The notes below the pieces were generated by a model. That model was not told the origin of the DNA. It made no database searches and was given only the letters and a program-made list of their open reading frames with translations. This document shows positions 1 through 64,000 of a DNA stretch of 64,000 bases, in pieces. The DNA lies in the IMG/VR virus record IMGVR_UViG_3300020147_000065, positions 1-64,000 of that record. One strand, given 5' to 3'. Each line of letters begins with the position of its first letter. Within the stretch, counting starts at the first letter, position 1. The position numbers were made by a program, and so were the translations under genes.

Positions 1-82
1 GTCTGGACGGACGACACTATTTTCTGCGATTGGTCGCGCGGTGACCCGTGGGACTAATTGCCCCCCCCCCCTCGGACAACAC

Positions 83-111
83 TTGACACGATAGGTAAAA
101 AACGATAAAAT
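83..111 (+). promoter_or_regulatory. sigma70-type promoter (near-leaderless) for ruvB-like gene
   Basis: TTGACA 83-88, 17 nt spacer, TAAAAT 106-111; ATG at 122. Confidence 0.8.
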
Positions 112-121
112 ATATATTGCT

Positions 122-1075
122 ATGATTTTCGACAAGATGATTGGACAAGAACAAGCCAAAGATTTACTCCAATTCTATCTTGAGGCGAAAGATAAACTTG
201 GTATTTTCCCTAATATGCTGATGTTGGCACCAAAGGGAACGGGAAAAACTTATTTAGCTGAGTTATTGGGCGAAGCCTTAGAAAAGCCCTTTATTAAAAT
301 CAATGCAGCTTCTATCAAATCTTTCGATTCACTTGTGCATAAAGTCTTTGAAAAGTTTGAAGGTGAGGAATACACCCTTTTCATTGATGAAATTCACAAA
401 TTAAAGAAAGGTTCTTCAACTATTGATGGGCTGCTGACTGTGCTTGACACGAAAAGTAGCCATGTAACAGAGTTGACGCATGAGGATAGAAAAATTATAT
501 TTGACTTCCGAAAGTTTACATTTCTTGCCTCAACGACAGAAAAACAGTTGGTGTTTGAGCCGTTCTTAGACAGATTGCAACATATAACTTTGGTCGCGTA
601 TTCTCCCGAAGAAATAGGGAAAATTATTCGCTTCCATACACCCGACTTGTTTCTTACTCAGGATGCGGTTGATTTTCTCTTGCCTTATTGTCGGGGTAAT
701 GCTCGGCAAGCATGGCACATCGCACAAAACCTGATTAAGTTTGCCGCAGTAAATGATTTAAAGACTGTGGACAAAGACGCAGCCGTTGCTTTTACGGACA
801 AACTGCATATGCTGGAATTTGGTGTTACATTAGAAGAGTTTAGAGTGTTAAGGCTTATTGCAGAAGAAACAAAAGGTGTTACACTAACAACCTTAACATC
901 TCGCACCGATTACACCAAAGGCTCACAGCAAGACATTGAAAAATTCTTGTTGCGTCTTGGTTTAATTACCAACGAAAACTCTTTGCGTAAGGTAACACAA
1001 AAGGGTAAAGACTACATCACAAGGAACTTAAAATATGCCACGCCCAAAAGGGGCAGTCAATCTGCCCAAAGTTGA
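122..1075 (+). CDS. ruvB: RuvB-like Holliday junction branch-migration AAA+ ATPase
   Basis: Walker A APKGTGKT, Walker B LFIDEIH, sensor FTFLASTT, PFLDRL (RuvB PLRDRF-like), CRGNARQA, C-terminal winged-helix-like region ending RKVTQKG. Confidence 0.85.
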   Translation: MIFDKMIGQEQAKDLLQFYLEAKDKLGIFPNMLMLAPKGTGKTYLAELLGEALEKPFIKINAASIKSFDSLVHKVFEKFEGEEYTLFIDEIHKLKKGSSTIDGLLTVLDTKSSHVTELTHEDRKIIFDFRKFTFLASTTEKQLVFEPFLDRLQHITLVAYSPEEIGKIIRFHTPDLFLTQDAVDFLLPYCRGNARQAWHIAQNLIKFAAVNDLKTVDKDAAVAFTDKLHMLEFGVTLEEFRVLRLIAEETKGVTLTTLTSRTDYTKGSQQDIEKFLLRLGLITNENSLRKVTQKGKDYITRNLKYATPKRGSQSAQS

Positions 1076-1295
1076 GTTTGTCCCATTGGAAGCCATTATG
1101 ATAGGTCGCACACCCGATGCACTTATCCCAGTGGATAGGGACTTTGCTAAAGCTGTCATGCTTGTTTACAACGCGACTAAAAACGGTCAAGATTTAACTG
1201 CTGACGTGCTTAATCAAATCGAAGAGGACGAAGAGGATAACGACCTCGCCGGAATGGAGATAAAGTATTTTGGAAAAAAGGGGGAAGAAACGTAA
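1035..1295 (+). CDS. hypothetical protein, acidic C-terminus
   Basis: 86 aa ORF overlapping the ruvB end; protein-like composition. Confidence 0.6.
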   Translation: MPRPKGAVNLPKVEFVPLEAIMIGRTPDALIPVDRDFAKAVMLVYNATKNGQDLTADVLNQIEEDEEDNDLAGMEIKYFGKKGEET

Positions 1296-1303
1296 TAAAA
1301 CCC

Positions 1304-1332
1304 TTTACAAACCTATCCCCACATGATATAAT
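1304..1332 (+). promoter_or_regulatory. sigma70-type promoter
   Basis: TTTACA-17-TATAAT. Confidence 0.75.
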
Positions 1333-1357
1333 TTAAAGGGATAAAGAAAGGAACAAT

Positions 1358-1483
1358 ATGATTGGATTGATACTCGCTTTTATTGGTTTTGTTTGGTGCC
1401 TGTCGTTGAATAAAGACTTCGTAGTTCCTACACCAGTTGGCGTAGTTATTGGATTCATTCTATTGTTACTGGGGTTACAATGA
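1358..1483 (+). CDS. small membrane protein (41 aa, missed by ORF track)
   Basis: AAGGA RBS; MIGLILAFIGFVWCLSLNKDFVVPTPVGVVIGFILLLLGLQ; ATGA overlap with next gene. Confidence 0.6.
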   Translation: MIGLILAFIGFVWCLSLNKDFVVPTPVGVVIGFILLLLGLQ

Positions 1484-1683
1484 GCATCACAGACGCTTTA
1501 GAAGCAATCCGTGAAGAGAACAAAGCGGCTCGGCCTGTATCTTGGAAAAGTAAAGGTCGGGCCGTAATCTTCATAGAACTTACACAGCAGTTTGAACTTT
1601 TTGGAGACACTAACTTTTCTGCTTCCGAATGGGACTTTCTGGCTCCGTGGGAAGTAATAGAACTTGATGAGGTTTTTGCATGA
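1480..1683 (+). CDS. hypothetical protein
   Basis: translationally coupled ORF. Confidence 0.6.
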   Translation: MSITDALEAIREENKAARPVSWKSKGRAVIFIELTQQFELFGDTNFSASEWDFLAPWEVIELDEVFA

Positions 1684-2348
1684 ACACACAAAAAGCACAA
1701 GAGGCCGTAAAGGACTTTGGCCCTAAAGAAGTCCAGCACTATATTCCTTACTGGGAAGCCATTACACCAAAGACAGACGAAGAAGTTTTTAGACGTTGGC
1801 TGTTCGCTTATCTTTCTATACATACCACATGGGAATCGAACGTGCGCGGATACGAAATGCTCAAAGATTTATCATGGTGGAACGATAAGCAGATGCTACT
1901 TGATAAGTTAATCCTTTCCAAGTGCGGTATGCAAAATGCCAGACAGAAATATATATGGCAATTCCGCGAACAATTTGAAAAGAATCCGTCCTATTATGGT
2001 AAGATTTCTGATTCGTGGATTAAGACAAGAAACAAGCTGACAGAAGAATGTCATGGTATCGGTATTACTAAGGTTTCATTTGTCTTGGAAATGTGCCACC
2101 CGTTAGATGCCCAAGTGGTTTGCCTTGATACTCATTTATTACAACTTTATGAGATTACAGGCACAAAAACCAAAGCACAGGTGCAAACCTATCACGACGC
2201 AGAAGAACATTGGTTGAACATGAGTAACGGAAAGGGTATCGCTCCATATATCCTGCGCTCGGCTTTTTGGGACAAGAAACAAGGGTATGAGGATAATGAC
2301 TATTGGGCGTATGTATTTACGCCCAATGGGAAACCAACCACGGGCTGA
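1680..2348 (+). CDS. HhH-GPD family DNA glycosylase (archaeal/Thermotoga Ogg-like)
   Basis: HhH motif GIGITKVSFVL with the catalytic-position Lys, followed by VVCLDTHLL (AILDRHIL-like Asp). Confidence 0.7.
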   Translation: MNTQKAQEAVKDFGPKEVQHYIPYWEAITPKTDEEVFRRWLFAYLSIHTTWESNVRGYEMLKDLSWWNDKQMLLDKLILSKCGMQNARQKYIWQFREQFEKNPSYYGKISDSWIKTRNKLTEECHGIGITKVSFVLEMCHPLDAQVVCLDTHLLQLYEITGTKTKAQVQTYHDAEEHWLNMSNGKGIAPYILRSAFWDKKQGYEDNDYWAYVFTPNGKPTTG

Positions 2349-2363
2349 AAGGTCTTAACTCTT

Positions 2364-2624
2364 ATGGAAATCTACAAGGTCGTTATGACAGTTCATTCGG
2401 ATGCTGCCGGTCAACACAACTTCGTGGTTAAAACCGCGCAAAGTGGAGACATTGCTGCATCCTTTTTTAATGAAGTATTACTCGACCCAGATTTACATAT
2501 AGATGACGACGAAAAGGCATCAGCCCTGTCAATCCTTGACCCGCAAGACCGTTATGTTATCTGGATAAATCTTAACGAGTTTAACGGTGAGCCTTTTCTG
2601 GTGTTAGGTGATTATAGAGCCTGA
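2364..2624 (+). CDS. hypothetical protein
   Basis: ORF in coupled run. Confidence 0.6.
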   Translation: MEIYKVVMTVHSDAAGQHNFVVKTAQSGDIAASFFNEVLLDPDLHIDDDEKASALSILDPQDRYVIWINLNEFNGEPFLVLGDYRA

Positions 2625-2806
2625 TGGACAACCGCACACTAACTTGTGATCAAGCCAGAGAACTTCAATTTCAGATTAGAGAGAATCTACGTTTCTACGA
2701 AGACACAGGTAATCTTGAATATCTTGAAAACGCATATCGGCACACCACGGAATTAAGGCTTCTGCTAGGTAATAGAGTTGCCGTCGAAAAGAGGAATTTA
2801 CAGTGA
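2624..2806 (+). CDS. hypothetical protein
   Basis: TGATG coupling. Confidence 0.55.
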   Translation: MDNRTLTCDQARELQFQIRENLRFYEDTGNLEYLENAYRHTTELRLLLGNRVAVEKRNLQ

Positions 2807-3051
2807 CCTTAATTATTGCTTTGTTTACAGTCGTGTTTGTCTTTCTATTTTTATATTTCCCTTTACTTTCATTCTATTCTCTTGTAATGTATGCTGGTTA
2901 TTACCACCTACAACTACATTTCTTCCCCCAGTGGCCGGAAATAGAATGGTTTACTTTCTTTTGGGTAATCATAATGATTTATATGACCGGCAGATTTATT
3001 GCAGCTATGTTTGGGAAGGAAAACGTGACGATCACTCGCTTTCTAAGGTAA
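2803..3051 (+). CDS. hydrophobic membrane protein
   Basis: two or three hydrophobic stretches; GTGA overlap. Confidence 0.6.
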   Translation: MTLIIALFTVVFVFLFLYFPLLSFYSLVMYAGYYHLQLHFFPQWPEIEWFTFFWVIIMIYMTGRFIAAMFGKENVTITRFLR

Positions 3052-3077
3052 AAGGACGCTCTTCGGGGCGTCCTTTT
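3051..3077 (+). terminator. intrinsic terminator
   Basis: AAAGGACGC / GCGTCCTTTT stem around a CTTCGG-containing loop. Confidence 0.8.
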
Positions 3078-3091
3078 CCTTGCCCCCCCCC

Positions 3092-3120
3092 TTGCTCACC
3101 TTCATTTTAATTGATATAAT
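3092..3120 (+). promoter_or_regulatory. sigma70-type leaderless promoter preceded by a C9 tract
   Basis: TTGCTC-17-TATAAT; ATG 6 nt after the -10. Confidence 0.7.
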
Positions 3121-3126
3121 CTAAGT

Positions 3127-3372
3127 ATGAAAATCAAATTCGAACAAACAACATTTGGTGAATTAAAAAGCGGAGATTGGTTTAGTTTATCCGCTCTAAT
3201 AAGAACTATCCCACAAGGTTTACCTACTATGGGTAATGTAAAACTTGCTAAAGAAGGTATTGCAGCAAAAGAGAGTGAGAGAATGGGGCCGTTTAATGTG
3301 GTTTCATTTGATGGCCGATTCAGGACTTTTCGAGACGATGAAAAGGTCTATAAATTGACTTTGGAGAAATAA
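3127..3372 (+). CDS. hypothetical protein
   Basis: ORF directly behind promoter. Confidence 0.65.
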   Translation: MKIKFEQTTFGELKSGDWFSLSALIRTIPQGLPTMGNVKLAKEGIAAKESERMGPFNVVSFDGRFRTFRDDEKVYKLTLEK

Positions 3373-3809
3373 TGTATCCACATAATACTCTAACTAAAAT
3401 TCCTAAACCCGAACCACCCGATTACGAAAAGAGCACAGGTCAGCTTGGTGGTAAACTCGAAGAATTTAATCCTATTCATCGCCGCTTTCCAGGCCCATAT
3501 AAACGTAAGGTAGAGTTTAGTGCTCTACGTTTTCCAGGTTATCCACACTACCACGTTAAACTCAAAGAGGAACACAATACTGTTTTTAGTGTAGATGATG
3601 CAGGGAATCGTTATTGGGTAAATCCGTGGAATGACCCCGAAGGCGAGGGTAAAATCTTTCAGTGGAAAAAGACGGCTTCTTTGCGTCGTGCTCACTTTTG
3701 GGCAAAGCTCAAATTCGCAAAAGAGTTCGACCCTGAGACTCACGAACTCGTTTTTGAAGATAGAGCTTTACAGGCTCGTGTAAACAGACTATTAAGACAA
3801 GGCGATTAA
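3372..3809 (+). CDS. hypothetical protein
   Basis: TAATG coupling, 145 aa. Confidence 0.65.
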   Translation: MYPHNTLTKIPKPEPPDYEKSTGQLGGKLEEFNPIHRRFPGPYKRKVEFSALRFPGYPHYHVKLKEEHNTVFSVDDAGNRYWVNPWNDPEGEGKIFQWKKTASLRRAHFWAKLKFAKEFDPETHELVFEDRALQARVNRLLRQGD

Positions 3810-3825
3810 TAGTCTGCCCCCCCCC

Positions 3826-3854
3826 TTGCGCACCAACCTCGACTACGATATAAT
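3826..3854 (+). promoter_or_regulatory. sigma70-type leaderless promoter preceded by a C9 tract
   Basis: TTGCGC-17-TATAAT; ATG at 3862. Confidence 0.7.
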
Positions 3855-3861
3855 TTATTCC

Positions 3862-4416
3862 ATGAGCGAACAAAAGACCACTAACTTTAAGGCCGGTGAG
3901 GACGTAATTGTTTACAGCGATTTCCTCAACCAAAGGCGACCACTGGGAAAAGCCATGCTCGACGAGCGTTTAGGCGATTACCCCACAAAGAACCAATGGG
4001 CACTCGCACAGTGGCGAGTGCGATTCTATGACGAACGCGGCAACTTGGAAACAGACGACGATAAAAAGCCTGTCTTTTCTACCATGCCGATTCTTGAAGT
4101 TGGCAAGCCAAACGAGAATCGCCCACAATCTGAGGACTATTCGCAATATGGAGCGAAGCCCGAAGCTGACGAAACTGGCGAAGTTGTTGAAAAGAAAAAG
4201 CCGGAGAAGAAAGCAGCCCCATCAACCGGCAGTCGTGGACGTGGACGCCCCGAAGTCCCAATGAATGAAATCAAGGCCCGTAACATTGTGCGACAACTCA
4301 AAGATAAAAAGCGCGATGGGCGACTTGATGAAGCTGTGGACTACCTTTTAAATGAGTGTCCAAAGGCCGCAAAATTCGTAGAAAAATACCTTGAATACCT
4401 TGACGGCAGCTTCTAA
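3862..4416 (+). CDS. hypothetical protein with AT-hook-like RGRGRP motif
   Basis: start moved to ATG 3862 behind the promoter; Lys/Glu-rich linker. Confidence 0.65.
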   Translation: MSEQKTTNFKAGEDVIVYSDFLNQRRPLGKAMLDERLGDYPTKNQWALAQWRVRFYDERGNLETDDDKKPVFSTMPILEVGKPNENRPQSEDYSQYGAKPEADETGEVVEKKKPEKKAAPSTGSRGRGRPEVPMNEIKARNIVRQLKDKKRDGRLDEAVDYLLNECPKAAKFVEKYLEYLDGSF

Positions 4417-4428
4417 TCTTGGTATAAT
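4400..4428 (+). promoter_or_regulatory. sigma70-type promoter for rIIA
   Basis: TTGACG-17-TATAAT; AGGAG RBS before ATG 4465. Confidence 0.85.
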
Positions 4429-4464
4429 TTAATTGTCACATTGAAAGGAATTTAGGAGAAAACA

Positions 4465-6636
4465 ATGAGTATTCCCATCGCTGAAAAAGAGATTGTTGTG
4501 CTGTCCAACATGGACTTTGAGAGTGCCGAAATGGGCATTGCAGAAGAAGATGTGCCGACTATCATCGCTATTCTGCGCGACAAACTTTATCGCAACAAAG
4601 AACGTGCAATCGTGCGCGAATATAGCACCAATGCGCGGGACGCAATGATTGAGTGCGATAATGGTAGTAATCCGTTTGAGGTTTGGCTACCCACGCGGTT
4701 AGACCCTGTTTTCAAAGTGCGCGACTATGGCACAGGTTTATCGGAAACTGCAATTAACCAAATCTTTCGTTTCTTGGGTAAGTCCACGAAGCGCGACAGC
4801 AATTTGGTAAACGGTCAGCTTGGCATCGGTGCGAAGTCCGGTCTTGCTCTTGCGAACCAGTTTAACGTAACGTCCTATGTGGATGGACAAGTGACCTTTT
4901 ACGTTGTTTTGAATGACCCATCGCGCAAAGGTCGCATTGATAAAATTGCAGGGCCATTACCTACTGATGAACCTAACGGCGTTTTAATCGAAGTGCCTAT
5001 CCCTGCTGCCAGCATCGAAAAAATGCACCAAGAGGCTTCGTTTGTTTACAAGTATTTCGATTTGAAACCAACGATTCACGGTTTAGACGAAAGCAAATAT
5101 CCTTTAACCCGTCCTAAACCAGTGTTGGAAGGTAAGACTTGGCGAATTGTGGGCGGCGAATCGGTTGCCATTATGGGCAACGTGGCCTATCCTATCGGTT
5201 CTGACTTCATCGTGCCGGAAGTTCACGGTGAAGAAGGCGAAAAGTGGAAGCAGTTTTTGAGTGCCGGTGTTGAGATTGACTTTCCTATCGGCTCAATCGA
5301 ATTTGCCCCATCCCGCGAAGAACTGAGCTACAACGAACATACTATCAATGTTTTAATTGATACAATCAAGTCGGCTATCAAGGAAGCTGCCGACCTGATT
5401 ACTGACAAACTGAAAAACGCGCCTAACCGTTGGGAAGCCATGTGTTTAGTTTCAGCGTTGCAAGGTGAGTTAGGTGAGTTTGGCCGTAATCTCAAATCTG
5501 TTATTGGTAAAATCCAGTGGCAAGGAAAAGAGGTAGGCAATACAATTCACGTTGGCTATAATCACAATGCCGCAACTTCGGGTTGGATGGTGCGCGAGTA
5601 TCAGAACAACACCTATACAAACCGTTTCTCTCACACCGGCAATCCTTCAAGCCTTTATGCTTCGCATAAAACACTCTTGATTGAGATTGACGATAAGAAC
5701 GGCAAAGCGCAACCGGCGAAGATGAAGTATTACTGTGAGCAGAACGGCTATGAGCGTGTATATTTGCTCTCTTTCACTTCGGCAACTGCGCGGCAACTGT
5801 TTTATAAGTCGCACTTAGAAGATATTCCTGTAATGATGCAAACGGCTTTGCCGAAAGCGCCGCCATCAAGCAGTGGTTCGGGTGGAAGCGGCCCCGTAAA
5901 CCCAAAGCATAGCTTACAGGTATTCACTTTCAACTATTCGACAAGTAGCACCGCAAGCGAATCATGGGAGCAGGAAACCGTTGATGCTGTGAACGGTAAA
6001 GGCTACTACGTTGTTATTGACCGTTTCAACGTGCAAAAGGAACACGGCACCGAACTTTACCCTAAAGACTACCTTGATACTTTGGAGTTCGCACACAAGT
6101 TGCTCGGCTTCAACTGGAAAAAGGAAACCATTATTGGTGTCAAGCGCAGTTTCTTTGACAATAAGAAACTGGGTAAGAACTGGAAACCGTTGTTTGAATA
6201 TCTGCGCGATGCTGCTAAAAAGGTGCTGGAAAAGCAAAAGCAGTTTCAGGTGGCTATTGACTACTCAGAATATATGACGCATAGGGCACAGACGTTTGAG
6301 TGCTTTCAAAAAGAGTTAGTCAATCTACAATATCCTGATGAAGCGATGGGCACTTATTTGGCCGCAGCACAAGAGGCGTATTTCCGCCACGATAAAGTGA
6401 CGAAGGGCAAGTTAAACGAGGCCAAAACCCTGTTTGATAAAATCGGCTACCCGCTTCACTACACTTACACGCCGACTTATTTGTTTTCTGACGGTGCCGA
6501 AAAGATTACAGAAAGTTACCCGCTTATGGGCGTAGTCGGAACGGGTTATTACTCGCATGGCTACGCTCAAAACGTGGAGAAGTTTATCCACTATATCAAC
6601 TTGTGCGATGCCGAAACGGTGTCCAAACGTCTGTAA
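4465..6636 (+). CDS. rIIA: rIIA-like protein with N-terminal GHKL (Hsp90-like) ATPase domain
   Basis: LYRNKERAIVREYSTNARDA, VRDYGTGLS, GQLGIGAKS motifs; 723 aa; directly followed by rIIB. Confidence 0.85.
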   Translation: MSIPIAEKEIVVLSNMDFESAEMGIAEEDVPTIIAILRDKLYRNKERAIVREYSTNARDAMIECDNGSNPFEVWLPTRLDPVFKVRDYGTGLSETAINQIFRFLGKSTKRDSNLVNGQLGIGAKSGLALANQFNVTSYVDGQVTFYVVLNDPSRKGRIDKIAGPLPTDEPNGVLIEVPIPAASIEKMHQEASFVYKYFDLKPTIHGLDESKYPLTRPKPVLEGKTWRIVGGESVAIMGNVAYPIGSDFIVPEVHGEEGEKWKQFLSAGVEIDFPIGSIEFAPSREELSYNEHTINVLIDTIKSAIKEAADLITDKLKNAPNRWEAMCLVSALQGELGEFGRNLKSVIGKIQWQGKEVGNTIHVGYNHNAATSGWMVREYQNNTYTNRFSHTGNPSSLYASHKTLLIEIDDKNGKAQPAKMKYYCEQNGYERVYLLSFTSATARQLFYKSHLEDIPVMMQTALPKAPPSSSGSGGSGPVNPKHSLQVFTFNYSTSSTASESWEQETVDAVNGKGYYVVIDRFNVQKEHGTELYPKDYLDTLEFAHKLLGFNWKKETIIGVKRSFFDNKKLGKNWKPLFEYLRDAAKKVLEKQKQFQVAIDYSEYMTHRAQTFECFQKELVNLQYPDEAMGTYLAAAQEAYFRHDKVTKGKLNEAKTLFDKIGYPLHYTYTPTYLFSDGAEKITESYPLMGVVGTGYYSHGYAQNVEKFIHYINLCDAETVSKRL

Positions 6637-6644
6637 TTAGTAGA

Positions 6645-6682
6645 GGGCTACCCTTGACAGGGTAGCCCGAAACTGGTATAAT
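6645..6682 (+). promoter_or_regulatory. sigma70 promoter with the -35 hexamer as loop of a 9-bp inverted repeat
   Basis: GGGCTACCC-TTGACA-GGGTAGCCC, TATAAT at 6677-6682 (17 nt spacer). Confidence 0.85.
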
Positions 6683-6700
6683 TTCAGTTAGGAGAAAACA

Positions 6701-7579
6701 ATGGAACAATTACCTTGCATCTATTCACCGGATAAATCCGCAACCGTGTTTTTGGGCAGCAAAGCTGTAACGGTTGTGGCCGGACAACCGCACTTCCGCG
6801 AAGTGCAGGACGCGATTATCGCGCAGGACTGGGAAGCTGTAGCCCGTTTGGTGGACGTTATCACTTCGATTAAAGCCTATTTAGTTAAAGACGGCGATTT
6901 CGAGATTTCCCGCGAAGAAATAAAATACCGCAACGAACCTGTTAAGGGTGTTATCGCTGACCGTATTTTGAGCTTCATGGAAAAGGGTTATCCTTCGGCT
7001 CCGCTTATCGAATTTCTGCGTAATTTAATGAGCAATCCGTCTTTCAACTCGCGTAATCAGCTTTACACGTTCTTAGAGCGTTGGAATCTGCCTATTACAC
7101 CAAACGGCAACTTCTTGGCTTACAAAGCCGTTCGCAATGACTACATGAGCATTGCTTCTGACCGCAATACCGGCGAACACGTTGATAACTCGATTGGTCG
7201 CGTCGTAGTTATGGACAGGGCAAAGATTGACGATAACCCGAAAAATCACTGCTCTGCCGGTTTACACGCCGGAGCCTTACAATACGTCCGTTGGTATGGT
7301 GGCATTTCTCACGGTGGAGCGATTGAAGGCGGAAACCGCGCAATCATCGTAGAGATTAACCCTGCTGACGTGGTTAGCGTTCCTAACGACCATGACTGCC
7401 AAAAGATGCGCGTCTGCAAGTATAAGGTGATTGGTGACTACATTGGCGAATTGCCTACCGATTACACCGACGCTGCCGTTTATGACGGTTATGAGGACGG
7501 TGACGAGGGCGACAGCTACGACGAGGACGATTATTGTCCTGATTGTGGCGAACCTTACGAAATCTGCAACTGTGACTAA
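6701..7579 (+). CDS. rIIB: rIIB-like protein
   Basis: PITPNGNFLAYKAVRNDY, CSAGLHAG, INPADVVSVPND, KMRVCKYKV are typical rIIB motifs. Confidence 0.9.
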   Translation: MEQLPCIYSPDKSATVFLGSKAVTVVAGQPHFREVQDAIIAQDWEAVARLVDVITSIKAYLVKDGDFEISREEIKYRNEPVKGVIADRILSFMEKGYPSAPLIEFLRNLMSNPSFNSRNQLYTFLERWNLPITPNGNFLAYKAVRNDYMSIASDRNTGEHVDNSIGRVVVMDRAKIDDNPKNHCSAGLHAGALQYVRWYGGISHGGAIEGGNRAIIVEINPADVVSVPNDHDCQKMRVCKYKVIGDYIGELPTDYTDAAVYDGYEDGDEGDSYDEDDYCPDCGEPYEICNCD

Positions 7580-7600
7580 ATTCCTGTGTGACAAGAAACT

Positions 7601-7625
7601 GGGGAGCCTTCGGGCTTCCCTTTTT
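7601..7625 (+). terminator. intrinsic terminator
   Basis: GGGGAGCC-TTCG-GGCTTCCC followed by T5. Confidence 0.85.
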
Positions 7626-7778
7626 CTGCGCACGAGGGGGGGGGCAGACAGGAAAATGCAAACACACCACAATACTCTAAATAAACTACCCCACATTACT
7701 TTTTCAACTATTTAGCCCCAAAACATTGGAAGATGACGTTGCCGGGTAAACCGGACAAAAATAAAAAAGAGAAATACG

Positions 7779-8246
7779 ATGGCGAGACAACTATATCTGG
7801 TCTGTGACCAATGCAAACGAAAGAGCCTGGAATTTCAAGCGATCAACTGGATCGAGACGCGTTTAGCGGGGATTAATGCTATTACCACTGATATGGCACC
7901 CGTGGATGGTTTGTTCTGTAGTAGTGATTGTGTTGTGCGTTATTTTATCGCCAACCACGGGGCTAAGGCTACGAACCCATTCGATGACGAAGACGGTATC
8001 ACAGAAGTTGAAAAGGAAAAGGCCGCTACGCGTGAGGCTGCGCGGCCTAACCCTGTATTCGGCCCATTATTAAAGGTTGAGCATGGGGTAGCTTCTACTT
8101 CTGATGTTCCTCCCGAACTACAGAAGCGTTACAATGCTGACGGTACCCCAGCCGAAACAGGAGCAGGTTATGCTTTCCCATCCGGTGGTAAGCCAACGGG
8201 CGCTAACCTCGATAAACAACTCAATCCAAAGGACTGGTTAGAATGA
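7779..8246 (+). CDS. hypothetical protein with CxxC...FCSxxC zinc-binding motif
   Basis: CDQC and FCSSDC. Confidence 0.65.
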   Translation: MARQLYLVCDQCKRKSLEFQAINWIETRLAGINAITTDMAPVDGLFCSSDCVVRYFIANHGAKATNPFDDEDGITEVEKEKAATREAARPNPVFGPLLKVEHGVASTSDVPPELQKRYNADGTPAETGAGYAFPSGGKPTGANLDKQLNPKDWLE

Positions 8247-8449
8247 GTGAGCTAAGCGAATCCGCGCAATATAAATTGGGCCGGCATCATGCTTTAATTA
8301 AATCGGCCCCACGTTCTGCTAACAAAAGTTACATGGAGGGCTACAATAGTGTCCCTGTTTACGTAGCCCCACCATTCAAACCCAAACCAATTGAACCAGA
8401 CAAAGACGGGGAGTACCCCGGACTATTTAGCCACTGGCTGGAGGATTAA
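8243..8449 (+). CDS. hypothetical protein
   Basis: coupled ORF; resembles 8901..9086. Confidence 0.6.
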   Translation: MSELSESAQYKLGRHHALIKSAPRSANKSYMEGYNSVPVYVAPPFKPKPIEPDKDGEYPGLFSHWLED

Positions 8450-8886
8450 TGAACGAAGATACATATCCATTGAGAGCTAAGATTATTGATACGTTTCATG
8501 GAGCTAATGGAACAATCCACGGGAATGGACAACATCAGGTAACCCGTGACGACATGTATGCCCGGTTAAAAGAGCGGGGCTTTACTATTTACACGGTCCG
8601 CGGTTTCATGCCGCGGACCTACGAGGTAGGCGGAACAACGGATGAAGTAACTGCGAATGTTGCCATCAAGGGAAACCTTGAGAAACAATATTTTACAGTA
8701 AACGAAGCCAGAGAATTCCAGGCATTCGTGGCCAGTAACTATCCGCCCTACGTCTACTTCAACGATGATGGTCCCTGGACAAAATACCCATCGAGTGATA
8801 CAAAGGGAGTCAACCCCTGGCACAAACAGTATGTACCGGTCACTTATATGGAAGAAGGCGTGGCCGGGGAAACCGGTCAGAAATAA
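8449..8886 (+). CDS. hypothetical protein
   Basis: TAATG coupling. Confidence 0.65.
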   Translation: MNEDTYPLRAKIIDTFHGANGTIHGNGQHQVTRDDMYARLKERGFTIYTVRGFMPRTYEVGGTTDEVTANVAIKGNLEKQYFTVNEAREFQAFVASNYPPYVYFNDDGPWTKYPSSDTKGVNPWHKQYVPVTYMEEGVAGETGQK

Positions 8887-8900
8887 AAAGGAAAGATACA

Positions 8901-9086
8901 ATGGGTGAAAGTAAAGACAGAGAGAACAAAGCAATTGATTCAGGTCGTTATGATGCTTTACAGGGTTTTATGACACCACGCAACACTGATCCCGAATACC
9001 TCAAGGGATTTCGAGAGATTCGTGATGGAGCTACAACAGCCGGAGAAGCTTTAAAGAAAGAGAGACAATCTAATGGGACAATTTGA
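8901..9086 (+). CDS. hypothetical protein
   Basis: AAGGA RBS; resembles 8243..8449. Confidence 0.6.
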   Translation: MGESKDRENKAIDSGRYDALQGFMTPRNTDPEYLKGFREIRDGATTAGEALKKERQSNGTI

Positions 9087-9501
9087 TGATTCGATTTTAA
9101 TAAATCCAGGGATCAACCCTTACGCTGAATATAATGGCCATCGTGTGAGATTTTCTACGATGGAAGAACGTCTCAAGAAAGAAGGCTTCTTTGTGGAAGA
9201 GGTCGAGGGGTTCACCGACGAGAACATGCAACCGCTGCCAGGTGATTCCGGTATGTGGAAGACCAAACGTAAGGTGGCTGTTGATCCGATGGCCACAGTC
9301 TATTGTGGACCCTTCACTGAGAATACCATCGGAGCTTACGAATTCCATACGCGCAGATGGTACTGGATCGAGGTCTACTTCAGTCGTGTTGCCGACAAGT
9401 ATCCCAGCGAGGATGTTGGTAACCAATCGTGGGAAGAGCCTCATGATCTAACCCTCACAGGGAAAGAAGTCCTCGTGGAAGAAACTCCCCAGGACGCGTA
9501 A
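9073..9501 (+). CDS. hypothetical protein
   Basis: 142 aa ORF overlapping previous gene. Confidence 0.65.
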   Translation: MGQFDDSILINPGINPYAEYNGHRVRFSTMEERLKKEGFFVEEVEGFTDENMQPLPGDSGMWKTKRKVAVDPMATVYCGPFTENTIGAYEFHTRRWYWIEVYFSRVADKYPSEDVGNQSWEEPHDLTLTGKEVLVEETPQDA

Positions 9502-9855
9502 TTTATTGGCGAATACGTAGTATTCCCTTGGAAGAGGGGTTGGCGGCACCATCAGGATAGGAATATGAACGAAATTGACTTTTTTATGTTCGTTGACAAT
9601 CTCGATGATGTCTCTGACTTCCTCTTTTCGAAGAAATTATGGAAGAGGGCGCGGCGGCGTAAGCAGGATAGGAATAGGGATAAGTTATACATACATAGGG
9701 ATAACTCGCCATCCGCGGGTGATAAAATCCAAAATTAATGTCGGAAATATCCTATTATGTCGGAAATAGGCGAAACCCAGTTTTCGAACCTCTCCCTATT
9801 AATAAGGAATTACTTCTCACCGGCAGCAGTAGGTCAACAGACCGAATGCTGCCTC

Positions 9856-9884
9856 TTGACAGATACATCTACATGCAGTATAAT
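9856..9884 (+). promoter_or_regulatory. consensus sigma70 promoter
   Basis: TTGACA-17-TATAAT. Confidence 0.85.
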
Positions 9885-9914
9885 TATCCATGACGATGAT
9901 TTAAGGATAGAATT

Positions 9915-10100
9915 ATGTTCGCTGTAGACTTACATCTGGACGAGGAGGGTTTCCCTTATGTCGGTACTTTTGATCTTGACCCCGATCTCATTTACTGGCA
10001 CGAGGTTCTCCCGAACGATTTCATGCGCGTTCGGCTTTCAGGAGCCGAACGTACCCTCGTGTTAAAGCATGATTCTTTATGGAAGAGATATTTTAAATGA
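9915..10100 (+). CDS. hypothetical protein
   Basis: AAGGA RBS downstream of promoter. Confidence 0.6.
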   Translation: MFAVDLHLDEEGFPYVGTFDLDPDLIYWHEVLPNDFMRVRLSGAERTLVLKHDSLWKRYFK

Positions 10101-10791
10101 AAGGGAGGGTGATTACCCGTGGATAGCAGAGTAAGACGAGCCTACGTATTGTACCATGACGGACAATTCAGGATGAACTGCATGTTGAACCTCGGATTAG
10201 GTAAGCACAAGCAGTTGACTCCTCAACTCTTGTGGAAGAAGGCATGGCATGTCGCAAGATTATCTGGTTAATGGAACGTAACCACCGGTTATCTCGTATG
10301 AGTAGCCGGTGGTTTCACTTTACGGCAAAATCAGGGGGTAATAGCCCTGTGCGCGACAGCAAGGGTCCACTATGGTTACCTTTATGGTATTAGAGGTACC
10401 GGGCAGAGCTTTGGAGAGACAAAGTTACAAATTCGAAATGATCCTGTGAACTCCCTGGAATCCAGCGGAGTTGTTTTTGTCTGATTTTTTGGGTACTTGG
10501 GAAAGAGTTGTGTGTTCTGTTATAGAATATGTAGGTTATGATATGATTTACCCCGTGGATAGCCCAAAAATTGATGATTCCAGAGCAAAAATCGAATGAA
10601 TTGACTATAATACCATGAATAGAAAGAGAAAAAGTAGGGTCAAATCATTGGAAGAAGGCGTTAGCTGGTAAATTTTGTCAAAAATAGGAAGTTAGAATAC
10701 GAATTTTTTAATAGTGTGTAGTGAGTTGAGTGGAAAATTGTAAAAATGGGGTGTCTCTCTCGCTTCTATGCCTATTAAATCCCATATTCTC

Positions 10792-10829
10792 ACCTTTGAA
10801 ACCCAAAATCTAACCTTTGAAACCCAAAA
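10792..10829 (+). repeat. 17-nt direct repeat ACCTTTGAAACCCAAAA x2, 21-nt period
   Basis: copies at 10792-10808 and 10813-10829. Confidence 0.85.
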
Positions 10830-10838
10830 CAAACCAAA

Positions 10839-10970
10839 ATGTCATTCTTCAAAAAGCCCAAAACCGAAGGTATTTTCATCGCAATCTGCCTATTATCCCT
10901 ACTTTTACCCGGATTACTCTTTCTTCTTTACTTATTTTACTCTATTCTACTTGGAAAACGTACTCTATAA
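10839..10970 (+). CDS. hydrophobic microprotein 1 (43 aa)
   Basis: MSFFKKPKTEGIFIAICLLSLLLPGLLFLLYLFYSILLGKRTL; no clear RBS. Confidence 0.5.
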   Translation: MSFFKKPKTEGIFIAICLLSLLLPGLLFLLYLFYSILLGKRTL

Positions 10971-10977
10971 TAAAACA

Positions 10978-11061
10978 ATGGCAACTATGGTAATAGTTGC
11001 TGGAATGATCTATGGGGTCCTCCACACTTTCGTGGAACCACCCGTCCCGAAGAGAGTGTAA
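10978..11061 (+). CDS. hydrophobic microprotein 2 (27 aa)
   Basis: MATMVIVAGMIYGVLHTFVEPPVPKRV; starts 7 nt after previous stop. Confidence 0.45.
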   Translation: MATMVIVAGMIYGVLHTFVEPPVPKRV

Positions 11062-11067
11062 CCACCT

Positions 11068-11139
11068 ATGTTTCTTAATATAGTACTATTGGTAGTATTC
11101 TTTGTTCTCTTTAAAATTAGCAAACCACGGGGGAGGTAA
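11068..11139 (+). CDS. hydrophobic microprotein 3 (23 aa)
   Basis: MFLNIVLLVVFFVLFKISKPRGR. Confidence 0.5.
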   Translation: MFLNIVLLVVFFVLFKISKPRGR

Positions 11140-11142
11140 TTC

Positions 11143-11238
11143 ATGAGGTTAGCCAAGGCCTTCATCACGCGTTGGCCTTTCATGTTCATGTGTCTCGTTG
11201 CTTTAGCATCCTACTTACTGAGTAAATTATTTCAATGA
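11143..11238 (+). CDS. hydrophobic microprotein 4 (31 aa)
   Basis: strong GGAGG RBS; MRLAKAFITRWPFMFMCLVALASYLLSKLFQ. Confidence 0.6.
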   Translation: MRLAKAFITRWPFMFMCLVALASYLLSKLFQ

Positions 11239-11348
11239 TAAAACCACTACCACCAGGAATATTACTCCTCAGATGGTTAATCTTAGTATTCTTCTTCCTA
11301 ACCTTATTAGTACTGATAGAGGAAGATGTTCTTAAATTATTCAGCTAA
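11235..11348 (+). CDS. hydrophobic microprotein 5 (37 aa)
   Basis: ATGA overlap; MIKPLPPGILLLRWLILVFFFLTLLVLIEEDVLKLFS. Confidence 0.55.
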   Translation: MIKPLPPGILLLRWLILVFFFLTLLVLIEEDVLKLFS

Positions 11349-11360
11349 CCACGGGTAAAA

Positions 11361-11441
11361 ATGAAATTCATCATTGGAATCATCATATTAGCTTTTATTA
11401 ACTTTTACTTTGGTGATGATAAACGGCCAGACCTGAAGTAA
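11361..11441 (+). CDS. hydrophobic microprotein 6 (26 aa)
   Basis: MKFIIGIIILAFINFYFGDDKRPDLK. Confidence 0.5.
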   Translation: MKFIIGIIILAFINFYFGDDKRPDLK

Positions 11442-11516
11442 TTTCTTTTAGCTGCACGACGGTCTTTTGGGACCGTCTCCAGCTTTCCTTTGTCTGTAAG
11501 GTTGGTGGTGATTCCT

Positions 11517-11708
11517 ATGATCTTCGGATATGTGGTCTGCGACAACTGCCATAAGAAGGAGCACATTAGCAACACTAACGGATGGTTAATTCTAAAGCCT
11601 GAGCTAAATGACCGACTTGAGCAGATTACGCCGCAAAAAGACTTTTGTGGTTACTCCTGCCTTGGGGCCTATGCCCGTAAAAAGACGGAGGAAGTACGTC
11701 AAGATTGA
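11517..11708 (+). CDS. small CxxC...FCGxxC zinc-binding protein
   Basis: CDNC and DFCGYSC; start set at ATG 11517. Confidence 0.6.
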   Translation: MIFGYVVCDNCHKKEHISNTNGWLILKPELNDRLEQITPQKDFCGYSCLGAYARKKTEEVRQD

Positions 11709-11711
11709 CAT

Positions 11712-12059
11712 ATGTATCAAATTAATTCCCAATCGAACGAAGGACTATGTACACTCGAATTTAGATTCCGTGTGCTTCCGGCCAAACCAAAGAATCCTAT
11801 GGGTTCTAATTGTTTACTCGGTATTGAATGCCATGTACTCGATGTTAGCGACAGTCAATACACAGGTTACCCCGTGGGTGGGTTATCCCTCATTGGTGGC
11901 CAGGGTTGGGCTGACGATTACGACAAGGCGAGACAAGATGCCCTCGCCCAGGCTCTCGAACTCATTGATCCGAAGTACCGTAGCAAACAAATCCATGCTG
12001 ACGCGTGGACAACCTACGTCAAAGAATACGGTTTATCTTCAGGAACAAGAAAGGTATGA
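11712..12059 (+). CDS. hypothetical protein
   Basis: 115 aa ORF in coupled run. Confidence 0.6.
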   Translation: MYQINSQSNEGLCTLEFRFRVLPAKPKNPMGSNCLLGIECHVLDVSDSQYTGYPVGGLSLIGGQGWADDYDKARQDALAQALELIDPKYRSKQIHADAWTTYVKEYGLSSGTRKV

Positions 12060-12232
12060 AACACGAAAAGAAGATGGTCTGTCGTCAATGTGGTAAAATC
12101 TTCCCACTTCAAAGAACGATGGATTGGGTCCACCCTCGTATAGAAGGTGAGAAAATATCAGGTGTATGCCCTGATTGTAATAGGAAAAGGATTGAATACG
12201 ATGAGCGAACCGGTAACATTAACCCTCGATGA
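12056..12232 (+). CDS. small zinc-ribbon protein
   Basis: CRQC...CPDC; ATGA overlap. Confidence 0.55.
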   Translation: MKHEKKMVCRQCGKIFPLQRTMDWVHPRIEGEKISGVCPDCNRKRIEYDERTGNINPR

Positions 12233-12488
12233 GATTGTAAGCAAAATCTTCGAAAACAATGACACAGCATTAAATGCTTATTTGGCCGCACACGGGGCAG
12301 ACGAATACACTATTCGCCGCTTTAAACCTGTGTACGAACCAAGTAAAGAACGACCTGAGAAGATCATTGATCGTGTGGCCATTGTTCCCAACGAAGATTT
12401 TCTGGCCGTCATTGACCTTAGTTTCGATGAGCTAACTGAGAAAAAGTATCAGACTATCGAAATGACAACCAACATCAATTACAAATGA
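12201..12488 (+). CDS. hypothetical protein
   Basis: start set at ATG 12201 after AAGGA. Confidence 0.6.
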   Translation: MSEPVTLTLDEIVSKIFENNDTALNAYLAAHGADEYTIRRFKPVYEPSKERPEKIIDRVAIVPNEDFLAVIDLSFDELTEKKYQTIEMTTNINYK

Positions 12489-12513
12489 GCGTGAAGATAT
12501 TACGGAAAAGAAA

Positions 12514-12699
12514 GTGATGTGTAAGGTTGCCACACCAGATGGCGATTTTATTCCTTATGAAATTTATCGAATGGAAGATGACGGTAATGGTAATTTCAAG
12601 GTTATAACTAATTTTGAAGGTAAAACCATTGTCGCACACGTCAGACAACTTCAATTTGATAAATACTTTACCACATATGACGAAAGGGAGATAACATGA
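12514..12699 (+). CDS. hypothetical protein
   Basis: ends in the terminator hairpin. Confidence 0.55.
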   Translation: MMCKVATPDGDFIPYEIYRMEDDGNGNFKVITNFEGKTIVAHVRQLQFDKYFTTYDEREIT

Positions 12700-12713
12700 G
12701 TTATCTCCCTTTC
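12682..12713. terminator. convergent terminator hairpin
   Basis: perfect 14-bp stem GAAAGGGAGATAAC / GTTATCTCCCTTTC between convergent genes. Confidence 0.75.
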
Positions 12714-12716
12714 TGC

Positions 12717-12806
12717 TTACTTGCGTCCGCCAGCCTTCTTACCAGAAGAGGTATTAACCATCTTGTAATAAGAGCCTGAACGCTTGGAATTTGTTACCTT
12801 CGCCAT
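12717..12806 (-). CDS. 29-aa basic peptide (missed by ORF track)
   Basis: AAGGAG RBS; MAKVTNSKRSGSYYKMVNTSSGKKAGGRK. Confidence 0.6.
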   Translation of the reverse strand: MAKVTNSKRSGSYYKMVNTSSGKKAGGRK

Positions 12807-12834
12807 TTGCTGTTCTCCTTGTTGTGTGGGTCGT

Positions 12835-13014
12835 TTAGCTGCCGCCTTCTACGTGAGACGGATCAGACTTCCAGTTAGGTGACTGGATATTGGAATGACT
12901 CTTCTGAGACATCGAAGTAATCGGTGCGGTGCCCAGAGGCTTTGCAGGACGAATAGGTTGGTTGCTCAGGGTTGGAGCCTTTTTGGGACTCGTTGAAATA
13001 ATCTTTTTGGCCAT
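12835..13014 (-). CDS. 59-aa Pro/Ser/Lys-rich peptide (missed by ORF track)
   Basis: GGAGG RBS; MAKKIISTSPKKAPTLSNQPIRPAKPLGTAPITSMSQKSHSNIQSPNWKSDPSHVEGGS. Confidence 0.6.
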   Translation of the reverse strand: MAKKIISTSPKKAPTLSNQPIRPAKPLGTAPITSMSQKSHSNIQSPNWKSDPSHVEGGS

Positions 13015-13066
13015 TTAATGAGGTACCTCCGCGATTTTAAACGTATATGTTAGTACCCATGTTCCC

Positions 13067-13810
13067 CTAAACGTCTTTCCATGTTCGAAATTCCATAATA
13101 GACTGAATCGTGCTTCGTGCCACATTGAAGCGGTGGGCTAATTTACCGTAAGAAACAGTTCCTTTAAGGCCGCGAATTACCTGCACATCTTCGCGCGAGA
13201 GAATAGCTGCCGGTTTCTTTTCATTAAGAGTCTTACGAATAGCTTCTTTCTGCTGTTCTGATACTGCTCGACCCCGTCGCTGCTCTGACCATAGTTTCCT
13301 GGTTTCTGGGCTTGGTTTTCTTCCAAGATTATTAAGTCTCATTTGCTCAATATGCTGCGGTGAAAGTTTCCGACCTCTTAGAGGACTTGGGCGACCTTTC
13401 TGGGTCATACTTCTCTTTAAATTAGAGTCGGGTGTGGTGAAATTCAGAGCACCATATCTCTCTAACATAGTTCGATTTCTTTGGGCTATAGATTCGGGTG
13501 ATCTTTTTACTCCTAATGCAGTTGCTACAACTTCAACACAGATATTCAATTCAGGTTTAAGTTCGTTAACGTAAAATTGTTCTCTGTTAATTAAATCGTT
13601 TGTTTCTTCAAGTATAGAAAACTCAAACGCTTGTTCTCCGTACTTATTCCAAGAATTTTGTAATTTCTTGTTACAGTGGTTACCTTTTTTCAACGCATTG
13701 ATGTGTTGTTTCCATCGAATTTCTATTTGAATAGAACTACCAATGTAGAACTTACCATTGACCTTGTTCGTTATCTGGTATATTCCAGATTTGTGGATTT
13801 TATTACCCAT
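13067..13810 (-). CDS. free-standing GIY-YIG homing endonuclease with NUMOD3 repeats
   Basis: SGIYQITNKVNGKFYIGSS, HCNKKLQNSWNKYG, E..E..Y...LKPELN; NUMOD3-like SPQHIEQMR / SPETRKLWSE; AGGAG RBS before ATG 13810. Confidence 0.92.
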   Translation of the reverse strand: MGNKIHKSGIYQITNKVNGKFYIGSSIQIEIRWKQHINALKKGNHCNKKLQNSWNKYGEQAFEFSILEETNDLINREQFYVNELKPELNICVEVVATALGVKRSPESIAQRNRTMLERYGALNFTTPDSNLKRSMTQKGRPSPLRGRKLSPQHIEQMRLNNLGRKPSPETRKLWSEQRRGRAVSEQQKEAIRKTLNEKKPAAILSREDVQVIRGLKGTVSYGKLAHRFNVARSTIQSIMEFRTWKDV

Positions 13811-14795
13811 GACTTCTTCTCCTAATTCTAAACCAACATTTGGTATAATGTGCACCACATTCGGTGGTGCTCCATACGTACATCTTCAGTTGGCGATCCG
13901 CCGAAAATTTTTCGGAAAGGTCCCTATGGCGATTATAGATGATTGTTCCTATCAGAGTAAAATTTTGATGAAGCTCTGCGAACATTACGATGCCTATTTT
14001 CTTTCCGGTAACGAACGCCTCGGCCACCTGCAAGGCGACCTTCAGGCTCATCGTCTGGGCCTCGAATGGGCAAAATATCTCGGTTTGGAATACCTCGTAA
14101 AAATTTCCAGACGTTGTGTGCCCCTTTTTGACTGGACTGGTGCCTTTATAAAAACCGTTGAGGATACCGGACACCTTCCAACTTATGCGGGTACTGACAA
14201 TTATTTTATGTACCCACTACGCTCCGAATGCTGGGCCATGAATGTAGAGGAATGGTATCCAATTAAAGATGAAATTTTAGGTGTAGCAAAAGAAGCGGCT
14301 GAATATACTCTTCATCGTCATGCGGTCAGGCTCGGTAACATTGGCCCTGATTGGGGCCTCTGTGCTGAAAATCGTAGAGTGCGTAAAGAGGGAGTTCTGT
14401 GGCACGAAAATACTACTCTGGAAGAATACGCTGCCGCAGCAAATCAATTTGGTTTAAAATATACCGCAGAAGATTTCGATAATGTAAATGGTGGACTCGG
14501 ACTGGGAAATGAGAAATGGCGTCATTCGGTACCGGGAAGTGTGCTTCCGTGTCCAGGAAAAGAAACTCGCCCTGAACAAACTATTCGAAAATTAGAACAA
14601 AACAGAGTAGGACAGAATATTTCCGTACCAAAGGCTAAAAAATCTAAGCGAATTGAGACATGGCCACCAGTTAAAGAAAGGATTATCATTCCCAAATCAA
14701 CTCGTAGAGGGGAAGAAGCGCCTATTCCACAACCGCGTCCATCTACTGGTGCGACGGTCAAACCAATTAATACCGACTATATTCACGGTGACTAA
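13809..14795 (+). CDS. GT-A fold glycosyltransferase-like protein with low-complexity C-terminus
   Basis: N-terminal beta strand FGIMCTT, MAIIDDCS, GHLQGDL...GL, LVKISRR pattern. Confidence 0.55.
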   Translation: MTSSPNSKPTFGIMCTTFGGAPYVHLQLAIRRKFFGKVPMAIIDDCSYQSKILMKLCEHYDAYFLSGNERLGHLQGDLQAHRLGLEWAKYLGLEYLVKISRRCVPLFDWTGAFIKTVEDTGHLPTYAGTDNYFMYPLRSECWAMNVEEWYPIKDEILGVAKEAAEYTLHRHAVRLGNIGPDWGLCAENRRVRKEGVLWHENTTLEEYAAAANQFGLKYTAEDFDNVNGGLGLGNEKWRHSVPGSVLPCPGKETRPEQTIRKLEQNRVGQNISVPKAKKSKRIETWPPVKERIIIPKSTRRGEEAPIPQPRPSTGATVKPINTDYIHGD

Positions 14796-15616
14796 TGTTT
14801 TTTGTTACACAACCAATTTTTATTCCTGCGGCAGACAAAGCACAGAGGTATATTGATTCCATCACCTCATTAGGTGAATACATGCGAAAGTATTATCCAA
14901 CTGATCGCCGTATTAGCTTCGCCTTCGGAGGATGGTGTTTTGATGATGAATTTTGGGGAGTAGCAGCAGCCACCATTAAAGAGTACTTTCCTGATGCTCC
15001 CTGTGTTAGATATAAAGAAAATAAAGGTAAAGCAGTTATCATCAACGATCTTTCCAGACAGTTTCTTTATGATAATCCTTACCTTATCTCCGTGGATAGC
15101 GATATTTTATTTCCTTTCTACACACCATACATGTTTGATAGACTGGATATAATGTTTCAGATGTCTCAGAAGATAAGAAAAACACCACCTGGAGTGATAG
15201 GGCTTAAACAGGATGAGAATGGTGTTCACTATCAGTCTGTTTATAGTAATCAATATGAGTATGAGACGGCCATCCACGGGGTAAATTATCGTGAGAGGTT
15301 CGTGTGGCCCAATATCCGTGGAGGCATTGGTGGCGGATGCCTTTTAATCAACGCTGAGTTATGGAAGAAGATTGGTGGATACAGAGTAATGGGAGTTTAC
15401 TCGTCTGATGACGGTAAACTCCTGTTGGATGCTCGTAATAACGGTTATTCTATACAGGTTTCTGACTCCATTTCTATTATTCATCCCATAGAAGATGATC
15501 CGACTTATGGTGTATGGAAGCGTAGAGTGTGTCAGGCTACTACTCGAACTGGTGTGAAGGCTGATATTACACAACAAATTAAAGAAGCTGATGATTTTTG
15601 GGCACGTAGACGTTGA
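14795..15616 (+). CDS. GT2-like glycosyltransferase
   Basis: ENKGKAVIIN, LISVDSDI (DxD), GGGCLLINAELWKKIGGY, YSSDD. Confidence 0.75.
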   Translation: MFFVTQPIFIPAADKAQRYIDSITSLGEYMRKYYPTDRRISFAFGGWCFDDEFWGVAAATIKEYFPDAPCVRYKENKGKAVIINDLSRQFLYDNPYLISVDSDILFPFYTPYMFDRLDIMFQMSQKIRKTPPGVIGLKQDENGVHYQSVYSNQYEYETAIHGVNYRERFVWPNIRGGIGGGCLLINAELWKKIGGYRVMGVYSSDDGKLLLDARNNGYSIQVSDSISIIHPIEDDPTYGVWKRRVCQATTRTGVKADITQQIKEADDFWARRR

Positions 15617-15660
15617 CTTACGTGCTCATTTTTGTTATACTGTACGTGAGGTACACAAAC

Positions 15661-16434
15661 ATGATATTGATTGAAACAAACAACACCTTCTTTGCTGTGG
15701 CACATGAGGACGATGGGATTTTCAAACCAGATCGCCGCCCCATCATTTTAAATGAGCCTGGACCAACTGCAAAAGCTATCAAACATCTTAAAGATGCGGG
15801 AGCAGACTCTTATTTAAGCTCTACTGGTAAGTTTGGTAATAAAAACATACAAAAACCACAACCACCCTCTCCCTACAATGATGTCAGGGTTGGTGTGGAA
15901 GAAGAAAATCCAGATCAGCTACGTTTAAAACTTCTTGAAGAGAATCCTGGTATTAACTCTGACGCTGACTTTCTTCCTCACCCTGATGAATTACGTGCTC
16001 AGGCTCTTGATCTCGTTTTGAGTGGAATGGCGGCTGCAACCGGAACTCCTGTTGAACACGTAAGAGAAAACTTTAACAAAAGTCTCTACAGAAAAGATGA
16101 GAAGCAAAGTTTGATTGAGGCATCTGAAAGGATCGTCAACAAATTAAAGAATAATCCTGAAGAAGCCAGGAAATTCCTGACTTCTCTTCGACCAAAAGAG
16201 GCCCCTTACCGACCAAACAGAAAGCGTAAAGATTTACTGAAAGCTGGTCTTGCGGCTCCTGAATACATGAGTAAGCCTGTTTCTACATTTGCTACTCGTT
16301 TAGAGGGTTACCTACCACGGGGTATTTATATTACAGACCCAGAGGAAAAAGTCACCCATGAAGTGAGTGATGATGTGAAGTTAGCGAAAGCTGTTCTCGG
16401 ATTGAACTCAAAATATAAGGTGAGATTAGGATAA
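15661..16434 (+). CDS. hypothetical protein
   Basis: GAGG RBS before ATG 15661. Confidence 0.65.
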   Translation: MILIETNNTFFAVAHEDDGIFKPDRRPIILNEPGPTAKAIKHLKDAGADSYLSSTGKFGNKNIQKPQPPSPYNDVRVGVEEENPDQLRLKLLEENPGINSDADFLPHPDELRAQALDLVLSGMAAATGTPVEHVRENFNKSLYRKDEKQSLIEASERIVNKLKNNPEEARKFLTSLRPKEAPYRPNRKRKDLLKAGLAAPEYMSKPVSTFATRLEGYLPRGIYITDPEEKVTHEVSDDVKLAKAVLGLNSKYKVRLG

Positions 16435-16673
16435 TGCCGAAAACAATTGAATACAAATGTGAAGTTTGTGGAAAGAGAACGTCGGCCTTTGACCTTGAGG
16501 GTCAAGACTCGACGCAAATTTGGCTGCTCCTAACCGAAGAAGTTGTCATGCCTTATTATGAATATGCTGCTCCACCGATCAGAAAACGTCTGTCGGGTAT
16601 TTATTGCTCCCCAGCCTGTCTGGTTTCGTGTGTAGCACCGGAAATAAGGGTAGTTGATCTTGATGACAAGTAA
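16434..16673 (+). CDS. small CxxC...YCSxxC zinc-binding protein
   Basis: CEVC and YCSPAC. Confidence 0.6.
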   Translation: MPKTIEYKCEVCGKRTSAFDLEGQDSTQIWLLLTEEVVMPYYEYAAPPIRKRLSGIYCSPACLVSCVAPEIRVVDLDDK

Positions 16674-16884
16674 ATTTATAGTTATTTATCTTGATGATAC
16701 CTACTTCTGTGTGGCCACACAAAAAGAGTACATCGAGAGATTCGAAAAAGGACTGGGTGTTTATAAAAAGTCAGAACCAAACTCTGTTAATGCGAGACAC
16801 ATGAGAATGGCAATGGAATATTCTTCATGGATATGGAGATTGTTTTATACCGAGGCTTTACCATATAAAGGTTACTATTACTAA
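16654..16884 (+). CDS. hypothetical protein
   Basis: overlapping ORF. Confidence 0.5.
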   Translation: MILMTSKFIVIYLDDTYFCVATQKEYIERFEKGLGVYKKSEPNSVNARHMRMAMEYSSWIWRLFYTEALPYKGYYY

Positions 16885-16969
16885 GGAACTCGAAGGTAAG
16901 CTAAGCCTTCTTACTTTACGAACTATTCCCTTTGCCAAGAAGGGAGCTTTTATTTAGGAGAAAACAAAA

Positions 16970-17611
16970 ATGGCAAACAGAGTTTGGGTTGGTACTACGA
17001 GTACGGCCTATAATACCACAACCAACTGGCAGGGTGGAACAGTTCCCGTAAACGGTGATTCTGTAACTGTAGCGGCTGCGGCTGTCAACGACCTTGTTCT
17101 AAACCCAGGTACAGCATTATCCCTGGCTTCTATTGCTAACGAAGTCCCCGCTAACCCTATTCGTGGTTATAAGAAAGTACACCTTGGTAGCGATGCTTCT
17201 GGTGTTGCTTCTGTAGGTAAGGTAACCGTTACCGGAGACGCTAAGGCTAACTTTGGTAATGTATCAAACTTTGAAGTAGATGGTGATATGACCGCACCCG
17301 CCGAGGCTTCATTCCTCGACGGTAAGGTAGACGGTAAGCTAACTCTTGAAGTTATAGCTGATGTTTCTGAACTGACACTTGCAGAAGACCCTGATCTTAA
17401 TATCAAATCAACTGTTGGTGCCGGTGATGAACTTGAAGGTACAGTGTCTCTTGGAGAGGACGCTGTTAAACCAGGCTCTATTATCTCTGATGAGCGTCAG
17501 GCCATGCTTGATGCTATGGATGAGGGACTGGCCACAGGTAGTGTTCGGGGCACATTCCGCGTTGATCGTGGTAAAGTAGTCCCACGCAGCCAGTTCTTAA
17601 CATCACAATAA
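16970..17611 (+). CDS. putative virion surface protein with W-x-G...NW...VP...GD-x-V beta-helix starter motif
   Basis: MANRVWVGTTSTAYNTTTNWQGGTVPVNGDSVTV; strong AGGAG RBS; own terminator. Confidence 0.55.
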   Translation: MANRVWVGTTSTAYNTTTNWQGGTVPVNGDSVTVAAAAVNDLVLNPGTALSLASIANEVPANPIRGYKKVHLGSDASGVASVGKVTVTGDAKANFGNVSNFEVDGDMTAPAEASFLDGKVDGKLTLEVIADVSELTLAEDPDLNIKSTVGAGDELEGTVSLGEDAVKPGSIISDERQAMLDAMDEGLATGSVRGTFRVDRGKVVPRSQFLTSQ

Positions 17612-17628
17612 AAATTGGTATTGATAAT

Positions 17629-17662
17629 GAGGGGCAAGTCTTTTGGCTTGCCCCTCTTTTTT
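17629..17662 (+). terminator. intrinsic terminator
   Basis: GAGGGGCAAG / CTTGCCCCTC followed by T6. Confidence 0.85.
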
Positions 17663-17746
17663 GGGTACAAAAAGAATCTCGATGCATTTTGCTTCGTTAG
17701 GAAATACAGGATACCGACTAAACGGTACAACAAAGGAACAATAAAA

Positions 17747-18055
17747 ATGAACCCACTAGATTACCTCTCTCCTGAACAAGGAAAAAACTTGTACAATCAA
17801 TACGTCCAGCAGGACGCGGCAGAAGTAGTTAACTACAGCCGAGTATTGTCCAAGGCAAAGACCAAATTAACTGTAACAGAAGCTCAGCAAGCTGCCAATC
17901 AAGACGCTAAGAAAGTCAAGTTCTATGAACAGGCTGTCGCAGAATGCCTAAATGAAATTAGCAATGCCGAACTTCGTTTAGAACAGGCAAAAGCTTTCTT
18001 AGAAACAAGTGTTTCTGAAATGAATTCTGCTTTCCCACCTGAAGCTGGAGAATAA
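17747..18055 (+). CDS. coiled-coil hypothetical protein
   Basis: start set at ATG 17747 after AAGGA. Confidence 0.65.
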   Translation: MNPLDYLSPEQGKNLYNQYVQQDAAEVVNYSRVLSKAKTKLTVTEAQQAANQDAKKVKFYEQAVAECLNEISNAELRLEQAKAFLETSVSEMNSAFPPEAGE

Positions 18056-18060
18056 AATAA

Positions 18061-20040
18061 ATGCCTGATGTAGCTTATGTTCCATTTTCCTTAGCGGAAC
18101 TTTCTGATGATGTTGAACTAACCCCGGTAGTTTCTACCGGGGATTTGTTGATGTTTGGATTAGAAGGTAAGTGGAGGAATCTGGAACATGGGCCTGAAGG
18201 TTATATTTTAACTTCCCACGGGGATAACGAAGAGCTTAGTTGGGAGCCTCCTGCTATCCCAACATCTTTAAACAACGGTGGCGGCAGTGTCGCTGTGAAC
18301 TTATCGGGTGCCATTACGCTGACTCCTGCGAGTGGGCAGCCCATTTCTCTCATCAATAACGATGTTGGTTTTTTTGTTGATGCTGACAATGAAATTCGCG
18401 TTATGAATGCGTCTCGAACAGGCTGGCGAAATCTCACGTTCGGCGGATTCTACGCATACAACAGTGCAACGGTCTCAGGTGGGTTTCGGGCAGGTCAGGC
18501 AGTCGTTGCCAACACGGCGTTATCCGTTACGCCTGGCGCTGTGCTTCACGTTGTCAACTCTGACGCTTCTCAGCCTGTCCTAAGGCTCGATTGCGCTCTT
18601 GGTCAAAGCGCGAATGCGTTCGAGGTGCGCGATAGTGACCGTGTAATTAAAGCCTCGATAGACGCAAGCGGCACGATAAGAGCAGCGCAGAGCGAGTTTG
18701 CTGGTGCAGCGACTTTGGGCTATTACGGAAGCACTGATTTTGCTAAATTCCAGCACGTCGGCGCGAACACGTATGGGCTATTGCAAGGCGTAGATGGCGC
18801 AACGTATCTCAACGCAGCGGCAGGGCGATCTATTCATTTTCGCATTGACAACTCGGAAAAAATGACGATGGACTCGAACGGCAACCTGAGCGCGGCGAGT
18901 GCAACGATAGGCGATAACACGTTAATGTTGGGCGGACAAGGCGGAGTTCAATTGATTGTCCGTAGGAGTTCTGCGGACATTGTTGCTTTCGGCAGAAACG
19001 CATTTCTTGCTCCATTTCTCGCTCTTGCCTCTAACGCGCTCGTTACGTGGGGAGGCACCGCCAACTCTGTTAATGCAATTCCTGACACGGATATTCATCG
19101 TGCTTCGGCTGGTGTTGTCGGTATTGGAGACGGTGCAGGAGGACTCGGCAACCTGAGCGCAGCGGGTGCGACGTTTAACACAGGTGGAAGCATAAAGATT
19201 GCCGGGTTGCCGGGTGTTGAATCATCGTATGGCGCATTGTGGATGGCCCAAGGCTCACCTTCTGGCTCTAATTACGCGCTGACAGGTAGTGCGAACGAAA
19301 CGATTTTGAACGCGACGAATATTATTTACCTGCGGCTCAATAATGGAATTAAAGGGACTCTTGACTCAACGGGATTGGCCCTAAGCGGCAACCTGAGCGC
19401 AAATCAGGGGAACTTTGGTGGCCTCATTCAGAATCAGAACGGAATCTATTGGAATAACTTTGCTGGTCTTGGGCTAACTACTACAGCCGGAGTGCCGGGA
19501 CGATTGATTCTGGAAAGTGCAACGGCAGCCGTTGCACTTGGAGGGATAACGGGCGCTTACCCAATGCTCAAGCGCAACGGCACCGGCATAGATTTCCGAC
19601 TGGCTGACGATTCGGCCTACGCCAATATCGCAGTGGCGGGGCTTGATGTTGAAGGCCGCTTCAATGACGAAATCAGTGTGCGTGGCACGGGTAAAATCCA
19701 TCATTCGGGTGGAGCTTTCTATATTGATGATGCGACGCATGATTTAGCTCTACAAGTTGGAAGCGTTGGAAGCGTTGGAATTGGTATATATAATCCGAGT
19801 GAGAAGTTGCACGTAGATGGAAATATATTATCTACGGGTGGAATTACTTCATCAACTAGAATTTCGATTTATAATGGTGGTATAGAACAAGCTTACTTTG
19901 ATGACAGCGGTAACTTGGGAATTACCGGCGCAATAAAATCTTCTCTTGCTGATTCAGCACCCGGTGATCCTACTGTTCCAGTTGCCTGGAAAGTCGAATA
20001 CGTTGATGGTGTTCCTTACAAACGCCCTTTATATCTTTAA
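18061..20040 (+). CDS. tail fibre-like protein, mosaic
   Basis: Gly/Ala/Asn-rich beta-fibre repeats, GIGIYNPSEKLHVDGNI motif typical of fibres; GC-richer internal segment. Confidence 0.7.
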   Translation: MPDVAYVPFSLAELSDDVELTPVVSTGDLLMFGLEGKWRNLEHGPEGYILTSHGDNEELSWEPPAIPTSLNNGGGSVAVNLSGAITLTPASGQPISLINNDVGFFVDADNEIRVMNASRTGWRNLTFGGFYAYNSATVSGGFRAGQAVVANTALSVTPGAVLHVVNSDASQPVLRLDCALGQSANAFEVRDSDRVIKASIDASGTIRAAQSEFAGAATLGYYGSTDFAKFQHVGANTYGLLQGVDGATYLNAAAGRSIHFRIDNSEKMTMDSNGNLSAASATIGDNTLMLGGQGGVQLIVRRSSADIVAFGRNAFLAPFLALASNALVTWGGTANSVNAIPDTDIHRASAGVVGIGDGAGGLGNLSAAGATFNTGGSIKIAGLPGVESSYGALWMAQGSPSGSNYALTGSANETILNATNIIYLRLNNGIKGTLDSTGLALSGNLSANQGNFGGLIQNQNGIYWNNFAGLGLTTTAGVPGRLILESATAAVALGGITGAYPMLKRNGTGIDFRLADDSAYANIAVAGLDVEGRFNDEISVRGTGKIHHSGGAFYIDDATHDLALQVGSVGSVGIGIYNPSEKLHVDGNILSTGGITSSTRISIYNGGIEQAYFDDSGNLGITGAIKSSLADSAPGDPTVPVAWKVEYVDGVPYKRPLYL

Positions 20041-20044
20041 TACC

Positions 20045-20761
20045 ATGAGTTACACACGAATTTTTACAATTGATGCGCACCCACTCGCTGAATTAACAGC
20101 ACAGTTGGTAGATAAGGATGGCTCCCTTTCAGGGGGAGCCATCCCTTTCTCTTCTTTCAATTTACTTAATAGCTCAGCAAAAGTAAATAATTATGCGGTA
20201 GAGGTTACGGTACCGGATGATTTTACTGGTGCTTTGCTTATAAATAATTCTTTAAATGAAAGAACATCTTCTATCTCTATAAACAAAGATATATCAACTT
20301 TGTTGAATTCTATCAAGAGTAAAACTGATAGTATCGTGGACGGAAGAGTTACAGTATTGTCCTCAATTTTACAGGATGATGGTGTAGTTAACGTATTTAG
20401 ATATGACACCTGGAATCTCAACATGTCTAATCTGGGTAACCTCAGTGATAAAGTTGTAATTTTTTCTCTGGCTAACTCTAATCCAACTGACACTAAACCG
20501 TATTTATTAATACGGAGTGACACAGGATTGGAAATGATTAAAGGAAAGGTCACAACCGAAGAAGAAAAAAGTTTAGGTTCTGTAACCTTATTAGATGAAA
20601 CCAATGGACGTATTGGAATAAGAGTTGATGAATCTATCACAAGTCAGCTAACCACGGGGAGATTCATGTGGAGTGTAAAATCTTCTGAGAACGATGACAT
20701 TCAAACACTTGCTTATGGAGACTTTAAAATCATAAAAGAAATTTCCAGAGTCATAGTATAA
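20045..20761 (+). CDS. putative structural protein (BppU-like beta sandwich)
   Basis: C-terminal part ITSQLTTGRFMWSVK...QTLAYGDFKI resembles baseplate-upper N-terminal domains. Confidence 0.45.
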   Translation: MSYTRIFTIDAHPLAELTAQLVDKDGSLSGGAIPFSSFNLLNSSAKVNNYAVEVTVPDDFTGALLINNSLNERTSSISINKDISTLLNSIKSKTDSIVDGRVTVLSSILQDDGVVNVFRYDTWNLNMSNLGNLSDKVVIFSLANSNPTDTKPYLLIRSDTGLEMIKGKVTTEEEKSLGSVTLLDETNGRIGIRVDESITSQLTTGRFMWSVKSSENDDIQTLAYGDFKIIKEISRVIV

Positions 20762-20764
20762 GAG

Positions 20765-22846
20765 GTGAGTTCTATAGCCGATCTAGTTTATGTTCCTTTT
20801 GCTCTTAAAGAGTTAAAGGAAGATGTTAATATAACAAACCCTGCTCCTGGTGATACCTTACAACGTAGTGCTGAAGGTAAATGGATAAACACACCTATGG
20901 AGCAATTAACTGGTGCCCAAGGACCGCAAGGTGCTCAGGGATCGGCTGGTGCTCAGGGGCCGCAAGGCTCTGCTGGTGCTCAGGGGCCGCAGGGTTATGA
21001 AGGTATAGCTGGAACACAGGGGCCGCAAGGCACACAAGGAAGACAAGGCTTTCAAGGTGTGCAGGGTGCAGTTGGTACACAGGGTACTCAGGGTATAGCC
21101 GGTGCGCAAGGTGCAACTGGTTCACAAGGTACTCAGGGAGTTCAGGGTACTCAGGGTACTCAGGGTACTCAGGGAAGACAAGGATTCCAAGGTGTGCAAG
21201 GCACACAAGGAGTACAGGGTGCCGTAGGTGTACAAGGCCCACAAGGTATAACTGGTTCTCAAGGAGAAACTGGACCACAGGGTACTCAGGGTAGTCGTGG
21301 TTATCAAGGATACCAAGGTTATCAGGGAGCCGCAGGTGCTCAAGGTGTGCAAGGTGCTGTTGGTGTAGCAGGAGATACTGGTCCACAGGGTGCTCAAGGT
21401 TCAACTGGTGCGACCGGAGCGCAAGGTCCACAGGGAACACAGGGTTCTACCGGCGCTCAGGGAACTGCTGGAATTACTGGCCCACAAGGTGTGCAGGGTG
21501 CTGCTGGAACACAAGGTCCACAAGGTTATCAAGGTGCGACCGGGGCCGGAACTCAGGGACCACAAGGTGTGCAAGGTTCTCAGGGTGTTCCCGGTGAAAG
21601 CGCGGATATTGGTGCGCAAGGTCCGCAGGGTGCGACTGGACCACAAGGTGTACAGGGTGCGACTGGACAAGGATTTAACATTGCTAAATCTTATGCATCT
21701 GTTGCCGCCCTAACTGCGGATACTAATCCTTCTGATATACTACCTGGTGAGTTTGCGATTATCTTATCCACGGTTGATGATCCAGACAACTCTAAGTTAT
21801 ATCTCTGGGACGGCGAAGATTATATTTATACCTCTGATCTTTCGGGTGCGGCAGGTATTACCGGACCACAGGGTACACAGGGAGCTACCGGAGCACAGGG
21901 TGTGCAGGGTTCTCAAGGTGTAGCCGGTGCGACTGGTCCACAAGGGGATGCCGGTGAAGCCGGTGCTGCTGGACCACAGGGTGCAGCGGGGGCACAGGGA
22001 CCGCAAGGAACTGCTGGTGCAGCCGGAGAAGCTGGTGAAGCTGGTGCCCAAGGTCCACAAGGATTTCAGGGCGCTGCCGGTGCTCAGGGAGCTACCGGAG
22101 CGCAAGGTTCTGCCGGAGCTACCGGAGCACAGGGACCACAGGGAGACGTTGGTGCTCAAGGATCAACTGGTGCTCAGGGTGCTGCGGGGGCGCAGGGCAC
22201 ACAAGGTGTAGCCGGAGCGCAGGGCGCAGCCGGAGCCGAAGGTCCGCAAGGTAATCAGGGGGCACAAGGTCCACAAGGTTATCAGGGTAGCCAAGGTGTT
22301 GCCGGTGCTCAGGGTCCGCAGGGAACACAAGGTTATCAGGGACTTACTGGTGAAGGAACACAGGGTCCGCAGGGAACACAGGGTCCGCAAGGCGCGTCAG
22401 GTGGAGGAGCAGGTGGAACGGGTGCGTCCATCTCTGTTGTTCAGAATAGTCATGGTTTCGCGGTTGGCGATGTTGTTCGTTTGAGTGGGTCAGCAACATA
22501 CACAAAAGCTTTAGCTGATTCCGCAGCAAACGCTGAAGTAGCGGGTATTGTTTCGGCTGTTGCAGATTCTAACAATTTTACTCTGAGTCTTGTCGGACAG
22601 GTAACCGGTCTAACTGGTCTTTCGGCAGAAACGCTTTACTTTCTGAGTCCAACGGTGGCCGGTGCTATGACATCTACCGAACCAACAGTCACCGGTCAAA
22701 TTAGTAAACCTGTATTTTTGGCAGACACAACAACATCAGGTTTTGTTATCACACAAATGCGCGGATACATTATATCAGATACCGGTGGTGCTGTAGGAGG
22801 ATCATCGGTGGGCGGTAATATTTATCTGAGTCGCAACTTCATTTAA
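20765..22846 (+). CDS. collagen-like (Gly-X-Y) fibre protein
   Basis: two long GXY tracts (GAQ/GPQ/GVQ) split by a globular insert; C-terminal beta domain; GTG start. Confidence 0.92.
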   Translation: MSSIADLVYVPFALKELKEDVNITNPAPGDTLQRSAEGKWINTPMEQLTGAQGPQGAQGSAGAQGPQGSAGAQGPQGYEGIAGTQGPQGTQGRQGFQGVQGAVGTQGTQGIAGAQGATGSQGTQGVQGTQGTQGTQGRQGFQGVQGTQGVQGAVGVQGPQGITGSQGETGPQGTQGSRGYQGYQGYQGAAGAQGVQGAVGVAGDTGPQGAQGSTGATGAQGPQGTQGSTGAQGTAGITGPQGVQGAAGTQGPQGYQGATGAGTQGPQGVQGSQGVPGESADIGAQGPQGATGPQGVQGATGQGFNIAKSYASVAALTADTNPSDILPGEFAIILSTVDDPDNSKLYLWDGEDYIYTSDLSGAAGITGPQGTQGATGAQGVQGSQGVAGATGPQGDAGEAGAAGPQGAAGAQGPQGTAGAAGEAGEAGAQGPQGFQGAAGAQGATGAQGSAGATGAQGPQGDVGAQGSTGAQGAAGAQGTQGVAGAQGAAGAEGPQGNQGAQGPQGYQGSQGVAGAQGPQGTQGYQGLTGEGTQGPQGTQGPQGASGGGAGGTGASISVVQNSHGFAVGDVVRLSGSATYTKALADSAANAEVAGIVSAVADSNNFTLSLVGQVTGLTGLSAETLYFLSPTVAGAMTSTEPTVTGQISKPVFLADTTTSGFVITQMRGYIISDTGGAVGGSSVGGNIYLSRNFI

Positions 22847-22856
22847 GGTATTTATT

Positions 22857-23252
22857 ATGGCAAATGAACCCAATTTCGTAGCAACACCTCGTAACGCAAT
22901 AGCACAGGTTAGCGCGGCAAATACCGCTCGTGATGGCACGGGCACTGTTGTCACAGTTTTTACAGCGGGTGCCTCTGGTTCTCGTATAGATCGCATTACC
23001 ATCGAGGCTGTGGCAACAACAACGGCAGGAATGATTCGTCTTTTTGTTAATGACGGTAGTAATTCCCGTTTATGGCGTGAAGTATCTGTTTCAGCGATTA
23101 CGCCCAGTGGAACGGTGGCAACTTTTACAACTGAAATCAACAGTAGTAATAGTGCTTTACCTTTGCTTATTTTACCAAATGGCTACTCGTTACGTGCCTC
23201 AACACATAACGCGGAGACATTTAATATTATAGCAGAGGGTGGAGATTTTTAA
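22857..23252 (+). CDS. putative small virion beta-sandwich protein
   Basis: Thr/Ala-rich, beta-strand pattern, in fibre operon. Confidence 0.55.
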   Translation: MANEPNFVATPRNAIAQVSAANTARDGTGTVVTVFTAGASGSRIDRITIEAVATTTAGMIRLFVNDGSNSRLWREVSVSAITPSGTVATFTTEINSSNSALPLLILPNGYSLRASTHNAETFNIIAEGGDF

Positions 23253-23977
23253 TGAGCAACGGGCTTTTTGGTTTTCCCAGTGGAGCGGCAACTCAAAACA
23301 GAGGTTTTACTAAACCTACCGCGGGTAGTCGTCTGAATCCATCACACAGCTTGGCTTCTGGATTAAGAGCACGTTACCTTTTTAATGAATCGGGTGTAGT
23401 AATTCAGGATTATTCGGCCAACTGTTATCATCTTACACTTTCTGGTGACTGGAAAAGAGTTCAAACTCCAGAAGGTATGGCTGTTAACTTTATTAAAGCG
23501 ACCGGTAAAAAAGGTAATGCGTTCGTTGCAAGTAATCTTGGTATCACCAACACCTTTACGTTGTGGTGTCGCTTCAAAGTAACCGCATTAAATGCGGCTG
23601 GTGCGTTAATGAAACTCGGAGCTAATAATGATGGAATCGGATTTGGTATTGGGGACACCACAATGGATGCAGCAGGTAATAAATTAGTTGCACTTGCTGA
23701 AAATGTAGTGTGGCATCCAACGACCGTGACCATTACTACGGAGTATTTAAATATCGCCCTTACAGCCAACACAATTTATAACCGCGATGTTATAGCTAAA
23801 ACCAGTGTTTATTTTTCTAATCCCGGCAACCTGTTTAGTGTCGGTGGATACACTGCGATTGGTGCAGTAGAACGTTACCTTGATTGCATTGTTCAATCCG
23901 TGGGCGTATGGAACAGAGCTTTAACGGCAAATGAATTGGGGTTATTAGAGAACAACCCATATTGTGATTTTGCATAA
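23252..23977 (+). CDS. LamG/concanavalin A-like lectin domain protein
   Basis: YLFNESG, FTLWCRFK, VGVWNRALTANEL (LamG_3 C-terminal signature). Confidence 0.75.
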   Translation: MSNGLFGFPSGAATQNRGFTKPTAGSRLNPSHSLASGLRARYLFNESGVVIQDYSANCYHLTLSGDWKRVQTPEGMAVNFIKATGKKGNAFVASNLGITNTFTLWCRFKVTALNAAGALMKLGANNDGIGFGIGDTTMDAAGNKLVALAENVVWHPTTVTITTEYLNIALTANTIYNRDVIAKTSVYFSNPGNLFSVGGYTAIGAVERYLDCIVQSVGVWNRALTANELGLLENNPYCDFA

Positions 23978-23999
23978 GACTCACGCAGGAGAATGTTAA

Positions 24000-25130
24000 A
24001 TGGCAAACAGTGTATTACCGGGATTAGCATATCAAGGACCACAGGGTGTTCAGGGTGTTCAGGGTGTTCAGGGAGCACAAGGATACCAGGGAGCACAAGG
24101 ATACCAGGGAGCTACCGGATCAGGTGCTCAGGGACCGCAAGGTGTTCAGGGACCACAGGGGGCTGACGGCGGCGGTGGAGGCGGAAGTGGTAGTGGTGAC
24201 AGCCTTACCATTAATGTCTCACAGACAGCCCACGGTTTTGCTGTTGGTGATCTTGTAAGACACAACGGAACAACTTATGTAAAAGCACAGGCTGACAGTG
24301 CAACAAATGCTAACGTCGCAGGTATGGTTAAAACTGTAACCGACGCTAATAACTTTGTACTTACATTGCCCGGCTCTTATATAACTGGTTTGTCTGGTCT
24401 GACAGCAGGAGAGACATACTTTCTCTCACCGTCATCTGCCGGAGCGATGACGGCTACCGAGCCTTCAACAACTGGACAGATAAGAAAAGTTGTTCTCATT
24501 GCGACCAGCACAACAGCCGGTATTCTTCAATCAGACATTGGCTTTTTGTTACAAACAGCAGTAGCTTATGAGACCACGGTTGCTCCCGGTAAATTTAGAA
24601 CCAGTGGTGCCGTAGTTCAGTTTGGTATTCCCGGCAGAAGTCCAGCGGCGGCGGCTACAACTTTTGCTTTCACAGCCAACCGAATTTATTATGAACCAAT
24701 TATGGTAGAAGATACCATAACACTTGATAGAATTATCGCTGAGGTTACAACATTAATTACATCTTCCACAATTCGTCTTGGTATTTACAATGCTGACGAA
24801 AACTGGCAGCCCACTACTCTTGTATTAGATGCTGGAACCATTGATTCTGCCACCACGGGAGTAAAGACAATTACAATCAACCAGATTCTAACTCGTGGAC
24901 GTTATCTACTTGCGTTGCATAGTGGACATGCACCAACTGTTCGAGCATTGTTGATGGCTGGTTCAATTACTGGACCAATTGCCCCCGCTGTGGGTACTAA
25001 CTCCAATATAGTTCAACTATATAAAGCAAGTCAGGCGTATGCTGCTTATGCTTCCAGTGGAGTTCAATGGGATACAGCAGTGGCAGCCAACACAGCATTT
25101 AGACATGCGGCAATGTTGAGGTGGACATAA
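24000..25130 (+). CDS. collagen-like fibre protein
   Basis: short GXY tract followed by a domain paralogous to the C-terminus of 20765..22846. Confidence 0.85.
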   Translation: MANSVLPGLAYQGPQGVQGVQGVQGAQGYQGAQGYQGATGSGAQGPQGVQGPQGADGGGGGGSGSGDSLTINVSQTAHGFAVGDLVRHNGTTYVKAQADSATNANVAGMVKTVTDANNFVLTLPGSYITGLSGLTAGETYFLSPSSAGAMTATEPSTTGQIRKVVLIATSTTAGILQSDIGFLLQTAVAYETTVAPGKFRTSGAVVQFGIPGRSPAAAATTFAFTANRIYYEPIMVEDTITLDRIIAEVTTLITSSTIRLGIYNADENWQPTTLVLDAGTIDSATTGVKTITINQILTRGRYLLALHSGHAPTVRALLMAGSITGPIAPAVGTNSNIVQLYKASQAYAAYASSGVQWDTAVAANTAFRHAAMLRWT

Positions 25131-25438
25131 TGAATAAGAGATACAACGAAGAGTATGGAATTGGAGGATTTAATCCTTCTCTTCCTGATAATAATCTTGT
25201 GAGTAGGGAAGAAATTCCCTACTCATGGGAGGAAATTCGAGAATTAAGAGAGCCACTTCTTGTGGAAGCGGATATTCTTATTAATCGTGCAACTGATTTG
25301 TCACTCACCGCGGGTAATGTGAATGCAGATTATCTGAAAGCTTTAAGCGAATATCGCATGGCCCTAAGAGACATCACAAAAACATACGAAAATCCCAACG
25401 ATGTTGAGTGGCCCGTTAAGCCGGAGGTAATAGTTTAA
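25130..25438 (+). CDS. phage tail fibre assembly chaperone
   Basis: WEEIRELREPLL.EAD...EYRMALRDIT...VEWPVKP signature; TAATG coupling. Confidence 0.8.
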   Translation: MNKRYNEEYGIGGFNPSLPDNNLVSREEIPYSWEEIRELREPLLVEADILINRATDLSLTAGNVNADYLKALSEYRMALRDITKTYENPNDVEWPVKPEVIV

Positions 25439-26289
25439 TGGCAACTACCGCACTAACACAATCAAATATACGCGGACCACAGGGAACACAAGGCTTTCAG
25501 GGTAATCAGGGAACACAAGGTGTGCAAGGCACCCAAGGATTTCAAGGTAACCAAGGATTTCAAGGATTCCAAGGTAACCAAGGCACTCAGGGAGTGCAGG
25601 GACCACAACCTTCTTTAAACGGCACCTCTACTACTTCCATATTAATGGGTAACGGCACGAAAGTGTTCACAACTCAAGCTAACCTTGCATGGAGTAATGG
25701 ATATAGAATTCGAGTATCACAAACTTCTGATCCATCAGCAAACTACATGGAAGGAGTTGTCTCTTCTTATTCCGATACAACATTAACTGTTACAATAGAT
25801 TATGTTGTAGGAAGCGGAACACTAAGTGATTGGAGCTTTGCTCTTGCGGGAGAAAGAGGCGCTCAGGGAGCAGCCGGAGCAACAGGAGCACAGGGAAGTG
25901 GAGGAGCAGGAACAATGTCTCGTGCAAGCGTAGTTGTTACAACGGCTTCACTTGCTGATCTTGCTACTGAAAATGCTGCGCCCACAATTGCAAAGACCGC
26001 ACTATTACTTTCCGTCCAAACTGATCGTGCGGCATGGGTAAGAGTTTATAATTCGGCGGCGGCTCGGACAGCCGACGCCTCACGTTCAATTGCTGACGAC
26101 CCCGTGGCAAGCAGTGGAGTAGTAGCTGAAATAATTACCACCGGAGCCGAGACAATCAATCTTGCACCACCATATGAAATTTATAGCGCAGAGGCGGTCC
26201 CCTCTGCTAATCTATCTGTCGCTATTCAGAACAGAAGTGGTAGCACATCAACGGTCCAAGTAACATTCACCTATCTGGTATTGGAGTAA
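25438..26289 (+). CDS. collagen-like fibre protein
   Basis: GTQ/GFQ/GNQ tract; STTSILMGNGTKVFTTQ...YMEGVVSSYS...W fibre domain. Confidence 0.85.
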   Translation: MATTALTQSNIRGPQGTQGFQGNQGTQGVQGTQGFQGNQGFQGFQGNQGTQGVQGPQPSLNGTSTTSILMGNGTKVFTTQANLAWSNGYRIRVSQTSDPSANYMEGVVSSYSDTTLTVTIDYVVGSGTLSDWSFALAGERGAQGAAGATGAQGSGGAGTMSRASVVVTTASLADLATENAAPTIAKTALLLSVQTDRAAWVRVYNSAAARTADASRSIADDPVASSGVVAEIITTGAETINLAPPYEIYSAEAVPSANLSVAIQNRSGSTSTVQVTFTYLVLE

Positions 26290-26290
26290 A

Positions 26291-27181
26291 ATGGCAACAG
26301 CAAGTAATACACTCAACCTGGGTATCTCCACCGACGCGGCGTTTCGTGCTTGGGCATCTGTCATATCTACTCGTCTTGGGGATATGGGACTTGTGAAGTT
26401 AGTTATCTCTGGTGAGATTGATATGGGTACAGTTACTAAACCAAACCCAAGCACAAGTAACTGGCCGTATGATGGTTTTGAGTCTAAGGGTTTTCAAATC
26501 TGGAGACTCGATGATGCTTTACAAGCAGCATATCCTGTGTATTTAAAAATTGAATATGGTGGTCAGCAAATCAACACTCCCTGGTGGACTGAATATGGTG
26601 CCGCTCTTAGACTTACATTAGGTAGAGGTTACAGTGGAACAGATTTAACAAATGCAACTGCAAGTAAGGTCGTTTATAGTTATCCCCATGCATCAACTGA
26701 ATGTCGTTTTAGCGGCTCGACTTCTCGATTTGCAGCATTAATCGGTAATATATTTTTCGCATTCGAAAGAATAAAAGATTATGCTGGAAATGATACAGGT
26801 ATCGGAGCCTCAATCATAGGGGATAGTTATCATGCCGTGGATGGCTCCACAGTATATGGCATAGATTACAAATGGCAGATGACTCTATTAAGCTCCGGTA
26901 GTAATCCACCAACCGAAAGTCGGTGGGGAGTTTTGCTTCCAACTACTGCCGATGGTGTGATAAACACAGAGAGTCATGGTTACACTGTCCATCCTTTTAC
27001 ACCGAGACAAGAACACGCATTATTAAATGCGCTTGTCTTCTTTACTGGTAACCTTGTTTCTGGAACTGAATATGATATTTCTGTGTCGGGTAAGAGTAGA
27101 CATTATTTGTTCGTAGGAGAACATAATTATATTACTACTATACGACCAACTGAAGTATCGCTTGCAATGCGCTGGGAGTAA
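26291..27181 (+). CDS. putative virion protein
   Basis: in fibre operon; aromatic-rich beta pattern. Confidence 0.55.
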   Translation: MATASNTLNLGISTDAAFRAWASVISTRLGDMGLVKLVISGEIDMGTVTKPNPSTSNWPYDGFESKGFQIWRLDDALQAAYPVYLKIEYGGQQINTPWWTEYGAALRLTLGRGYSGTDLTNATASKVVYSYPHASTECRFSGSTSRFAALIGNIFFAFERIKDYAGNDTGIGASIIGDSYHAVDGSTVYGIDYKWQMTLLSSGSNPPTESRWGVLLPTTADGVINTESHGYTVHPFTPRQEHALLNALVFFTGNLVSGTEYDISVSGKSRHYLFVGEHNYITTIRPTEVSLAMRWE

Positions 27182-27183
27182 CT

Positions 27184-27927
27184 ATGATTCCATATATTTT
27201 TAATTTTATTCATCTGGGCGACAAGAAACTTAGCCTCGAAAAAAGAGCTTACATCCAAAGTTTTAAAGACACTAATCCTAATGCAGAGATAAAGGTGTGG
27301 TCTAATGCTGATGTTCAAGCTCTTACATTGCCTGAATCATTCTATAAAGAAGAAGATTTCCGTGCGAAGAGTGACGTTCTTCGTTATTGGATTTTAGCCA
27401 ACCACGGGGGAATCTATTGCGACACGGACGTAATCTCTTTAAATTCATGGGAAGAATGGCTTCAAGGCAAAGAAGTTTTTGTAGCCCAGTATGATGTCGG
27501 ACGACTTGCACTTACCAATGCTATCATGGGTGCAGCTCCGGGTAACGCATTCTTTCCAAAACTTGTTGATATGCTACCCGGTGCTGAAGTAATCTTTCGT
27601 AATGGTGGTTATCTACAGAGAGTCGGTTCTCATTTGATTGACCTTTTGCTTGCTACTGGTAAATACCCCGAAGTCCATCGAATTGAACCGGACAAAACTT
27701 GTTCGTTGACACTTGCAGAAAGAGCCAAGGGTGTTATACCAAATCTCATTAAACTCAAGGAAGAAGGCGCTCTTTGCGTTCACCTTTGGGCAACTGCCGG
27801 AGATCAACCAAGTATAGCTAAAACCTATCCTGCTCTGGCAAATGCTATGTTAAATGCTTTGGGTCATGACCACATATTCTTTGGTGAAGACCCAGACCTT
27901 CTACCAGAACCAAGGAACAATAAATGA
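27184..27927 (+). CDS. GT32-like (DxD, Gly_transf_sug) glycosyltransferase
   Basis: IFNFIHLG, KSDVLRYWILANHGGIYCDTDV, TNAIMGAAPGNAFF, VHLW. Confidence 0.88.
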   Translation: MIPYIFNFIHLGDKKLSLEKRAYIQSFKDTNPNAEIKVWSNADVQALTLPESFYKEEDFRAKSDVLRYWILANHGGIYCDTDVISLNSWEEWLQGKEVFVAQYDVGRLALTNAIMGAAPGNAFFPKLVDMLPGAEVIFRNGGYLQRVGSHLIDLLLATGKYPEVHRIEPDKTCSLTLAERAKGVIPNLIKLKEEGALCVHLWATAGDQPSIAKTYPALANAMLNALGHDHIFFGEDPDLLPEPRNNK

Positions 27928-28331
27928 ATGTTAATGTAACCTTTCAGAACACACAAGCATCATATGAGTGGCCGGGTTTTACATGGAGACTTAATAGAGT
28001 CACAGGCTCCAGTTGTGAAGGTTACACCACTGAGGTCGCTGCCACCAGTACTACTCCCAACGGTTTCGCAGTAACATTACCCTCTGGTCTTGCTGCCGCA
28101 GACCACGGTACTACTCAGGTTGCTGTGGTTACCCCGCCAACTTCGGGTGATATTAACTACTATTATTTCCTTGAAGTATGGGCAGCTATTGATTCTGGTT
28201 ATGGTGATCCAAACTATGATCGCTGGATGAACAGTGCATCACCTTTTCAAGTACTCGTTCTTGATAGTGTTGATGCCGGAATGAGGACACGACCAATGAG
28301 AGGTGCTGTCTGGCCTCGTAATATACGTTGA
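27924..28331 (+). CDS. hypothetical protein
   Basis: coupled ORF. Confidence 0.6.
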   Translation: MNVNVTFQNTQASYEWPGFTWRLNRVTGSSCEGYTTEVAATSTTPNGFAVTLPSGLAAADHGTTQVAVVTPPTSGDINYYYFLEVWAAIDSGYGDPNYDRWMNSASPFQVLVLDSVDAGMRTRPMRGAVWPRNIR

Positions 28332-28356
28332 CGAAATGAGGAATTTGTGCTATACT
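28328..28356 (+). promoter_or_regulatory. sigma70-type promoter
   Basis: TTGACG-17-TATACT. Confidence 0.7.
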
Positions 28357-28386
28357 AATTCCTCATTCCATTTTGATCGGAGTCTT

Positions 28387-29652
28387 ATGTTGTTTTCTAT
28401 TTTTACCCCCACTAATCGCCCGGACTATCTTCTTGAACTATATGAAAGTCTTTTAGCACAAAAGTACACCAACTGGGAGTGGATTATTGTTCCCAACGGT
28501 GGTTGTCGTATTCCTGATGTGATTCTGGAGAATAAGAAAGTTATTGTGCGTGAACCAGGCGTACCAAATTCTAATATCGGTGCTCTAAAGAGATTTGCGT
28601 GTTCCCTTGCCTCTGGAGACATTCTCGTTGAGGTAGATCATGATGACATGCTTTTACCAAACTGTTTGGATGAATTAAATTACTGGTTCAATAGACCGGA
28701 AAATTATGGTTTTGTCTATTCAGACAATTTAGTTCTCTCTGATAACTTTATACCATTTAATTCCGCATTTGGTTGGACACATGATAAAATTACCCTAAAT
28801 GATTACAAACAGGGTAGTGGATTAACTTCAACGGAATGCATTCGAATGCATTCCTTCGAGCCATCCGCGGCATCAATGGCTTTTATATGGTATGCTCCCG
28901 ACCACGTAAGAGCTTGGAGAAAAAACGTATATTGGCAGATTGGTGGACATAATGCTGAGATGGATGTATTAGACGATCATGAATTGTTGATACGTACTTA
29001 TTTGCATACTCCGATGGCCAAGACAATGAATCCTCTCTACATCTACCGGCATACGGGTCACAACACATCAATGAGTTCTGAAAAGAATGCAAAGATACAG
29101 AAAGGTACTGTTGAATTATTTCACACCTACGGGTTTGATCTCGTACAACGCGAAGCCGATCTCCGCGGTTTGAGAAAGCTTGATCTTGGTGGTGGATTTA
29201 ATGCCCCAAGAGGCTACGAAACAGTTGATCTCGTTAATGGAGACATTACATGCGACCTGAATGAGCCTTGGCCGTTTGAAGATGGTAGTGTTGGAGTTCT
29301 ACGTGCCCATCATATCTTCGAGCATCTAAAGAATCCTTTATTCACAATGCAGGAAGCACATAGAGTACTTGCAGATGGTGGTTGGTTAATGGTTGAAGTG
29401 CCATCCACGGATGGTAGGGGAGCATGGTGTGATCCCACGCATGTTTCTTACTGGAATCAGGTAAGTTTTTTCTACTATACTCGTGCTGAACAAGCGGGGT
29501 ATATTTATAATGATACCGCCAAATTTCAGGAATTCAGATTGGAAACGCGTTATCCAAACCCCTATTTCGAAGCCAATCACATTCCATGCGTAACATTTTG
29601 GGGTAGAGCAATAAAATCTAATGAGCGACGACCTCATTTAATTCAGGTGTAA
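28387..29652 (+). CDS. GT2 glycosyltransferase fused to class I SAM methyltransferase-like domain
   Basis: FSIFTPT, WEWIIV, LVEVDHDD (DxD-like), DDHELLIR; C-terminal LDLGGG, HIFEHL, AHRVLADGG, DPTH. Confidence 0.85.
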   Translation: MLFSIFTPTNRPDYLLELYESLLAQKYTNWEWIIVPNGGCRIPDVILENKKVIVREPGVPNSNIGALKRFACSLASGDILVEVDHDDMLLPNCLDELNYWFNRPENYGFVYSDNLVLSDNFIPFNSAFGWTHDKITLNDYKQGSGLTSTECIRMHSFEPSAASMAFIWYAPDHVRAWRKNVYWQIGGHNAEMDVLDDHELLIRTYLHTPMAKTMNPLYIYRHTGHNTSMSSEKNAKIQKGTVELFHTYGFDLVQREADLRGLRKLDLGGGFNAPRGYETVDLVNGDITCDLNEPWPFEDGSVGVLRAHHIFEHLKNPLFTMQEAHRVLADGGWLMVEVPSTDGRGAWCDPTHVSYWNQVSFFYYTRAEQAGYIYNDTAKFQEFRLETRYPNPYFEANHIPCVTFWGRAIKSNERRPHLIQV

Positions 29653-29654
29653 GC

Positions 29655-30497
29655 ATGAAATATACTAAAACCATTTCCTTAAATCTCGGAGCAGTTAACG
29701 CTGGTTTGACTTTGGAAGCCCAACCTGTTGATCAGACTGGTGCTGATTCCGGCGATCCAATTGACACTGGCTTTGTTGAACTATTCCCTGGTAACTATCT
29801 ATGGACAGGTGAATTGGAAGAAACACTCCGTGGTGCGGTTAAGTTCAAGAACATGGACACGGGCCAGTTTTATGGTGCCGTAGCCGTTGAACCTAATCCG
29901 GTTAGTGGTTTTGGTCCTTATGTGGTCACGATACTCGTAAAGAGTCTTACATCAGGATTACCTATTGCGAACGCCTCAGTACGTTTATTTAATGATACAG
30001 AGGACGTAAGCAAGACTACAGGTGTTGATGGATTAGTTTCATTAAATGTGAAATCCGGTACATTCAAACGTATAGTTAGTGCAGGTGGATTTGTAACTGT
30101 ATCTGACGAGGTTGATGTTGTAGGAGACGAGGAATTATCTGACGTATCTCTTTCAATCCAATCAATTCCTGTTGTTGAAACAGAAGGTATGACCATTGTC
30201 ACCTGTCTTGCTTCTGATTTTGGTAAACCACAAAAGAATGTGAAGTTTGTTTTGAGTTTCGAAGATAAGAGTAAGAACTTCGTTAACGGTGTATTTCAAC
30301 CTGATAAAGAACAGGAAGGTTATACAAATGCTAATGGTAGAGCCGAACTTCAAGTTTGGCCAAGCTATGTTCTTCAAGACAATGATTTTGAACCGGCAAC
30401 ATATGCCGCCTACGTGGATGGCACCTTTATAGGTAGAGTACTTGTTCCATCAGGTGGAGGAAATCTTTCTGATTTAATTATAGCGGAAGATGATTAA
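29655..30497 (+). CDS. protein with carboxypeptidase-regulatory-like (transthyretin-like) domains
   Basis: VTILVKSLTSGLPIANASVRL...TTGVDG.VSL. Confidence 0.6.
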   Translation: MKYTKTISLNLGAVNAGLTLEAQPVDQTGADSGDPIDTGFVELFPGNYLWTGELEETLRGAVKFKNMDTGQFYGAVAVEPNPVSGFGPYVVTILVKSLTSGLPIANASVRLFNDTEDVSKTTGVDGLVSLNVKSGTFKRIVSAGGFVTVSDEVDVVGDEELSDVSLSIQSIPVVETEGMTIVTCLASDFGKPQKNVKFVLSFEDKSKNFVNGVFQPDKEQEGYTNANGRAELQVWPSYVLQDNDFEPATYAAYVDGTFIGRVLVPSGGGNLSDLIIAEDD

Positions 30498-30499
30498 CG

Positions 30500-30528
30500 A
30501 AAAGGCCATGCTTTATGCATGGCCTTTT
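30500..30528. terminator. bidirectional terminator
   Basis: AAAAGGCCATGC / GCATGGCCTTTT between convergent blocks. Confidence 0.85.
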
Positions 30529-30530
30529 CC

Positions 30531-30908
30531 TTAGATTATTGTCGGTGGATATTGATGCATTGGAAGGAGACGCCCAGGAATCAATTCTCCTGTTTCAGTG
30601 TCGTAATAGTTTAACGCAGGATAAATTTCTGAGGGGCGTCTTCTCACTAAACAAGGACCACTCATAGTTTTCACCGTCATGGTCACACAATCTGGAGTAA
30701 CAAATTCGATTCGCCCTATGAAGACATTGTTACCATCCCTAAATTCAGCCACATAACCTTTCTTAGCTGATTTAAACCAGAACGCATTAAATCGCCTGAT
30801 CTTTTCTTTGTATTCTTTCTTTTCCTTTCCACAGCAATAAAGTCTATGGGAAAGTAATACAATACAAATCAGACCCATAATAATTAAAAGAGTTAAACCC
30901 CTGTCCAT
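30531..30908 (-). CDS. hypothetical protein with N-terminal TM helix
   Basis: AGGAG RBS. Confidence 0.6.
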   Translation of the reverse strand: MDRGLTLLIIMGLICIVLLSHRLYCCGKEKKEYKEKIRRFNAFWFKSAKKGYVAEFRDGNNVFIGRIEFVTPDCVTMTVKTMSGPCLVRRRPSEIYPALNYYDTETGELIPGRLLPMHQYPPTII

Positions 30909-30938
30909 TTTAGGCTCCTACATATTCTCTTTTCCCTG

Positions 30939-31505
30939 TCAAAGTGGTTTAAGTGCAAAGGTCATTTGCATTTCTGGCTTTACGATGTTACCACGAATAA
31001 TTAAAAAGCTTCCGCCCCATAAAACAGGACGAAGTTCTCCGTGTAATCCAAGTAAAGCTCTGTCTGGCCCGGCTACTTTGAGAAATTCTTGAAGCTCTGA
31101 TTCAGTAAATTCTTTTACTTCCGCTTCTCCGCTTTCCCCTGCCATAACTACGAAATATTTATCGTTGGGATTATTTTCCCTGCGTTGACGCTGCGGAGGA
31201 CGTTCGTAATAAACGTCTTCAACCTGAGAATTAGTTGCCTCTATCCATTCTTCTTCTGGAATGGCTACAGGTTCCTGGGCCTGTGCTGCTGCAAGCTGCT
31301 CAGGCGGTGGGGGTGGAATGTCTTCTTCCATGCGACGCGGAGAACGAGAAAGAAATGATCTCGCATCTTTTGGTCCATCATCGGGTACCGCAACACCTAT
31401 CGGTCTTCGGCCCCTTCCCATATAAGGAGCCTGTTGTTGTTCCAGTGGATGACCTATTGGTTGCTGGGTTCGCATATCTCTTGGGCCTCGTGTTCGGCTA
31501 CTCAT
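30939..31505 (-). CDS. hypothetical protein
   Basis: 188 aa, disordered N-terminus. Confidence 0.65.
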   Translation of the reverse strand: MSSRTRGPRDMRTQQPIGHPLEQQQAPYMGRGRRPIGVAVPDDGPKDARSFLSRSPRRMEEDIPPPPPEQLAAAQAQEPVAIPEEEWIEATNSQVEDVYYERPPQRQRRENNPNDKYFVVMAGESGEAEVKEFTESELQEFLKVAGPDRALLGLHGELRPVLWGGSFLIIRGNIVKPEMQMTFALKPL

Positions 31506-31771
31506 TTGTTACCTCCTGCGAAAAATCGAGAGAAGGCATCCATAAATTCAGCACCGTCCACAGAACCAGTAGTTGCCTTTATACGGGCTTTTACGGTTGG
31601 TATTTTAACTCGTAAAAGCATATCAGATAAAACCACTATCGGGCGTCTCTGTGATTTAATTTCACCATTCTCCACGTTTCTAACGTCTACAAAGGTGTCA
31701 AGTTCGGTGTAGATAACTACATCTTCATTGGGACTATCAAGAAGTTGTCGTGCTAACTCATGTGCTTTCAT
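31502..31771 (-). CDS. hypothetical protein
   Basis: MKAHELARQLL small phage-protein pattern; GGAGG RBS. Confidence 0.65.
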   Translation of the reverse strand: MKAHELARQLLDSPNEDVVIYTELDTFVDVRNVENGEIKSQRRPIVVLSDMLLRVKIPTVKARIKATTGSVDGAEFMDAFSRFFAGGNK

Positions 31772-31938
31772 TATCTTCCTCCAATTGCGCTACCAATAAA
31801 CCATAGTAAAATACCTAAAATAAGACCGTTGATCTTAATGTCCAAATCTTCCTTACTACTCATAAGGGTAGCACAAAGGATTATAAGTGCCAGAACACGG
31901 AATATAACAAACAGGCTTACCGTAATAAGTTCTACCAT
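31771..31938 (-). CDS. small two-TM protein (55 aa, missed by ORF track)
   Basis: fills the gap exactly; two hydrophobic helices. Confidence 0.55.
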   Translation of the reverse strand: MVELITVSLFVIFRVLALIILCATLMSSKEDLDIKINGLILGILLWFIGSAIGGR

Positions 31939-32600
31939 AAGTCTTCACCTTCTTTCGGTGTAATCACGGGTGCTTCCTTGGCTGTTGGTTCAATAAGACG
32001 GTAACGCTGTCGTAAACCTGGCTTCTGTTCCTCTTTACTTACTTGTAACGGAACATCAAAATTCCACATAAATGGTGGAAGAGGATTAAGTTCATGGGCA
32101 ACTCGTGTATGAATTTTACCAAACTTGGTATCTACGAGATTGCGCTCAAGAACAGAAGACTTTTCCCATCCTATTAGGTACACAGTCTGTGGCTCGTCTG
32201 GATAAGCAAGAGCTAAAACATAAATGCGATTAGGATGCATATCAATAGGTCGAACAAATAGTTTATAATCCAGAATGTTCATTTTCCTGTTACGCATGAA
32301 GGATGCCTTAATATCTACGTTACTACCAGTTACATCAGCACCGTTATCGCCTAACCACGGGGTTTTATTAATCTCTTCACGACGAGTAAAGTATTCGTCG
32401 GCAGACCCACGTAACCAAATACAACCGGCCCACTCACCGAGTTGGCCGATTAGCTGGTCTTCTGCATTGGTTTTCTTTTGTTCAGCCCGGTCTTTGATCT
32501 TCGAGCCATAGCAGAGGTTTGCTGCCTCTGCATTGGCTTTAATTAATTCAAAGTCATCGCCTGGGATGTCAAGGATTAAGATGTCTTCTTCTCTAATCAT
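31932..32600 (-). CDS. putative PD-(D/E)xK nuclease-like protein
   Basis: GQLGEW, GADV...VDIKAS pattern. Confidence 0.5.
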   Translation of the reverse strand: MIREEDILILDIPGDDFELIKANAEAANLCYGSKIKDRAEQKKTNAEDQLIGQLGEWAGCIWLRGSADEYFTRREEINKTPWLGDNGADVTGSNVDIKASFMRNRKMNILDYKLFVRPIDMHPNRIYVLALAYPDEPQTVYLIGWEKSSVLERNLVDTKFGKIHTRVAHELNPLPPFMWNFDVPLQVSKEEQKPGLRQRYRLIEPTAKEAPVITPKEGEDLW

Positions 32601-33238
32601 GGTGAAATATCTGAATCAGGTCGGTTGATTCTCTCTTTATTCTTTGTCATCTCTACTGGGTCCCCGTGGATGGCATAAACAATTAGTTTCTTTAGTTCGT
32701 TTATACATTCAGTACAGTAAATCCCACCTAATATAGAAGGTTGTAGCTCTGAATAAGCATTATGTAGTTCTCTACCCCACATCATGACGCGTTTACCACA
32801 TTTGTCACAACATCTACTACGAAAAGTGTTCGCACTGTTACCAACAGGGAATTGTTTGTTGAATGCCCGTCTTACTTTCTCCATCTCAACAGCTTCTCGA
32901 TGGATTGTTTCACAATTAAAAGCTTCTGTTTCGCTATCGTATTGCTGATTACATTCACCACATTCCCACTTCTCTATTTTCTTCGGCATTATCCTTCTAC
33001 CTTTCGATTCATAGCATTTTATCTCACAATTGACAGCATCTTCACAGAGATCGTAACTACTACCACAAATGTGACACAGATACTTTTCAATGGGAGGATA
33101 GCTTGGTCGCTTATGTTCAGGCCAAGTATTAACTCTATCTACCGTTCTGGCTACAAATAGCCAGAACTGTCGGTTTTCTTCTGTGGATAGATTCATTCCG
33201 AATTTCATACGTAACCTCTGGCCAGAATTTCGGCCCAC
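32597..33238 (-). CDS. multi-zinc-finger hypothetical protein
   Basis: CHICG, CGECN, CDKCG, CTEC. Confidence 0.6.
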   Translation of the reverse strand: MGRNSGQRLRMKFGMNLSTEENRQFWLFVARTVDRVNTWPEHKRPSYPPIEKYLCHICGSSYDLCEDAVNCEIKCYESKGRRIMPKKIEKWECGECNQQYDSETEAFNCETIHREAVEMEKVRRAFNKQFPVGNSANTFRSRCCDKCGKRVMMWGRELHNAYSELQPSILGGIYCTECINELKKLIVYAIHGDPVEMTKNKERINRPDSDISP

Positions 33239-33939
33239 CTATCGAGATAAGCGTCAGCATATAAGTCGGGATAAATACTATAAGCACCCAGCGCGGGGAA
33301 GTCGTTTACTTCGATAAGAACTGTGTTAGTTCTTAGCTTGGTCTGGATTACACCCACATCAAGTCCGTAAGCAATAGGTGAATCTTTATAAGCCGCCATC
33401 ATATCACGTATGATTTTCCAGTTTGGTGTTGCTTCTGGATTACCTTTGTAGAAAGAGAAGCCGATTGCATCATTATTATGTACAAATACTCTGTACTCGG
33501 CATCAAAATGAACCACATCTGATTTCCAGACCATACTATCTATAAATTCATTTCGTAGTGCTGGTGAAAAGTATCTGTTTTCTTTGGCTTCGAATTGCTT
33601 CGTGACAACAGGTTTAATGAAGCATTTTTCTTCTGGTTTTATATCCCTTAATTTTACCTGCTTTATATTACGGGCAAACCACGGGTGCAAAGACTCTGGA
33701 TAATCCAGATAATTGAGTTTGATTTCGCTGTTGCGAAGATAACGATGCACGAAAGCAACACTGCCCGTTGCTACTTCATCAGGGAGAAGACCAAAATGAC
33801 CATCAGAGCTACGTCTCAACTGTGGAATAAAAGCGGTTTCGTTGCTCGCCATTCCGTTCATCAAAACGACGGCTTCTGGAAGCTTGGGAAGTTGATCGTT
33901 AAAACTTTCGATTAGCAGGGTAATCATTGATTTCTCCAA
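33205..33939 (-). CDS. ATP-grasp domain protein (R2K/DUF4343-like)
   Basis: FIKPV..KQF, AEYRVFV, AYGLDVGV, LIEVNDF. Confidence 0.8.
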   Translation of the reverse strand: MEKSMITLLIESFNDQLPKLPEAVVLMNGMASNETAFIPQLRRSSDGHFGLLPDEVATGSVAFVHRYLRNSEIKLNYLDYPESLHPWFARNIKQVKLRDIKPEEKCFIKPVVTKQFEAKENRYFSPALRNEFIDSMVWKSDVVHFDAEYRVFVHNNDAIGFSFYKGNPEATPNWKIIRDMMAAYKDSPIAYGLDVGVIQTKLRTNTVLIEVNDFPALGAYSIYPDLYADAYLDRWAEILARGYV

Positions 33940-34163
33940 TCATCATTATCTTTTTCTTTGACTTCCTCAACGCGAAGCATCAACATCGCATAAGCTGTTT
34001 TCGCCTGAGAAGCTGCACACATAGCCGATAATGCATTAGCTTCTACCACTGTAATTAAACCAGTCTTGGAGTATTCTGTAGTGAGTTGAGCTACAGCGTC
34101 ATCCATGACTTTAGCTTGACGTAGTGCTTCTACTGTTTCAGGTCTAAATTCTTGTAACGGCAT
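33924..34163 (-). CDS. hypothetical protein
   Basis: coupled ORF. Confidence 0.55.
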   Translation of the reverse strand: MPLQEFRPETVEALRQAKVMDDAVAQLTTEYSKTGLITVVEANALSAMCAASQAKTAYAMLMLRVEEVKEKDNDDWRNQ

Positions 34164-34564
34164 TATTTTTCCTTTACCAGTTCTCCATTGACGAATTTAC
34201 CAATTCTCTCTCCGTATTCATATGCGATGTCGTCATCGTCAACGGATACCCAGCCTTTATTTTTGGTACTAATCCACTCGTAAGCAATACCTTTAATATA
34301 CTCATCATCTGGAAGCCGTTTGGAACCCTCAATCATTTTGTCATGAGCAAGAGCCATAGCAAAACAACCAGCTAAAGAATTATCCCATGTGTATTTAGTT
34401 GTCATGTATGCACCCGTGGGTAGCACACATCGTACAATCATGGTCGGTTCTTTCACAGTTTTAGCATACCAACGTAAAAGAAAAGACCCCCAGAGGTCAA
34501 GTAATTTTCTTCGCATAAGAAGATTATACCAGTTCTGAGGGTCTGCGTCAAGGGTCAGAGCCAA
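34163..34564 (-). CDS. hypothetical protein
   Basis: coupled ORF. Confidence 0.6.
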   Translation of the reverse strand: MALTLDADPQNWYNLLMRRKLLDLWGSFLLRWYAKTVKEPTMIVRCVLPTGAYMTTKYTWDNSLAGCFAMALAHDKMIEGSKRLPDDEYIKGIAYEWISTKNKGWVSVDDDDIAYEYGERIGKFVNGELVKEK

Positions 34565-34893
34565 TCGTTATCGTCGTCGAGGAAGTCATTCTTTACGGGT
34601 GAAGGAATAGAGGGAATTTCCTGAGTCTTCTTCTCTCTTTCCCTGATAGCCGCAGCAGAGAAATCATCGTCTGTCAATATGAGAAGAGGAATATCATCTA
34701 ATGATGACGGAAAAGTGTGTTTGACCCCTGGTTTGCACATAATCACAATCGAGGAGTCCGTCATTTTGATTCCCCATACTCCCTCCCGATTCATTATCGA
34801 ATTGGAGTATTTCAGTTTCACTTCGGCTATCTGACGATTGTAAGGAGTCGCGCAGATAGTTGGCTGCTTTACGGAGTCTTGTGGAGTTGTCAT
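34555..34893 (-). CDS. hypothetical protein (start uncertain, overlaps endonuclease)
   Basis: protein-like C-terminal half; up to about 200 nt overlap with the endonuclease VII gene. Confidence 0.5.
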   Translation of the reverse strand: MTTPQDSVKQPTICATPYNRQIAEVKLKYSNSIMNREGVWGIKMTDSSIVIMCKPGVKHTFPSSLDDIPLLILTDDDFSAAAIREREKKTQEIPSIPSPVKNDFLDDDNDWL

Positions 34894-35269
34894 AAAAATT
34901 CCCTATTCCCAAATTACAACTTGAACATAGTAAACCGCGTACCTTACCTGTACTATGGTCATGGTCTACACATAGCTGCTTTTCGTGTTTTTGTGGTTTA
35001 AATCCACAGATGGCACAGGAATTATCCTGTGCCTCTAATAATTGTGTATATTCTTCTTCTGTAATTTGACATAGTGGTTCTCCAGGCTTTGTGCGAGAAC
35101 GTATTCGTCTATTAATTATTCTTATGCGGCTTTTGAGTATCTTGTTGCGCTCTCTTGCCTTATCTTCTTTACATTTCTTACAATATGTGTCGTAACCATC
35201 TGAGCTACTATTAGATTTATGGCACGTTAATGGTGTCTTTTCAATGTCGCAAATAGGACAATTAGGCAT
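34694..35269 (-). CDS. endonuclease VII-family HNH (homing) endonuclease
   Basis: CAICG, LCVDHDHSTGKVRGLLCSSCNLGIG, N-terminal Cys-rich domain YCKKC. Confidence 0.9.
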   Translation of the reverse strand: MPNCPICDIEKTPLTCHKSNSSSDGYDTYCKKCKEDKARERNKILKSRIRIINRRIRSRTKPGEPLCQITEEEYTQLLEAQDNSCAICGFKPQKHEKQLCVDHDHSTGKVRGLLCSSCNLGIGNFYDNSTRLRKAANYLRDSLQSSDSRSETEILQFDNESGGSMGNQNDGLLDCDYVQTRGQTHFSVIIR

Positions 35270-35270
35270 T

Positions 35271-35307
35271 GGGTGTCTCCTAAGACTGGTACTCTAAGGA
35301 GACACCC
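35271..35307 (-). promoter_or_regulatory. RBS-occluding hairpin of endonuclease VII gene
   Basis: 11-bp stem GGGTGTCTCCT / AGGAGACACCC containing AGGAG 7 nt before ATG. Confidence 0.75.
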
Positions 35308-35326
35308 GCGACCACAAAGGTTCCAC

Positions 35327-35422
35327 TTAACTAATCATACTGGCATAAGGGTAGCGTTTAAAAGCGTTGGATAAAACCCTTCTGCGTTGCCAATTATACG
35401 CAATTCGCTTCAATATAGCCAT
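35327..35422 (-). CDS. 31-aa basic peptide
   Basis: GGGAGG RBS; MAILKRIAYNWQRRRVLSNAFKRYPYASMIS; start codon within a 9-bp stem. Confidence 0.4.
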   Translation of the reverse strand: MAILKRIAYNWQRRRVLSNAFKRYPYASMIS

Positions 35423-35514
35423 AACTACCTCCCTTTTATGGCGATGTAGTTATGACGATTAATGTGTTTTTACGTGTTGTTTATTTCTTATCTAACTTAT
35501 GTTATGTATAGTTG

Positions 35515-36033
35515 TCAAGAATAAACATATGCGCGTAATTTTCTTTCGACTTTTTCTCTGGCTCTCCATGAACGAGACTTAACTGTTCCAATAGGTACTT
35601 GTAACTTTGCTGCCGTTTCTTCAACATCCAGATTACCTAAGTAACGTGTAACAAGTATCCGTTGTGAAACAGGACTTAGGGTATCTATTACTTCACCGGC
35701 TAAAACTCTTAACTCCGCAGACTCTACAATCTCATGTGGTAAATCATCAGCAACATCAGTACACGCTGCTATGATTTTATCCATATTCTCACGGTAACGT
35801 AGTTTACGTCTGATAAGATCGCAGCAATAATTCCTTGCTACCGCTTTTACCCATTCACGCATCTTAGTTGTTTCTGTTACTGTATGACGGTTCAACCAAC
35901 AACGTAACAACACATCTTGTTCTGCGTCTTCTATGAAAGCAGGTTCATGTTTTAATATATAGCCGAGCATTAAGCGAACCACGGGTCTATAATCTGCGTA
36001 GTACGCTTCCATTTCTGTTAGCGTTTTTTGCAT
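35515..36033 (-). CDS. ECF-type (sigma24-like) RNA polymerase sigma factor
   Basis: region 2 DAEQDVLLRCW...WVKAVARNYCCDLIRR; region 4 LSPVSQRIL...EETAAKLQVPIGTVKSR. Confidence 0.9.
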   Translation of the reverse strand: MQKTLTEMEAYYADYRPVVRLMLGYILKHEPAFIEDAEQDVLLRCWLNRHTVTETTKMREWVKAVARNYCCDLIRRKLRYRENMDKIIAACTDVADDLPHEIVESAELRVLAGEVIDTLSPVSQRILVTRYLGNLDVEETAAKLQVPIGTVKSRSWRAREKVERKLRAYVYS

Positions 36034-36416
36034 ATCACTTCCCCATCTACTGCAAAGTAGACTTCTTTAGTGAGGCGATCCTTGACTCTCTGATTAATTT
36101 CGATGGTATCTTGGGCGTGTTCCGCTGTCATCGAAGCAGCATACAAACGTTCAAATCCCAAGCGAACAAGTTCAGCCACCTGTTGTTCTGTTGCCTTTTC
36201 GGGTTCAGGAGAAGGTACCGGAAAAGATATTGCGGGGAATGGAAGGTCTTCTACATCAACAATATTTTCTTTTGGTAAAGGGGTTTTAAAGAGGAAGTGA
36301 GGGCGACTGACCTTCGAAAGGTCAGTCGCCACTGTTCTCCCCAGCGGTTTAGGAAAAGGGTATCTGCTGGACATGAATTGCTGCTCCTGGTTTTGGAGTA
36401 TAACCAATAAGTTCAA
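36018..36416 (-). CDS. hypothetical protein
   Basis: ORF in coupled run; start may be downstream. Confidence 0.55.
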   Translation of the reverse strand: MNLLVILQNQEQQFMSSRYPFPKPLGRTVATDLSKVSRPHFLFKTPLPKENIVDVEDLPFPAISFPVPSPEPEKATEQQVAELVRLGFERLYAASMTAEHAQDTIEINQRVKDRLTKEVYFAVDGEVICKKR

Positions 36417-36594
36417 TAGCTAAATCGCCTTCTTCTGGCATTTTAGCACTGATTAGAATTTCACTTCGATCTGGACGAACTTTCTTGCGTCCAAAGGCCA
36501 TCACGTTTGTGCGAGGAGAGAAGATAACGAATATATCGTCTCCGTTTTCAAGCAAAGCTTTCTCTAAATAAGCTCTGGGGATTGAGACTTGCAT
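36349..36594 (-). CDS. hypothetical protein
   Basis: AGGAG RBS. Confidence 0.55.
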   Translation of the reverse strand: MQVSIPRAYLEKALLENGDDIFVIFSPRTNVMAFGRKKVRPDRSEILISAKMPEEGDLAIELIGYTPKPGAAIHVQQIPFS

Positions 36595-36985
36595 AAGACT
36601 CCTGTGGTATATAGTGGTTGTGGACTTTATTTATATCTTCCACGCAAACCTGTGGTAGCTCAGAAACTACACTAAATAACTGTTCGGATTTACTTAGACG
36701 CTGTGGTACTTCACGATAACTCCAGAAAACGTAGTACTCGTCATCCACTGCATCTAATTCCATCCACCAACCGTCACCTACAACAACAAGGTCACAAGCT
36801 GGACCGGTGTAATTTGGGACGTAAGCTGTCTGAGGCAGCTTCATAAATTCATCCCAAGTCACACTAAACTTACCGTCTTTAGAGCCAATCCATTCAATAT
36901 CCTCTGGATTTTTGCAATTGGCGGCTAAATTATATTCGATTTCCTCAACCATATTTATGGTCGGTATTGATTTTTGGTCATTCAT
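36548..36985 (-). CDS. hypothetical protein
   Basis: first gene behind minus-strand promoter. Confidence 0.65.
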   Translation of the reverse strand: MNDQKSIPTINMVEEIEYNLAANCKNPEDIEWIGSKDGKFSVTWDEFMKLPQTAYVPNYTGPACDLVVVGDGWWMELDAVDDEYYVFWSYREVPQRLSKSEQLFSVVSELPQVCVEDINKVHNHYIPQESYASLNPQSLFRESFA

Positions 36986-37003
36986 TTTTCATCACCAAGC
37001 TAA

Positions 37004-37032
37004 ATTATAGCAGATTCCAGCTATGTCGTCAA
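37004..37032 (-). promoter_or_regulatory. sigma70-type promoter
   Basis: TTGACG-17-TATAAT on minus strand. Confidence 0.8.
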
Positions 37033-37085
37033 GTCCTGACAAACCTGAGAATGAGTTATGCGTATGAAGATGAGGAGGAAGCACC

Positions 37086-37307
37086 ATGATTATCAAAATT
37101 GATGGCAAACTTGTTTGTGGAATTTGCTTCATGGATGCTGAATTGGTGGAAAGCGGGTGTGGGCGATCCGACTGCCCTTACCGAGATGGTGCAAACGATG
37201 AAGTGTGTCATTTATGCGGGAAACCCATGAAAGAACACAACGATGTTGCTTGTCGGGAAGAGGTAAGGGAGGATAGAAATGGAGAACAATACTACGGGGT
37301 TAATTAG
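37086..37307 (+). CDS. small Cys-rich protein
   Basis: GAGGAGG RBS; CGIC, CHLC. Confidence 0.6.
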   Translation: MIIKIDGKLVCGICFMDAELVESGCGRSDCPYRDGANDEVCHLCGKPMKEHNDVACREEVREDRNGEQYYGVN

Positions 37308-38052
37308 TCGCGGTTTAGGCCGACGTGTTCCTCCCGATTGGGAACACGTAAATAATTTTCCTCTTCGTGCTTTAGGTCGTAGCACCATTGCTAATGTCGA
37401 ATCAACTTTAATTCTACCTACGTGGGTTGCAGAACACGATCAGGGAAGTGAAGGCGCGTGTGTTGGTTTTGGCACATCTATGATGTTAGCTATAATCAAC
37501 GAGAATCAGTGCCGAAATCAGGGGGCACAGGGTGTAAATATCCGATATAACCCCTGGTGGCTATGGAATCAGGCAAAGATGCGTGATCCCTTCGCTGACA
37601 CCAATCCTGGCGACCACAATGGTACTACCGTTCGTGCAGCCTGTGAAGTGTTGCGCGATCTCGGACACGTACTCTGGAACATCGAGAATCCAACTTGTGT
37701 AGATAACTGCACACCAGACCTCAACTTTGGTGTATCTGCCTTCCGCTGGGCTACATCTGTTGATGAAGTCCGAACCGCTATTGGAACCAACTCACCTCTT
37801 TCTATTGGTGTAAACTGGTATTCAGGATTTGATAGTCCTGAAGAAAAGAATGGTGAAGCCTGGATTACCTCTTTTGGTTATCAGCGTGGTGGACACTGTG
37901 TTTGTGTCTATGCTGCCTCAGATAAGAGACAGGCTATTGGTTTTGTTAACTCATGGGGTAGAAACTACCCACGGTTGACATGGGTTAGCTATGCTGACTT
38001 TGATAGGCTAATTAGGGAAGAAGGGGAAATCGCGGTCGTGACAGACCGATGA
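37279..38052 (+). CDS. papain-like (C1) cysteine peptidase
   Basis: DQGSEGACVGF (oxyanion Gln, catalytic Cys), GGHCVCV (His), FVNSWG (Asn). Confidence 0.9.
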   Translation: MENNTTGLISRGLGRRVPPDWEHVNNFPLRALGRSTIANVESTLILPTWVAEHDQGSEGACVGFGTSMMLAIINENQCRNQGAQGVNIRYNPWWLWNQAKMRDPFADTNPGDHNGTTVRAACEVLRDLGHVLWNIENPTCVDNCTPDLNFGVSAFRWATSVDEVRTAIGTNSPLSIGVNWYSGFDSPEEKNGEAWITSFGYQRGGHCVCVYAASDKRQAIGFVNSWGRNYPRLTWVSYADFDRLIREEGEIAVVTDR

Positions 38053-38078
38053 TCGGTAATTATTGCAACTTGTAAAGT

Positions 38079-38112
38079 AAACCTCCGTCAGATAAAGACG
38101 GAGGTTTCTTTT
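38079..38112 (+). promoter_or_regulatory. terminator-like hairpin that also occludes the HNH RBS
   Basis: AAACCTCCGTC / GACGGAGGTTT stem with GGAGG, then CTTTT-ATG. Confidence 0.75.
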
Positions 38113-38871
38113 ATGAAAAAGAAATGCACACGATGTGGTATCGAAAAACACGAAGACGAGTTCAGGAAAGCGAAGGGTTATAAGAATGGAATTTACAGTC
38201 AATGTAAACTCTGCGAAAAGGAAAAATTAGAAGAATGGCGAAAAGCCAATCCTGATAAGTTCAAAGCACAACAAAAAAGAACAGACCGAAATAAAAACAA
38301 TGAGAAGGCTGCGCGTTATCGAGAAACACATAGAGAGAAGGTAAACGAAGCCGCCAAAGAGCGACGTAAGGAAAATTCAGGAAAAGAAAAGCCTGAAATC
38401 AAAGAGTTAAAATGCACTTCCTGTGGTCACACTAAAGAAGCATCAAAACATTTCTTTAAGGATAAAAGCACAGCAACAGGGTATAAGTTCATTTGTAAAG
38501 ATTGCTACAAAGACACTGACTATTATAAGAACCGCAAGAAAACTAATAATCGAACTCCGGCTTCTCGTGAATCAAAGAATAAATGGAAGAAAAGAAATCC
38601 TGAGAAGGTTAGACAGGATACCAGAGACAGACGTTTATTCCGTAGGGTCGGTAGAGATAAAGAGGCATTAGAATATGCTAAAGTACTACGTAATGATCCT
38701 TGTTCCTATTGTGGTAAACCTGGGCCGTCCACGGTGGATCATATAATCCCAGTATCTAAAGGTGGAACAAATGATATTTCCAATTTGACTGCTGCTTGTG
38801 CTGACTGCAATTCATTAAAACACAATAAGGACGTGTTAACTTTCATGTTACAAAGAGTAACTGATAGATAA
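38113..38871 (+). CDS. HNH homing endonuclease with Cys-rich N-terminal repeats
   Basis: CSYCG...TVDHIIPVSKGGTNDISNLTAACADCNSLK; KKCTRCG and KCTSCG repeats. Confidence 0.92.
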   Translation: MKKKCTRCGIEKHEDEFRKAKGYKNGIYSQCKLCEKEKLEEWRKANPDKFKAQQKRTDRNKNNEKAARYRETHREKVNEAAKERRKENSGKEKPEIKELKCTSCGHTKEASKHFFKDKSTATGYKFICKDCYKDTDYYKNRKKTNNRTPASRESKNKWKKRNPEKVRQDTRDRRLFRRVGRDKEALEYAKVLRNDPCSYCGKPGPSTVDHIIPVSKGGTNDISNLTAACADCNSLKHNKDVLTFMLQRVTDR

Positions 38872-38873
38872 GG

Positions 38874-38902
38874 AAAAGGGAAGCTTTTAAAGCTTCCCTT
38901 TT
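38874..38902. terminator. bidirectional terminator
   Basis: AAAAGGGAAGC / GCTTCCCTTTT. Confidence 0.8.
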
Positions 38903-38903
38903 C

Positions 38904-39125
38904 TCATTCCTTACCATGTTTTTTAAAGTATTCCCGTTTCTTAACAGAAATCCGAGCCTCGATTTGATCAGCCACAGTATCTCTTCCTCGTTCACGAAAT
39001 GCATCAGCCAATCTCTGAGCAAGCAATAAGACGGAATCCGGTTCGGTCGAATTAACGGCAAGGTCAACCCATTGTACTAAACCGTTTTCTAATTGTTCTG
39101 TTGTATAAGGTTTTGGATCAGCCAT
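38904..39125 (-). CDS. hypothetical protein
   Basis: GAGG RBS. Confidence 0.6.
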   Translation of the reverse strand: MADPKPYTTEQLENGLVQWVDLAVNSTEPDSVLLLAQRLADAFRERGRDTVADQIEARISVKKREYFKKHGKE

Positions 39126-39324
39126 TATTATCCTCGTGTTTTTGCCAAGACAGATAAATCAAATCATGAATCTTTGCAGCCATAATCTCAGCATCCCCAA
39201 GAGTAACACTACTTGGGAGATTCACCCAAAGGAAATTGTTAATTTGTTCTTTTAAATCCTCTGGTATTTCCTCTGGTAATAATGTAAATCCAACTTGTGG
39301 AAATGTGTTTTCTTCAACCATCAT
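39118..39324 (-). CDS. hypothetical protein
   Basis: start set at ATG 39324 after GGAGG. Confidence 0.6.
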   Translation of the reverse strand: MMVEENTFPQVGFTLLPEEIPEDLKEQINNFLWVNLPSSVTLGDAEIMAAKIHDLIYLSWQKHEDNNG

Positions 39325-39651
39325 ATCCTCCTTCAATCTCAACTTCTCTGGTGCCATATGATATAAAAGGTTTCATACCTTCTTTTCTATCGTATTTCTC
39401 TATCAGGTCATGAACATTTGTACCAAAGAAAATTGTTTCTTTTAAACGAAGAATTCTTTTAAAAAACCAGATTCGTTTTTGCTGTTCGTAATAACGTGTC
39501 GCGTAAGCCTCTCTTGAAAAGCATCAAGATAAACATCATAGTGATTACCAGTCAGCCTGTATAAGGCGCAAGCCACGGGGCACGATTGTGCTGATTTGGG
39601 GCGACCTTTATCAATATCTTCCTGTGTCACGGTTAAACAAAAACTTGACAT
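39314..39651 (-). pseudogene. frameshifted gene (or programmed -1 frameshift), paralog of 40490..40780
   Basis: 0-frame stops at 39442; -1 frame continues ...VHDLIEKYDRKEGMKPF...EVEIE to 39314, matching the paralog C-terminus; U_UUU_UUA at 39460-39466. Confidence 0.6.
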
Positions 39652-39653
39652 AA

Positions 39654-40493
39654 TTAAATTCCTAATGGTGGTTTGGGAATACTAAACCCGGCTGCGGTTC
39701 GATGACCGCCGCCTCCCCTTTTCTTAGCAATCAAGCTTACGTCTACATCACCGGATTTAGAAGAACGCATGGAGAAAACTCTCTTGTCTTCAGTATCAAA
39801 ATACATCACAACAAACGGGTAATCATTAGCCAGAGCATCACCAATTTCACTTATCATGTTAGTAGCATTGATGCAGGGCACCCGATAGCCATCTAACTCA
39901 ATCATTGGTAGCTTCCTACGCATAATAGTACCAATTTGCTGCTGTTGATAGCGCAGGATAGCCTCACCATCATTAGCCAGTTGATCCAAACCAAAACCAT
40001 TTAAATAACTATCCCAGTTGGATTGTAGCATCGGCATTGATTTGAGTCCAGCAGACAATTCACGGCTGCGTAATAACTCAAACTTCCAGAGATCATAATC
40101 CTCAATGTATTTTAAGAATAAAGGTACAGGTTCGAACTCAAAGAAATACTTCCATGCTAAGACGGCACCCGAATGATTCATATCAAAAACGATGTCATCA
40201 CTTATAAGGTCTTTAAGGTTTTCCTCTGCTGTTTTGTGATGGTCAATGACAACAACCCAATCAGCCTTCTCTTGCATATCTTCGATGACGGCCCGTGGAA
40301 AGCTAAAATCAACCATGATGATGTTGTCACCCGGCTCTACAGATAATGGTTCATCACCATATTGACTTGCAATGAACTCAACATTATTTCTAACAAAGTC
40401 AAAGTTGTAGTCACGAAGTAGCCAACGACGCACAACCATCATTCCCGCAAATCCGTCTGCACAACAACCATGATAATAAACAACGTATCTCAT
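39654..40493 (-). CDS. DHH/DHHA1 phosphoesterase (NrnB-like)
   Basis: YHGCCADG, VDFS, IDHHK, GGGGHRTAAGF. Confidence 0.92.
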   Translation of the reverse strand: MRYVVYYHGCCADGFAGMMVVRRWLLRDYNFDFVRNNVEFIASQYGDEPLSVEPGDNIIMVDFSFPRAVIEDMQEKADWVVVIDHHKTAEENLKDLISDDIVFDMNHSGAVLAWKYFFEFEPVPLFLKYIEDYDLWKFELLRSRELSAGLKSMPMLQSNWDSYLNGFGLDQLANDGEAILRYQQQQIGTIMRRKLPMIELDGYRVPCINATNMISEIGDALANDYPFVVMYFDTEDKRVFSMRSSKSGDVDVSLIAKKRGGGGHRTAAGFSIPKPPLGI

Positions 40494-40780
40494 TTCACAG
40501 TCTCCACTTCTATTTCAAAGCAACCCACGGACATTCTTCTACCTTTATCGAACCGTTCAATGTCGGTGGCAAGAGGTTTTGGAATTTCACATACTTTAGT
40601 TCCTGTGAACGAATTATCTGAACCCATCCAAAAATCCTCAGCAGGATATACTTGCCAACTACCACCTAATGTTCTATTAAGTGCTTTAGCTACCGGACAA
40701 CATTCGGAATCACCTGGTACGGCATGAAGAATGTCACCAGGAGTAATAGAAACTTTAACTTTTTCTCTGGTCACTTTCAT
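40490..40780 (-). CDS. hypothetical protein (IT..DI...CPVA.AL family)
   Basis: paralog of 39314..39651. Confidence 0.65.
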
Positions 40781-41370
40781 TTCCTATTTCCTTTCAGAAG
40801 TTCAAGGTATTTCTCATCTTGTAGCTCTTTCAACATGTTACAGAATAAGACACCTTGTTCAATAGCGTCGTCAAGTGCCTTGTGTGTATGACGATGACCT
40901 TTACCAAACCATCGGTTTGGCATATTCTTTTTGATAGACTGTCTGTAAGGTGTACCCATCATCGCCATCGCAAAGCTTTTGATGTCGAGAGCCGACCACG
41001 AGAAGGGGCTACGGCCAGCAAATCGAATCATATACCAATACATGAATAGAAAGTCAAAACCAGCAGGGTAGGCGACAAATACTGGCTTGTATTCTTTAAA
41101 GCTTTCTATCCATTCAACATACCGTGTCATAGCATATTTAGGATCAGCAGGGTCTTCTCTACATGCTGCCCATGCTTCCGGTTGTGTCTCCCACCACTTC
41201 ATCGTGTCAGGATCGCCTTGCGCATCAGGCAGTGTTTTGAGATTCATTTCAAAACATGCCAACATACTCCCATCCTCAGTAAAAGCAGCCGACGCAAAAG
41301 AAAGCATCGAGTGTGGACCAGGAATCTTTCCGTCAGTCTCTATATCTGTCGAAAAGTAAAGTTCTTTCAT
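40777..41370 (-). CDS. DEDDh 3'-5' exonuclease (RNase AS / DUF5051-like)
   Basis: [32 protein letters not shown]. Confidence 0.88.
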
Positions 41371-41738
41371 AAAAATTCCTCATTTCGTTTCTTGCGTCGT
41401 TCGAGGTTACGCGCTGTGCCGGATTTCTCTCGACCAGGACGTACCCATGCAATATCGTAATCGGATGCCGCAGTCATGGCGGCATCCTTAGCAGTTTGTG
41501 AAGGATACTCACCACGGGTGGGAAATCCTGCATTGTTTCTCGGCGTCTGGTGGGTGTGATAAATTATTGCATGACCACATAGAGCCTTAATTAGATACTG
41601 GGCCATTTTATCGGCCCCGGCAGCATCACCAATAACAAATGTATGATGAAGGGTGATCGCATCATTTATCTGGTCACAGTAATGCTGCTCAAATTCTTCC
41701 TGGGTCAGGTCTAAATGACCACTAACAAAAGCTATCAC
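41367..41738 (-). CDS. SLOG-like nucleotide-binding protein
   Basis: [24 protein letters not shown]...SGTARN. Confidence 0.6.
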
Positions 41739-41941
41739 TCAATTTCCTTTCTCATTATTAGATAGCCAAACGCTATGAATACATTTAACATGGCCCATAG
41801 CGAGAACAAGAATGATAGCTCGAATCGCAACATAAGGCGGGTAAACAAATCAATATTTGCGGTTCTGACTACATATTCAAAGGTGGCCACGGGGGATAAA
41901 ATAAAAACAGCCAGAAGAAGTTGAAGAACTAAACTTTTCAT
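41735..41941 (-). CDS. small membrane protein
   Basis: two hydrophobic helices. Confidence 0.55.
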   Translation of the reverse strand: MKSLVLQLLLAVFILSPVATFEYVVRTANIDLFTRLMLRFELSFLFSLWAMLNVFIAFGYLIMRKEIE

Positions 41942-42441
41942 AATTCATCCGCCAGACTTTTGATCCACTCGTAATCATCCTGAGTATAACCAAAACGCTC
42001 TTTGTTTATCTCGATTGATTTGTAGATGTCTCCAGTGATATGTTTGCGACAGGCCGCTCTCCAGTCACAGACCATTTCAATTCTATCTAATGCACACATT
42101 CTATTGTATGCCTGTCCATCCTCAATATCTTCATCTTTTAAAAGGTAATATTGAGGATGGTGTGAATTGTGAGCATAATGATGAACAAGAGATTTAGCAA
42201 CACTTCCAAGTGATTCTTTGTATGCATCAGAACCATAATCCGACTCCCGTGGATAGCTTGTACGTGCAAATGCTTCTGCTTCTACCCATTGATACTTACT
42301 CATATCATGCATTATAGCTCTCCACATTAGCTTTGCACAAACTCGTGTCATGTAATAGACAACCCAAAACTTATGTATTGTAGTTTGATACTGGGTTACC
42401 ACATAACCTTTCCACGGGAATGATTTTAGATTCTCCACCAC
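41938..42441 (-). CDS. HD-like protein (DUF5662-like)
   Basis: HKFWV, HDMSKY, HHYAHNSHHPQYY, EMVCDW. Confidence 0.75.
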   Translation of the reverse strand: MVENLKSFPWKGYVVTQYQTTIHKFWVVYYMTRVCAKLMWRAIMHDMSKYQWVEAEAFARTSYPRESDYGSDAYKESLGSVAKSLVHHYAHNSHHPQYYLLKDEDIEDGQAYNRMCALDRIEMVCDWRAACRKHITGDIYKSIEINKERFGYTQDDYEWIKSLADEL

Positions 42442-42956
42442 GGTTTACTCACTTTCTTTTCTTTGTCTTTTTCGTCCAGTTCTGCTTTGGCTGCTCTACG
42501 TCTGGTTTCTTCCTCTGCTTCAAGCTGATACTCACGATATTTTGACATCGTGTATCTTTCATCTTCAAGGAAAGATACATAGCTTAGTAAATCATATACA
42601 GAACGGTTCTGGTCCATGTAAAGAAATGCTTCATTATAGAAATGGTCATATCCTGCTCGTGGAAAATAAGCGAATAAGGTTTTTCTTTCGCCGTGAGGGC
42701 AAACTTCAAACTTTCGTCCTTCGTAAGTGAAAGCTACCGATCTATCCTCGGATTTATATCGAGTTACCTCTTCCAATTCTCTCGCATTGAACTTTGCGTT
42801 TTCGAGAAATGTCTCAAAGGAAATCTCATAAAAAATTTTATTAAAAGACTGCCAACAGGTATGCTTAACAGCTAATTCATTATCTTTATAAGCCTTTTCT
42901 TTGTTGGCAAAGGCCCACTGGTCAATAGGTCTTTCGTTAATTGATTCATCAGTCAT
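42426..42956 (-). CDS. hypothetical protein
   Basis: 176 aa coupled ORF. Confidence 0.6.
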   Translation of the reverse strand: MTDESINERPIDQWAFANKEKAYKDNELAVKHTCWQSFNKIFYEISFETFLENAKFNARELEEVTRYKSEDRSVAFTYEGRKFEVCPHGERKTLFAYFPRAGYDHFYNEAFLYMDQNRSVYDLLSYVSFLEDERYTMSKYREYQLEAEEETRRRAAKAELDEKDKEKKVSKPWWRI

Positions 42957-43542
42957 AACGAACTATACCCCCTTCTCCACCTAAACGAGCAATATAAAAC
43001 GGTGCGCTGGTGGTCATACAGTGCTTATTAGCCGCCTTGAGTGCGTTAAGCATTGTAGCTACTGGTGGGCAACCAATTTGATAAGTTGCGGCGAGGGCGC
43101 CCATCATAAAATCCTGACCGGAAGCATCCGCCCAGTATTCGGTAATCTCATCTACGTCAAACTCTTTATCAATCACAAAGAGTTTGTCACGATAACCTAA
43201 CATGAAGATAGTGTTGCTGCCACCCACGCGGTTACGCATCTCAGCCAAAGCACCATGATCTTCAAGTAAATCTCTAAAAACAGGCAACCATTCAGCCACG
43301 ATAAATTCTTCTACACCCATATTATCTGGATGCTTTACCTGACCGATTACATGCTTCCAGATTGCTGCTGCTCTCCCGTGGCCAGCATAAGCCACGAGCA
43401 TTTCATCTTTTTGTTCGGGACCATTTTTATGGATGAACAACTTACCTGCTACGGTTGAAATCATTGCTTCATCAGTAATAGCAGAGTCAGCACCCATTAC
43501 TATTCCGGTTGTGGTCACCATTCCTGCAATTAAACTCATCAT
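42949..43542 (-). CDS. Ntn-hydrolase, proteasome beta/HslV-like protein
   Basis: N-terminal SLIAGM...IVMGADS.IT, GK, ASGQDFMMGAL, TTSAPF. Confidence 0.7.
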   Translation of the reverse strand: MMSLIAGMVTTTGIVMGADSAITDEAMISTVAGKLFIHKNGPEQKDEMLVAYAGHGRAAAIWKHVIGQVKHPDNMGVEEFIVAEWLPVFRDLLEDHGALAEMRNRVGGSNTIFMLGYRDKLFVIDKEFDVDEITEYWADASGQDFMMGALAATYQIGCPPVATMLNALKAANKHCMTTSAPFYIARLGGEGGIVRYD

Positions 43543-43560
43543 TTTCTCCCATCAAGACAG

Positions 43561-43599
43561 ATTATACAGCAAAAAGGGGAGGCTGTCAAGCCTCCCCTT
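43561..43599 (-). promoter_or_regulatory. terminator hairpin whose loop is the TTGACA of a sigma70 promoter
   Basis: minus strand AAGGGGAGGC-TTGACA-GCCTCCCCTT-TTT...TATAAT with 17 nt spacer. Confidence 0.85.
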
Positions 43600-43601
43600 C
43601 C

Positions 43602-44207
43602 TCAGTGTACGTCACTTGTTGGACGTTTCCCAAATGTTCTAACCACATGGTCAAGACTCGCTTCGTATTCTTTAACCTCTTCTTCCTTCTTGCGTGTAAC
43701 AATTCCACAAACAATCATTGCGGCAAACGCAGAAGTCATAAGGTCAAGCGCGAGGCTCGGACCAATTGAAGGAAAATGAGAATCAAGATGACTTAAAATG
43801 ACTCCTGTTTGATTCTTTAGAATCCCAGCACATTGAGCGGTTGTGTAACTTTTCCATAGGTAAGCTCTTTGTGGAATAACATTGTGAGAAAATTGTCTCA
43901 ATGTTTCTTCATCTTGCTCCAACCTAAGTGCCCTGTAAGCGATTGCAGCCACTTTCCTAAAGGCACATAGCGCACGATGATCGCCAGCAAACTTAACCCA
44001 AAGAAGGCAACTCTCTTCCGCGTAGACATTTGCCATAACCATATAGTCCGCAAGCGTCTTAGAAGAACCGTCAGTTCGGTCGCCGCCAAGTGCATTCTGA
44101 TATTCGATTTCATCCGTGACGGCATCTAAAATCTCCTCAATTAGAGCACCGTATTCATTCTGGCTCATCGGTGGACTCTCCCTTCTTCTGCGCAATTTCA
44201 CGCGCAA
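43602..44207 (-). CDS. hypothetical helical protein
   Basis: 201 aa; start probably MSQNEY. Confidence 0.6.
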   Translation of the reverse strand: MRVKLRRRRESPPMSQNEYGALIEEILDAVTDEIEYQNALGGDRTDGSSKTLADYMVMANVYAEESCLLWVKFAGDHRALCAFRKVAAIAYRALRLEQDEETLRQFSHNVIPQRAYLWKSYTTAQCAGILKNQTGVILSHLDSHFPSIGPSLALDLMTSAFAAMIVCGIVTRKKEEEVKEYEASLDHVVRTFGKRPTSDVH

Positions 44208-45048
44208 TACATTGTTGATTCCAGGCAGAGGTAGGATAACTTTTCATAAAGTCACCATCTGCCTCACTGGTTTTCTTCATGAAAGCAAAGTAAGCAGCAT
44301 GGACGCGCTGAGGAGGTGTTAACACCGCGGTTTGCTCAATGAGTCCAGAACTCAGTGCAGCATCCATGATTTCTTCTTCGGTAAGAGTAAGATTACTTTC
44401 ATTTGGATTACCTTCAAGAGCATCAATAATATCAGAAAGATACTTTACTCTATCTTGACCATTGAAAGATGCCATATCATAAGCACGTTTAGCAAGTTCA
44501 TTTGAGGCTTCCGCTGTCCACAGGATTTCGGGATCATATCCCTTCAACCATCTTTGTATAAACTTGGAAGTATCAGCAATAATAGATTCGTAGGCTTCAG
44601 CCTCAGCTTTACCAATACGATTACTCATTTTGAATCCTTTGTCAGACAACTTGATTGTTTGCCAGCGTACTCGGCCCTCCTGAATACACCGTTTAATTTT
44701 TCTCTCGGTGGGCGTCAGTTGAGCGTTGCCGGTTTTCACGTCAACAAAAACAATCTCATTAATATCAGCATCATTTTCCCTGGCCGCGCTCATTCCATCA
44801 ATAACTACGTAATCGAATGGGCTACCAAAATGTTTACAATCTGAACCTAACCACGGCCAACCCTGCATAACAGGACCCATTTCTTCCCATAGTTGACCTT
44901 TAACTACATAGCGTTGCTTGTTCAAGGCATCAGCTATTTTCTTTTTCAGTTCCTTATCCCACTTTTTATCTATGAGCCATTTAACGAGGAGGCCAGTCAA
45001 AGTAGCGGTAACAAGGATACTTGCGCCTAAGATTATGTAAGATACCAT
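44155..45048 (-). CDS. Holliday junction resolvase-like endonuclease (PF10107-like) with N-terminal TM helix
   Basis: KGQLWEEMGP, FGSPFDYVVIDG, EIVFVDVKTGNAQLTPTERKIK. Confidence 0.8.
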   Translation of the reverse strand: MVSYIILGASILVTATLTGLLVKWLIDKKWDKELKKKIADALNKQRYVVKGQLWEEMGPVMQGWPWLGSDCKHFGSPFDYVVIDGMSAARENDADINEIVFVDVKTGNAQLTPTERKIKRCIQEGRVRWQTIKLSDKGFKMSNRIGKAEAEAYESIIADTSKFIQRWLKGYDPEILWTAEASNELAKRAYDMASFNGQDRVKYLSDIIDALEGNPNESNLTLTEEEIMDAALSSGLIEQTAVLTPPQRVHAAYFAFMKKTSEADGDFMKSYPTSAWNQQCIAREIAQKKGESTDEPE

Positions 45049-45254
45049 TTTCTATTTCCCTTTTAGGGTTGTAACCCATCCTCTGGCCCAGCCTTGAGAT
45101 GGCTGGGCCAATTACTACAAAGTATAACACAAGTAGCAGGACGATTACAAGTACCATTTTAGAAGTGACTCTTACAGATTATGCAACCATAACTAAAACC
45201 CAATGCAACAGGACAATTAGAAGGACAGCAGCAACGGCTGCGGCCCCAGCTAAT

Positions 45255-45830
45255 TTAAAGAAGTTTCTTCTGTTCATTTTTCTCATCCAATCTATCACAA
45301 TGAGCAACAAGAATAGTAAACACAGATAACATTTTCTGTTGCTTGTTTAACTCCGAACCTTTAGGTGCAATAAACATTTGATATGCGCGTTGTTTTATTG
45401 TCTCATGAGTAACAGAAATACCATAAGGATATAGTGCTCTTGTGTTTCCAATCAAGCCAGAAATAATATTCTGGGCAACTCTTTCCCGTGGATAGCCTGT
45501 GTCGTCTGACATATCAACAATCATATTCCAGCAGGAATCAGCCATACCTGAAGCTTCTTCTTTCGGGAATTTATATGCAGTAGCAAGAAGGCTGTAAAAA
45601 ATACCTTTTGTTTTAACATCCAAAGGAATATCTTTATATACCTCTGGATGCAATGCCATTAAAAAGCACTGCTCGGCGGTTAAACCTAAAACTTCTTCCG
45701 TTTGAGGTAATGGTTTTGGTTTATCTCTTTCTGCATTCTGTTCTTCAAGATATTTAATACCTTGATTCATTGGTAATGCTAAGAAGGTTGTTAGCATTGT
45801 TGATTTTGTGAGAAACTCTCTTCTATTCAT
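45255..45830 (-). CDS. protein with twin-arginine-like N-terminus
   Basis: MNRREFLTKS. Confidence 0.6.
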   Translation of the reverse strand: MNRREFLTKSTMLTTFLALPMNQGIKYLEEQNAERDKPKPLPQTEEVLGLTAEQCFLMALHPEVYKDIPLDVKTKGIFYSLLATAYKFPKEEASGMADSCWNMIVDMSDDTGYPRERVAQNIISGLIGNTRALYPYGISVTHETIKQRAYQMFIAPKGSELNKQQKMLSVFTILVAHCDRLDEKNEQKKLL

Positions 45831-46035
45831 TATCTCTCCTCATTTCACCCACCGCTAAAGAAACTGCAAACCAAAAGACAACTAAGATAGTTGCACAGCT
45901 AATTACCGAACCAATCTGATTCACAACATCTTTAGTTTGTCCGTAATACACATAAAATGCGTAAGCAGAATAGATGATAGACAAACTAATCATCAAAATC
46001 GACAAAGTCGCTAATATTTTACGTAACATTATCAT
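45823..46035 (-). CDS. small two-TM protein
   Basis: hydrophobic pattern. Confidence 0.55.
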   Translation of the reverse strand: MIMLRKILATLSILMISLSIIYSAYAFYVYYGQTKDVVNQIGSVISCATILVVFWFAVSLAVGEMRRDNE

Positions 46036-46511
46036 CCTTTCTGTAACTCAAACAAGTCAACTATCTCTTGCACCTTTTCTAAAGTTAAACCTTGTTGGGG
46101 ATCAGTCCTGACAAGATTGGTAACTTTACCACCTAATTGTTCATCCGACATATCATCAACTACAACGAATTGATTGATATGTTTATGTTCAATGTAGGTT
46201 TTGATTTGTTTATCTCGTCCAGCAAGTGCTTCATCAGAACACGTATGACCGATTAGCTTACCACGGGCATTGGCTCCCGCAATCAAAAGAATATATTCAA
46301 ATCCTTTAAGGCTGACATCGCAGCCGAGAATCATATATCTCCATGCAGAGCTAAGGACAATTCGCATTTCAGGGATTTTCTCGAAAAGCACATTGAGATT
46401 TTCTATGCAGTCTTGTCTTAATCCACAGTAACCATTCGGCCACCTTTCGTGACCATTTAGAACGCCGTCGCAGTCGAGAAACAGGATAGGTATGTTCGTC
46501 AGTCTTTGCAT
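46032..46511 (-). CDS. HAD domain protein (Swiss Army Knife RNA-repair type)
   Basis: ILFLDCDGVLN, IVLSSAWR, FVVVDD, GLT. Confidence 0.85.
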   Translation of the reverse strand: MQRLTNIPILFLDCDGVLNGHERWPNGYCGLRQDCIENLNVLFEKIPEMRIVLSSAWRYMILGCDVSLKGFEYILLIAGANARGKLIGHTCSDEALAGRDKQIKTYIEHKHINQFVVVDDMSDEQLGGKVTNLVRTDPQQGLTLEKVQEIVDLFELQKG

Positions 46512-46660
46512 TTTTTCGTACCTTATAAGGGAAATGACATTCTTCCCATTCTTTAATTGTTGGTGGTGGACACGGCATCAGGATACCACCTTAATTAACC
46601 ATGTGGCTAATAAAAAACCAAGAATCAAACCACCAAGGAAAGCGCAGAAAACTATTCCTG

Positions 46661-47284
46661 TCAAGTTGGCCACCAACCCATGAAAATAATACCAATTTCC
46701 GCGTCTGACTCCAGTAAATTCTTGCGGACTCGATTGATTATCGGACAACCATAATTTTCAAGTTTAGGATCGAAGTGTGGGGTGTAAATATCGAGTCCGG
46801 TTATGATAACCCCAGGTTGAAGCATATCAAAGGCTTCAAGTAGATTATCACCAAAAACTTTAGTGTGTAACCGAGCACCATCAATATTCCAGGTGTCACG
46901 CATGATCTGATAGTCAACAATTTTACCATATTCATCGTGGATTTCTCGTAAATCCTGCTGATGCTCTGGATTCATTTCTGAGAAGAAATATTTTGTACCA
47001 TTAATATCTATTACTAATGGAAACTGTTGATTAGCTAAACCTTTTACGGGATTATGGCGAGGAGATAGTTTATCAGGAATTATTTGTGGAGGTTGAGTGA
47101 CCTCTGATACTTCTTCAATGTCATCTTCCAATTCCCATTCATCATCAGATAAATCTAATTCCTCTACCTCTTCAACAGAGGGAAGAGGCTTCAAAGCCTC
47201 TTCCGCATCGCTTATTTTAGCCGCCACTAAAGTAGCAGGAATAATCCCAAAAAGTCGTAAGAATCCACGTCTATTGATATTCAT
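46661..47284 (-). CDS. protein with twin-arginine-like N-terminus
   Basis: MNINRRGFLRLFGIIPATLVAA. Confidence 0.6.
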   Translation of the reverse strand: MNINRRGFLRLFGIIPATLVAAKISDAEEALKPLPSVEEVEELDLSDDEWELEDDIEEVSEVTQPPQIIPDKLSPRHNPVKGLANQQFPLVIDINGTKYFFSEMNPEHQQDLREIHDEYGKIVDYQIMRDTWNIDGARLHTKVFGDNLLEAFDMLQPGVIITGLDIYTPHFDPKLENYGCPIINRVRKNLLESDAEIGIIFMGWWPT

Positions 47285-47742
47285 TATGGTCCCTGTAAAA
47301 TTGGCGTTGGGTCATTCAATGCACTTACCGAATAAGTAAACATGTCATTATGGCCCTTCGCGTGTTCGATTGCCATTGGGATCAACCATTTGAGGTTGGG
47401 AACGGTTGGTTCTTTCTCTAAATTGGAAACTTCGATGAATGTAATCTTTTCATCGGTTAACGTCTCAAATTTATTCCAATCCTCTCTGACAACATAAAAG
47501 AAATATAATTCGGTTCCATGAGGAAAGTCTAATTTCATCAAGGGTTTCCATTCATCCCAGGGAATATTTAAACCACATTCCTCACGAACCTCTCTGGCTA
47601 CGGCATCAACAGCAAACTCGAAAGGTTCAATCTTGCCACCAATCCCATTTAATAAACCGGCTTGCCACGCCGGGCGATTCTTCTCCACCAGAGTTACTGC
47701 CTGTAATTCTGGTGAGAAGATAAATCCTACAACATACCGCAT
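47284..47742 (-). CDS. NUDIX hydrolase
   Basis: GGKIEPFEFAVDAVAREVREECGL Nudix box. Confidence 0.92.
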   Translation of the reverse strand: MRYVVGFIFSPELQAVTLVEKNRPAWQAGLLNGIGGKIEPFEFAVDAVAREVREECGLNIPWDEWKPLMKLDFPHGTELYFFYVVREDWNKFETLTDEKITFIEVSNLEKEPTVPNLKWLIPMAIEHAKGHNDMFTYSVSALNDPTPILQGP

Positions 47743-48497
47743 AAATCCTCCTTCATTGCTACCTGATAACGAGCCTTATTGATGAACGGAGTATAAGCAC
47801 TCAATAAAATGTTGTTAGCCAATTCATCATCAAACTTACGATCCATAAATTGAGATTCTTTAAATGCTTCATCAAACTTCTCGTAAGCATTTTCCATCAT
47901 TGTTTTTACTTCTTCTGGTTTAAAAGTAAGAGGGTTACACTTTAAATTCCAACAGATGTTCATGTGTCTCTTTGGTTTAACTGTGAATACCCCCGTGGTT
48001 AGCAGGTTAATAGCAGATTCCGAAAGTCGCATGACGTGATAAGCTGGTTTGTTAGCATATCCATATTTTGAAATCATTTCTGCTCTTGCTTTACCTTCTT
48101 CGGCTTTTCCACTCGCGTTAAAAACAGCCTGGATTTGATTTCTTAGATAACCATCAAACCCACCAGCAACCTTTCTAACATCTGTCAACCTTTCCCGATT
48201 GCGACGAACGACATCGAATAACGGTGTTGTTACCTCAAAAGCATCGTCCGGTGCCCATAGTGCTTCGAGAGCAGGTGTTGCTCCACCTTTTATTTTGGTA
48301 AGAAACTCACGAAGTTCAGAGTAATCTACATCCACCTCGCTGTTTTGCTTAACAAGATGTTTGTTTTGAGTATGTTCTATACCAAGTATTTTTGAAATTT
48401 CAGTATTGAGAAAAACACCACGTTCATCAATATCTGACTCAGGAGTAGCAAGACCATATAAATAGCTACCCCCTCGAAATTTAGCCAAGATAATCAT
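47727..48497 (-). CDS. nucleotidyltransferase (YcgL/RlaP-like)
   Basis: GGSYLYGLATPESDIDERGVF, ALEAL, AYHVMRL. Confidence 0.85.
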   Translation of the reverse strand: MIILAKFRGGSYLYGLATPESDIDERGVFLNTEISKILGIEHTQNKHLVKQNSEVDVDYSELREFLTKIKGGATPALEALWAPDDAFEVTTPLFDVVRRNRERLTDVRKVAGGFDGYLRNQIQAVFNASGKAEEGKARAEMISKYGYANKPAYHVMRLSESAINLLTTGVFTVKPKRHMNICWNLKCNPLTFKPEEVKTMMENAYEKFDEAFKESQFMDRKFDDELANNILLSAYTPFINKARYQVAMKEDLCGML

Positions 48498-48927
48498 TAT
48501 TAATCTTCTCCCTTATTTTCTTCTTATTGATACTCCATCCGTGTGCATCAAGATAATCAAGAGCAAGAGTAACATCAAGAACTCGTAAAAAATTGGCAGT
48601 AAATAGATACCACACAAGACCGAATACCACAGTGGTTTGAAACAATTCATTTCCACTGTGGCATCCTATCATATCAGCAGCTTGAAGTAAATGAATGACT
48701 CCAAACGCCAAAAACAACCATATAAACATGAAGAATGGAAATGTATTTTCATCACACATTCCAACCCACGGTTTAAAGCAACGAGCCTGAATATATGTTA
48801 GCCAGGAAGACTTGTCAATTTTATTCCTTGCTGACTCAAGCGACTTAACCATCAACTTCTCACGATTAGAGCAACCTACTTTCCTACCCAATAAGGCGCT
48901 CATACCGCTATGTGGAACGTAACGCAT
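48481..48927 (-). CDS. membrane protein
   Basis: two hydrophobic helices. Confidence 0.55.
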   Translation of the reverse strand: MRYVPHSGMSALLGRKVGCSNREKLMVKSLESARNKIDKSSWLTYIQARCFKPWVGMCDENTFPFFMFIWLFLAFGVIHLLQAADMIGCHSGNELFQTTVVFGLVWYLFTANFLRVLDVTLALDYLDAHGWSINKKKIREKINNDYLG

Positions 48928-48991
48928 GTCGTCCCCCCGTTTACTTCAATTTGCTTATATGACTATTTTGGTTTAGTAGCGTTCGACATCA

Positions 48992-49903
48992 TTACAAATC
49001 AGTATCGTCTGGTCGCTCCAAAGCTTCGCCAACTACTAACACTCCAGCAAAACCTTTTTCCTCGCACCATTGCTCAACCCTTGGCCATGTTGGTTGGTCG
49101 GCTCCTACTGGGCCGACCAGTTTAGCAAGTTGCATATCTGAATAATGGTAAAGATACATTCGGCGCTTTACTTCGGCAGGGAGAGAACATAACTCCTCAA
49201 CCGAAGCATGAACCAAACCCTTACCTTCAAACTGGCAATCGTGTAGGATAACGATGTTTTGTTCAGAAGCAAAAGCGACAATTAACGCCGGATCGAATTG
49301 AGTATCTCCACTGATGAACAATTCCTCATTCACTAAGAGTCCAGAAGACCACATATAATACTGAGACATTTTAGCCAAACCACGGGGTGGTGGTCCACCT
49401 GGTGTATGCTTGGTCTGAAATGCAAGAAGTTTAAACCCTTCCCATTCAATTCCGTAACATTCACGATAACTGGTAGGGTCACATTCCTGTCGCTCCATTC
49501 TAATTATCTCAGCGTAATCATCCAGATTGAGATAAGGAAATTCTGCTTTGTAAAGACCACCCTTCAAAGTTTCTTCCCAGAGAGGAGTAAGAATTGGTTC
49601 AGGAGCGAGAAGCTTGACACGCTTCTTCGCCATATAACGGGCAGCAAACAATACCTCACCAAAGCCATAGCAGTGGTCAGGATGTGTATGTGTAATGTAA
49701 TATGCATCGAAATCAGCGATGTTGATTCCATCGGACTTCAGCGCGTCAGGAACATTGGCACCACAATCCACCAGAATTGTCTTACCGTGGTAAGCCAGGA
49801 TAAAACTGCTGTTGGTCTGAGACGCGAACGCACTGCCGACGCCCACCGGAGTCACGATGAGTCGGTCTTCGCTATCAATGCGAATCTGCTCTAAAGTATT
49901 CAT
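48992..49903 (-). CDS. metallo-beta-lactamase fold hydrolase (RNase Z / cyclic-nucleotide phosphodiesterase-like)
   Basis: GVGSAF, ILVDCG, ITHTHPDHCYG, ISGDT, LHDC, YLYHY; start at ATG 49903 behind promoter. Confidence 0.88.
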   Translation of the reverse strand: MNTLEQIRIDSEDRLIVTPVGVGSAFASQTNSSFILAYHGKTILVDCGANVPDALKSDGINIADFDAYYITHTHPDHCYGFGEVLFAARYMAKKRVKLLAPEPILTPLWEETLKGGLYKAEFPYLNLDDYAEIIRMERQECDPTSYRECYGIEWEGFKLLAFQTKHTPGGPPPRGLAKMSQYYMWSSGLLVNEELFISGDTQFDPALIVAFASEQNIVILHDCQFEGKGLVHASVEELCSLPAEVKRRMYLYHYSDMQLAKLVGPVGADQPTWPRVEQWCEEKGFAGVLVVGEALERPDDTDL

Positions 49904-49913
49904 CTTGGTTGTA

Positions 49914-49942
49914 ATTATACACGAACCCAAGAGGTATGTCAA
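49914..49942 (-). promoter_or_regulatory. consensus sigma70 promoter, near-leaderless
   Basis: TTGACA-17-TATAAT on minus strand, 10 nt before ATG 49903. Confidence 0.85.
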
Positions 49943-49945
49943 GAC

Positions 49946-50524
49946 ATGGAGAAAAGAATTCCTGAAGTCTCTGATGCAAGAGCACATTGTCCCAATCCGG
50001 GGGCATGGAATTGTTATGATGGTATGTCTTCGGAAATCGAAGTCATTGATTTTTTAGGCGCTCTAACACGCTTAATCAAACCCCAGCTTATCGTTGAAAC
50101 CGGCACTTTTCATGGGAGAAGTACACTCTCTATGGCAATGGCACTTAGAGAAAACGGATTCGGAAGGCTCTACTCGCTTGATGTTGATCCAGAAAGCATT
50201 AAAATTGCCTCAGAAAGATGTCAAGATTATCCCGAAGCTGAAATTTTACAGCGTTCATCGCTCGATTATGAACCAGTTGGAAAAATTAATCTTCTTTTTT
50301 GTGACAGTGAATTACATCTGAGAGCAACAGAGATACTACATTTTCTCCCGTGGATGGATGAAAGAAGTATCATAGCTGTGCATGACACAGGTAATCATCG
50401 CCCAAGACCACTCAACGATCTTGAAAAGCTAAGAAACGATGGTGTTGCTAACCTGATTCACTTCGACACACCTCGTGGCTTATCTCTTTTACAACTAAGA
50501 CCGGGTTACGGAGGAAGAAAATAA
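49946..50524 (+). CDS. class I SAM-dependent methyltransferase (Methyltransf_24-like)
   Basis: IVETGTFHGRST, LYSLDVD, LLFCDS, IAVHDT. Confidence 0.85.
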   Translation: MEKRIPEVSDARAHCPNPGAWNCYDGMSSEIEVIDFLGALTRLIKPQLIVETGTFHGRSTLSMAMALRENGFGRLYSLDVDPESIKIASERCQDYPEAEILQRSSLDYEPVGKINLLFCDSELHLRATEILHFLPWMDERSIIAVHDTGNHRPRPLNDLEKLRNDGVANLIHFDTPRGLSLLQLRPGYGGRK

Positions 50525-50556
50525 AAAAGCCCCGCAGGGTTGCTCTGCGGGGCTTT
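50523..50556 (+). terminator. intrinsic terminator
   Basis: AAAAGCCCGCAG / CTGCGGGGCTTTT stem with one extra G. Confidence 0.75.
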
Positions 50557-50849
50557 TGGTTCGAAGGACACCGGGCCTGGGGATTATGGCCTTTTACTTT
50601 GGTGTGAACCTTGAGGACGGATTTTGTTATATGAGGCTAACTCGGCAACCAACAAAGAGTAAACATCGTTGCTGTCTTCACCGCCTCAAATTCCAGAATC
50701 AAAAAAGTCACACTGGTTCCAATCTAAACCTGAGAGTCTTGAGTCAAAAATCTTCGTCACTTGCCACAAATCTCCAAACTTTGCACAATTAGTCACATGT
50801 GTTGTTAATGAGTGTTAAACTTATGGAGAAACTAAGAAAGGGAAGAAGA

Positions 50850-51587
50850 ATGAATTTCAGAGAAGCTAAGAAGATATGCGTGAATATCACCGCTTCCTAT
50901 GAAGGTACTGGATACGACAGAGTTGTAGGTAACTTCGATGGGCAAGGTTTCACGTTCGGACTCTTTGGTTTTTGCTTAGGACAAGGCTCCCTTCAGAGCC
51001 TTGTGCGAAAGATGCATAACAAGAATCCAGAGAAATTTAGTAACGCTTGTACAGTTTTTGTACCTCACTACGGAAAGCACATGAATTTGGCTGCTACATT
51101 GCTTGAGGCGTGTACTCTGTCACCCTCTCAAGCTGTAGAATGGGCTAAAGACAGGCAAAAGAATAACGTCCCCGACCCCCAGTGGAAGGCGGTATTTTCA
51201 AATTTAGGTAACATATCTGAGTTCAGAGAAGTTCAGATAGAAGCGGTTCAACCACGCTTCATTAGGGCCAGAGACTACTGTGTGAAATATAAGATGCCCA
51301 CAGTTCGTGCTCTGGCTTTGTTCTTTGACTGCACCATTCAACAAGGGAGTCTTAAAGCTGCAACCACCGCAAAGATAGCATTTCGATCTCTATCAGCCAA
51401 AAATTACAAAGAGCGAATGACAATCATCGCTCAAGAGATGGCTAATCAGGCTAACCCTAAGTGGAGACAAGATGTTCTTTCTCGTAGGATGGCGATAGTT
51501 CGTGGTTGGGGTACCGTCCACGGGAGACAGTATTTCCTTGATCGTGAATTTGATTTGTCAGATTCGGAGGTAGATTTCAATGGATAA
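50850..51587 (+). CDS. lysozyme-like fold protein, putative endolysin/peptidoglycan hydrolase
   Basis: YEG...GNFDGQGFTFG..FCLGQGSL and ALFFDCTIQQG motifs of chitosanase/lysozyme-like proteins. Confidence 0.6.
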   Translation: MNFREAKKICVNITASYEGTGYDRVVGNFDGQGFTFGLFGFCLGQGSLQSLVRKMHNKNPEKFSNACTVFVPHYGKHMNLAATLLEACTLSPSQAVEWAKDRQKNNVPDPQWKAVFSNLGNISEFREVQIEAVQPRFIRARDYCVKYKMPTVRALALFFDCTIQQGSLKAATTAKIAFRSLSAKNYKERMTIIAQEMANQANPKWRQDVLSRRMAIVRGWGTVHGRQYFLDREFDLSDSEVDFNG

Positions 51588-51900
51588 ATGGATTGGTTTA
51601 GCGAAAGAGGCGGAATCAAGACTGATGAATACGCCTGAATTTTTAGACGAACTCTGGCTTTGTTCATATACATTTCTCGCTTTGGTATCTTTACTAGCCA
51701 ATGAAGCTGGGATTGTGAAGCATGACAGTTGGACTGCCGATTTGCTAACAAACCCTGACCTAAAATTTGGCCCGGAATGGCCATACACCAGAGAAGATAT
51801 GAGTCGAGCAGTGTTGGTGCGCGAACGTGCTGCCCGAATTAATCAGGAATGGCTTCGATTCTGTGAAAAGAACGAACTAACTAATTTGGTTGACCTCTAA
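51580..51900 (+). CDS. hypothetical protein
   Basis: GGAGG RBS. Confidence 0.6.
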   Translation: MDKWIGLAKEAESRLMNTPEFLDELWLCSYTFLALVSLLANEAGIVKHDSWTADLLTNPDLKFGPEWPYTREDMSRAVLVRERAARINQEWLRFCEKNELTNLVDL

Positions 51901-51903
51901 CCC

Positions 51904-51932
51904 TTGACGCAGGATGGCAGAAATGCTATAAT
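51904..51932 (+). promoter_or_regulatory. sigma70-type leaderless promoter
   Basis: TTGACG-17-TATAAT; ATG at 51940. Confidence 0.8.
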
Positions 51933-51939
51933 GCTGAAT

Positions 51940-52248
51940 ATGAACGAATTAGCTTTGACTTGCTTGATTTTATTTATCATGGGTGCATTGTGGGTTATTT
52001 TCAATACATTGCTTCAATACTTCGTGCTCAAAAAAGAGACACTTGGTATATTTTTAGTGGCTATATTGATTGGTTATATGTGGCCAGGAATTGCTTTTAT
52101 GTCTGTGAGTACCGTATTCACCAAAGGGGCGGACACGATTAGTGTACTTTTTATGTCCTTTGCTTTAGGTTATGCTTTCGCTATGGTAGCGGTACAAAAA
52201 ATTAATCTTGATAAAACGGTAGAGGTTCCCCGTGATCGTCGCTCTTAA
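51940..52248 (+). CDS. three-TM membrane protein
   Basis: hydrophobic helices; start reset behind promoter. Confidence 0.65.
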   Translation: MNELALTCLILFIMGALWVIFNTLLQYFVLKKETLGIFLVAILIGYMWPGIAFMSVSTVFTKGADTISVLFMSFALGYAFAMVAVQKINLDKTVEVPRDRRS

Positions 52249-52669
52249 ACATCCTGATGGTGATTACCTGTTGTTCGACGATCCTTCGGGATCGTCGGAC
52301 GGTAAGACATATCAACACAAGGACAAAATAAAAGCTGCCGGTGGCAAATGGGACGGCACCCGATGGAGAGTCCCAAGCGTCGAGAAATTATCCTTTGTGG
52401 AGAAGTTGTTCGACGTGGAAGTATCAGCCTTCTGTCATATGCCACCACAGGATTATGTTGCAACTGCTTCTGAGGTAAAAAAGAAATCTTTGAAGCTAAC
52501 ATGTTGGGGTTGCGAAAAGAAGCCTAACAAAGGCTTCGTTAAAATAGTGAAGGTTATAGGTGAATCGGTAATTCTCCGACCTGACAATCCACCACAAGAA
52601 GTCAAGCCGGAACCAGAGGATGACTTTCTAACCTCTGATTCACCAAAAGAGTCTGTAGATTTGTGGTAA
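52232..52669 (+). CDS. protein with DUF5710-like domain
   Basis: TYQHKDKIKAAGGKWDG..W. Confidence 0.55.
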   Translation: MIVALKHPDGDYLLFDDPSGSSDGKTYQHKDKIKAAGGKWDGTRWRVPSVEKLSFVEKLFDVEVSAFCHMPPQDYVATASEVKKKSLKLTCWGCEKKPNKGFVKIVKVIGESVILRPDNPPQEVKPEPEDDFLTSDSPKESVDLW

Positions 52670-52965
52670 AGGGTGATCCTATGAAACTGAAAGTTTGGCA
52701 ACCAATTGACCTTGAAGTAAACTGCACACCTGAAGAATTTGTTGATCTCATTGCTGAGATTAGAGATCAATGGGATATTGGACCAGAAGAACCAATTTCT
52801 TTCTCTGATGTTCTTACTTATGGAGCAAAACTTGGCTATGTTACTAATTGTCCACCGGGTTTCTTCATAATGGACAAAGAATTTAAAGGTGTAGCCACAG
52901 AGGAAGAGTTGATTGAGGCCCACGCACTTGATAGGCTCGTGGGAGGTAATCTGCGGCTATGCTAA
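52663..52965 (+). CDS. hypothetical protein
   Basis: coupled ORF. Confidence 0.6.
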   Translation: MVKGDPMKLKVWQPIDLEVNCTPEEFVDLIAEIRDQWDIGPEEPISFSDVLTYGAKLGYVTNCPPGFFIMDKEFKGVATEEELIEAHALDRLVGGNLRLC

Positions 52966-54530
52966 AAGGCACCGAATACGTTGGAATTACAGAAAGAAAA
53001 TGGGGCGAGGTAGCGCAAGCATACCTCGCCTCTATTGTTGAATCCTCCAGTGATGCCATCTTTTCTACATCAAAAGATGGGGTAATTACCACATGGAATG
53101 CTGCCGCACAGCAAATTTTTGGTTATAGTAACCATGAAATTTTAGGTTATCCTGTATCATCCATCATTCCAGAGGGTCATCATATTAATCTGGAAGACAT
53201 TTACGGTGAAATAGTCAATGAAAACAAATCTGTAAGTTATGAATCCTTCATAATGCACAAAAACAAAACTCTTGTGCCAGTATGGATAACTCTATCACCA
53301 ATACGTGATGTTCACGGTAGTATAATTGGTGTCTCTGGTATTGTTCGTGATATGAGCCATCAAAAGAAACTGGAATCAGCTATCGCGGCTATTCACAGAA
53401 CCTTTCAACTGGCTCTATCGGCTTCACCTGACGCTATTTTAATTACAAATCAAGATGGCTGCATCACATACTGGAATGATGGTGCTGCTAATCTATTTGG
53501 TTACCAAGAAAAGGATATTCTTGGCCGACCTGTGAGCCAACTATTACCAAAAGAAACCGCAAGTAAATATGAAGGATGTATCAATAAGATGCTTGATAGC
53601 GGCTTCCCTGATGGAAGCCGCAAAATGGTTGAGATAACGGCCAAAAAGAAAGATGATACATTCTTTCCGGCTGAGGCTTCAATAGCTGTTCTTGATACTG
53701 AGTACGGTAGGCTTTGCTGTGCAATTATTCGTGATATAACAGATCGCTTGAGACAGGAAGAAAAGCTTGTTAAGACTAACGAGGAGATGCAAACCAACTT
53801 AATTCTTGCCCGAAAGGTTCAAGAAGCATTGCTTCCATCCGCCGAAGTTAAACATGAACGTTTTAAATCTTTGACAGTAGCATCAAAATATATTCCTGCT
53901 TCCGACCTTGGAGGGGATTTCTTTGTTTGCCTACCAGTTAAACAAGACACCTTAGGTATCTTTGTTGGTGATGTAATGGGTCACGGAGTTCGTTCTGCCC
54001 TTCTTACTTCAATGCTTTATGCTCTTGTTGAAGAACTTAGTCCAGAAGAAAAAGACCCTTCAATTTTCATGACTCACCTTAATCGTAGCTTCACTCATAT
54101 CATGGAGAAGACCAGTTGTAATATCTTTGCGTCTGGAGTATATGCTCAATTAAATACTACAAACAATATTGCCACAGTAGTAAGTGCTGGGCATCCTGCG
54201 CCGGTAAGGGTTTCAAAAGATGGTAAGGCTGTCTTCCTACGACCATCAGATAATTCTCCTGCTCTCGGTTTAATTAATGATTGGGTATATGGTGGATTAT
54301 CTATAAATTATGAACCTGGTGATAAATTTGTCTTTTACACAGACGGATTAACCGAAGTTGATCCCTCCCGTGGTAAGATTCTCCCTGATGTTGGTTTATT
54401 GGAGTTAATCTCGACCAATGCTAACTTAAAAGCATCTGCATTACTCGAAAGATTACTGGAAGTCTCCAACAAAATGTCTTCTAATGATGAGAGACACGAT
54501 GATATTTGCCTTCTGGCTGTAGAAACTTAG
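52959..54530 (+). CDS. PAS-PAS-PP2C (SpoIIE/RsbU-like) serine phosphatase
   Basis: two PAS/PAC domains (SSSDAI...WNAAAQQIFGY; SPDAIL...WNDGAANLFGY); PP2C LGGDFF, VGDVMGHG, SAGHP, YTDGLTE, DDICLL. Confidence 0.92.
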   Translation: MLKGTEYVGITERKWGEVAQAYLASIVESSSDAIFSTSKDGVITTWNAAAQQIFGYSNHEILGYPVSSIIPEGHHINLEDIYGEIVNENKSVSYESFIMHKNKTLVPVWITLSPIRDVHGSIIGVSGIVRDMSHQKKLESAIAAIHRTFQLALSASPDAILITNQDGCITYWNDGAANLFGYQEKDILGRPVSQLLPKETASKYEGCINKMLDSGFPDGSRKMVEITAKKKDDTFFPAEASIAVLDTEYGRLCCAIIRDITDRLRQEEKLVKTNEEMQTNLILARKVQEALLPSAEVKHERFKSLTVASKYIPASDLGGDFFVCLPVKQDTLGIFVGDVMGHGVRSALLTSMLYALVEELSPEEKDPSIFMTHLNRSFTHIMEKTSCNIFASGVYAQLNTTNNIATVVSAGHPAPVRVSKDGKAVFLRPSDNSPALGLINDWVYGGLSINYEPGDKFVFYTDGLTEVDPSRGKILPDVGLLELISTNANLKASALLERLLEVSNKMSSNDERHDDICLLAVET

Positions 54531-54559
54531 GAAATTTTAAGAATTTTTCCGAAAACCTC

Positions 54560-54588
54560 TTGACAAACGGGAACGAGTGGTGTACAAT
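54560..54588 (+). promoter_or_regulatory. sigma70-type promoter
   Basis: TTGACA-17-TACAAT. Confidence 0.8.
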
Positions 54589-54604
54589 ATACATCAATAC
54601 GGCT

Positions 54605-55756
54605 ATGAAACGCACAAACATCTACCTTTCAGACGACCAAAACCGCGAATTAGAAATTCTTGCGAAAGCAGGAGTCTCTTCTGCGGAACATGTCCGCCGC
54701 GCGGTGGATGCTTATCTGCAAAGGCCACACATCAGGAGACAATTAGAAATGTCAACAACAGGCGCAACGCGCACCATCCCGTCCCGTCAATCGGCTCAAT
54801 TAGGCCCACTGACCGTTGTTTTCCATCGTACCATTCGTGTACCACAGGGAAACACTCCGTCCTCTTTACCACCAAGTCGTGGTACTTTTCCTGTCTACAA
54901 GGTTTCTGATCTGGGTTCACTTGCTCTTCCACAGTGGGATCGTGAAGGTTACGTGATTCCTATCAAGGAAACCGAAGCAATGTGGATGGCATTCTCATGT
55001 GCATGGGACAAGCAACCCGTTGCTGTCGCCATCGGTGCTGGTGGAATCAACGCTGTCTCTGGTGAGAAGATGAGCAGGAAGCTTCAAGAGGATGGATATT
55101 TAGTAACTCCACCTCAACCCTGGCTTGATGGGTTTAAGTCACCAGATGGTCATGTTTATCAGTTTGTGGGAACAGAACATAAGGGCGGCGAAGGTCATAC
55201 CGTAGCCGAACAGATTATCGGTGAAGAGTCGGTTTCTGGCGGTCTTGCTTTCTCTGTTTATGAAGCAAAGGAGGGCGCCATTGTTGTTCCCAAACCCTCA
55301 ACACATCTTGAATGCTTTACTATGTCTATGGATAGTGACATTAAAAGTTTCTCTCCGGCAGCAGCATCTTTATCTTCGTCTCCAAGACGTATGAGAATGA
55401 TGCGTGGTAATGAATACAGTCAACCAGACGTTCAGAAATGTGCAACGCGTGGGCCTGTGGAAATGGGTCTTGGACGTGGTGGAGCTATCGAACAGAAGGT
55501 TTATCCTGATCCTCACGGATTATCCGCGTGGAAGGCCGAACCATCTGCTGTTGCTGTAGTATATCTTATTAGTGAACGTGAGTTTAATGCTCTTCTTGGG
55601 CTACCCACGGGTGACGTTGCTTCTACAGACAATACTTCTGGACCATACTTCAAAACTCAGGATAAACATCTTGCCGACACAGAAGGCAGCGAGAAATTCG
55701 AGAAAGTCAAAGCTGTTCCAGTCGGTGCGAAAGCTAAGCTCTTTCCGGGTGACTAA
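54605..55756 (+). CDS. ribbon-helix-helix domain fused to a conserved uncharacterised domain
   Basis: MKRTNIYLSDDQ...SAEHVRRAVDAYL (RHH); FHRTIRVP, LPPSRGTFP, EAMW, PQPWLDG, TVAEQ..GEE..GG; internal AGGAG + ATG 54749. Confidence 0.75.
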   Translation: MKRTNIYLSDDQNRELEILAKAGVSSAEHVRRAVDAYLQRPHIRRQLEMSTTGATRTIPSRQSAQLGPLTVVFHRTIRVPQGNTPSSLPPSRGTFPVYKVSDLGSLALPQWDREGYVIPIKETEAMWMAFSCAWDKQPVAVAIGAGGINAVSGEKMSRKLQEDGYLVTPPQPWLDGFKSPDGHVYQFVGTEHKGGEGHTVAEQIIGEESVSGGLAFSVYEAKEGAIVVPKPSTHLECFTMSMDSDIKSFSPAAASLSSSPRRMRMMRGNEYSQPDVQKCATRGPVEMGLGRGGAIEQKVYPDPHGLSAWKAEPSAVAVVYLISEREFNALLGLPTGDVASTDNTSGPYFKTQDKHLADTEGSEKFEKVKAVPVGAKAKLFPGD

Positions 55757-55791
55757 ATGATAGTCGAAATAAACGTGGTCATCAAAAATAC

Positions 55792-56049
55792 TTGTTTGTT
55801 CGATGTAATAATTGCGGATTTCAAGTACCAATAGGGTTAATGACCAAATATTTCGCTTTTGACTTCAAAATACTCGACGAAGATGGTAGTCCACCACCAC
55901 TACCCGAACAACAAGAACACTTCTGTGGCAACGGCTATGGATGTGCTGAAAAAGAAAACCTCCCCGTCAAGGGAGGTTTTCTTATTTTGTCTGGTGCTTG
56001 TCATGCCATCGTGCGTCAGAACCCTATATTGAAAGCACAGGGGTTATAA
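55792..56049 (+). CDS. small zinc-binding protein
   Basis: CNNC...HFCG...C; start uncertain. Confidence 0.5.
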   Translation: MFVRCNNCGFQVPIGLMTKYFAFDFKILDEDGSPPPLPEQQEHFCGNGYGCAEKENLPVKGGFLILSGACHAIVRQNPILKAQGL

Positions 56050-56050
56050 T

Positions 56051-56494
56051 ATGACCATAAAAGAAAATATTATGGTGCGTTGGGAGTTACTCAAAGCGGT
56101 ACACCGTCGCGCTCTGATTTCTGATACATTTTCTACCGAGTGCTGGATAGCGTGGTTAATTATTTTGGTAGGATTATCAGTAATCTTAATTCCTAATTTA
56201 TTTTCACCAAGCTTCTGGCTTATGGAGATTATTCTCAAGATACCGAGATGGTTATGGGGAAGTCTCCTGATATACACTGGCTATAAGTCACTTATAGCCT
56301 TGACTGAAGAAAATACAACAAGAGCAAGGCACGATGCTACACGCTTCGGACTTAGAGTTGGCGTTTTCTTCACAGGAATGACTCTCTTTTCAGCATTTGC
56401 TGGCAATATAGGGCTTGGGTTGGTTGTGTTTCCCTTTTATGCATTCCAACAACTTATGATGTTATGGAGGTTCGCCGGAAAATTTAACACGTAA
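56051..56494 (+). CDS. four-TM membrane protein
   Basis: hydrophobic helices. Confidence 0.65.
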   Translation: MTIKENIMVRWELLKAVHRRALISDTFSTECWIAWLIILVGLSVILIPNLFSPSFWLMEIILKIPRWLWGSLLIYTGYKSLIALTEENTTRARHDATRFGLRVGVFFTGMTLFSAFAGNIGLGLVVFPFYAFQQLMMLWRFAGKFNT

Positions 56495-56509
56495 TAGGAG
56501 TAAACGTCT

Positions 56510-56986
56510 ATGCCTCCTGAGAATTTAGAACAGGGCATTAGCCCCCTGAGCGTTGCTCTTTCTATTCTTACAACACTCATAATCTCAATGCTTGCTCCTA
56601 TTGCGGTCGAATATTTTAAGAACCGCTTGGCAAAGGATACCGATGACGAGAAGGAGGAGAAGACCGATGAAGAAATAGAGCACGAACACGAAATTAAAGC
56701 GATTCGTCTCGAATTTCAAAATAGGATTCTTCTCGACAAAGCTGAAAGACTCGCTCAGAAAACAAAACGAGTAATTTGGTTCGTCCGTAGTCAAGACCCC
56801 GCTCTTGATTACATCCTGGCCGATCTTGAAGCAGAAATGGCTTCGCTTGGTTTCAGCCCTGATCCGGCTAAAGCGTCGGTTACAGAGCGAATCTATGAAC
56901 CACAAGGTGCCCCATTACAAGTGCCGCCTATCAGAGAAACACCTGAGCGTTCTCTGCGACCACCACCAGACAACTCACCTTCTTAA
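56510..56986 (+). CDS. protein with N-terminal TM helix and coiled coil
   Basis: AGGAG RBS. Confidence 0.65.
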   Translation: MPPENLEQGISPLSVALSILTTLIISMLAPIAVEYFKNRLAKDTDDEKEEKTDEEIEHEHEIKAIRLEFQNRILLDKAERLAQKTKRVIWFVRSQDPALDYILADLEAEMASLGFSPDPAKASVTERIYEPQGAPLQVPPIRETPERSLRPPPDNSPS

Positions 56987-56988
56987 AT

Positions 56989-57063
56989 AACGTCCTGTTT
57001 GTGGAAAATACCCAAACAGGACGTTCTTTTTAGCTTGACAAAAAGCCCGGAAACCGCTATAAT
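56989..57063 (+). promoter_or_regulatory. terminator followed by leaderless sigma70 promoter
   Basis: AACGTCCTGTTT / AAACAGGACGTT + CTTTTT; TTGACA 57035-17-TATAAT 57058; ATG 57071. Confidence 0.85.
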
Positions 57064-57070
57064 TTAATAC

Positions 57071-57349
57071 ATGATCGAGATTAGATTCAGAGACTACCCC
57101 GAAGATAACTTCGATTCTTTTTATGATTTCCCCACAAAAACGGAAGCCATCAGTTGGTGGAATACGTTCTTAGCTGAGAAAAAAGAATCTGGAGCAGAAG
57201 TTACTGTCTTCAAGGAGTGGCCCGAAGATGAAGATACCCTAAAGTCTTTGGGTTTAAATTCTCCCACCTTTGGTGGCGAGTTTATGAAAGGGTATTGTAT
57301 AACCGGAGGAGAAAAGGCATTATGGGTGCTAATACTGTCATTACAGTAG
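57071..57349 (+). CDS. hypothetical protein
   Basis: leaderless ORF. Confidence 0.65.
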   Translation: MIEIRFRDYPEDNFDSFYDFPTKTEAISWWNTFLAEKKESGAEVTVFKEWPEDEDTLKSLGLNSPTFGGEFMKGYCITGGEKALWVLILSLQ

Positions 57350-58806
57350 AAGAGCGAGATAAAGAACGAGTAATATCTAACTTAGCAGTGGAAAGCGGAA
57401 GCCTCGCACTGTCAATGATGTATGAAGAATGTGCAGATGCGGCTGTAGAAAAATTAACGCCAGAAGATTTTTATTGGCCTCATCACCAAGTTATTTTCGA
57501 TGTAATTCGTGACCTATTTAAACAGAACAGACACATTGACCACAACATCGTCTCAGATGAACTTCAAAAGCGAGGAAAATTAGAAGAAGCTAAAGGAAAA
57601 GTATATGTTTCCAACCTTGTAGACCTTGCCCCAGCTAAAGAAGCTACTGATGAATACATTAAAGCTATCCAGGGGTGGTCTTTACTCCGAGAGATTGACG
57701 AAGGTGCGCGAGAAACACACTCAAGGATTACACTTGGATACCTGAGTGATCCACTTGAGGCTATTAACCAGTTGGGTACAAGACTTGATAAAGCTACAAC
57801 TCGTCTTCGTCGCGCTAAGGTTGAGACAGTTGCTTCTATATGTGATGAAATTCTTGGAGACATTGCTCGCGCAATGGCTACAGGAATTGACGAGTCTGGT
57901 ATTCCTACCGGATTTGAAGGCTTCGATGATTTGACCGGTGGTGTGCAACCAGGTGAAAACCTTGTAGTTGCTGCCCGTACATCAGTTGGTAAAACAGCAT
58001 TCGTTCTTCAGATGGCAGCACAGATTGCCATCAACCAAAAGAAACCAGCATTAATCTTCTCTCTGGAAATGCCTAAGAAGAAATTAATGTTTCGTTTGAT
58101 TTGCTCTTATGCCAAAGTGAACTCACGCGATGCTCGTCGAGGTAAGATTACTCAAGAGCAATACGATAAGATGCAGGAAGCAGCTAAAATGCTTAGTGAA
58201 TGCCCTCTTCTTATTGATGATAACACATCTGCCACATTAATTGAGATGATGGCAGCTACCAAAAAATTGATTAGGGATCACGGAGAACTCGGTTGTGTTG
58301 TAATTGACAACCTCCCTTTGGTTTCTCCGACAAACCCAGGTGCAGATGGTCATGTGCAGACAGCGGAACTAAGCCGTGGACTAAACCGTTTCTGTATGGA
58401 TGTAGGAGTACCGTTGGTAACGGTTACTCAGCTTAACCGAGCAACAGAAGAAAAGACGGATAAAAAACCAACTTTATCTAACATCGCCGGTTCTGACTGT
58501 GTGGCACGAGATGCGGCTACTGTGGCATTGTTATGGCGACCAGAATACTACGACGACAAGGTTGCCAAGACACAGCAACAGGAGCGTTACGTCAACGCGA
58601 AACGAGAAGAACAAAGACAGTTGATTACGCCTCAACCTTTGGTAGTGCCTGAACAAAAAACTGTTGTAATTGTAGATAAACAACGCAATGGCCCAACGGG
58701 AACATTTAACCTGTGGTTTGATATGAACTGCTCGTATTTCTCAGACAAGCCAACAATGGAGAGTTTCAGTTACACTGACGATAAGCGCAACGACTTCTTT
58801 GACTGA
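57322..58806 (+). CDS. dnaB: DnaB-like replicative helicase
   Basis: N-terminal DnaB domain (DFYWPHHQVIF), IPTGF..FD...GG, AARTSVGKT, FSLEM, TQLNR, KQRNGPTG; GGAGG RBS. Confidence 0.95.
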   Translation: MGANTVITVEERDKERVISNLAVESGSLALSMMYEECADAAVEKLTPEDFYWPHHQVIFDVIRDLFKQNRHIDHNIVSDELQKRGKLEEAKGKVYVSNLVDLAPAKEATDEYIKAIQGWSLLREIDEGARETHSRITLGYLSDPLEAINQLGTRLDKATTRLRRAKVETVASICDEILGDIARAMATGIDESGIPTGFEGFDDLTGGVQPGENLVVAARTSVGKTAFVLQMAAQIAINQKKPALIFSLEMPKKKLMFRLICSYAKVNSRDARRGKITQEQYDKMQEAAKMLSECPLLIDDNTSATLIEMMAATKKLIRDHGELGCVVIDNLPLVSPTNPGADGHVQTAELSRGLNRFCMDVGVPLVTVTQLNRATEEKTDKKPTLSNIAGSDCVARDAATVALLWRPEYYDDKVAKTQQQERYVNAKREEQRQLITPQPLVVPEQKTVVIVDKQRNGPTGTFNLWFDMNCSYFSDKPTMESFSYTDDKRNDFFD

Positions 58807-58817
58807 GGAGAAAACAA

Positions 58818-59414
58818 ATGGAATTAGTACTGGTTTTGTTTCGGTTCATGGATACCGACTCACGCGTAACTCATGAGGCAGGGGATTATCTCTACTACAA
58901 TGATAAAGTTATGCAAATTCGCGCGGATGCAAGTGGCATCCGAAAACTTATAGTTCGACTAAAAGACGGTAATAAGGTTGTTCTTGAGACACGAGGTACT
59001 CGTGTCGTTAATTACAAGCCTGGCGAGTGGGAAGAGCATGTTAAGTCAATTGCTTCTGATGCGTTCGCTGCTCACCGTGAAGAGAATGAGGAACAGGCTC
59101 AGAACGTAGAGAGCCGTGTTCAGGAACAGCTTCAGGTAGCCCTGAGTGCTGAACCAGACCCCGTAGAAGTTCTGGTCGAAGACGAAGTAGCTGTAGTAGC
59201 TCCCAGCTTTGGTCCATCAAACGTAGATACTACGAATGAATCCAAGCCGGACGAATTACTCTCTGCTCCATCTCCTGTACCCGCAGGTGATGATGTAGTC
59301 GAACCAGAGACAACTGAAGAATCGCAATCCACGGAGGAATCAAAAGCTGACGAAGCTCCGGTTCCAGTAAGTGAAGCGGCCTTCGGCGGAAGACGCAAGC
59401 AACCGCGCAATTAA
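58818..59414 (+). CDS. hypothetical protein with acidic disordered tail
   Basis: GAGGAG RBS. Confidence 0.7.
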   Translation: MELVLVLFRFMDTDSRVTHEAGDYLYYNDKVMQIRADASGIRKLIVRLKDGNKVVLETRGTRVVNYKPGEWEEHVKSIASDAFAAHREENEEQAQNVESRVQEQLQVALSAEPDPVEVLVEDEVAVVAPSFGPSNVDTTNESKPDELLSAPSPVPAGDDVVEPETTEESQSTEESKADEAPVPVSEAAFGGRRKQPRN

Positions 59415-59419
59415 CCAAT

Positions 59420-59479
59420 AAAGGGCCAGGAGATTTTCTTCTCCTGGCCCTTGACTTTTAGTGTGTATGTTGGTATAAT
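59420..59479 (+). promoter_or_regulatory. terminator hairpin abutting a sigma70 promoter
   Basis: AAGGGCCAGGAG / CTCCTGGCCCTT stem overlapping TTGACT 59451; TATAAT 59474. Confidence 0.8.
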
Positions 59480-59514
59480 TTACTGTAGCTTTATAAATAA
59501 GGAGTCCATTTCAA

Positions 59515-60150
59515 ATGGCAAAAGCAGCAGTAGCACAGGCAGAGGATAACTCTGCAACCCCTGAAAAAGTCAAGCGTAACCACGGCCAGGAATTTAAAGA
59601 GGCAGCCGGTGACGTAGCAAAACAGCTTGAAATTATTGACGATTTCGTAGCAAACGTAATGCGTAAAGGTGAAGATTACGGTATCATTCCTGGTACAAAT
59701 AAACCTTCTCTTTACAAAGGTGGAGCAGAAAAGCTTTTAGGCTTGCTCGACGCGACTCCTCGATTCGAAATCCTCGAATACATCTTCGATCCCGATAAAG
59801 TTGTTACCACTCTTGAGTGGGATAATGCAACTAAAACAAAGAAACCAAAAGAAAGTAGAGTCGGTTTAGCTTCTTTTACTTTTAAGTGCGTCCTCGTGGA
59901 TGGCGACGAAAAAGAACTTGGTTCAGGCTTTGGTCATTGTAATTCCCTTGAAGGGAAGTATGCCAAACAAGGTGCAGTAAACGTAGCTAACACTGCGTTG
60001 AAAATGTCGAAGAAACGTTCATTGGTGGACGCCATTCTAACAGCTACTCGTATTTCTGGTCAGTTCACGCAGGACGTGGAAGACATGGACTTGGGTGGAG
60101 GTAGTAGTGGAGGAGGACGAAAGCCTTCCAGCGACGATTTTGAACTCTAA
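59515..60150 (+). CDS. putative single-strand annealing/recombination protein
   Basis: EDYGIIPGTNKPSLYKGGAEKL and NTALKMSKKRSLVDA...FTQDVED, a phage family I associate with SSAPs; acidic tail. Confidence 0.5.
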   Translation: MAKAAVAQAEDNSATPEKVKRNHGQEFKEAAGDVAKQLEIIDDFVANVMRKGEDYGIIPGTNKPSLYKGGAEKLLGLLDATPRFEILEYIFDPDKVVTTLEWDNATKTKKPKESRVGLASFTFKCVLVDGDEKELGSGFGHCNSLEGKYAKQGAVNVANTALKMSKKRSLVDAILTATRISGQFTQDVEDMDLGGGSSGGGRKPSSDDFEL

Positions 60151-60159
60151 CCGAAGGAG

Positions 60160-60186
60160 AAAAGGGGGCTTCGGCCCCCTTTTTTG
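60160..60186 (+). terminator. intrinsic terminator
   Basis: AAGGGGGC-TTCG-GCCCCCTT + T tract. Confidence 0.88.
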
Positions 60187-60188
60187 TT

Positions 60189-60728
60189 ATGATTGACCTC
60201 TTTACTGGTGCCGGTAAATGGCACCCTTACAGCAAACTTCTTGCTGAAATGGTAGGTTCAGCTACAGCCTCCATATTCCTACAATCCGTGATAGAGAAGT
60301 GGGATAATTTTAAAGAACCATTCTACTGGTTCGATGAGCCAACTGCACATAAAAACTACGTTCGTAATCGAAGTTGGAGAGAAAACCTGGGCTTTCATGA
60401 AGAAGACCTAATGCTGGCACTCTCTAAGGTTGGCACTAAGATAACAGAAAAGAGGCCGCGTAATTTAATTATCTCTGATAACACGGCGGCTTTCACACCT
60501 AAACGTAAACTTTTAAATGCTCCTCACCTTGTCTTATACCGATGGGACTCAGGTAAGAAGTTGATGTGGTATGAATTGAATGTCAGCTTGTTAGAGTCGG
60601 CATTGTCAACGCACGTAATGGCTCTCCATTCACTCTGCTTGACCACACCTAACTTTGAATTACGAGAACAAGAGCGTTTGAACAAACTTAGAGAAGAACA
60701 TCCCGACTGGTTTGAGGGGAAAAAGTAG
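60189..60728 (+). CDS. putative replication-initiator N-terminal HTH-like protein
   Basis: LAEMVGSATASIFLQ...W...SWRENLGF pattern. Confidence 0.4.
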   Translation: MIDLFTGAGKWHPYSKLLAEMVGSATASIFLQSVIEKWDNFKEPFYWFDEPTAHKNYVRNRSWRENLGFHEEDLMLALSKVGTKITEKRPRNLIISDNTAAFTPKRKLLNAPHLVLYRWDSGKKLMWYELNVSLLESALSTHVMALHSLCLTTPNFELREQERLNKLREEHPDWFEGKK

Positions 60729-60732
60729 GTGC

Positions 60733-61002
60733 CACATGGCAGTAGACAGACATAATCTCTCATTCAAAGAAAAGGATTGGAAAGAACTGAATGGTGTAGC
60801 CAATTCTTACAAACTTGAACTGAGTGCATTTCTACGCGCAGTACTATTTCTTTTTCGTGATCACAAAGATGTAATTAAACCTTTATTGGTGGAGATTATT
60901 GATAAACATCGAAGTGAAATAGTGTTGAGTCGTGGTAGAAAAAACAAACCGCTCCCTCTTGACTTTAGTGGTCTTGAGGGTATTTTTGGAGCAAACAAAT
61001 GA
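60733..61002 (+). CDS. putative RHH DNA-binding protein
   Basis: RHNLSFKEKDWKEL...LSAFLRAVL; start set at the ATG of MAVDRH, coordinate approximate. Confidence 0.45.
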   Translation, partial: HMAVDRHNLSFKEKDWKELNGVANSYKLELSAFLRAVLFLFRDHKDVIKPLLVEIIDKHRSEIVLSRGRKNKPLPLDFSGLEGIFGANK

Positions 61003-61382
61003 AAATTTTAGCAATCGAATACGAAAGAAAAGTGGGCGATGAAACAATTCGCGTTCAAGCGGAAGTCACAGGTGATGAAACACCTGAACAGGCTTATTTT
61101 GGTGTCCGTGATTGGGTTTCTGATAGAGTAAAGGAAACCGAGACACATGAGCAGCAGCGAGTTGCTCAACAAGAAGAAGAACAACGGAAAGCCGAGGAAG
61201 CTGCCAAACGTGAGGAGTTAAAAACCAAAGCCGCACAAACACTTGCAGAGTTAAAGGCTTCTGGATTTAATGAAGAAGATATTGCTGCCATCGTAGCAGC
61301 GCAAGCGGCTGTAGCTGCTTCCGAGGCCGCACCAGAACCTCAGAATAGTTCACTACCAGGTCAAGAAACAACTGAACTTTAA
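60999..61382 (+). CDS. coiled-coil hypothetical protein
   Basis: ATGA overlap. Confidence 0.65.
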   Translation: MKILAIEYERKVGDETIRVQAEVTGDETPEQAYFGVRDWVSDRVKETETHEQQRVAQQEEEQRKAEEAAKREELKTKAAQTLAELKASGFNEEDIAAIVAAQAAVAASEAAPEPQNSSLPGQETTEL

Positions 61383-61393
61383 GGAAAATAATA

Positions 61394-62323
61394 ATGGCAT
61401 TTAATGCAACAGTGATAGCTGACTCTATCAATCCCCGTGGTGTGCGTATGATTACGATGGAATTAACCTTTCCACGGGTTGTATTAGCCGAGTTCAACAC
61501 CCACAGGGCTTTCTCTCGTAACGCTGCATCTTCCCGTGCTATCCCGGTCGAAAAGATGATTCAGCGTGTTCTCGATGATCCTTTTATTCCTGTCTTCCAG
61601 AAGAATAAAAAGGGTATGCAATCAACCGAACCTCTCTCCGTTGAAGAGACTGTGGCCGCTACCTCTATTTGGCTACGGCAGCGCGATGATGCTGTCGCTG
61701 CGGTTAGAAAACTCATTGGTAAATACGAGGTAAACGAACGCGGGGAACATTGGAGTAATCCATGGAAAGATGGAATCACCCTCGACGTTCATAAACAATT
61801 CGCCAACCGTCTGCTTGAGCCGTGGATGTGGACGACTGATATTGTGACGTTTACGGACGTTGCAAATTACGCTAATCTGCGCTTTTCCCCACATGCCGAG
61901 CCTTCGATGGCTCGGATTACCGAGATGGGCCTTGAGCAGATTGCTTTATCTGTTCCAAAGAAACTTCGCAAAGGTCAATGGCATTTACCCTTGATTTTTG
62001 AGGAAGACTATGATATGCTTAGGAAAGAGCAGATCACTTTCGACGATTTAATTAAAATTTCTGTGGGCCGATGTGCCAGAGTTTCTTACTTGACACACGA
62101 TGGCCGGAGAGATTTACAGGCAGACATTGATTTACACGACCGATTACTCGCTAACGGACATATGTCTCCATTCGAGCATCAAGGTCGTGCAATGAACTCT
62201 AAAGTGAAGCGTTCTGGAAATCTTGTTGGCTTCGAACAGTACCGTAAGATGCTTCCTAACGAAAACAGAACGTATTTCAAATGTACTCTACCAAGTGGTC
62301 GTGAATTAATTTTGGAGAGATAA
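61394..62323 (+). CDS. thyX: FAD-dependent thymidylate synthase
   Basis: EFNTHRAFSRNAASSRAIP (RHR..S...S.R motif), ARVSY, HMSPFEH. Confidence 0.92.
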   Translation: MAFNATVIADSINPRGVRMITMELTFPRVVLAEFNTHRAFSRNAASSRAIPVEKMIQRVLDDPFIPVFQKNKKGMQSTEPLSVEETVAATSIWLRQRDDAVAAVRKLIGKYEVNERGEHWSNPWKDGITLDVHKQFANRLLEPWMWTTDIVTFTDVANYANLRFSPHAEPSMARITEMGLEQIALSVPKKLRKGQWHLPLIFEEDYDMLRKEQITFDDLIKISVGRCARVSYLTHDGRRDLQADIDLHDRLLANGHMSPFEHQGRAMNSKVKRSGNLVGFEQYRKMLPNENRTYFKCTLPSGRELILER

Positions 62324-62324
62324 A

Positions 62325-63038
62325 ATGCCCTATTATGAAAAGGCACCTCTGCGCTTAAAGGCAGAGCAATTTCGATTTATTGATGGACCAGACGGCGACG
62401 AAACTCGCCGTCTGGCTCAATCACTTGGACTCATACAACGATATGAGGTTTATCGTGATGGAGACTTTATTGATAACTCTTCACCTTGGGAAGTCCAGAC
62501 ACTTGAAGGTTGGGTTACGGTAAACGATGGTGACTATGTTATCATTGGTATAGAGGGTGAAAAGTATCCTCGTAGCGAAGAAGATTTTCAAAAGAATTAC
62601 ACAAAGGTTGAGGGTGAAGAGAACTTATATGAACGTAAGCCCATATGTGTAAAAGCTTTCCAGTGGTGGAAGAATGGAGATCATCCAGAGGATGAGTCGG
62701 AGCTAATTACTGGTTCTGATGGTGAAATGTTTCTTAGTGAAGGTAAGATAGTCAGACGATTTAATCATCCTAACATTTCATCGCAAGAAAAGTGTGAAGT
62801 TTGTGATCACGTAATGGGTAATCATGGTTGGATTGATAGGGGTGAAAACGGTTTACGTGTTTGCCCAGGTGATATGATTATCCAAACTTACGGTGAAGAA
62901 CCTTATCCATGCAAGCCGCGGATTTTCATAAAAACATATTACCTACTTACGTTTGAACAATTTCCGAAGCCTGTGGGAGAAGATGAAGATGAATTTGGAA
63001 CAGAAGGGCCGATTAGTAGTGAAGCATCTGAGGCATGA
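62325..63038 (+). CDS. hypothetical protein with two copies of a PGDY-like phage domain
   Basis: TLEGWVTVNDGDYVI...YPRSEEDFQKNY and VCPGDMII...YPCKPRIFIKTY. Confidence 0.7.
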   Translation: MPYYEKAPLRLKAEQFRFIDGPDGDETRRLAQSLGLIQRYEVYRDGDFIDNSSPWEVQTLEGWVTVNDGDYVIIGIEGEKYPRSEEDFQKNYTKVEGEENLYERKPICVKAFQWWKNGDHPEDESELITGSDGEMFLSEGKIVRRFNHPNISSQEKCEVCDHVMGNHGWIDRGENGLRVCPGDMIIQTYGEEPYPCKPRIFIKTYYLLTFEQFPKPVGEDEDEFGTEGPISSEASEA

Positions 63039-63564
63039 CCCTCATTCTCTTGGATTTAATTCTCTTTTAACCGGTGGCTATCTCCCCGTGGATAGCTTAT
63101 TAAATTCTATCTGGAAATACAAGGGTGTACGTATAACCAGAGATGAATTAAACGAGATCGTCGAAACCAATAACAAACAACGTCTTTCCTATGATACAAC
63201 TGGTACTCTAATCAGAGCAAACCAGGGGCACAGTATTCCTGTGGACTTGCAGTTGACTCCTGAGACTCCACCGGCTGTACTATATCATGGTACAGATGAA
63301 AAATATGTTGACTCAATTAATGAGACTGGTATATACAAGAGTTCTCGTCATGCCGTTCATTTATCCGAAGATGTACATACCGCAGGTAAAGTAGGCGCTC
63401 GTCACAGCGGAAACCCATATGTTCTTGGGGTAGATGCCGAGCAAATGTATAAAGACGGATACTTGTTCTACAAATCAGAAAATGGCGTGTGGCTTACTGA
63501 TTTTGTGCCACAGGGATATTTACTAAGAGAGGAACATGGATATGAACCGATTCGATTTTATTGA
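62983..63564 (+). CDS. kptA: RNA 2'-phosphotransferase (Tpt1/KptA)
   Basis: HLRHDP, KQRLS, IRANQGHS, LYHGT, VHLS, NGVWLTDFVP. Confidence 0.95.
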   Translation: MKMNLEQKGRLVVKHLRHDPHSLGFNSLLTGGYLPVDSLLNSIWKYKGVRITRDELNEIVETNNKQRLSYDTTGTLIRANQGHSIPVDLQLTPETPPAVLYHGTDEKYVDSINETGIYKSSRHAVHLSEDVHTAGKVGARHSGNPYVLGVDAEQMYKDGYLFYKSENGVWLTDFVPQGYLLREEHGYEPIRFY

Positions 63565-63802
63565 GAGGATCGAACGTGAACAATTTAGGGCCGTATTATA
63601 CCTCAGAAACAATACTCGTCATAACTTCCATGTGATCGCCAAAAAGGATGAATCTGTGGTAGTTGGTGATGAAATTGAATATGAACCATACTGTTTTAAT
63701 TTTGGTTATTTTGTGAAAAAGGTGACAGAAGATGAAGAGGAAATAGCTCGACTCAAAGCTCTTGGGACGCGACGCTCACATTGCGGCTCTGAGAGCAGGT
63801 AA
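63536..63802 (+). CDS. hypothetical protein
   Basis: overlapping ORF; GAGGA RBS. Confidence 0.55.
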   Translation: MDMNRFDFIERIEREQFRAVLYLRNNTRHNFHVIAKKDESVVVGDEIEYEPYCFNFGYFVKKVTEDEEEIARLKALGTRRSHCGSESR

Positions 63803-64000
63803 AACAGTGAGTTTCCGTGAAGGCGGAAACTCTATGACACCACGGATTAAACATAGACAGAAGTGTACTTATACACCCGTGGTTGGCCCCAGCGACGTGA
63901 AGAAAGGTGATGCTGTCTTTTGTAAGGTAGGACACCGATACTTCACACACTTGATTACAGCAATCAAGGGAGATCAATATCAAATCAGCAACAACCACGG

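What the first reader, a model, noticed from the sequence alone, without database searches (positions are those of the whole stretch)
13809..29652. Glycosyltransferases interleaved with collagen fibres and a lectin domain: putative virion glycosylation/decoration system
Seen: two GT-A-like genes (13809-15616) precede the fibre module. A GT32-like gene (27184) and a GT2-methyltransferase fusion (28387) sit within the same gene run as three Gly-X-Y proteins, a LamG domain and a fibre chaperone. The collagens are rich in Thr/Ser/Gln and lack the Pro-rich Y positions. Established: bacterial and giant-virus collagen-like proteins can be glycosylated. Inference: the phage builds methylated glycans on its fibres or capsid (camouflage, stability, adhesion). 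DNA or host-surface glycosylation is the alternative.
Basis: partly seen in the sequence, partly recalled or inferred. Interest (0 to 1): 0.66.

Follow-up and report, generated by a model that had tools for sequence, protein, structure and literature searches.

The report
Glycosyltransferases inside a phage fibre operon
A 221-kb soil phage carries four real sugar-adding enzymes, one fused to a methyltransferase, next to or inside its collagen-like tail-fibre operon; this fits sugar-coated fibres but does not prove them, and similar gene arrangements have been described in aquatic phages.

Summary
The window is the first 64 kb of a 221,108-bp virus record from a soil metagenome.

**What is there**
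- 13809-14795 and 14795-15616 are GT-A-fold glycosyltransferases, shown only by structure prediction (no Pfam match).
- 27184-27927 is GT32-like. 28387-29652 is a GT2 plus class-I SAM methyltransferase fusion.
- The only three Gly-X-Y proteins of the genome lie between them, with a fibre chaperone and a sub-threshold LamG-like protein.
- All four enzymes lack hydrophobic segments long enough to span a membrane.

- The GT32-like and GT2-MT genes sit in a tightly packed gene run with the fibres.
- A second GT/methyltransferase cluster at 109-114 kb lies between two adhesin-like giant proteins.
- The GT2-MT family has at least 2,419 members. A collagen-like gene lies within 10 kb in 29 of 83 viral loci, against 1 of 70 loci for GT32-like genes.
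- In the only cultured carrier, Synechococcus phage S-CRM01, the gene lies far from the fibres.
- The other three GT families show no link to fibres in relatives.
- No known entry enzyme for DNA glycosylation was found.

Virion-protein glycosylation is the best reading (about 0.4). Host-envelope remodelling, the published reading of similar regions, remains a serious rival.

The parts
13809..14795 (+). GT-A-fold glycosyltransferase-like protein (328 aa) with a disordered, K/R/P-rich C-terminal tail of about 90 aa. K98-x-S100-R-R stands where GT2 enzymes have DxD.
   Evidence: 462 homologues. AF2 model plus Foldseek hits are all GT-A. 4 of 37 family members touch PF00535 weakly. Invariant residues.
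14795..15616 (+). GT-A-fold, GT2-like glycosyltransferase (273 aa) with an invariant D101-S-D103 motif.
   Evidence: Alignment A1. AF2 pLDDT 94.6. Foldseek PDB hits are TarS, TarP, GlfT2 and SpsA. BFVD hits are viral GT-A proteins.
15599..15628 (+). Terminator-like hairpin with a T run that closes the first GT pair.
   Evidence: 11 pairs, then TTTTTGTTAT. This is a consensus match only.
16970..17611 (+). 213-aa protein of unknown family at the head of the fibre module, followed by a strong terminator-like hairpin at 17629-17656.
   Evidence: No family hit. Hairpin.
18061..20040 (+). 659-aa fibre-like protein without Gly-X-Y. It shares its N-terminal ~50 residues with the collagen fibre.
   Evidence: BLASTP 42% over 52 aa to 20765-22846. 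No family hit.
20765..22846 (+). Main collagen-like tail fibre (693 aa, 145 Gly-X-Y triplets in five runs, Gln-rich Y position, globular C-terminal domain).
   Evidence: PF01391 E 1.8e-63. Tail-fibre PHROGs. Composition.
22857..23252 (+). 131-aa protein of unknown function. Homologues occur in the L015 locus type (L015/L017, same ORF cluster), where a collagen-like gene lies within the same 10-kb flank.
   Evidence: BLASTP 48% over 77 aa to L015 4068-4487. Collagen-like gene in L015/L017.
23252..23977 (+). LamG/concanavalin-like protein (241 aa), tentative.
   Evidence: PF13385 E 0.0048, below the cut-off, covering model positions 12-150 of 151. No support from PDB sequences or BLASTP to the L004 LamG.
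24000..25130 (+). Second fibre protein (376 aa) with 16 N-terminal Gly-X-Y triplets. It shares a 150-aa domain with the main fibre.
   Evidence: BLASTP 51% over 150 aa.
25121..25438 (+). Tail-fibre assembly chaperone (105 aa).
   Evidence: PF16778 E 1.8e-9, above the cut-off. Tail-fibre-assembly PHROGs.
25438..26289 (+). Third collagen-like protein (283 aa, 22 triplets).
   Evidence: PF01391 E 1.6e-9..
26291..27181 (+). 296-aa phage-specific protein, probably a structural partner of the fibres (inference).
   Evidence: Atlas look-alikes are Uroviricota hypothetical proteins, some carrying discoidin domains. No Pfam or PHROG hit.
27184..27927 (+). GT32-like glycosyltransferase (247 aa) with the SDVLRY...GGIYCDTD motif. 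It has two paralogues at 110-111.5 kb of the genome.
   Evidence: PF04488 E 2.4e-12. Paralogues.
27924..28331 (+). 135-aa protein of unknown function between the two GT genes.
   Evidence: ORF only; no family hit.
28387..29652 (+). GT2 glycosyltransferase fused to a class-I SAM methyltransferase (421 aa). It belongs to a large phage family.
   Evidence: PF00535, PF08241 and PF13489. At least 2,419 homologues at about 50% identity. Invariant DHDD (D84, H85, D86, D87) and a conserved DLGGG (G269 invariant; D266 and G268 at 90% or more). Profile matches to K4CP, TarS and GalT1.
29655..30497 (+). 280-aa protein with a sub-threshold CarboxypepD_reg-like (Ig-like) domain; last gene of the run before the strand switch.
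   Evidence: PF13620 E 9.5e-7, 29.5 bits against a 32.3-bit cut-off.

Best explanation
Phage-encoded glycosylation of virion-surface proteins.

**Proposed mechanism**
- The GT32-like enzyme (27184) and the GT2-methyltransferase fusion (28387) are soluble cytoplasmic enzymes made together with the fibre proteins.
- They use host nucleotide sugars, because the phage record encodes no Epimerase- or NTP_transferase-family enzyme.
- They build a short O-linked glycan on fibre or fibre-associated proteins before assembly. The fused SAM methyltransferase O-methylates a sugar of that glycan, as the third domain of chlorovirus PBCV-1 A064R does.
- The second cluster at 109-114 kb would do the same for the two adhesin-like giant proteins beside it.
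- The upstream pair (13809-15616) is a separate transcription unit. Its membership of the system is uncertain.

**Shown:** the folds and motifs of the enzymes, the gene order, the absence of predicted membrane-spanning segments, and the synteny statistics.

**Inferred:** late co-expression, the protein acceptor, the O-linkage and the sugar methylation.
For: - **Gene packing.** From 24000 to 30497 the genes abut or overlap by 1-4 nt, except one 55-nt gap before 28387. No strong terminator-like site lies between 20765 and 30497.
- **Catalytic motifs intact.** DTD in the GT32-like protein; DHDD and DLGGG in the GT2-MT.
- **Solubility.** No 19-residue window reaches a Kyte-Doolittle mean of 1.6 in any of the four window GTs. 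The maximum is 1.02.
- **Within-genome replicate.** A 1,873-aa VWA giant, an MptE-like plus methyltransferase protein, a GT2, two GT32-like genes, a 315-aa protein and a 1,812-aa FN3 giant all lie on one strand at 103.9-119.5 kb.
- **Relatives.** L004 reads LamG, 121 aa, collagen, GT2-MT. In L010 the collagen gene is the called gene directly before the GT2-MT. In L009 and L021 four giant collagen-like ORFs lie directly upstream.
- **Counts for the GT2-MT family.**
  - 29 of 83 loci have a Gly-X-Y gene within 10 kb.
  - After dereplication at 75% identity, 16 of 37 clusters do.
  - Where at least 8 kb of upstream flank is held, 15 of 34 loci have one upstream.
  - By gene position, there are 38 occurrences at -1 to -7 and 6 at +1 to +7.
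- **Control.** There are 52 Gly-X-Y genes in 1.14 Mb around GT2-MT genes, against 3 in 1.01 Mb around GT32-like genes.
- **Genome-level co-occurrence.** 5 of 5 GT2-MT genomes without a nearby collagen gene have collagen-like genes elsewhere.
- **Cross-habitat conservation.** About 50% identity links a soil jumbo phage with aquatic T4-like phages. This fits a phage-borne acceptor better than a host-specific envelope glycan (inference).
- **Precedents.** PBCV-1 A064R is a GT-GT-MT fusion that builds and methylates the capsid glycan (PMC9614988). Mycobacteriophage virion glycosylation was reported by Freeman et al. 2023, as cited in PMC12619734.
Against: - There is no direct evidence of any glycan.
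- In S-CRM01, the only cultured phage with the GT2-MT (49% identity), the gene lies among psbA, hli, nrdAB, phoH and td, about 50 kb from its collagen-like genes.
- 54 of 83 loci have no collagen-like gene within the flank held.
- The other three GT families show no fibre linkage: 1 of 11, 0 of 10 and 1 of 70 loci.
- The synteny control comes from other phage types, and the loci are not independent.
- A sigma-70-like site (28328-28356) lies directly before the GT2-MT gene. Promoter-like sites are no more frequent than chance, so this is only a caution.
- Tail-fibre regions of large phages are known dumping grounds for accessory genes (PMC7029224).
Confidence: 0.4

Rival explanations
1. Host-envelope remodelling. 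The GTs act at the inner face of the membrane on lipid-linked or cytoplasmic precursors of host LPS, O-antigen, exopolysaccharide or teichoic-type polymers. This would change the cell surface during infection, giving superinfection exclusion or keeping progeny from sticking to debris. They sit among fibre genes only because that region tolerates accessory genes.
For: - This is the published reading for GTs in the tail-fibre hypervariable region of pelagimyophages and cyanomyophages (PMC7029224; PMC12801897).
- The closest solved relatives of the GT2 domain are polysaccharide and teichoic-acid enzymes: K4CP, TarS, SpsA and heparosan synthase. NCBIfam gives weak WcaA and TuaG hits.
- S-CRM01 keeps the gene among auxiliary metabolic genes.
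- Relatives of 14795 head islands of 8-10 GT genes with sugar-modifying enzymes, which looks like polysaccharide assembly.
Against: - No flippase, polymerase, Gtr-type or other membrane component was found. None of the four window GTs and none of the three recognisable GTs of the second cluster (two GT32-like, one GT2) has a predicted membrane helix.
- The genes are packed into the fibre run.
- The GT2-MT keeps about 50% identity across phages of very different habitats, whose hosts would have different envelope glycans.
- Collagen-like genes are enriched upstream of the GT2-MT.
Confidence: 0.27
2. DNA hypermodification. The GTs add sugars to a hydroxylated base in phage DNA to escape restriction.
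For: - Phage GT-A enzymes related to LPS and teichoic-acid enzymes do glycosylate 5hmC, and such clusters can lie near structural genes (bioRxiv 10.1101/2023.12.21.572611).
- DNA is an acceptor common to all hosts, which would also explain the cross-habitat conservation.
- 11% of the genome is estimated to be missing.
Against: - The 221-kb record has no thymidylate-synthase-family gene. That family supplies the hydroxymethylases and the 5-hydroxy-dCMP synthase of PMC13326640.
- It has no C5 DNA methyltransferase and no 2OG-FeII_Oxy_3 or 2OG-FeII_Oxy_5 match.
- Tet_JBP and DUF6445 searches also found nothing, but their controls found nothing anywhere, so they are uninformative.
- The fused methyltransferase matches Methyltransf_11 and Methyltransf_23, not PF00145.
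Confidence: 0.1
3. Unrelated accessory genes. The four GTs do not form one system. They were acquired separately, act on different and unknown acceptors (small molecules, glycolipids, host proteins), and their position next to the fibres has no functional meaning.
For: - Each of the four families has a different distribution and different neighbours elsewhere.
- The first pair is a separate unit with its own terminator-like hairpin.
- The 13809 family lacks DxD and may not be a classical metal-dependent GT.
Against: - The combination GT32-like, GT2 and methyltransferase occurs twice in this genome, each time beside large surface-type proteins.
- The GT2-MT/collagen linkage recurs in 16 of 37 lineages.
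Confidence: 0.18

Closest known systems
Mycobacteriophage virion glycosylation (Che8, Corndog, Myrna; Freeman et al. 2023, Cell Host Microbe, known here only through citations in PMC12619734 and PMC12801897)
   Same: A tailed phage encodes its own soluble glycosyltransferases, which are proposed here, and shown there, to decorate virion proteins.
   Different: There the acceptors are the C-termini of the capsid and tail-tube subunits. Here the candidates are collagen-like fibres and adhesin-like giant proteins. No sequence relation was tested, and the original paper is not in the library.
Chlorovirus PBCV-1 A064R (GT-GT-methyltransferase fusion acting on the major capsid protein glycan; PMC9614988)
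   Same: A virus-encoded GT-A domain is fused to a C-terminal class-I SAM methyltransferase. In PBCV-1 this pair adds a sugar and then 2-O-methylates the terminal sugar of a virion protein glycan.
   Different: No sequence similarity was detectable; A064R domain 1 is not among the PDB hits. A064R has two GT domains and acts on an N-glycan of a eukaryotic virus.
GT genes in the tail-fibre hypervariable region of pelagimyophages and cyanomyophages (Zaragoza-Solas et al. 2020, PMC7029224)
   Same: The anatomy is the same: several GT genes interleaved with tail-fibre genes that carry collagen repeats and concanavalin-like domains. The GT2-MT family found here is abundant in such T4-like phages.
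   Different: This phage is not T4-like by the genes compared and comes from soil. The authors read the GTs as host O-chain modifiers, not virion decorators.
Collagen-like glycoproteins: mimivirus L230 substrate (PMC9614988) and Bacillus BclA (from my own knowledge)
   Same: Gly-X-Y proteins on a particle surface, encoded near glycosyltransferases.
   Different: L230 needs Lys in the repeats and a lysyl-hydroxylase domain. Here the repeats have no Lys, and none of the three 2OG-oxygenase families whose search had a working control was detected. BclA is glycosylated on Thr of GPT repeats. Here Thr fills only 18 of 145 Y positions.
Phage DNA glycosylation (T4 alpha/beta-GT; TET-associated GTs; arabinosyl-5hoC of RB69)
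   Same: Phage-encoded glycosyltransferases using host nucleotide sugars.
   Different: The upstream enzymes that create the hydroxyl acceptor were not found in this record.

Membership tests
GT2 glycosyltransferases (Pfam PF00535, GT-A fold), for 28387-29652 N-domain | Match to the family model above its curated cut-off | tested here: met
   36.9 bits against a 23.3-bit cut-off. The family profile hits K4CP at E 3.3e-14, and also TarS, GalT1 and SpsA.
GT2 glycosyltransferases (Pfam PF00535, GT-A fold), for 28387-29652 N-domain | Acidic DxD-type metal/nucleotide-binding motif conserved | tested here: met
   D84-H85-D86-D87 are invariant in 35 sequences.
Class-I SAM methyltransferases, for 28387-29652 C-domain | Family model above cut-off and a glycine-rich SAM-binding motif | tested here: met
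   PF08241 scores 30.3 bits against 21.2; PF13489 scores 28 against 27. The DLGGG motif is conserved: G269 is invariant, and D266 and G268 are at 90% or more.
GT32 / Gly_transf_sug (PF04488), for 27184-27927 | Family model above cut-off with the DXD sugar-binding region | tested here: met
   47.8 bits against a 23-bit cut-off. SD.LR and GG..D.D are invariant in the three paralogues.
GT-A-fold glycosyltransferases, for 14795-15616 | GT-A fold and DxD motif | tested here: met
   AF2 pLDDT 94.6. 451 PDB matches at E 0.001 or better; every match in the printed list (best 50 ranks) is a glycosyltransferase. D101-S-D103 is invariant.
GT-A-fold glycosyltransferases, for 13809-14795 | GT-A fold | tested here: met
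   Core pLDDT above 90. The Foldseek top hits are GT-A enzymes, with one cytidylyltransferase at rank 11.
GT-A-fold glycosyltransferases, for 13809-14795 | DxD motif | tested here: not met
   K98-x-S100-R101-R102 occupies that strand end and is invariant or nearly so in 37 homologues. The protein is therefore filed as GT-A-like only. A metal-independent GT or a nucleotidyltransferase remains possible.
Collagen triple-helix repeat proteins (PF01391) | Long uninterrupted Gly-X-Y runs and a model match above cut-off | tested here: met
   210.6 bits for 20765-22846 and 37.8 bits for 25438-26289. There are 145, 16 and 22 triplets. 24000-25130 is supported by repeat count and PHROGs only.
Laminin_G_3 / concanavalin-like lectin, for 23252-23977 | Model match above the curated cut-off | tested here: inconclusive
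   17.5 bits against a 27.6-bit cut-off, E 0.0048, but covering 139 of 151 model positions. No support.
Phage virion glycosylation system (mycobacteriophage type) | Glycan covalently attached to virion structural proteins | not testable with these tools
   This needs glycoproteomics or glycoprotein staining of virions.
Phage virion glycosylation system (mycobacteriophage type) | Phage-encoded soluble GTs linked to structural genes | tested here: met
   Gene order, hydropathy and the second cluster.
DNA sugar hypermodification clusters | An enzyme that makes the hydroxylated base: a ThyA homologue, or a C5 methyltransferase plus a TET-like oxygenase | tested here: not met
   No PF00303 match and no PF00145 match, both with working controls. 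The Tet_JBP search found nothing but its control also found nothing. The record is estimated 89% complete.
Gtr-type O-antigen seroconversion modules | Membrane-embedded flippase and transferase components | tested here: not met
   No segment reaches Kyte-Doolittle 1.6 in any of the four window GTs or in the GT32-like and GT2 proteins of the second cluster. Only that cluster's MptE-like/methyltransferase protein touches 1.62. This is a crude test and no dedicated predictor was available.
Mimivirus L230-type collagen hydroxylysine glycosylation | Lys in Gly-X-Y repeats and a 2OG-dependent lysyl hydroxylase | tested here: not met
   No Lys in 183 triplets. No PF13640 or PF13759 match.

The most novel reading that the evidence does not exclude
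The GT2-methyltransferase fusion family is a dedicated modification enzyme of phage collagen-like fibres. The family has at least 2,419 members at about 50% identity, spread over cyanophages, other aquatic T4-like phages and this soil jumbo phage. On this reading it adds a sugar to Gly-X-Y fibres and methyl-caps it. In many relatives it would work with the neighbouring P4H-like 2OG oxygenases, UDP-galactopyranose mutase and sulfotransferases. That would be a widespread, undescribed post-translational 'collagen maturation' pathway in tailed phages.
Probability: 0.2. Interest if true: 0.72.

Novelty: new variant of a known kind. Interest (0 to 1): 0.45.

Why it matters
Glycans on tail fibres would change how we think about host recognition, particle stability, and the immune or grazer visibility of environmental phages. 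They would also affect heterologous production of fibres for phage engineering, because an unglycosylated fibre might not behave like the native one.

The useful product of this work is a testable handle. One conserved enzyme family, the GT2-MT fusion, shows a measurable though incomplete linkage to collagen-like genes. It also has a cultured carrier, Synechococcus phage S-CRM01. The long-standing question of what GTs in phage fibre regions act on (virion, host surface or DNA) can therefore be put to a direct experiment.

If the host-surface reading is right instead, the finding is an ordinary case of a described pattern.

Tried and rejected
- **No close relatives.**
  - Megablast of 13000-31000 against GenBank phages found no match.
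  - Single-protein scans of IMG/VR for 14795 and 27184 found no relative.
  - tblastn of 14795 and 13809 against cultured phages found no match.
- **First search for 13809.** The word-based homologue search found only the protein itself. The exhaustive HMMER search then found 462 homologues.
- **Short or failed look-ups.**
  - Context look-ups for P0017 and P0002 returned contigs too short to be informative.
  - Alignment A2 was too divergent for a locus scan. A smaller alignment, A5, worked.
- **No added information.**
  - NCBIfam added nothing decisive.
  - The PDB sequence search for the MptE-like protein of the second cluster found nothing.
- **LamG check.** BLASTP of the window LamG-like protein and of the 131-aa protein against the L004 counterparts showed no similarity. 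The positional analogy with L004 therefore rests on domain type, not homology.
- **Uninformative absences.** The Tet_JBP and DUF6445 searches of the genome are uninformative, because their controls found nothing anywhere.
- **Sequencing runs.** Only two soil DNA runs hold the stretch, one of them probably the source. There is no RNA run, so expression could not be examined and read laying was not used.
- **Toxin reading rejected.** The GT32-like genes are not toxin-like. The weak TcdA/TcdB and SetA similarity covers only the shared DXD sugar-binding region of small 196-247-aa proteins.
- **Genetic code.** No code other than table 11 was needed.

Full report
**Setting.** The window is bases 1-64000 of a single 221,108-bp IMG/VR virus record, estimated 89% complete. 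The only sequencing runs that hold the stretch are soil metagenomes. No GenBank phage matches the region at the DNA level. By the genes compared, the phage is not a T4-like phage, although it shares one enzyme with many of them.

**Check of the observation.** ORF listing and family scans show an uninterrupted plus-strand run from 16970 to 30497. It ends at a strand switch.

The run contains these genes:
- a 659-aa fibre-like protein (18061-20040)
- the main collagen-like fibre (20765-22846; PF01391 E 1.8e-63; 145 Gly-X-Y triplets)
- a 131-aa protein
- a sub-threshold LamG-like protein (23252-23977; E 0.0048, 17.5 bits against a 27.6-bit cut-off)
- a second fibre with 16 triplets (24000-25130)
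- a tail-fibre assembly chaperone (25121-25438; PF16778 E 1.8e-9)
- a third collagen-like protein (25438-26289)
- a 296-aa phage-specific protein
- the GT32-like gene (27184-27927; PF04488 E 2.4e-12)
- a 135-aa ORF
- the GT2-methyltransferase fusion (28387-29652; PF00535, PF08241, PF13489)
- a 280-aa protein with a sub-threshold Ig-like CarboxypepD_reg match

The fibres are paralogous modules. 18061 and 20765 share an N-terminal ~50 residues, and 20765 and 24000 share a 150-aa domain at 51% identity. These three are the only Gly-X-Y proteins in the whole 221 kb. Their Y position is mostly Gln (89 of 145 in the main fibre). Pro sits almost only at X. Thr is 18 of 145 at each position, and Lys is absent.

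**The two upstream 'GT-A-like' genes.**
- *14795-15616.* I found 15 homologues. The alignment shows an invariant DSD and GT2-like NxGKA and GGC motifs. The AF2 model has pLDDT 94.6. Foldseek returned 451 PDB matches at E 0.001 or better, and the printed best matches are all glycosyltransferases, led by TarS, GlfT2, TarP and SpsA. Viral GT-A proteins match as well.
- *13809-14795.* The word-indexed search failed, but the exhaustive search found 462 homologues covering residues ~7-225. This also shows that 13809 is a better start than the later one on record. The model is confident over the domain and again matches GT-A enzymes. This family carries an invariant K-x-S-R-R where GT2 enzymes have DxD, so I call it GT-A-like and leave its chemistry open. 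Its last ~90 residues are a disordered basic tail.

This pair ends at a terminator-like hairpin (15599-15628). It is separated from the fibre module by about 1.4 kb of small ORFs. It precedes the module rather than being interleaved with it.

**Other evidence within the genome.**
- A second cluster lies on the minus strand at 103.9-119.5 kb. In order it holds a 1,873-aa protein with a VWA domain, a 450-aa protein with weak MptE-like (Maf-type) and Methyltransf_24 matches, a GT2, two GT32-like paralogues of 27184, a 315-aa protein, and a 1,812-aa protein with FN3 domains. The same enzyme set (GT32-like, GT2, methyltransferase) therefore occurs twice, each time packed against large surface-type proteins.
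- None of the four window GTs, and neither the GT32-like nor the GT2 proteins of the second cluster, has a hydrophobic stretch fit to span a membrane.
- The record has no Epimerase or NTP_transferase gene, so any sugars come from the host pool.
- It has no thymidylate-synthase-family gene, no C5 DNA methyltransferase, and no 2OG-FeII_Oxy_3 or 2OG-FeII_Oxy_5 match. These include the known makers of the hydroxylated bases that DNA glycosyltransferases need (PMC13326640).
- The Tet_JBP and DUF6445 searches were uninformative, because their controls found nothing anywhere.

| GT family | Loci examined | Loci with a Gly-X-Y gene within 10 kb |
|---|---|---|
| 14795 family | 10 | 0 |
| 13809 family | 11 | 1 |
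| GT32-like | 70 | 1 |
| GT2-MT | 83 | 29 |

- The 14795 family lies at or near the head of runs of GT-sized genes in large phages. Where annotation is available (L005, L007), these are islands of 8-10 GT genes (GT29, Glyco_transf_7C, GT10, GT2, NodZ-like) with DegT- or NTP_transferase-type sugar enzymes, beside replication genes in L005.
- The 13809 family sits alone in huge phages.
- The GT2-MT fusion behaves differently. It is a very large, well-conserved phage family, with at least 2,419 proteins at about 50% identity and more than 576 viral loci.
- After dereplication at 75% identity, 16 of 37 GT2-MT clusters have a Gly-X-Y neighbour. Where at least 8 kb of upstream flank is held, 15 of 34 loci have one upstream.
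- The collagen-like genes lie almost always upstream and mostly on the same strand as the GT2-MT gene: 38 occurrences at gene positions -1 to -7, against 6 at +1 to +7.
- The density is 4.6 Gly-X-Y genes per 100 kb around the GT2-MT, against 0.3 in the GT32 control set.
- Individual cases are striking. L004 reads BNR, LamG (strong), 121 aa, collagen, GT2-MT. In L010 the collagen gene is the called gene directly upstream. L009 and L021 have four giant collagen-like ORFs in a row before the GT2-MT, followed by DUF6445, a P4H-like oxygenase and more GTs, and in L009 the tail sheath.
- Frequent neighbours across the family are DUF6445, 2OG-FeII_Oxy_3, GT2+TPR, UDP-galactopyranose mutase and sulfotransferase. 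Beyond these come either the T4 neck genes gp13/gp15, or ThyX, PhoH and RNR.
- The counter-example matters. In the only cultured carrier, Synechococcus phage S-CRM01, g90 lies among psbA, hli, nrdAB, td and phoH, about 50 kb from its three collagen-like ORFs.
- All five tested genomes without a nearby collagen gene do have such genes elsewhere. Collagen-like genes are common in such phages, so this is weak evidence.

**Weighing the explanations.**
- *For the virion reading:* the packing of two GTs into the fibre run, the replicate cluster beside adhesin-like giant proteins, the soluble nature of the enzymes, the recurrent GT2-MT/collagen linkage, and the conservation of the GT2-MT across phages of unrelated habitats. 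A phage-borne acceptor would be constant across habitats, and a host envelope glycan would not. PBCV-1 A064R gives a worked precedent for a viral GT-methyltransferase fusion that extends and methyl-caps a virion protein glycan (PMC9614988). Mycobacteriophages give a precedent in tailed phages.
- *Against:* there is no chemistry, the linkage is incomplete, S-CRM01 is a counter-example, and the synteny control is not phylogenetically matched. Fibre regions are known to be plastic, and GTs there have been noted before and read as host O-chain modifiers (PMC7029224).
- *Estimates:* virion-protein glycosylation about 0.40, host-envelope remodelling about 0.27, unrelated accessory genes about 0.18, and DNA glycosylation about 0.10.
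The hydroxylysine route of mimivirus L230 is excluded here, because the repeats have no Lys and no oxygenase was found. Thr of the repeats, the globular fibre domains or the 296-aa and 280-aa neighbours are equally possible.

**Novelty and score.** The individual elements are known: phage GTs in fibre regions, virion glycosylation in mycobacteriophages and giant viruses, and glycosylated collagen-like surface proteins. I found no description in the searched literature of three things:
- a quantified linkage between one conserved GT2-methyltransferase family and collagen-like fibre genes across many phage lineages
- its presence in a soil jumbo phage
- the doubled GT/methyltransferase-beside-adhesin layout

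I rate this as a new variant of a known kind, with interest 0.45.

- No genetic code other than table 11 was used.
- The weak Pfam similarity of the GT32-like proteins to the glycosyltransferase domain of large clostridial toxins covers only the common DXD region of small phage enzymes. It was described only, and nothing was altered.

Noticed in passing
G000:C1 103928-119511 (outside the window; locus L008): A second glycosylation-type cluster on the minus strand. It holds two GT32-like genes, a GT2, and a 450-aa protein with weak MptE-like (Maf-type) and Methyltransf_24 matches. They lie between a 1,873-aa VWA-domain protein and a 1,812-aa FN3-domain protein.
   Followed up: partly
window 13809-14795 and its 462 homologues: A large, mostly viral GT-A-fold family without a Pfam model. 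An invariant K-x-S-R-R replaces the DxD motif. It may be a metal-independent transferase or another nucleotide-dependent enzyme.
   Followed up: partly
window 13067-13858 (-): A GIY-YIG endonuclease gene (PF01541 E 1.8e-11). As listed from its GTG start, its 5' end overlaps the first 50 nt of the GT-A gene at 13809. It may be a homing endonuclease inserted next to the GT pair.
   Followed up: no
window 52959-54530 (+): A PAS-PAS-SpoIIE (PP2C phosphatase) protein of 523 aa in a phage genome. This is a sensory phosphatase architecture typical of bacterial signalling.
   Followed up: no
window 48992-49987 (-): A metallo-beta-lactamase-fold protein matching the anti-Pycsar Apyc1 family (E 6.3e-31). 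It is a likely counter-defence cyclic-nucleotide phosphodiesterase.
   Followed up: no
window 61394-62323 (+): A ThyX-like protein (309 aa) that matches only positions 59-190 of the 191-position Thy1 model (E 1.5e-8). The record has no ThyA-family gene.
   Followed up: no
window 33205-33939 (-): An R2K-clade ATP-grasp protein (PF18299 E 3.6e-26) just downstream of the fibre module, on the opposite strand.
   Followed up: no
L005 10001-20849; L007 2966-11773; L093 9992-18869: Relatives of 14795-15616 open runs of GT-sized genes in T4-like and jumbo phages. In L005 and L007, where annotation is available, these are 8-10 glycosyltransferase genes (GT29, Glyco_transf_7C, GT10, GT2, NodZ-like) plus sugar-modifying enzymes; L093 has the same gene layout as L007. 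In L005 they lie next to topoisomerase and clamp-loader genes. The product of these islands is unknown.
   Followed up: partly
L009 1-18509; L021 upstream of 10001: In some aquatic T4-like phages four giant collagen-like ORFs in a row (about 350-1,100 aa in the two loci) directly precede the GT2-MT. In L009 the next genes are DUF6445, a P4H-like 2OG oxygenase, a methyltransferase-GT1 fusion, a GT1 and a GT9, just before the tail sheath gene. This looks like a collagen modification island.
   Followed up: partly
window 17629-17656 and 20116-20144 (+): Two strong terminator-like hairpins (12-13 pairs, 8 G-C). The first follows the 213-aa gene 16970-17611, which may mark it as a highly expressed structural gene. 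The second lies inside the coding region that starts at 20045.
   Followed up: no

What the first reader, a model, noticed from the sequence alone, without database searches (positions are those of the whole stretch)
43561..43599. Second, sequence-unrelated hairpin with TTGACA as loop, upstream of the proteasome-like gene
Seen on the minus strand: AAGGGGAGGC-TTGACA-GCCTCCCCTT-TTT-GCTG-TATAAT, 17-nt spacer. The architecture matches 6645 but the stem sequence differs, so the design recurs independently. Here the stem is followed by a U-tract, making a terminator and promoter fused in 39 bp. At 59420-59479 and 56989-57063 terminators abut the -35 in a looser version.
Basis: seen in the sequence. 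Interest (0 to 1): 0.6.

Follow-up and report, generated by a model that had tools for sequence, protein, structure and literature searches.

The report
Terminator hairpin fused to a promoter
In this uncultivated 221-kb phage, a transcription stop signal and a perfect start signal share 39 bp, with the promoter's -35 box forming the hairpin loop; this is a real, recurring space-saving layout, but one already known in principle from other phages.

Summary
On the minus strand at 43599-43561 a 10-bp G+C-rich stem (13-14 bp with A-U and G-U pairs) has TTGACA as its loop. A T5 run follows, then TATAAT after a 17-nt spacer. The stem begins 2 nt after the stop codon of the upstream ORF. A GGGAG ribosome site and the ATG of an HslV-like gene follow. 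The window is the first 64 kb of a 221,108-bp IMG/VR virus record that has its own sigma-70-family gene; neither RNA-polymerase family searched gave a match.

Five promoter-like sites in the genome have the -35 box as a hairpin loop: 6654, 15613, 43589, 67802 and 205724. Their stems are unrelated, and three carry a T run. Shuffled flanks predict about 0.08 such sites. Hairpin centres lie either 17 nt or more upstream of the -35 centre or within 2 nt of it, never in between.

The same fusion appears in 10 of 124 sampled sites in unrelated viral contigs, against 0.09 expected. Phage RB49, where PeSL cassettes were described, places its hairpins in the spacer or around the -10 instead.

Best reading: a compact intrinsic terminator and sigma-70-type promoter composite, PeSL-like in function but not a homologous repeat. 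Neither activity could be tested because no RNA data were available. Interest is modest.

The parts
43602..44207 (-). Upstream ORF of about 200 codons with no family match. Its TGA stop is at 43604-43602, 2 nt before the stem.
43574..43599 (-). Hairpin: 5' arm 43599-43590, loop 43589-43584, 3' arm 43583-43574. Pairing can extend to 43602/43571 through A-U and G-U pairs.
   Evidence: -22.6 kcal/mol for the hairpin; z = -4.1 in a 71-nt context.
43584..43589 (-). -35 hexamer TTGACA, which is the hairpin loop.
43571..43575 (-). T5 run, a U-tract in RNA. Two of the T are the last stem bases and three follow the stem. It lies inside the promoter spacer.
   Evidence: The same layout of a 10-nt arm plus T5-6 plus 1-2 nt fills the 17-nt spacer at 15613 and 67802.
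43561..43566 (-). -10 hexamer TATAAT, 17 nt after the -35.
43552..43555 (-). Predicted transcription start, 6-9 nt after the -10. This is inferred, not mapped.
   Evidence: Inference from standard sigma-70 promoter geometry applied to the sequence.
43546..43550 (-). Shine-Dalgarno sequence GGGAG.
42949..43542 (-). HslV-family (proteasome-like) peptidase gene, first gene of the downstream unit. Translation probably starts at the second ATG, 43539.
   Evidence: phrog_1040, E 1.7e-8. (31% identity to Geobacillus virus E3 'peptidase HslV family'). (the stored protein is 196 aa). No Pfam or PDB sequence match.
6645..6682 (+). Sibling cassette between rIIA and rIIB: 9-bp stem, TTGACA loop, 17-nt spacer, TATAAT, no T run.
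15599..15641 (+). Sibling cassette: hairpin with TTGACT in the loop, a T5 run, then TATACT. The TGA inside TTGACT (15614-15616) is the stop codon of ORF 14795-15616.
59421..59479 (+). Looser version: a 13-bp hairpin whose last two T are the first two bases of TTGACT, then 17 nt, then TATAAT.
56989..57063 (+). Looser version: hairpin 56989-57025 plus CTTTTT, 3 nt, then TTGACA, 17 nt, TATAAT.

Best explanation
The element is a compact composite of an intrinsic (Rho-independent) terminator and a sigma-70-type promoter.

Host RNA polymerase travels leftward through the upstream genes. The nearest strong upstream promoter on that strand is at 49942. The polymerase transcribes the hairpin and its U-run directly after the stop codon of ORF 43602-44207, and releases the RNA inside the promoter spacer, at roughly 43566-43572.

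A new polymerase carrying the primary sigma factor binds the same DNA as a duplex. It uses TTGACA (the loop) and TATAAT, starts near 43553, and produces a short leader of 10-12 nt with GGGAG for the HslV-like gene and the genes behind it. RNA made from this promoter begins downstream of the hairpin, so it never contains the terminator.

The -35 box sits in the loop because the loop is the only part of a hairpin that is free of pairing constraints. The sequence-neutral upstream flank and the 17-nt spacer can carry the two arms and the U-run. This arrangement saves about 20-35 nt per gene junction.

Shown: the sequence anatomy, its thermodynamic stability, its recurrence with unrelated stems, its statistical excess, its position between a stop codon and a start codon, and the same design in unrelated viral contigs. 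Inferred: that termination and initiation actually occur here.
For: - Anatomy.
- Promoters of this type are real signals in this genome. There are 21 perfect sites. Of the sites matching at least 11 of 12, 46 of 63 are followed by an ATG-ORF within 4-45 nt, against 17% at random positions.
- The phage has a sigma-70-family gene, and searches for two RNA-polymerase families gave no match, so it probably uses the host polymerase.
- Five -35-loop hairpins exist with unrelated stems, 27-55% identical in register. Three share the same spacer layout of a 10-nt arm, T5-6 and 1-2 nt.
- Flank-shuffle control: 4 observed against 0.08 expected.
- Hairpin-centre offsets are bimodal with an empty zone from -16 to -5.
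- Canonical hairpin plus T-run terminators occur elsewhere in the genome, for example at 60160-60183, 50525-50557 and 30499-30529.
- PeSL cassettes of T4-like phages were shown experimentally to act as both promoter and terminator (PMC2839356, read).
Against:
- The U-run is short, five U followed by GCUGU, and the generic scan did not call it a terminator.
- Two of the five siblings (6654 and 205724) have no T run, so hairpins of this type need not terminate.
- The host is unknown, so recognition of TTGACA-17-TATAAT by its primary sigma factor is assumed.
- No close relative exists in any collection searched, so conservation or covariation at this locus cannot be tested.
Confidence: 0.72

Rival explanations
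1. The hairpin is an RNA 3'-end stabiliser or processing site for the upstream message (an RNase III or exonuclease barrier), not an efficient terminator. Polymerase mostly reads through, and the promoter simply adds transcripts.
For: Siblings at 6654 and 205724 lack a T run. About 48 further hairpins in this genome are followed by a C run instead of a T run. Many loops are UUCG-type, which is typical of stable RNA structures.
Against: This hairpin, and those at 15613 and 67802, have a T5-6 run placed exactly after a G+C-rich stem, as in canonical terminators. The IMG/VR look-alikes were selected for a T run and still show the hairpin 100-fold above expectation.
Confidence: 0.12
2. The cassette is a PeSL-type mobile regulatory module. 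Its main significance would be as a recombination site that shuffles the flanking genes.
For: PeSLs combine a strong sigma-70-like promoter with a stem-loop between a stop codon and the next start codon (PMC2839356). This genome also carries about 80-90 repeated hairpin / C-run / promoter cassettes in a region of small ORFs.
Against: The five -35-loop cassettes share only the two hexamers; identity outside them is 27-55% in register. That is too little for homologous exchange. The flanking genes are enzyme genes in a long co-oriented cluster, not small ORFans. No relatives are available to show insertions or deletions at this junction.
Confidence: 0.06
3. The inverted repeat acts at the DNA level, either as a cruciform that hides or exposes the -35 box, or as an operator for a dimeric regulator, or as an N4-type hairpin promoter.
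For: The repeat is centred exactly on the -35 box. Hairpin promoters exist in phage N4 (my own knowledge).
Against: The stems differ completely between sites, so no single protein could read them. The arms are only 9-10 bp, and the hexamers are a perfect duplex-type consensus. No T7/N4-like polymerase domain was found, although that search had no positive control. The T run is strand-specific, which points to an RNA-level function.
Confidence: 0.05
4. The arrangement is a chance juxtaposition of an ordinary terminator and an ordinary promoter in a short intergenic gap, with no selection for the register.
For: If hairpin centres were spread evenly over about 50 nt, a few would fall near the -35 by chance. 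The counts are small: 5 of 27 pairs.
Against: All five centres lie within 2 nt of the -35 centre, and none lies in the 12-nt zones on either side. Binomial P is about 0.0014 for the plain promoters. The same exact register recurs in unrelated viral contigs.
Confidence: 0.05

Closest known systems
PeSL (promoter-early stem-loop) cassettes of T4-like phages (Arbiol et al. 2010, PMC2839356; Comeau et al. 2014, PMC4122927)
   Same: Both combine a strong sigma-70-like promoter and a stable stem-loop into one short intergenic cassette between the stop codon of one gene and the ribosome site of the next. In PeSLs the stem-loop acts as terminator or attenuator for upstream transcription. The paper lists stem-loops overlapping the -35 as one of five subclasses.
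   Different: PeSLs are a conserved repeated sequence of about 100 bp in hyperplastic regions, and they mediate recombination. Here the stems are unrelated and the flanking genes are enzyme genes. In 100 kb of RB49 scanned with the same script, hairpins lie inside the spacer (11) or have the -10 box as loop (10), and none has the -35 as loop. In this genome 5 have the -35 as loop and none the -10. The phage is not T4-like and has no close relative.
Canonical intrinsic (Rho-independent) terminators
   Same: A G+C-rich stem of 8-10 bp, a short loop, a U-run directly after the stem, an A-rich stretch before it, and a position just after a stop codon.
   Different: The loop is a functional promoter element, and the U-run lies in a promoter spacer. 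The U-run has only five U, and the generic scan did not list the hairpin.
Moron-type units of lambdoid phages (gene with its own promoter and terminator)
   Same: Each gene unit carries its own start and stop signals (discussed in PMC2839356).
   Different: In morons the promoter and terminator flank the gene and are separate. Here the stop signal of one unit and the start signal of the next share the same 39 bp.
Same-register fusions in uncultivated viral contigs (IMG/VR loci L115, L093/L008, L113, L099, L090, L018/L122, L069, L058)
   Same: A hairpin whose loop is TTGACA, with a 3' arm and T run filling a 17-nt spacer before TATAAT, often followed by AGGAGG and a start codon.
   Different: The stem sequences and contigs are unrelated, and none is a relative of this phage.

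Membership tests
sigma-70-type promoter | -35 TTGACA and -10 TATAAT separated by 16-18 nt | tested here: met
   12 of 12 matches with a 17-nt spacer.
sigma-70-type promoter | Located upstream of a co-oriented gene start at a plausible distance | tested here: met
   The ATG lies 18 nt after the -10, preceded by GGGAG. Genome-wide, 73% of such sites precede an ORF start against 17% at random positions.
sigma-70-type promoter | A primary transcript 5' end 6-9 nt after the -10 | not testable with these tools
The record is a metagenomic virus.
intrinsic terminator | Stable G+C-rich hairpin with a short loop | tested here: met
   10-14 bp stem, -22.6 kcal/mol, z = -4.1 in context.
intrinsic terminator | U-run directly after the stem on the transcribed strand | tested here: inconclusive
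   T5 followed by GCTGT. The rule used is not met when the stem is extended through G-U pairs, but it is met with the 10-bp Watson-Crick stem.
intrinsic terminator | Lies downstream of a co-oriented gene end | tested here: met
   The stem starts 2 nt after TGA 43604-43602.
intrinsic terminator | RNA 3' ends map to the U-run | not testable with these tools
   No RNA data.
PeSL cassette | Promoter and stem-loop combined in one intergenic cassette | tested here: met
PeSL cassette | Sequence conserved between copies over tens of bases, allowing homologous exchange | tested here: not met
   Outside the hexamers the five cassettes are 27-55% identical in register.
PeSL cassette | Flanks small ORFans in hyperplastic regions; insertions or deletions between relatives are bounded by cassettes | tested here: inconclusive
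   The flanking genes are enzyme-like and sit in a long cluster. No relatives were found for comparison.
N4-type DNA hairpin promoter | A phage-encoded single-subunit RNA polymerase that reads an extruded hairpin | tested here: inconclusive
   PF00940 gave no match in the genome, but the control genomes gave none either.

The most novel reading that the evidence does not exclude
The fusion may be more than space-saving. It could be a polymerase hand-over device. Single-molecule work shows that bacterial RNA polymerase often stays on the DNA after intrinsic termination and can re-initiate at a nearby promoter (PMC6978380, PMC6978322, PMC10372574). A terminator whose release point lies inside the next promoter would give the shortest possible search distance. 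Successive phage gene units would then be coupled in rate while still producing separate, insulated RNAs.
Probability: 0.1. Interest if true: 0.6.

Novelty: new member of a known kind. Interest (0 to 1): 0.3.

Why it matters
The case shows how two signals with different constraints can share the same bases. The consensus hexamer goes in the loop, and the arms go in sequence-neutral flanks. This solution has arisen repeatedly, within one phage genome and in unrelated viral contigs.

For annotation, a hairpin directly after a stop codon can hide a promoter, so such junctions should be treated as operon boundaries. For synthetic biology, it provides a natural insulator-plus-promoter unit of about 60 nt.

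It does not open a new field. Composite promoter-terminator cassettes are already described in T4-like phages.

Tried and rejected
- Close relatives for a conservation or covariation test: none found. Megablast and tblastn against the phage collection found nothing nearer than 31% protein identity. IMG/VR scans with three proteins found nothing. A search of the 5.8-billion-protein collection found only the phage's own protein. DNA-pattern scans for the C-run cassette found none in IMG/VR and two single chance matches in metagenomes.
- Identifying the phage through its genome length in the literature led nowhere.
- A crude greedy ORF call was used to classify hairpins as coding or intergenic. 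It was unreliable because the longest-start rule runs into intergenic DNA and small ORFs are missed, so I did not use it.
- Rfam: no family match; the two hits are far below the gathering scores.
- Operator or cruciform reading: rejected because the stems are unrelated and the T run is strand-specific.
- The ORFs on either side of the 15613 cassette are not paralogues.

Full report
**What is in the sequence**

Reading the minus strand from 43604, the elements come in this order:
- TGA, the stop codon of ORF 43602-44207;
- two G;
- a 10-nt purine-rich arm, 43599-43590;
- TTGACA, 43589-43584;
- the complementary arm, 43583-43574, ending in TT;
- TTT, then GCTG;
- TATAAT, 43566-43561;
- 10 nt, then GGGAG;
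- ATG ATG at 43542 and 43539.

The promoter scan scores this site 12 of 12 with a 17-nt spacer. It is the only perfect site in 40-48 kb. The hairpin alone has -22.6 kcal/mol. A 71-nt RNA context folds at -28.5 kcal/mol, z = -4.1, and no shuffle of 200 folds as well.

The generic terminator scan did not list the hairpin. Its maximal stem, extended through A-U and G-U pairs, absorbs three of the five T.

**Surroundings**

The site lies in a long leftward gene cluster, from about 49.9 to 39.6 kb, whose first strong promoter is at 49942.
- Upstream genes include an RlaP-type nucleotidyltransferase, a NUDIX hydrolase, a HAD_SAK_2 protein and a Holliday-junction-resolvase-like endonuclease.
- The gene directly upstream (43602-44207) has no family match.
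- The first downstream gene matches the PHROG 'peptidase HslV family' (E 1.7e-8). It is 31% identical to a Geobacillus virus E3 gene with the same name. It has no Pfam or PDB sequence match, so 'proteasome-like' is plausible but only lightly supported.
- Further downstream lie a DUF5662 protein, an exonuclease and a DHH phosphoesterase.
- No Rfam family covers the site.

**The genome**

The window is the first 64 kb of a single 221,108-bp contig with 43.8% G+C. It is held as an IMG/VR virus record with 89% estimated completeness. Its first 187 nt repeat at its end.

It encodes rIIA and rIIB, collagen-like tail fibres and a DnaB helicase, 36 tRNAs and a small sigma-70-family protein at 35515-36033. 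The multisubunit RNA-polymerase domain searched (PF00562) gave no match, nor did the T7-like family PF00940, though that search had no positive control. Transcription therefore most likely depends on the host polymerase.

I found no close relative in any collection. The host is unknown. The strong GGAG-type ribosome sites and the weak best hits lean towards Firmicutes.

**Recurrence within the genome**

A scan for TTGACA-(16-18)-TATAAT found 21 perfect sites, 63 sites matching at least 11 of 12, and 116 matching at least 10 of 12. My arithmetic gives about 0.08 perfect sites expected for a genome of this size.

These are real start signals by position. Of the 63 sites, 46 are followed within 4-45 nt by an ATG-ORF, against 17% at random positions.

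Five sites have the -35 box as the loop of a stable hairpin:

| Site | Location | Strength (kcal/mol) | T run |
|---|---|---|---|
| +6654 | rIIA / rIIB junction | -18.8 | none |
| +15613 | after ORF 14795-15616 | -14.4 | T5 |
| -43589 | this finding | -22.6 | T5 |
| +67802 | outside the window | -22.4 | T6 |
| +205724 | after a tRNA-Arg gene | -15.1 | none |

In the three with a T run, the 17-nt spacer is filled the same way: a 10-nt arm, T5-6, then 1-2 nt. At 15613 and 67802 the TGA inside TTGACN is itself the stop codon of the upstream ORF, so coding sequence forms the 5' arm. In four of the five, the start codon lies 18-19 nt after the -10. Outside the hexamers the cassettes are 27-55% identical in register, which means essentially unrelated.

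**Is it more than chance?**

Three controls address this.
1. I shuffled the flanks of all 116 sites while keeping the hexamers. The mean was 0.08 sites with a -35-loop hairpin of -14 kcal/mol or better, with a maximum of 2 in 300 trials. Four were observed under that strict definition.
2. TTGACN hexamers that are not part of a promoter-like site show such hairpins in 3 of 444 cases, about what loop composition alone would give.
3. I tested the random juxtaposition of real hairpins and real promoters. There are 27 hairpin/promoter pairs within 60 nt. Their hairpin centres lie at -60 to -17 (22 pairs) or at -2 to 0 (5 pairs), with none from -16 to -5 and none downstream. Among promoters without a C run, 5 of about 12 hairpin-associated sites are loop-centred. 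The binomial P is about 0.0014 for a 5-nt window in a 64-nt range. That window was chosen after seeing the data, so this figure is only indicative.

**Comparison outside the genome**

The closest described system is the PeSL cassette of T4-like phages. It combines a strong sigma-70-like promoter with a stem-loop and was shown by reporter assays to act as both promoter and terminator. Five subclasses are defined by stem-loop position, including overlap with the -35 (PMC2839356; PMC4122927).

I ran my script on 100 kb of RB49. There, hairpins at promoter-like sites lie inside the spacer (11) or have the -10 box as their loop (10). None has the -35 as loop. This genome shows the reverse: 5 with the -35 as loop and none with the -10. 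The principle is the same, a consensus hexamer in the loop and arms in free sequence, but the register differs.

I then scanned IMG/VR for TTGACA-N10-T5-N2-TATAAT. Ten of those sites have a hairpin with the -35 as loop, against 0.09 expected after shuffling the upstream flank. They come from about eight distinct, unrelated contigs. The design is therefore convergent and fairly widespread.

**Mechanism**

I take the element to be an intrinsic terminator for the upstream unit fused to the promoter of the next unit.
- Polymerase arriving from upstream makes the hairpin and U-run and releases the RNA inside the spacer.
- The promoter is read as duplex DNA by holoenzyme and starts near 43553.
- Its RNA begins downstream of the hairpin and never contains the terminator.
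- The -35 occupies the loop because the loop carries no pairing constraint.

The sequence features, their stability, recurrence and statistics are shown. Termination and initiation themselves are inferred.

The two siblings without a T run may be attenuators or RNA 3'-end stabilisers. That is the main rival reading for this site too, but it is less likely here given the T5 run. DNA-level readings (operator, cruciform, N4-type hairpin promoter) fit poorly, because the stems are unrelated and the T run is strand-specific. A PeSL-like recombination role is unlikely for these five, because they share only 12 bases.

**Novelty**

This is a new member of a known kind, the composite promoter/terminator cassettes of phages. 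It is found in an orphan jumbo phage and uses the -35-loop register.

The most novel reading not excluded is polymerase hand-over. Polymerase can stay on DNA after intrinsic termination and re-initiate nearby (PMC6978380, PMC6978322, PMC10372574; found, abstracts only). A release point inside the next promoter would minimise the search distance. I give this about 10%.

**What could not be done**

No sequencing runs could be retrieved, so there is no TSS or 3'-end evidence. No relatives were found, so there is no covariation test at this locus. No referred steps arose.

**Seen in passing**

The genome carries about 80-90 cassettes consisting of a variable hairpin, TG, C7-11, TTGC.., 17 nt, TAtAAT, 6-7 nt and ATG. 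They lie mostly at 155-195 kb. It also carries a 12-nt motif around CCCGTGG at ten times the expected frequency, on both strands and in all codon phases. Both look more unusual than the finding itself.

Noticed in passing
window 16-130, 3038-3140, 3772-3870; G000:C1 about 155,000-195,000 and 206,000-221,000: The genome has 99 runs of C7-11, against about 8 expected from composition. Of these, 77 are followed at once by TTG, 81 have a TAnnnT box at promoter spacing, 68 have ATG or GTG only 4-9 nt after the -10 (leaderless-looking starts), and 48 are preceded within 6 nt by a stable hairpin, often with a UUCG loop and without a T run. This is a second, highly repeated hairpin/promoter cassette class in front of small ORFs. 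No look-alike was found in IMG/VR.
   Followed up: partly
whole genome; in the window e.g. 7899, 10116, 10552, 40292, 42246, 43375 (+) and 41518, 42418, 49386 (-): The motif cCCCGTGG-W-T-R-G-C occurs 138 times, against about 13.5 expected. It is found on both strands, in sense, antisense and intergenic positions, with no codon-phase preference. Twenty-three copies sit in promoter spacers just before the -10. It is a DNA-level signal of unknown function, possibly a regulator, modification or nicking site.
   Followed up: partly
window 15613-15618; G000:C1:67802-67807: The TGA inside the -35 hexamer TTGACN is the stop codon of the upstream ORF. The C-terminal codons therefore form the 5' arm of the terminator hairpin, and the intergenic gap shrinks to about 44 nt.
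   Followed up: yes
window 35515-36033 (-): A phage-encoded sigma-70-family protein of 172 aa with regions 2 and 4, similar in size to ECF sigma factors. Neither RNA-polymerase family searched (PF00940, PF00562) gave a match in the genome. Its promoter class was not identified.
   Followed up: partly
G000:C1:195,374-216,555 (outside the window): 36 tRNA genes, many with their own perfect promoter. Two have anticodons CTA (208926-208998) and TCA (216482-216555), which makes them amber- and opal-suppressor-like. ORFs in the window read normally under table 11, so no recoding is claimed.
   Followed up: no
window 1-187 and G000:C1:220,923-221,108: The first 187 nt of the contig repeat at its end (99.5% identity, with one extra C in the C run). 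The assembly is therefore probably complete, either circular or terminally redundant, although it is classed as 'linear'.
   Followed up: yes
window 43537-43542 (-): The HslV-like gene has two adjacent ATG codons. The stored protein starts at the second one and is 196 aa, giving Met-Ser-Leu at its N-terminus. After Met removal, Ser would be the N-terminal residue, as in serine-type HslV homologues such as CodW (my own knowledge). This was not tested.
   Followed up: no
window 57058-57073 and many sites: Several plain TTGACA-17-TATAAT promoters also have an ATG 6-7 nt after the -10, for example at 57071. This suggests leaderless messages outside the C-run class too.
   Followed up: no
window 46032-48497 (-): A cluster of RNA-repair-type genes: an RlaP nucleotidyltransferase, a NUDIX hydrolase and a HAD domain of 'Swiss Army Knife' RNA repair proteins. 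It lies upstream of a Holliday-junction-resolvase-like endonuclease at 44155-45048.
   Followed up: partly
window 45083-45111: A strong hairpin of -21.9 kcal/mol with an 11-bp stem lies in the 45049-45254 gap of the same leftward cluster. It has no T run and no promoter, so it is another non-canonical intergenic hairpin.
   Followed up: no

What the first reader, a model, noticed from the sequence alone, without database searches (positions are those of the whole stretch)
52959..54530. Phage-encoded PAS-PAS-PP2C sensor phosphatase alongside a phage ECF sigma factor
Seen: a complete RsbU/RsbP-like architecture with intact metal-binding Asp motifs, AT-rich like the neighbouring genes and carrying a copy of the dispersed motif (54367), suggesting long residence. 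An ECF sigma lies at 35515-36033. Established: PAS-PP2C proteins control partner-switching of stress sigma factors (Bacillus RsbP/RsbU). Inference: the phage senses host redox or energy state and rewires anti-sigma switching, either to control host stress or dormancy or to time its own sigma.
Basis: partly seen in the sequence, partly recalled or inferred. Interest (0 to 1): 0.65.

Follow-up and report, generated by a model that had tools for sequence, protein, structure and literature searches.

The report
Jumbo phage carries sensor protein phosphatase
A 221-kb phage genome carries an intact, long-resident gene for a two-PAS-domain sensor fused to an RsbU/SpoIIE-type protein phosphatase. This bacterial switch enzyme is almost never seen in viruses, and it probably lets the phage tamper with its host's phospho-signalling circuits.

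Summary
ORF 52959-54530 (+) encodes a 523-aa PAS-PAS-PP2C protein (Pfam SpoIIE, E = 4.5e-44). All invariant metal-binding residues are present and the AlphaFold model is confident (pLDDT 88.5). It matches the RsbU-type phosphatases Rv1364c, P. aeruginosa RssB and SpoIIE.

The gene sits 53 kb inside a genuine 221-kb jumbo-phage record. It has the phage's own GC and codon usage, the phage's dispersed DNA motif and a near-consensus sigma-70 promoter, so it is not a chimera. Its nearest relatives are REC-PAS-PAS-PP2C proteins of Verrucomicrobiota, at 38% identity or less. The phage copy lacks the receiver domain and sits on a very long branch.

I found no genuine viral relative in GenBank phages, IMG/VR or PHROGs. 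The phage encodes no STAS protein, RsbW-type kinase, Hanks kinase or receiver. It has one ECF-type sigma, 17 kb away in a separate operon.

Best reading (about 0.45): an early-expressed, signal-gated phosphatase that dephosphorylates host STAS-type partner-switch proteins. Redox or energy sensing is unsupported, because the FixL haem His is Tyr and the LOV Cys is Val. Control of the phage's own sigma is also unsupported. It is a new member of a known enzyme kind in an unusual carrier. The substrate, ligand, host and expression remain untested.

The parts
51904..51932 (+). Near-consensus sigma-70-type promoter (TTGACG-17-TATAAT with an upstream TG) at the head of the four-gene unit that ends with the phosphatase.
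   Evidence: It is one of 63 sites in the genome matching at least 11 of 12 positions, against about 4.7 in simulated sequence.
51904..52248 (+). First ORF of the unit, a small hydrophobic (multi-pass membrane) protein. The real start is probably an internal ATG downstream of the promoter.
   Evidence: translation. It has no Pfam, PHROG or PADLOC hit.
52232..52669 (+). ORF of 145 aa that overlaps the preceding ORF. Function unknown.
   Evidence: No family hits.
52663..52965 (+). ORF of 100 aa (possibly 94 aa, starting at 52681) whose stop overlaps the phosphatase start codon, which suggests translational coupling. There is no sign that it is a STAS protein.
   Evidence: No family hits. The Atlas search gave only weak viral 'hypothetical' leads, and the Atlas model has pLDDT 0.51.
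52959..54530 (+). PAS-PAS-PP2C sensor phosphatase gene (523 aa, P0001).
53025..53354 (+). PAS domain 1 (aa 23-132).
   Evidence: Pfam. The model has strands and helices at aa 33-131.
53427..53744 (+). PAS domain 2 (aa 157-262). It is the nearest sequence relative of the FixL haem PAS, but has Tyr204 in place of the haem-ligating His.
53739..53831 (+). Long alpha-helical linker (aa 261-291) joining PAS2 to the phosphatase. It contains the conserved A284, Q288 and P293.
   Evidence: Model and conservation. The linker mechanism is described in PMC12143880.
53874..54524 (+). PP2C (SpoIIE-type) catalytic domain (aa 306-522). The metal-binding residues are D320, D338, D462 and D514/D515. The switch helices are aa 344-363 and 367-385. 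V323 and Y354 are unusual substitutions.
54367..54378 (+). One copy of the phage's dispersed DNA motif CCCGTGG-N-T-R-G-C, inside the PP2C coding region.
   Evidence: One copy in 1.57 kb equals the genome-wide density (0.98 expected), against about 0.1 expected from base composition (my arithmetic from the genome-wide figure).
54560..54588 (+). A second sigma-70-type promoter just after the phosphatase stop codon. It marks the end of the unit and drives the next gene (RHH-like N-terminus, real start near 54605).
35515..36033 (-). The phage's only sigma factor. It is ECF-type (regions 2 and 4 only) and sits in its own operon behind a sigma-70-type promoter at 37032-37004. I found no functional link to the phosphatase.

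Best explanation
Shown: the gene encodes a full-length sensor phosphatase of the RsbU/RsbP/SpoIIE branch of the PP2C (PPM) family. Its layout is N-terminal helix, PAS1, helix, PAS2, long helical linker, PP2C. Every conserved metal-binding residue is in place. It is a native, compositionally ameliorated gene of a divergent 221-kb jumbo phage. It lies behind a near-consensus host-type sigma-70 promoter, as the last gene of an overlapping four-gene unit. Its closest relatives are REC-PAS-PAS-PP2C proteins of Verrucomicrobiota. The phage copy is collinear with them but lacks the receiver domain.

Inferred: host RNA polymerase transcribes the gene early in infection. The protein dimerises. A signal received by the PAS pair passes through the helical linker to the alpha1/alpha2 switch helices of the phosphatase and sets its Mn/Mg-dependent activity, as described for RsbU and RsbP. 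Having lost the receiver, the enzyme no longer answers to a host histidine kinase.

The phage encodes no STAS protein, RsbW-type kinase, Hanks kinase or receiver. The substrate is therefore most likely a host phospho-protein, and most probably a phosphorylated STAS-type (RsbV-like) partner-switch protein. Removing that phosphate would flip a host partner switch, either releasing or sequestering a sigma factor or another output, to the phage's benefit.

The ligand, the exact target and the direction of the effect are unknown.
For: - Family and active site: Pfam SpoIIE at 151 bits plus two PAS domains. Eight invariant catalytic-core columns are kept.
- Structure: the model has pLDDT 88.5 with a 31-residue linker helix. 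The PP2C half matches the Rv1364c RsbU domain (rmsd 3.4 A), P. aeruginosa RssB (TMt 0.77-0.79) and SpoIIE. NCBIfam's nearest named phosphatases are the partner-switch enzymes RssB (Pseudomonas) and SiaA.
- Phage identity of the contig: the virus record is 221,108 bp with a CheckV completeness of 89%. It carries RIIA, tail fibres, DnaB and a thymidylate synthase, plus ribonucleotide reductase, DNA polymerase and a terminase, and 36 tRNAs.
- Native gene: GC, GC3 and codon usage are phage-typical, while the bacterial homologues average 61.6% GC. The motif density equals the genome's. The ORFs overlap end to end.
- Early expression class: 63 consensus sigma-70 promoters against about 4.7 simulated. 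One lies at 51904, and they are almost absent from the 100-150 kb structural block.
- Origin: the top PP2C hits are 35-37% identical, and the top-scoring hits that carry a name are Verrucomicrobiota. About 76 of the 80 best species-representative loci are Verrucomicrobiota. The tree places the phage copy in a clade with SH-aLRT 99, on a terminal branch of 1.84 against a median of 0.24. The protein is collinear from residue 12 to 522 with a REC-PAS-PAS-PP2C protein.
- No phage-encoded partners: STAS, STAS_2, HATPase_c_2, Pkinase and Response_reg are all absent.
- Substrates exist in the candidate host phylum: 2-5 STAS_2 domains per genome, and complete operons with a SpoIIE-type phosphatase (REC-linked in L103), an RsbW-like kinase and a STAS protein in two of five genomes.
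- Mechanism: the linker and switch-element mechanism, and its generality across PAS, REC, GAF and HAMP sensor-phosphatases, are described in PMC12143880.
Against: - No substrate has been identified. The host is inferred only from the phylogeny of this one gene.
- The closest bacterial clade is itself uncharacterised and is almost always an 'orphan'. Only 2 of 83 loci have even a weak STAS-like ORF within 6 kb. Its own targets are therefore assumed, not known.
- Two conserved positions are unique to the phage copy. V323 is D, H or N in most homologues. Y354 is Arg in 112 of 128 homologues and lies in switch helix alpha1. Either could alter regulation or specificity.
- Expression is only predicted from a promoter match.
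- The docking test with a verrucomicrobial STAS protein gave no verdict.
- The gene is a singleton. No related phage is available to show that it is conserved.
Confidence: 0.45

Rival explanations
1. Counter-defence or general takeover phosphatase. The enzyme removes Ser/Thr phosphates placed on host or phage proteins by host Hanks-type or other kinases, for example kinase-based abortive-infection systems. It does not act on a STAS partner switch. The PAS domains merely tune its activity.
For: The phage has no partner-switch components of its own. The nearest bacterial clade is not linked to STAS or RsbW genes. The unique V323 and Y354 substitutions could reflect a changed specificity. That kinase-based anti-phage defence exists is general knowledge, not tested here.
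Against: To my knowledge, all characterised members of the SpoIIE/RsbU subfamily act on STAS or STAS-like switch proteins (PMC12143880 for the general stress response phosphatases). No PADLOC family matches the protein or its neighbours. No phage kinase or kinase-related gene was found.
Confidence: 0.2
2. Phage-internal regulator. The phosphatase acts on a phage protein, such as one of the co-transcribed small ORFs (52232-52669, 52663-52965) or an unrecognised anti-sigma for the phage ECF sigma at 35515-36033. In this way it would time the switch to late transcription.
For: The 100-aa ORF is translationally coupled to the phosphatase and has the size of a STAS protein. The phage has one sigma factor, and its structural block lacks sigma-70 promoters, so a sigma-driven late switch is plausible.
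Against: No STAS, RsbW or anti-sigma signature exists anywhere in the 221 kb, either by Pfam six-frame search or by phmmer with verrucomicrobial STAS and RsbW queries. The Atlas search of the 100-aa ORF gives no STAS-like lead. The sigma is ECF-type, a class not known to be governed by RsbW-type switching (my knowledge). It keeps an acidic region 2.2. It lies 16.9 kb away on the other strand, in a different early operon.
Confidence: 0.1
3. Passenger or artefact. The gene is host DNA joined to the phage by mis-assembly, or a decaying, unexpressed hitch-hiker without function.
For: The gene is a singleton with no viral relatives. Coverage and expression could not be checked. The weak 'phage' hits in GenBank do turn out to be host DNA or unverified records.
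Against: The gene lies 53 kb from one contig end and 167 kb from the other, between phage genes. Its GC (40%) and codon usage match the phage, not the homologues at about 62% GC. It carries the phage motif at the genome's density and is flanked by phage-type promoters. The ORFs overlap end to end. The reading frame is intact over 523 codons, with all catalytic residues conserved despite at least 62% sequence divergence from every relative, which implies purifying selection.
Confidence: 0.05

Closest known systems
Bacillus subtilis RsbP (PAS, coiled-coil linker, PP2C; energy-stress activator of sigma-B)
   Same: A PAS sensor joined by a long helical linker to a SpoIIE-type PP2C domain with the same four metal-binding motifs. 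The alpha1/alpha2 switch helices are present (mechanism in PMC12143880).
   Different: The phage protein has two PAS domains. I did not look for an RsbQ-like partner. The phage genome has no RsbV, RsbW or sigma-B-type sigma. Sequence similarity is only at family level.
Verrucomicrobiota REC-PAS-PAS-SpoIIE proteins (about 666 aa, uncharacterised; e.g. P0121, and P0138 from Pedosphaera sp.)
   Same: These are the nearest relatives. They are collinear with the phage protein over residues 12-522, with 35-38% identity in the PP2C domain, and they fall in the same clade with SH-aLRT 99. Like the phage gene, they are usually not next to STAS or RsbW genes.
   Different: The phage copy lacks the N-terminal receiver domain. 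It has 40% GC against about 62%, and a terminal branch roughly 7-8 times the median. It carries the unique V323 and Y354.
Mycobacterium tuberculosis Rv1364c (RsbU domain) and Pseudomonas aeruginosa RssB (REC-PP2C)
   Same: These are the best solved structural matches for the catalytic half: 3ke6 at rmsd 3.4 A and 26% identity, and 3es2/3f79 at TMt 0.77-0.79.
   Different: Rv1364c is fused to its own RsbW and STAS domains. RssB uses a receiver domain. The phage protein has neither feature.
FixL tandem PAS sensor (8js5)
   Same: It is the best structural match for the PAS pair (TMt 0.65-0.68) and the best PDB sequence match for PAS2 (E = 3e-13).
   Different: The proximal haem His is Tyr204 in the phage protein, and the output is a phosphatase rather than a histidine kinase.
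Other viral signalling proteins: PAS histidine kinases of uncultured Caudovirales and Agrobacterium jumbo phage Atu_ph07, the possible PP2C A0A8S5RZE9 of Myoviridae sp. ctNQV2, and eukaryote-type PP2Cs of giant viruses
   Same: They show that single PAS or PP2C modules do occur sporadically in viruses.
   Different: None covers both halves; the best TM-score normalised to the query is 0.38. None was detectable by sequence in GenBank phages, IMG/VR or PHROGs.

Membership tests
PPM/PP2C phosphatases, SpoIIE subfamily (Pfam PF07228) | Profile match above the curated threshold. | tested here: met
   151.1 bits against a cut-off of 25, E = 4.5e-44, covering profile positions 2-190 of 192. The six-frame search gives 151.8 bits.
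PPM/PP2C phosphatases, SpoIIE subfamily (Pfam PF07228) | Four metal-coordinating acidic motifs (GGD, GDVxGHG, TDG, DD). | tested here: met
   G319/D320, D338/G341, D462/G463 and D514/D515 occupy columns that are 96-100% conserved in 128 homologues.
PPM/PP2C phosphatases, SpoIIE subfamily (Pfam PF07228) | PP2C fold resembling solved bacterial SpoIIE-type enzymes. | tested here: met
   The model has pLDDT 88.5. Foldseek matches: 3ke6 (rmsd 3.4 A), 3es2/3f79 (TMt 0.77-0.79), 3pu9 (rmsd 2.8 A) and 5ucg.
PPM/PP2C phosphatases, SpoIIE subfamily (Pfam PF07228) | Mn/Mg-dependent phospho-Ser/Thr phosphatase activity. | not testable with these tools
   This needs a biochemical assay.
Partner-switching module (RsbU/RsbP with RsbV and RsbW) | N-terminal sensor domain coupled to the phosphatase by a helical linker and switch helices. 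| tested here: met
   PAS1, PAS2, helix 261-291, then helices 344-363 and 367-385 in the model. The architecture is as described in PMC12143880.
Partner-switching module (RsbU/RsbP with RsbV and RsbW) | A cognate STAS-domain substrate (RsbV-like) encoded with the phosphatase. | tested here: not met
   There is no STAS or STAS_2 match at E <= 1 in the 221-kb genome. phmmer with two verrucomicrobial STAS proteins gave no hit. The neighbours show no STAS signal. The record is only about 89% complete.
Partner-switching module (RsbU/RsbP with RsbV and RsbW) | An RsbW-type serine kinase / anti-sigma factor encoded with it. | tested here: not met
   The only HATPase_c_2 match scores 11 bits (E = 0.045), and I read the ORF's sequence as a secreted RlpA-like protein, so I treat it as chance. 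phmmer gave no hit.
Partner-switching module (RsbU/RsbP with RsbV and RsbW) | Such substrates and kinases exist in the presumed host lineage. | tested here: met
   All five Verrucomicrobiota genomes that carry the related PP2C have 2-5 STAS_2 domains. Two of them have adjacent RsbW-like and STAS genes next to a SpoIIE phosphatase (L103, L104). The host itself has not been identified.
FixL/DosP-type haem PAS sensor | A proximal His in the F-alpha helix that ligates haem. | tested here: not met
   The FixL proximal His (in ...RSRHDSY...) aligns with Tyr204 (...ASKYEGC...), and PAS2 contains no His at all (sequence).
LOV (flavin) photosensor PAS | The adduct-forming Cys in the GXNCRFLQ motif. | tested here: not met
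   The corresponding positions read GYPVSS (V66) and GRPVSQ (V192). The YtvA-family model scores 35.8 bits against a cut-off of 250. Placing the motif against the LOV consensus rests on my own knowledge.
ECF (group 4) sigma factors, for the gene at 35515-36033 | A two-domain sigma (regions 2 and 4 only) matching the ECF superfamily model. | tested here: met
   172 aa. Sigma70_r2 and Sigma70_r4/r4_2 are above their cut-offs. TIGR02937 scores 68.1 bits against a cut-off of 42.9. phrog_1740 matches at 2e-19.
ECF (group 4) sigma factors, for the gene at 35515-36033 | A co-transcribed cognate anti-sigma factor. | tested here: inconclusive
   The neighbouring ORFs are 36018-36416 (no family), 36548-36985 (PHROGs of unknown function) and 34694-35269 (endonuclease VII).

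The most novel reading that the evidence does not exclude
This would be the first viral effector of bacterial partner-switching signalling. A jumbo phage, probably of a Verrucomicrobiota host, long ago captured a host sensor-phosphatase and shed its receiver domain, so that host two-component control is lost. It now expresses the enzyme early, to read an intracellular cue through its PAS pair and to dephosphorylate host STAS switch proteins. This would reprogramme a host sigma factor or stress output, or block a stress or abortive response. The unique Y354 in the switch helix might bias the enzyme towards the active state.
Probability: 0.3. Interest if true: 0.75.

Novelty: new member of a known kind. 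Interest (0 to 1): 0.5.

Why it matters
Phages are known to redirect host transcription with their own sigma factors, anti-sigma factors and ADP-ribosyltransferases. A virus-borne, ligand-gated RsbU/SpoIIE-type phosphatase has not turned up in 50,697 GenBank phage records, in PHROGs, in motif scans of 2.9 million IMG/VR contigs, or in a 224-genome jumbo-phage survey.

If it acts on host STAS proteins, it would add partner-switching networks to the list of host circuits that viruses hijack. Those networks control general stress responses, biofilm formation, secretion and development in many phyla.

It would also give a natural 'receiver-less' variant for studying how PAS signals reach the PP2C switch element. 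In addition, it is a rare functional handle on phages of Verrucomicrobiota, a poorly studied host group.

If it proves to be just an orphan accessory gene, the finding is a well-documented curiosity in a single uncultured phage.

Tried and rejected
- Complex prediction of the PP2C domain with a verrucomicrobial STAS protein (L103) gave a score of 0.00 and no verdict. It is not evidence either way.
Environment, coverage and expression therefore could not be examined. I did not try to reach the same end by another tool, and read laying was not used.
- IMG/VR scans with P0001, with the nearby DnaB helicase and with two PP2C alignments (A1, A4) found no viral relative. These scans depend on exact peptide patterns, so distant relatives could be missed. 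A broader alignment (A3) was too diverse for the tool.
- tblastn against GenBank phages gave four weak hits. OQ658365 matches beyond the integrase, among host genes. The two Staphylococcus records are UNVERIFIED_ORG. I did not examine the fourth hit, which covers only the PAS region. None of the three examined is a usable precedent.
- The weak HATPase_c_2 hit at 75.9 kb was rejected as chance. It lies in an ORF whose sequence I read as a secreted RlpA-like protein.
- Atlas searches of the 100-aa upstream ORF and the 383-aa downstream ORF gave no STAS or anti-sigma lead.
- PADLOC found no defence-family match for the operon.
- The word search with the phage sigma found a single relative at 34% identity, so it gave no clue to the host.
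- The careful maximum-likelihood tree did not finish. I used the quick IQ-TREE tree.
- The large representative-protein search was not used. The word search and family scans had already settled family membership, and close relatives would have been found by shared words.
- No alternative genetic code was invoked.
Full report
**What is there**

It has an ATG start and encodes 523 residues. Only three open codons lie upstream, so no further N-terminal domain can be encoded in frame. Pfam finds two PAS domains (aa 23-132 and 157-262) and a SpoIIE-type PP2C domain (aa 329-522; 151 bits against a cut-off of 25).

I cut 128 homologous PP2C domains out of the database hits and aligned them. Eight columns of the catalytic core are 96-100% conserved: G319, D320, D338, G341, D462, G463, D514 and D515. 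The phage protein keeps all of them.

An AlphaFold2 model built on 56 collinear homologues is confident (mean pLDDT 88.5). It shows an N-terminal helix, PAS1, a helix, PAS2, a 31-residue helix (aa 261-291) and the PP2C fold. Against solved structures, the catalytic half matches the RsbU domain of Rv1364c (rmsd 3.4 A), P. aeruginosa RssB (TMt 0.77-0.79) and SpoIIE. The PAS pair matches the FixL tandem PAS (TMt 0.65-0.68).

**Is it really phage DNA?**

The window is the first 64 kb of a 221,108-bp IMG/VR virus record with an estimated completeness of 89%. The record carries:
- RIIA, collagen-like tail fibres, a DnaB helicase and a thymidylate synthase;
- ribonucleotide reductase, a DNA polymerase and a large terminase, and an ORF at 74.1-75.0 kb that I read from its sequence as RecA-like;
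- 36 tRNA genes.

Most large structural ORFs have no PHROG match, so this is a very divergent jumbo phage.

The phosphatase gene lies 53 kb from one end and 167 kb from the other. Its GC (40.0%) and GC3 (30%) are within about one standard deviation of 91 phage genes. Its codon usage ranks 7th of 18 among genes of similar length. The PP2C-coding DNA of the bacterial relatives averages 61.6% GC and 74% GC3.

The gene contains one copy of the phage's dispersed motif. The core CCCGTGG occurs 138 times against about 13.5 expected, and the extended form is CCCGTGG-N-T-R-G-C. That is the genome-wide density.

The gene is the last of four end-to-end overlapping ORFs (51904-54530). These lie behind a near-consensus sigma-70 promoter at 51904-51932, and a second such promoter follows directly after its stop codon. 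Sites matching the promoter consensus at 11 of 12 positions or better number 63 in the genome, against about 4.7 in simulated sequence. They are nearly absent from the 100-150 kb structural block.

A prophage/host chimera or a recent capture is therefore very unlikely. The promoter class suggests transcription by host RNA polymerase, meaning early or middle expression. That last step is inference.

**Where it came from**

A word-indexed search of 5.8 billion proteins found no close relative. The PAS half reaches 33-37% identity to PAS histidine kinases. Full-length collinear hits are 25-28% identical.

Searching the PP2C domain alone gave 35-37% identity to REC-PAS-PAS-SpoIIE proteins of about 666 aa. 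The top-scoring hits that carry a name are from Pedosphaera, Chthoniobacter and Rubritalea; weaker named hits are mostly Actinomycetota.

A scan of one genome per species returned 80 best loci, of which about 76 are Verrucomicrobiota, none above 38% identity. That scan was keyed on the peptide DVMGHGVR, so it is biased towards this clade.

In a quick maximum-likelihood tree the phage domain falls inside a clade with SH-aLRT 99 that is 76/83 Verrucomicrobiota. It is unresolved at the base of that clade. Its terminal branch is 1.84 substitutions per site against a median of 0.24.

Pairwise alignment shows collinearity from residue 12 to 522 with such a REC-PAS-PAS-PP2C protein. The phage copy therefore simply lacks the receiver, and no receiver domain exists anywhere in the phage genome.

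My reading is an old acquisition from, or a long co-evolution with, a verrucomicrobial-type lineage, followed by loss of the receiver. The host assignment rests on this single gene and is only a lead.

**What it could act on**

Six-frame searches of the whole phage genome found none of the following:
- STAS or STAS_2 domains;
- a credible RsbW-type kinase: one 11-bit hit, in an ORF I read as a secreted RlpA-like protein;
- a Hanks-type kinase;
- any other PAS domain.

Only one sigma factor was found. phmmer with two verrucomicrobial STAS proteins and two RsbW proteins also found nothing in the phage.

The three co-transcribed small ORFs and the downstream RHH-like gene match no Pfam, NCBIfam, PHROG or PADLOC family. 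The language-model and structure look-up gave no STAS-like lead.

By contrast, all five verrucomicrobial genomes that carry the related phosphatase have 2-5 STAS_2 domains and 1-8 SpoIIE phosphatases. Two of them have textbook operons in which a SpoIIE-type phosphatase (REC-linked in L103, with a longer sensor N-terminus in L104) sits beside an RsbW-like kinase (143-147 aa) and a STAS protein (117-136 aa).

The bacterial clade nearest the phage enzyme is itself almost always unlinked to such genes. Only 2 of 83 loci have a weak STAS-like ORF within 6 kb. That pattern fits many sensor phosphatases converging on a few switch proteins, but it also means the clade's substrate is assumed, not known.

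**Mechanism**

The generally accepted model for this enzyme class is set out in eLife 2025, PMC12143880. Sensor domains (PAS, REC, GAF or HAMP) control a dimeric PPM phosphatase through a coiled-coil linker. The linker acts on the alpha1/alpha2 switch element and so on metal binding. The active enzyme dephosphorylates an RsbV-type STAS protein, which then captures the RsbW anti-sigma kinase.

The phage protein has all the structural parts of that scheme. I therefore propose that it is an early-expressed, PAS-gated phosphatase, freed from host two-component control, that flips a host partner switch.

Two substitutions are peculiar to it. V323 replaces the D, H or N that follows the GGDF motif in most homologues. 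Y354 replaces an Arg found in 112 of 128 homologues, and lies in switch helix alpha1. They may alter regulation or specificity. This is speculation.

**What is not supported**

The suggestion that the PAS domains sense redox or energy state has no specific support:
- PAS2 is the best PDB sequence match to the FixL haem domain (E = 3e-13), but the haem-ligating His aligns with Tyr204, and PAS2 has no His at all.
- The LOV adduct Cys position is Val in both PAS domains.

The suggested link to the phage's own sigma also has no support:
- The sigma is ECF-type (TIGR02937 at 68 bits) and is itself a near-orphan.
- It keeps an acidic region 2.2.
- It has no recognisable anti-sigma neighbour.
- It lies 16.9 kb away on the opposite strand, in a separate operon with its own sigma-70-type promoter.

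**Novelty**

The protein is an ordinary member of a known enzyme class, and PAS-PAS-SpoIIE proteins without a receiver also exist in bacteria (for example P0125 and P0045). What is unusual is the carrier:
- P0001 matches no PHROG family, even at E < 0.01.
- tblastn against 50,697 GenBank phage records gave four weak hits. The three I examined turned out to be host flank or unverified contigs, and the fourth covers only the PAS region.
- Four pattern-based scans of IMG/VR found no viral relative.
- A survey of 224 jumbo phages does not mention PP2C, SpoIIE or PAS domains.
- Further literature searches found no report.

The viral structure library does hold a few phage PAS proteins, including one from Agrobacterium jumbo phage Atu_ph07. 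It also holds one possible phage PP2C (A0A8S5RZE9) and eukaryote-type PP2Cs of giant viruses, but nothing that covers both halves.

I rate it a new member of a known kind in an unusual context, of moderate interest.

**Limits**

The docking test gave no verdict. The host is unknown. The record is about 89% complete, so a partner gene in the missing part cannot be excluded. The phage is a singleton, so conservation among related phages cannot be assessed.

Noticed in passing
Whole genome; in the window e.g. 7899, 10116, 10552, 32663, 42246, 45485, 50347, 54367, 63085: A dispersed, non-palindromic motif, CCCGTGG-N-T-R-G-C. The core occurs 138 times against about 13.5 expected, and G is at +10 in 128 of 138 copies. 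It is spread evenly (about one per 1.6 kb) over both strands, all reading frames and intergenic DNA. It therefore looks like a DNA-level signal, perhaps a modification, nicking or recombination site, rather than a coding feature.
   Followed up: partly
L013/L014 (genome 195.3-216.6 kb); suppressor-like tRNAs at genome 208926-208998 and 216482-216555: There is a cluster of 36 tRNA genes. It includes one with anticodon CTA (it would read amber) and one with TCA (it would read opal). Coding density under the standard code is 91% and the phosphatase ORF is open under it, so I invoked no recoding. Stop-codon read-through in some late genes was not examined.
   Followed up: no
Whole genome; in the window at 83, 1304, 4400, 6654, 9856, 34551(-), 37032(-), 37469, 43589(-), 48818(-), 49942(-), 51904, 54560, 57035, 59451: There are 63 near-perfect TTGACA-17-TATAAT promoters, against about 4.7 in simulated sequence. 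They are densest in the tRNA region and almost absent from the 100-150 kb structural block. This suggests a host-RNAP early/middle class and a separate late class, possibly driven by the phage's ECF-type sigma.
   Followed up: partly
window 35515-36033 (-): The phage's single ECF-type sigma factor is almost an orphan. The word search of 5.8 billion proteins found only one relative, at 34% identity. It sits between an unknown 132-aa ORF and an endonuclease VII gene.
   Followed up: partly
window 20765-22846, 24000-25130, 25438-26289 (+): The first two ORFs match tail-fibre PHROGs, and all three spans carry collagen-like Gly-X-Y repeats (9-nt periodic DNA repeats, 40-70 copies).
   Followed up: no
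window 54605-55756 (+): The gene after the phosphatase has a ribbon-helix-helix-like N-terminus (weak, E = 0.006). Its roughly 320-residue body structurally resembles clusters of uncharacterised, mostly actinobacterial proteins (TM 0.62-0.66). Function unknown.
   Followed up: partly
L103 2345-4404 (-) and L104 1860-4779 (+): Verrucomicrobiota MAGs carry complete partner-switching operons: in L103, a REC-linked SpoIIE phosphatase, an RsbW-like kinase and a STAS protein; in L104, an RsbW-like kinase, a STAS protein and a 635-aa sensor-SpoIIE phosphatase. To my knowledge these systems have not been characterised in this phylum.
   Followed up: partly
L105 (GenBank OQ658365.1, 'Pseudomonas phage sp.'): The deposited 'complete phage genome' extends past its integrase into host genes (transaldolase, tRNA-dihydrouridine synthase and a PP2C-like stretch). 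Apparent phage hits to host-type genes in this record are artefacts of prophage boundary calling.
   Followed up: partly
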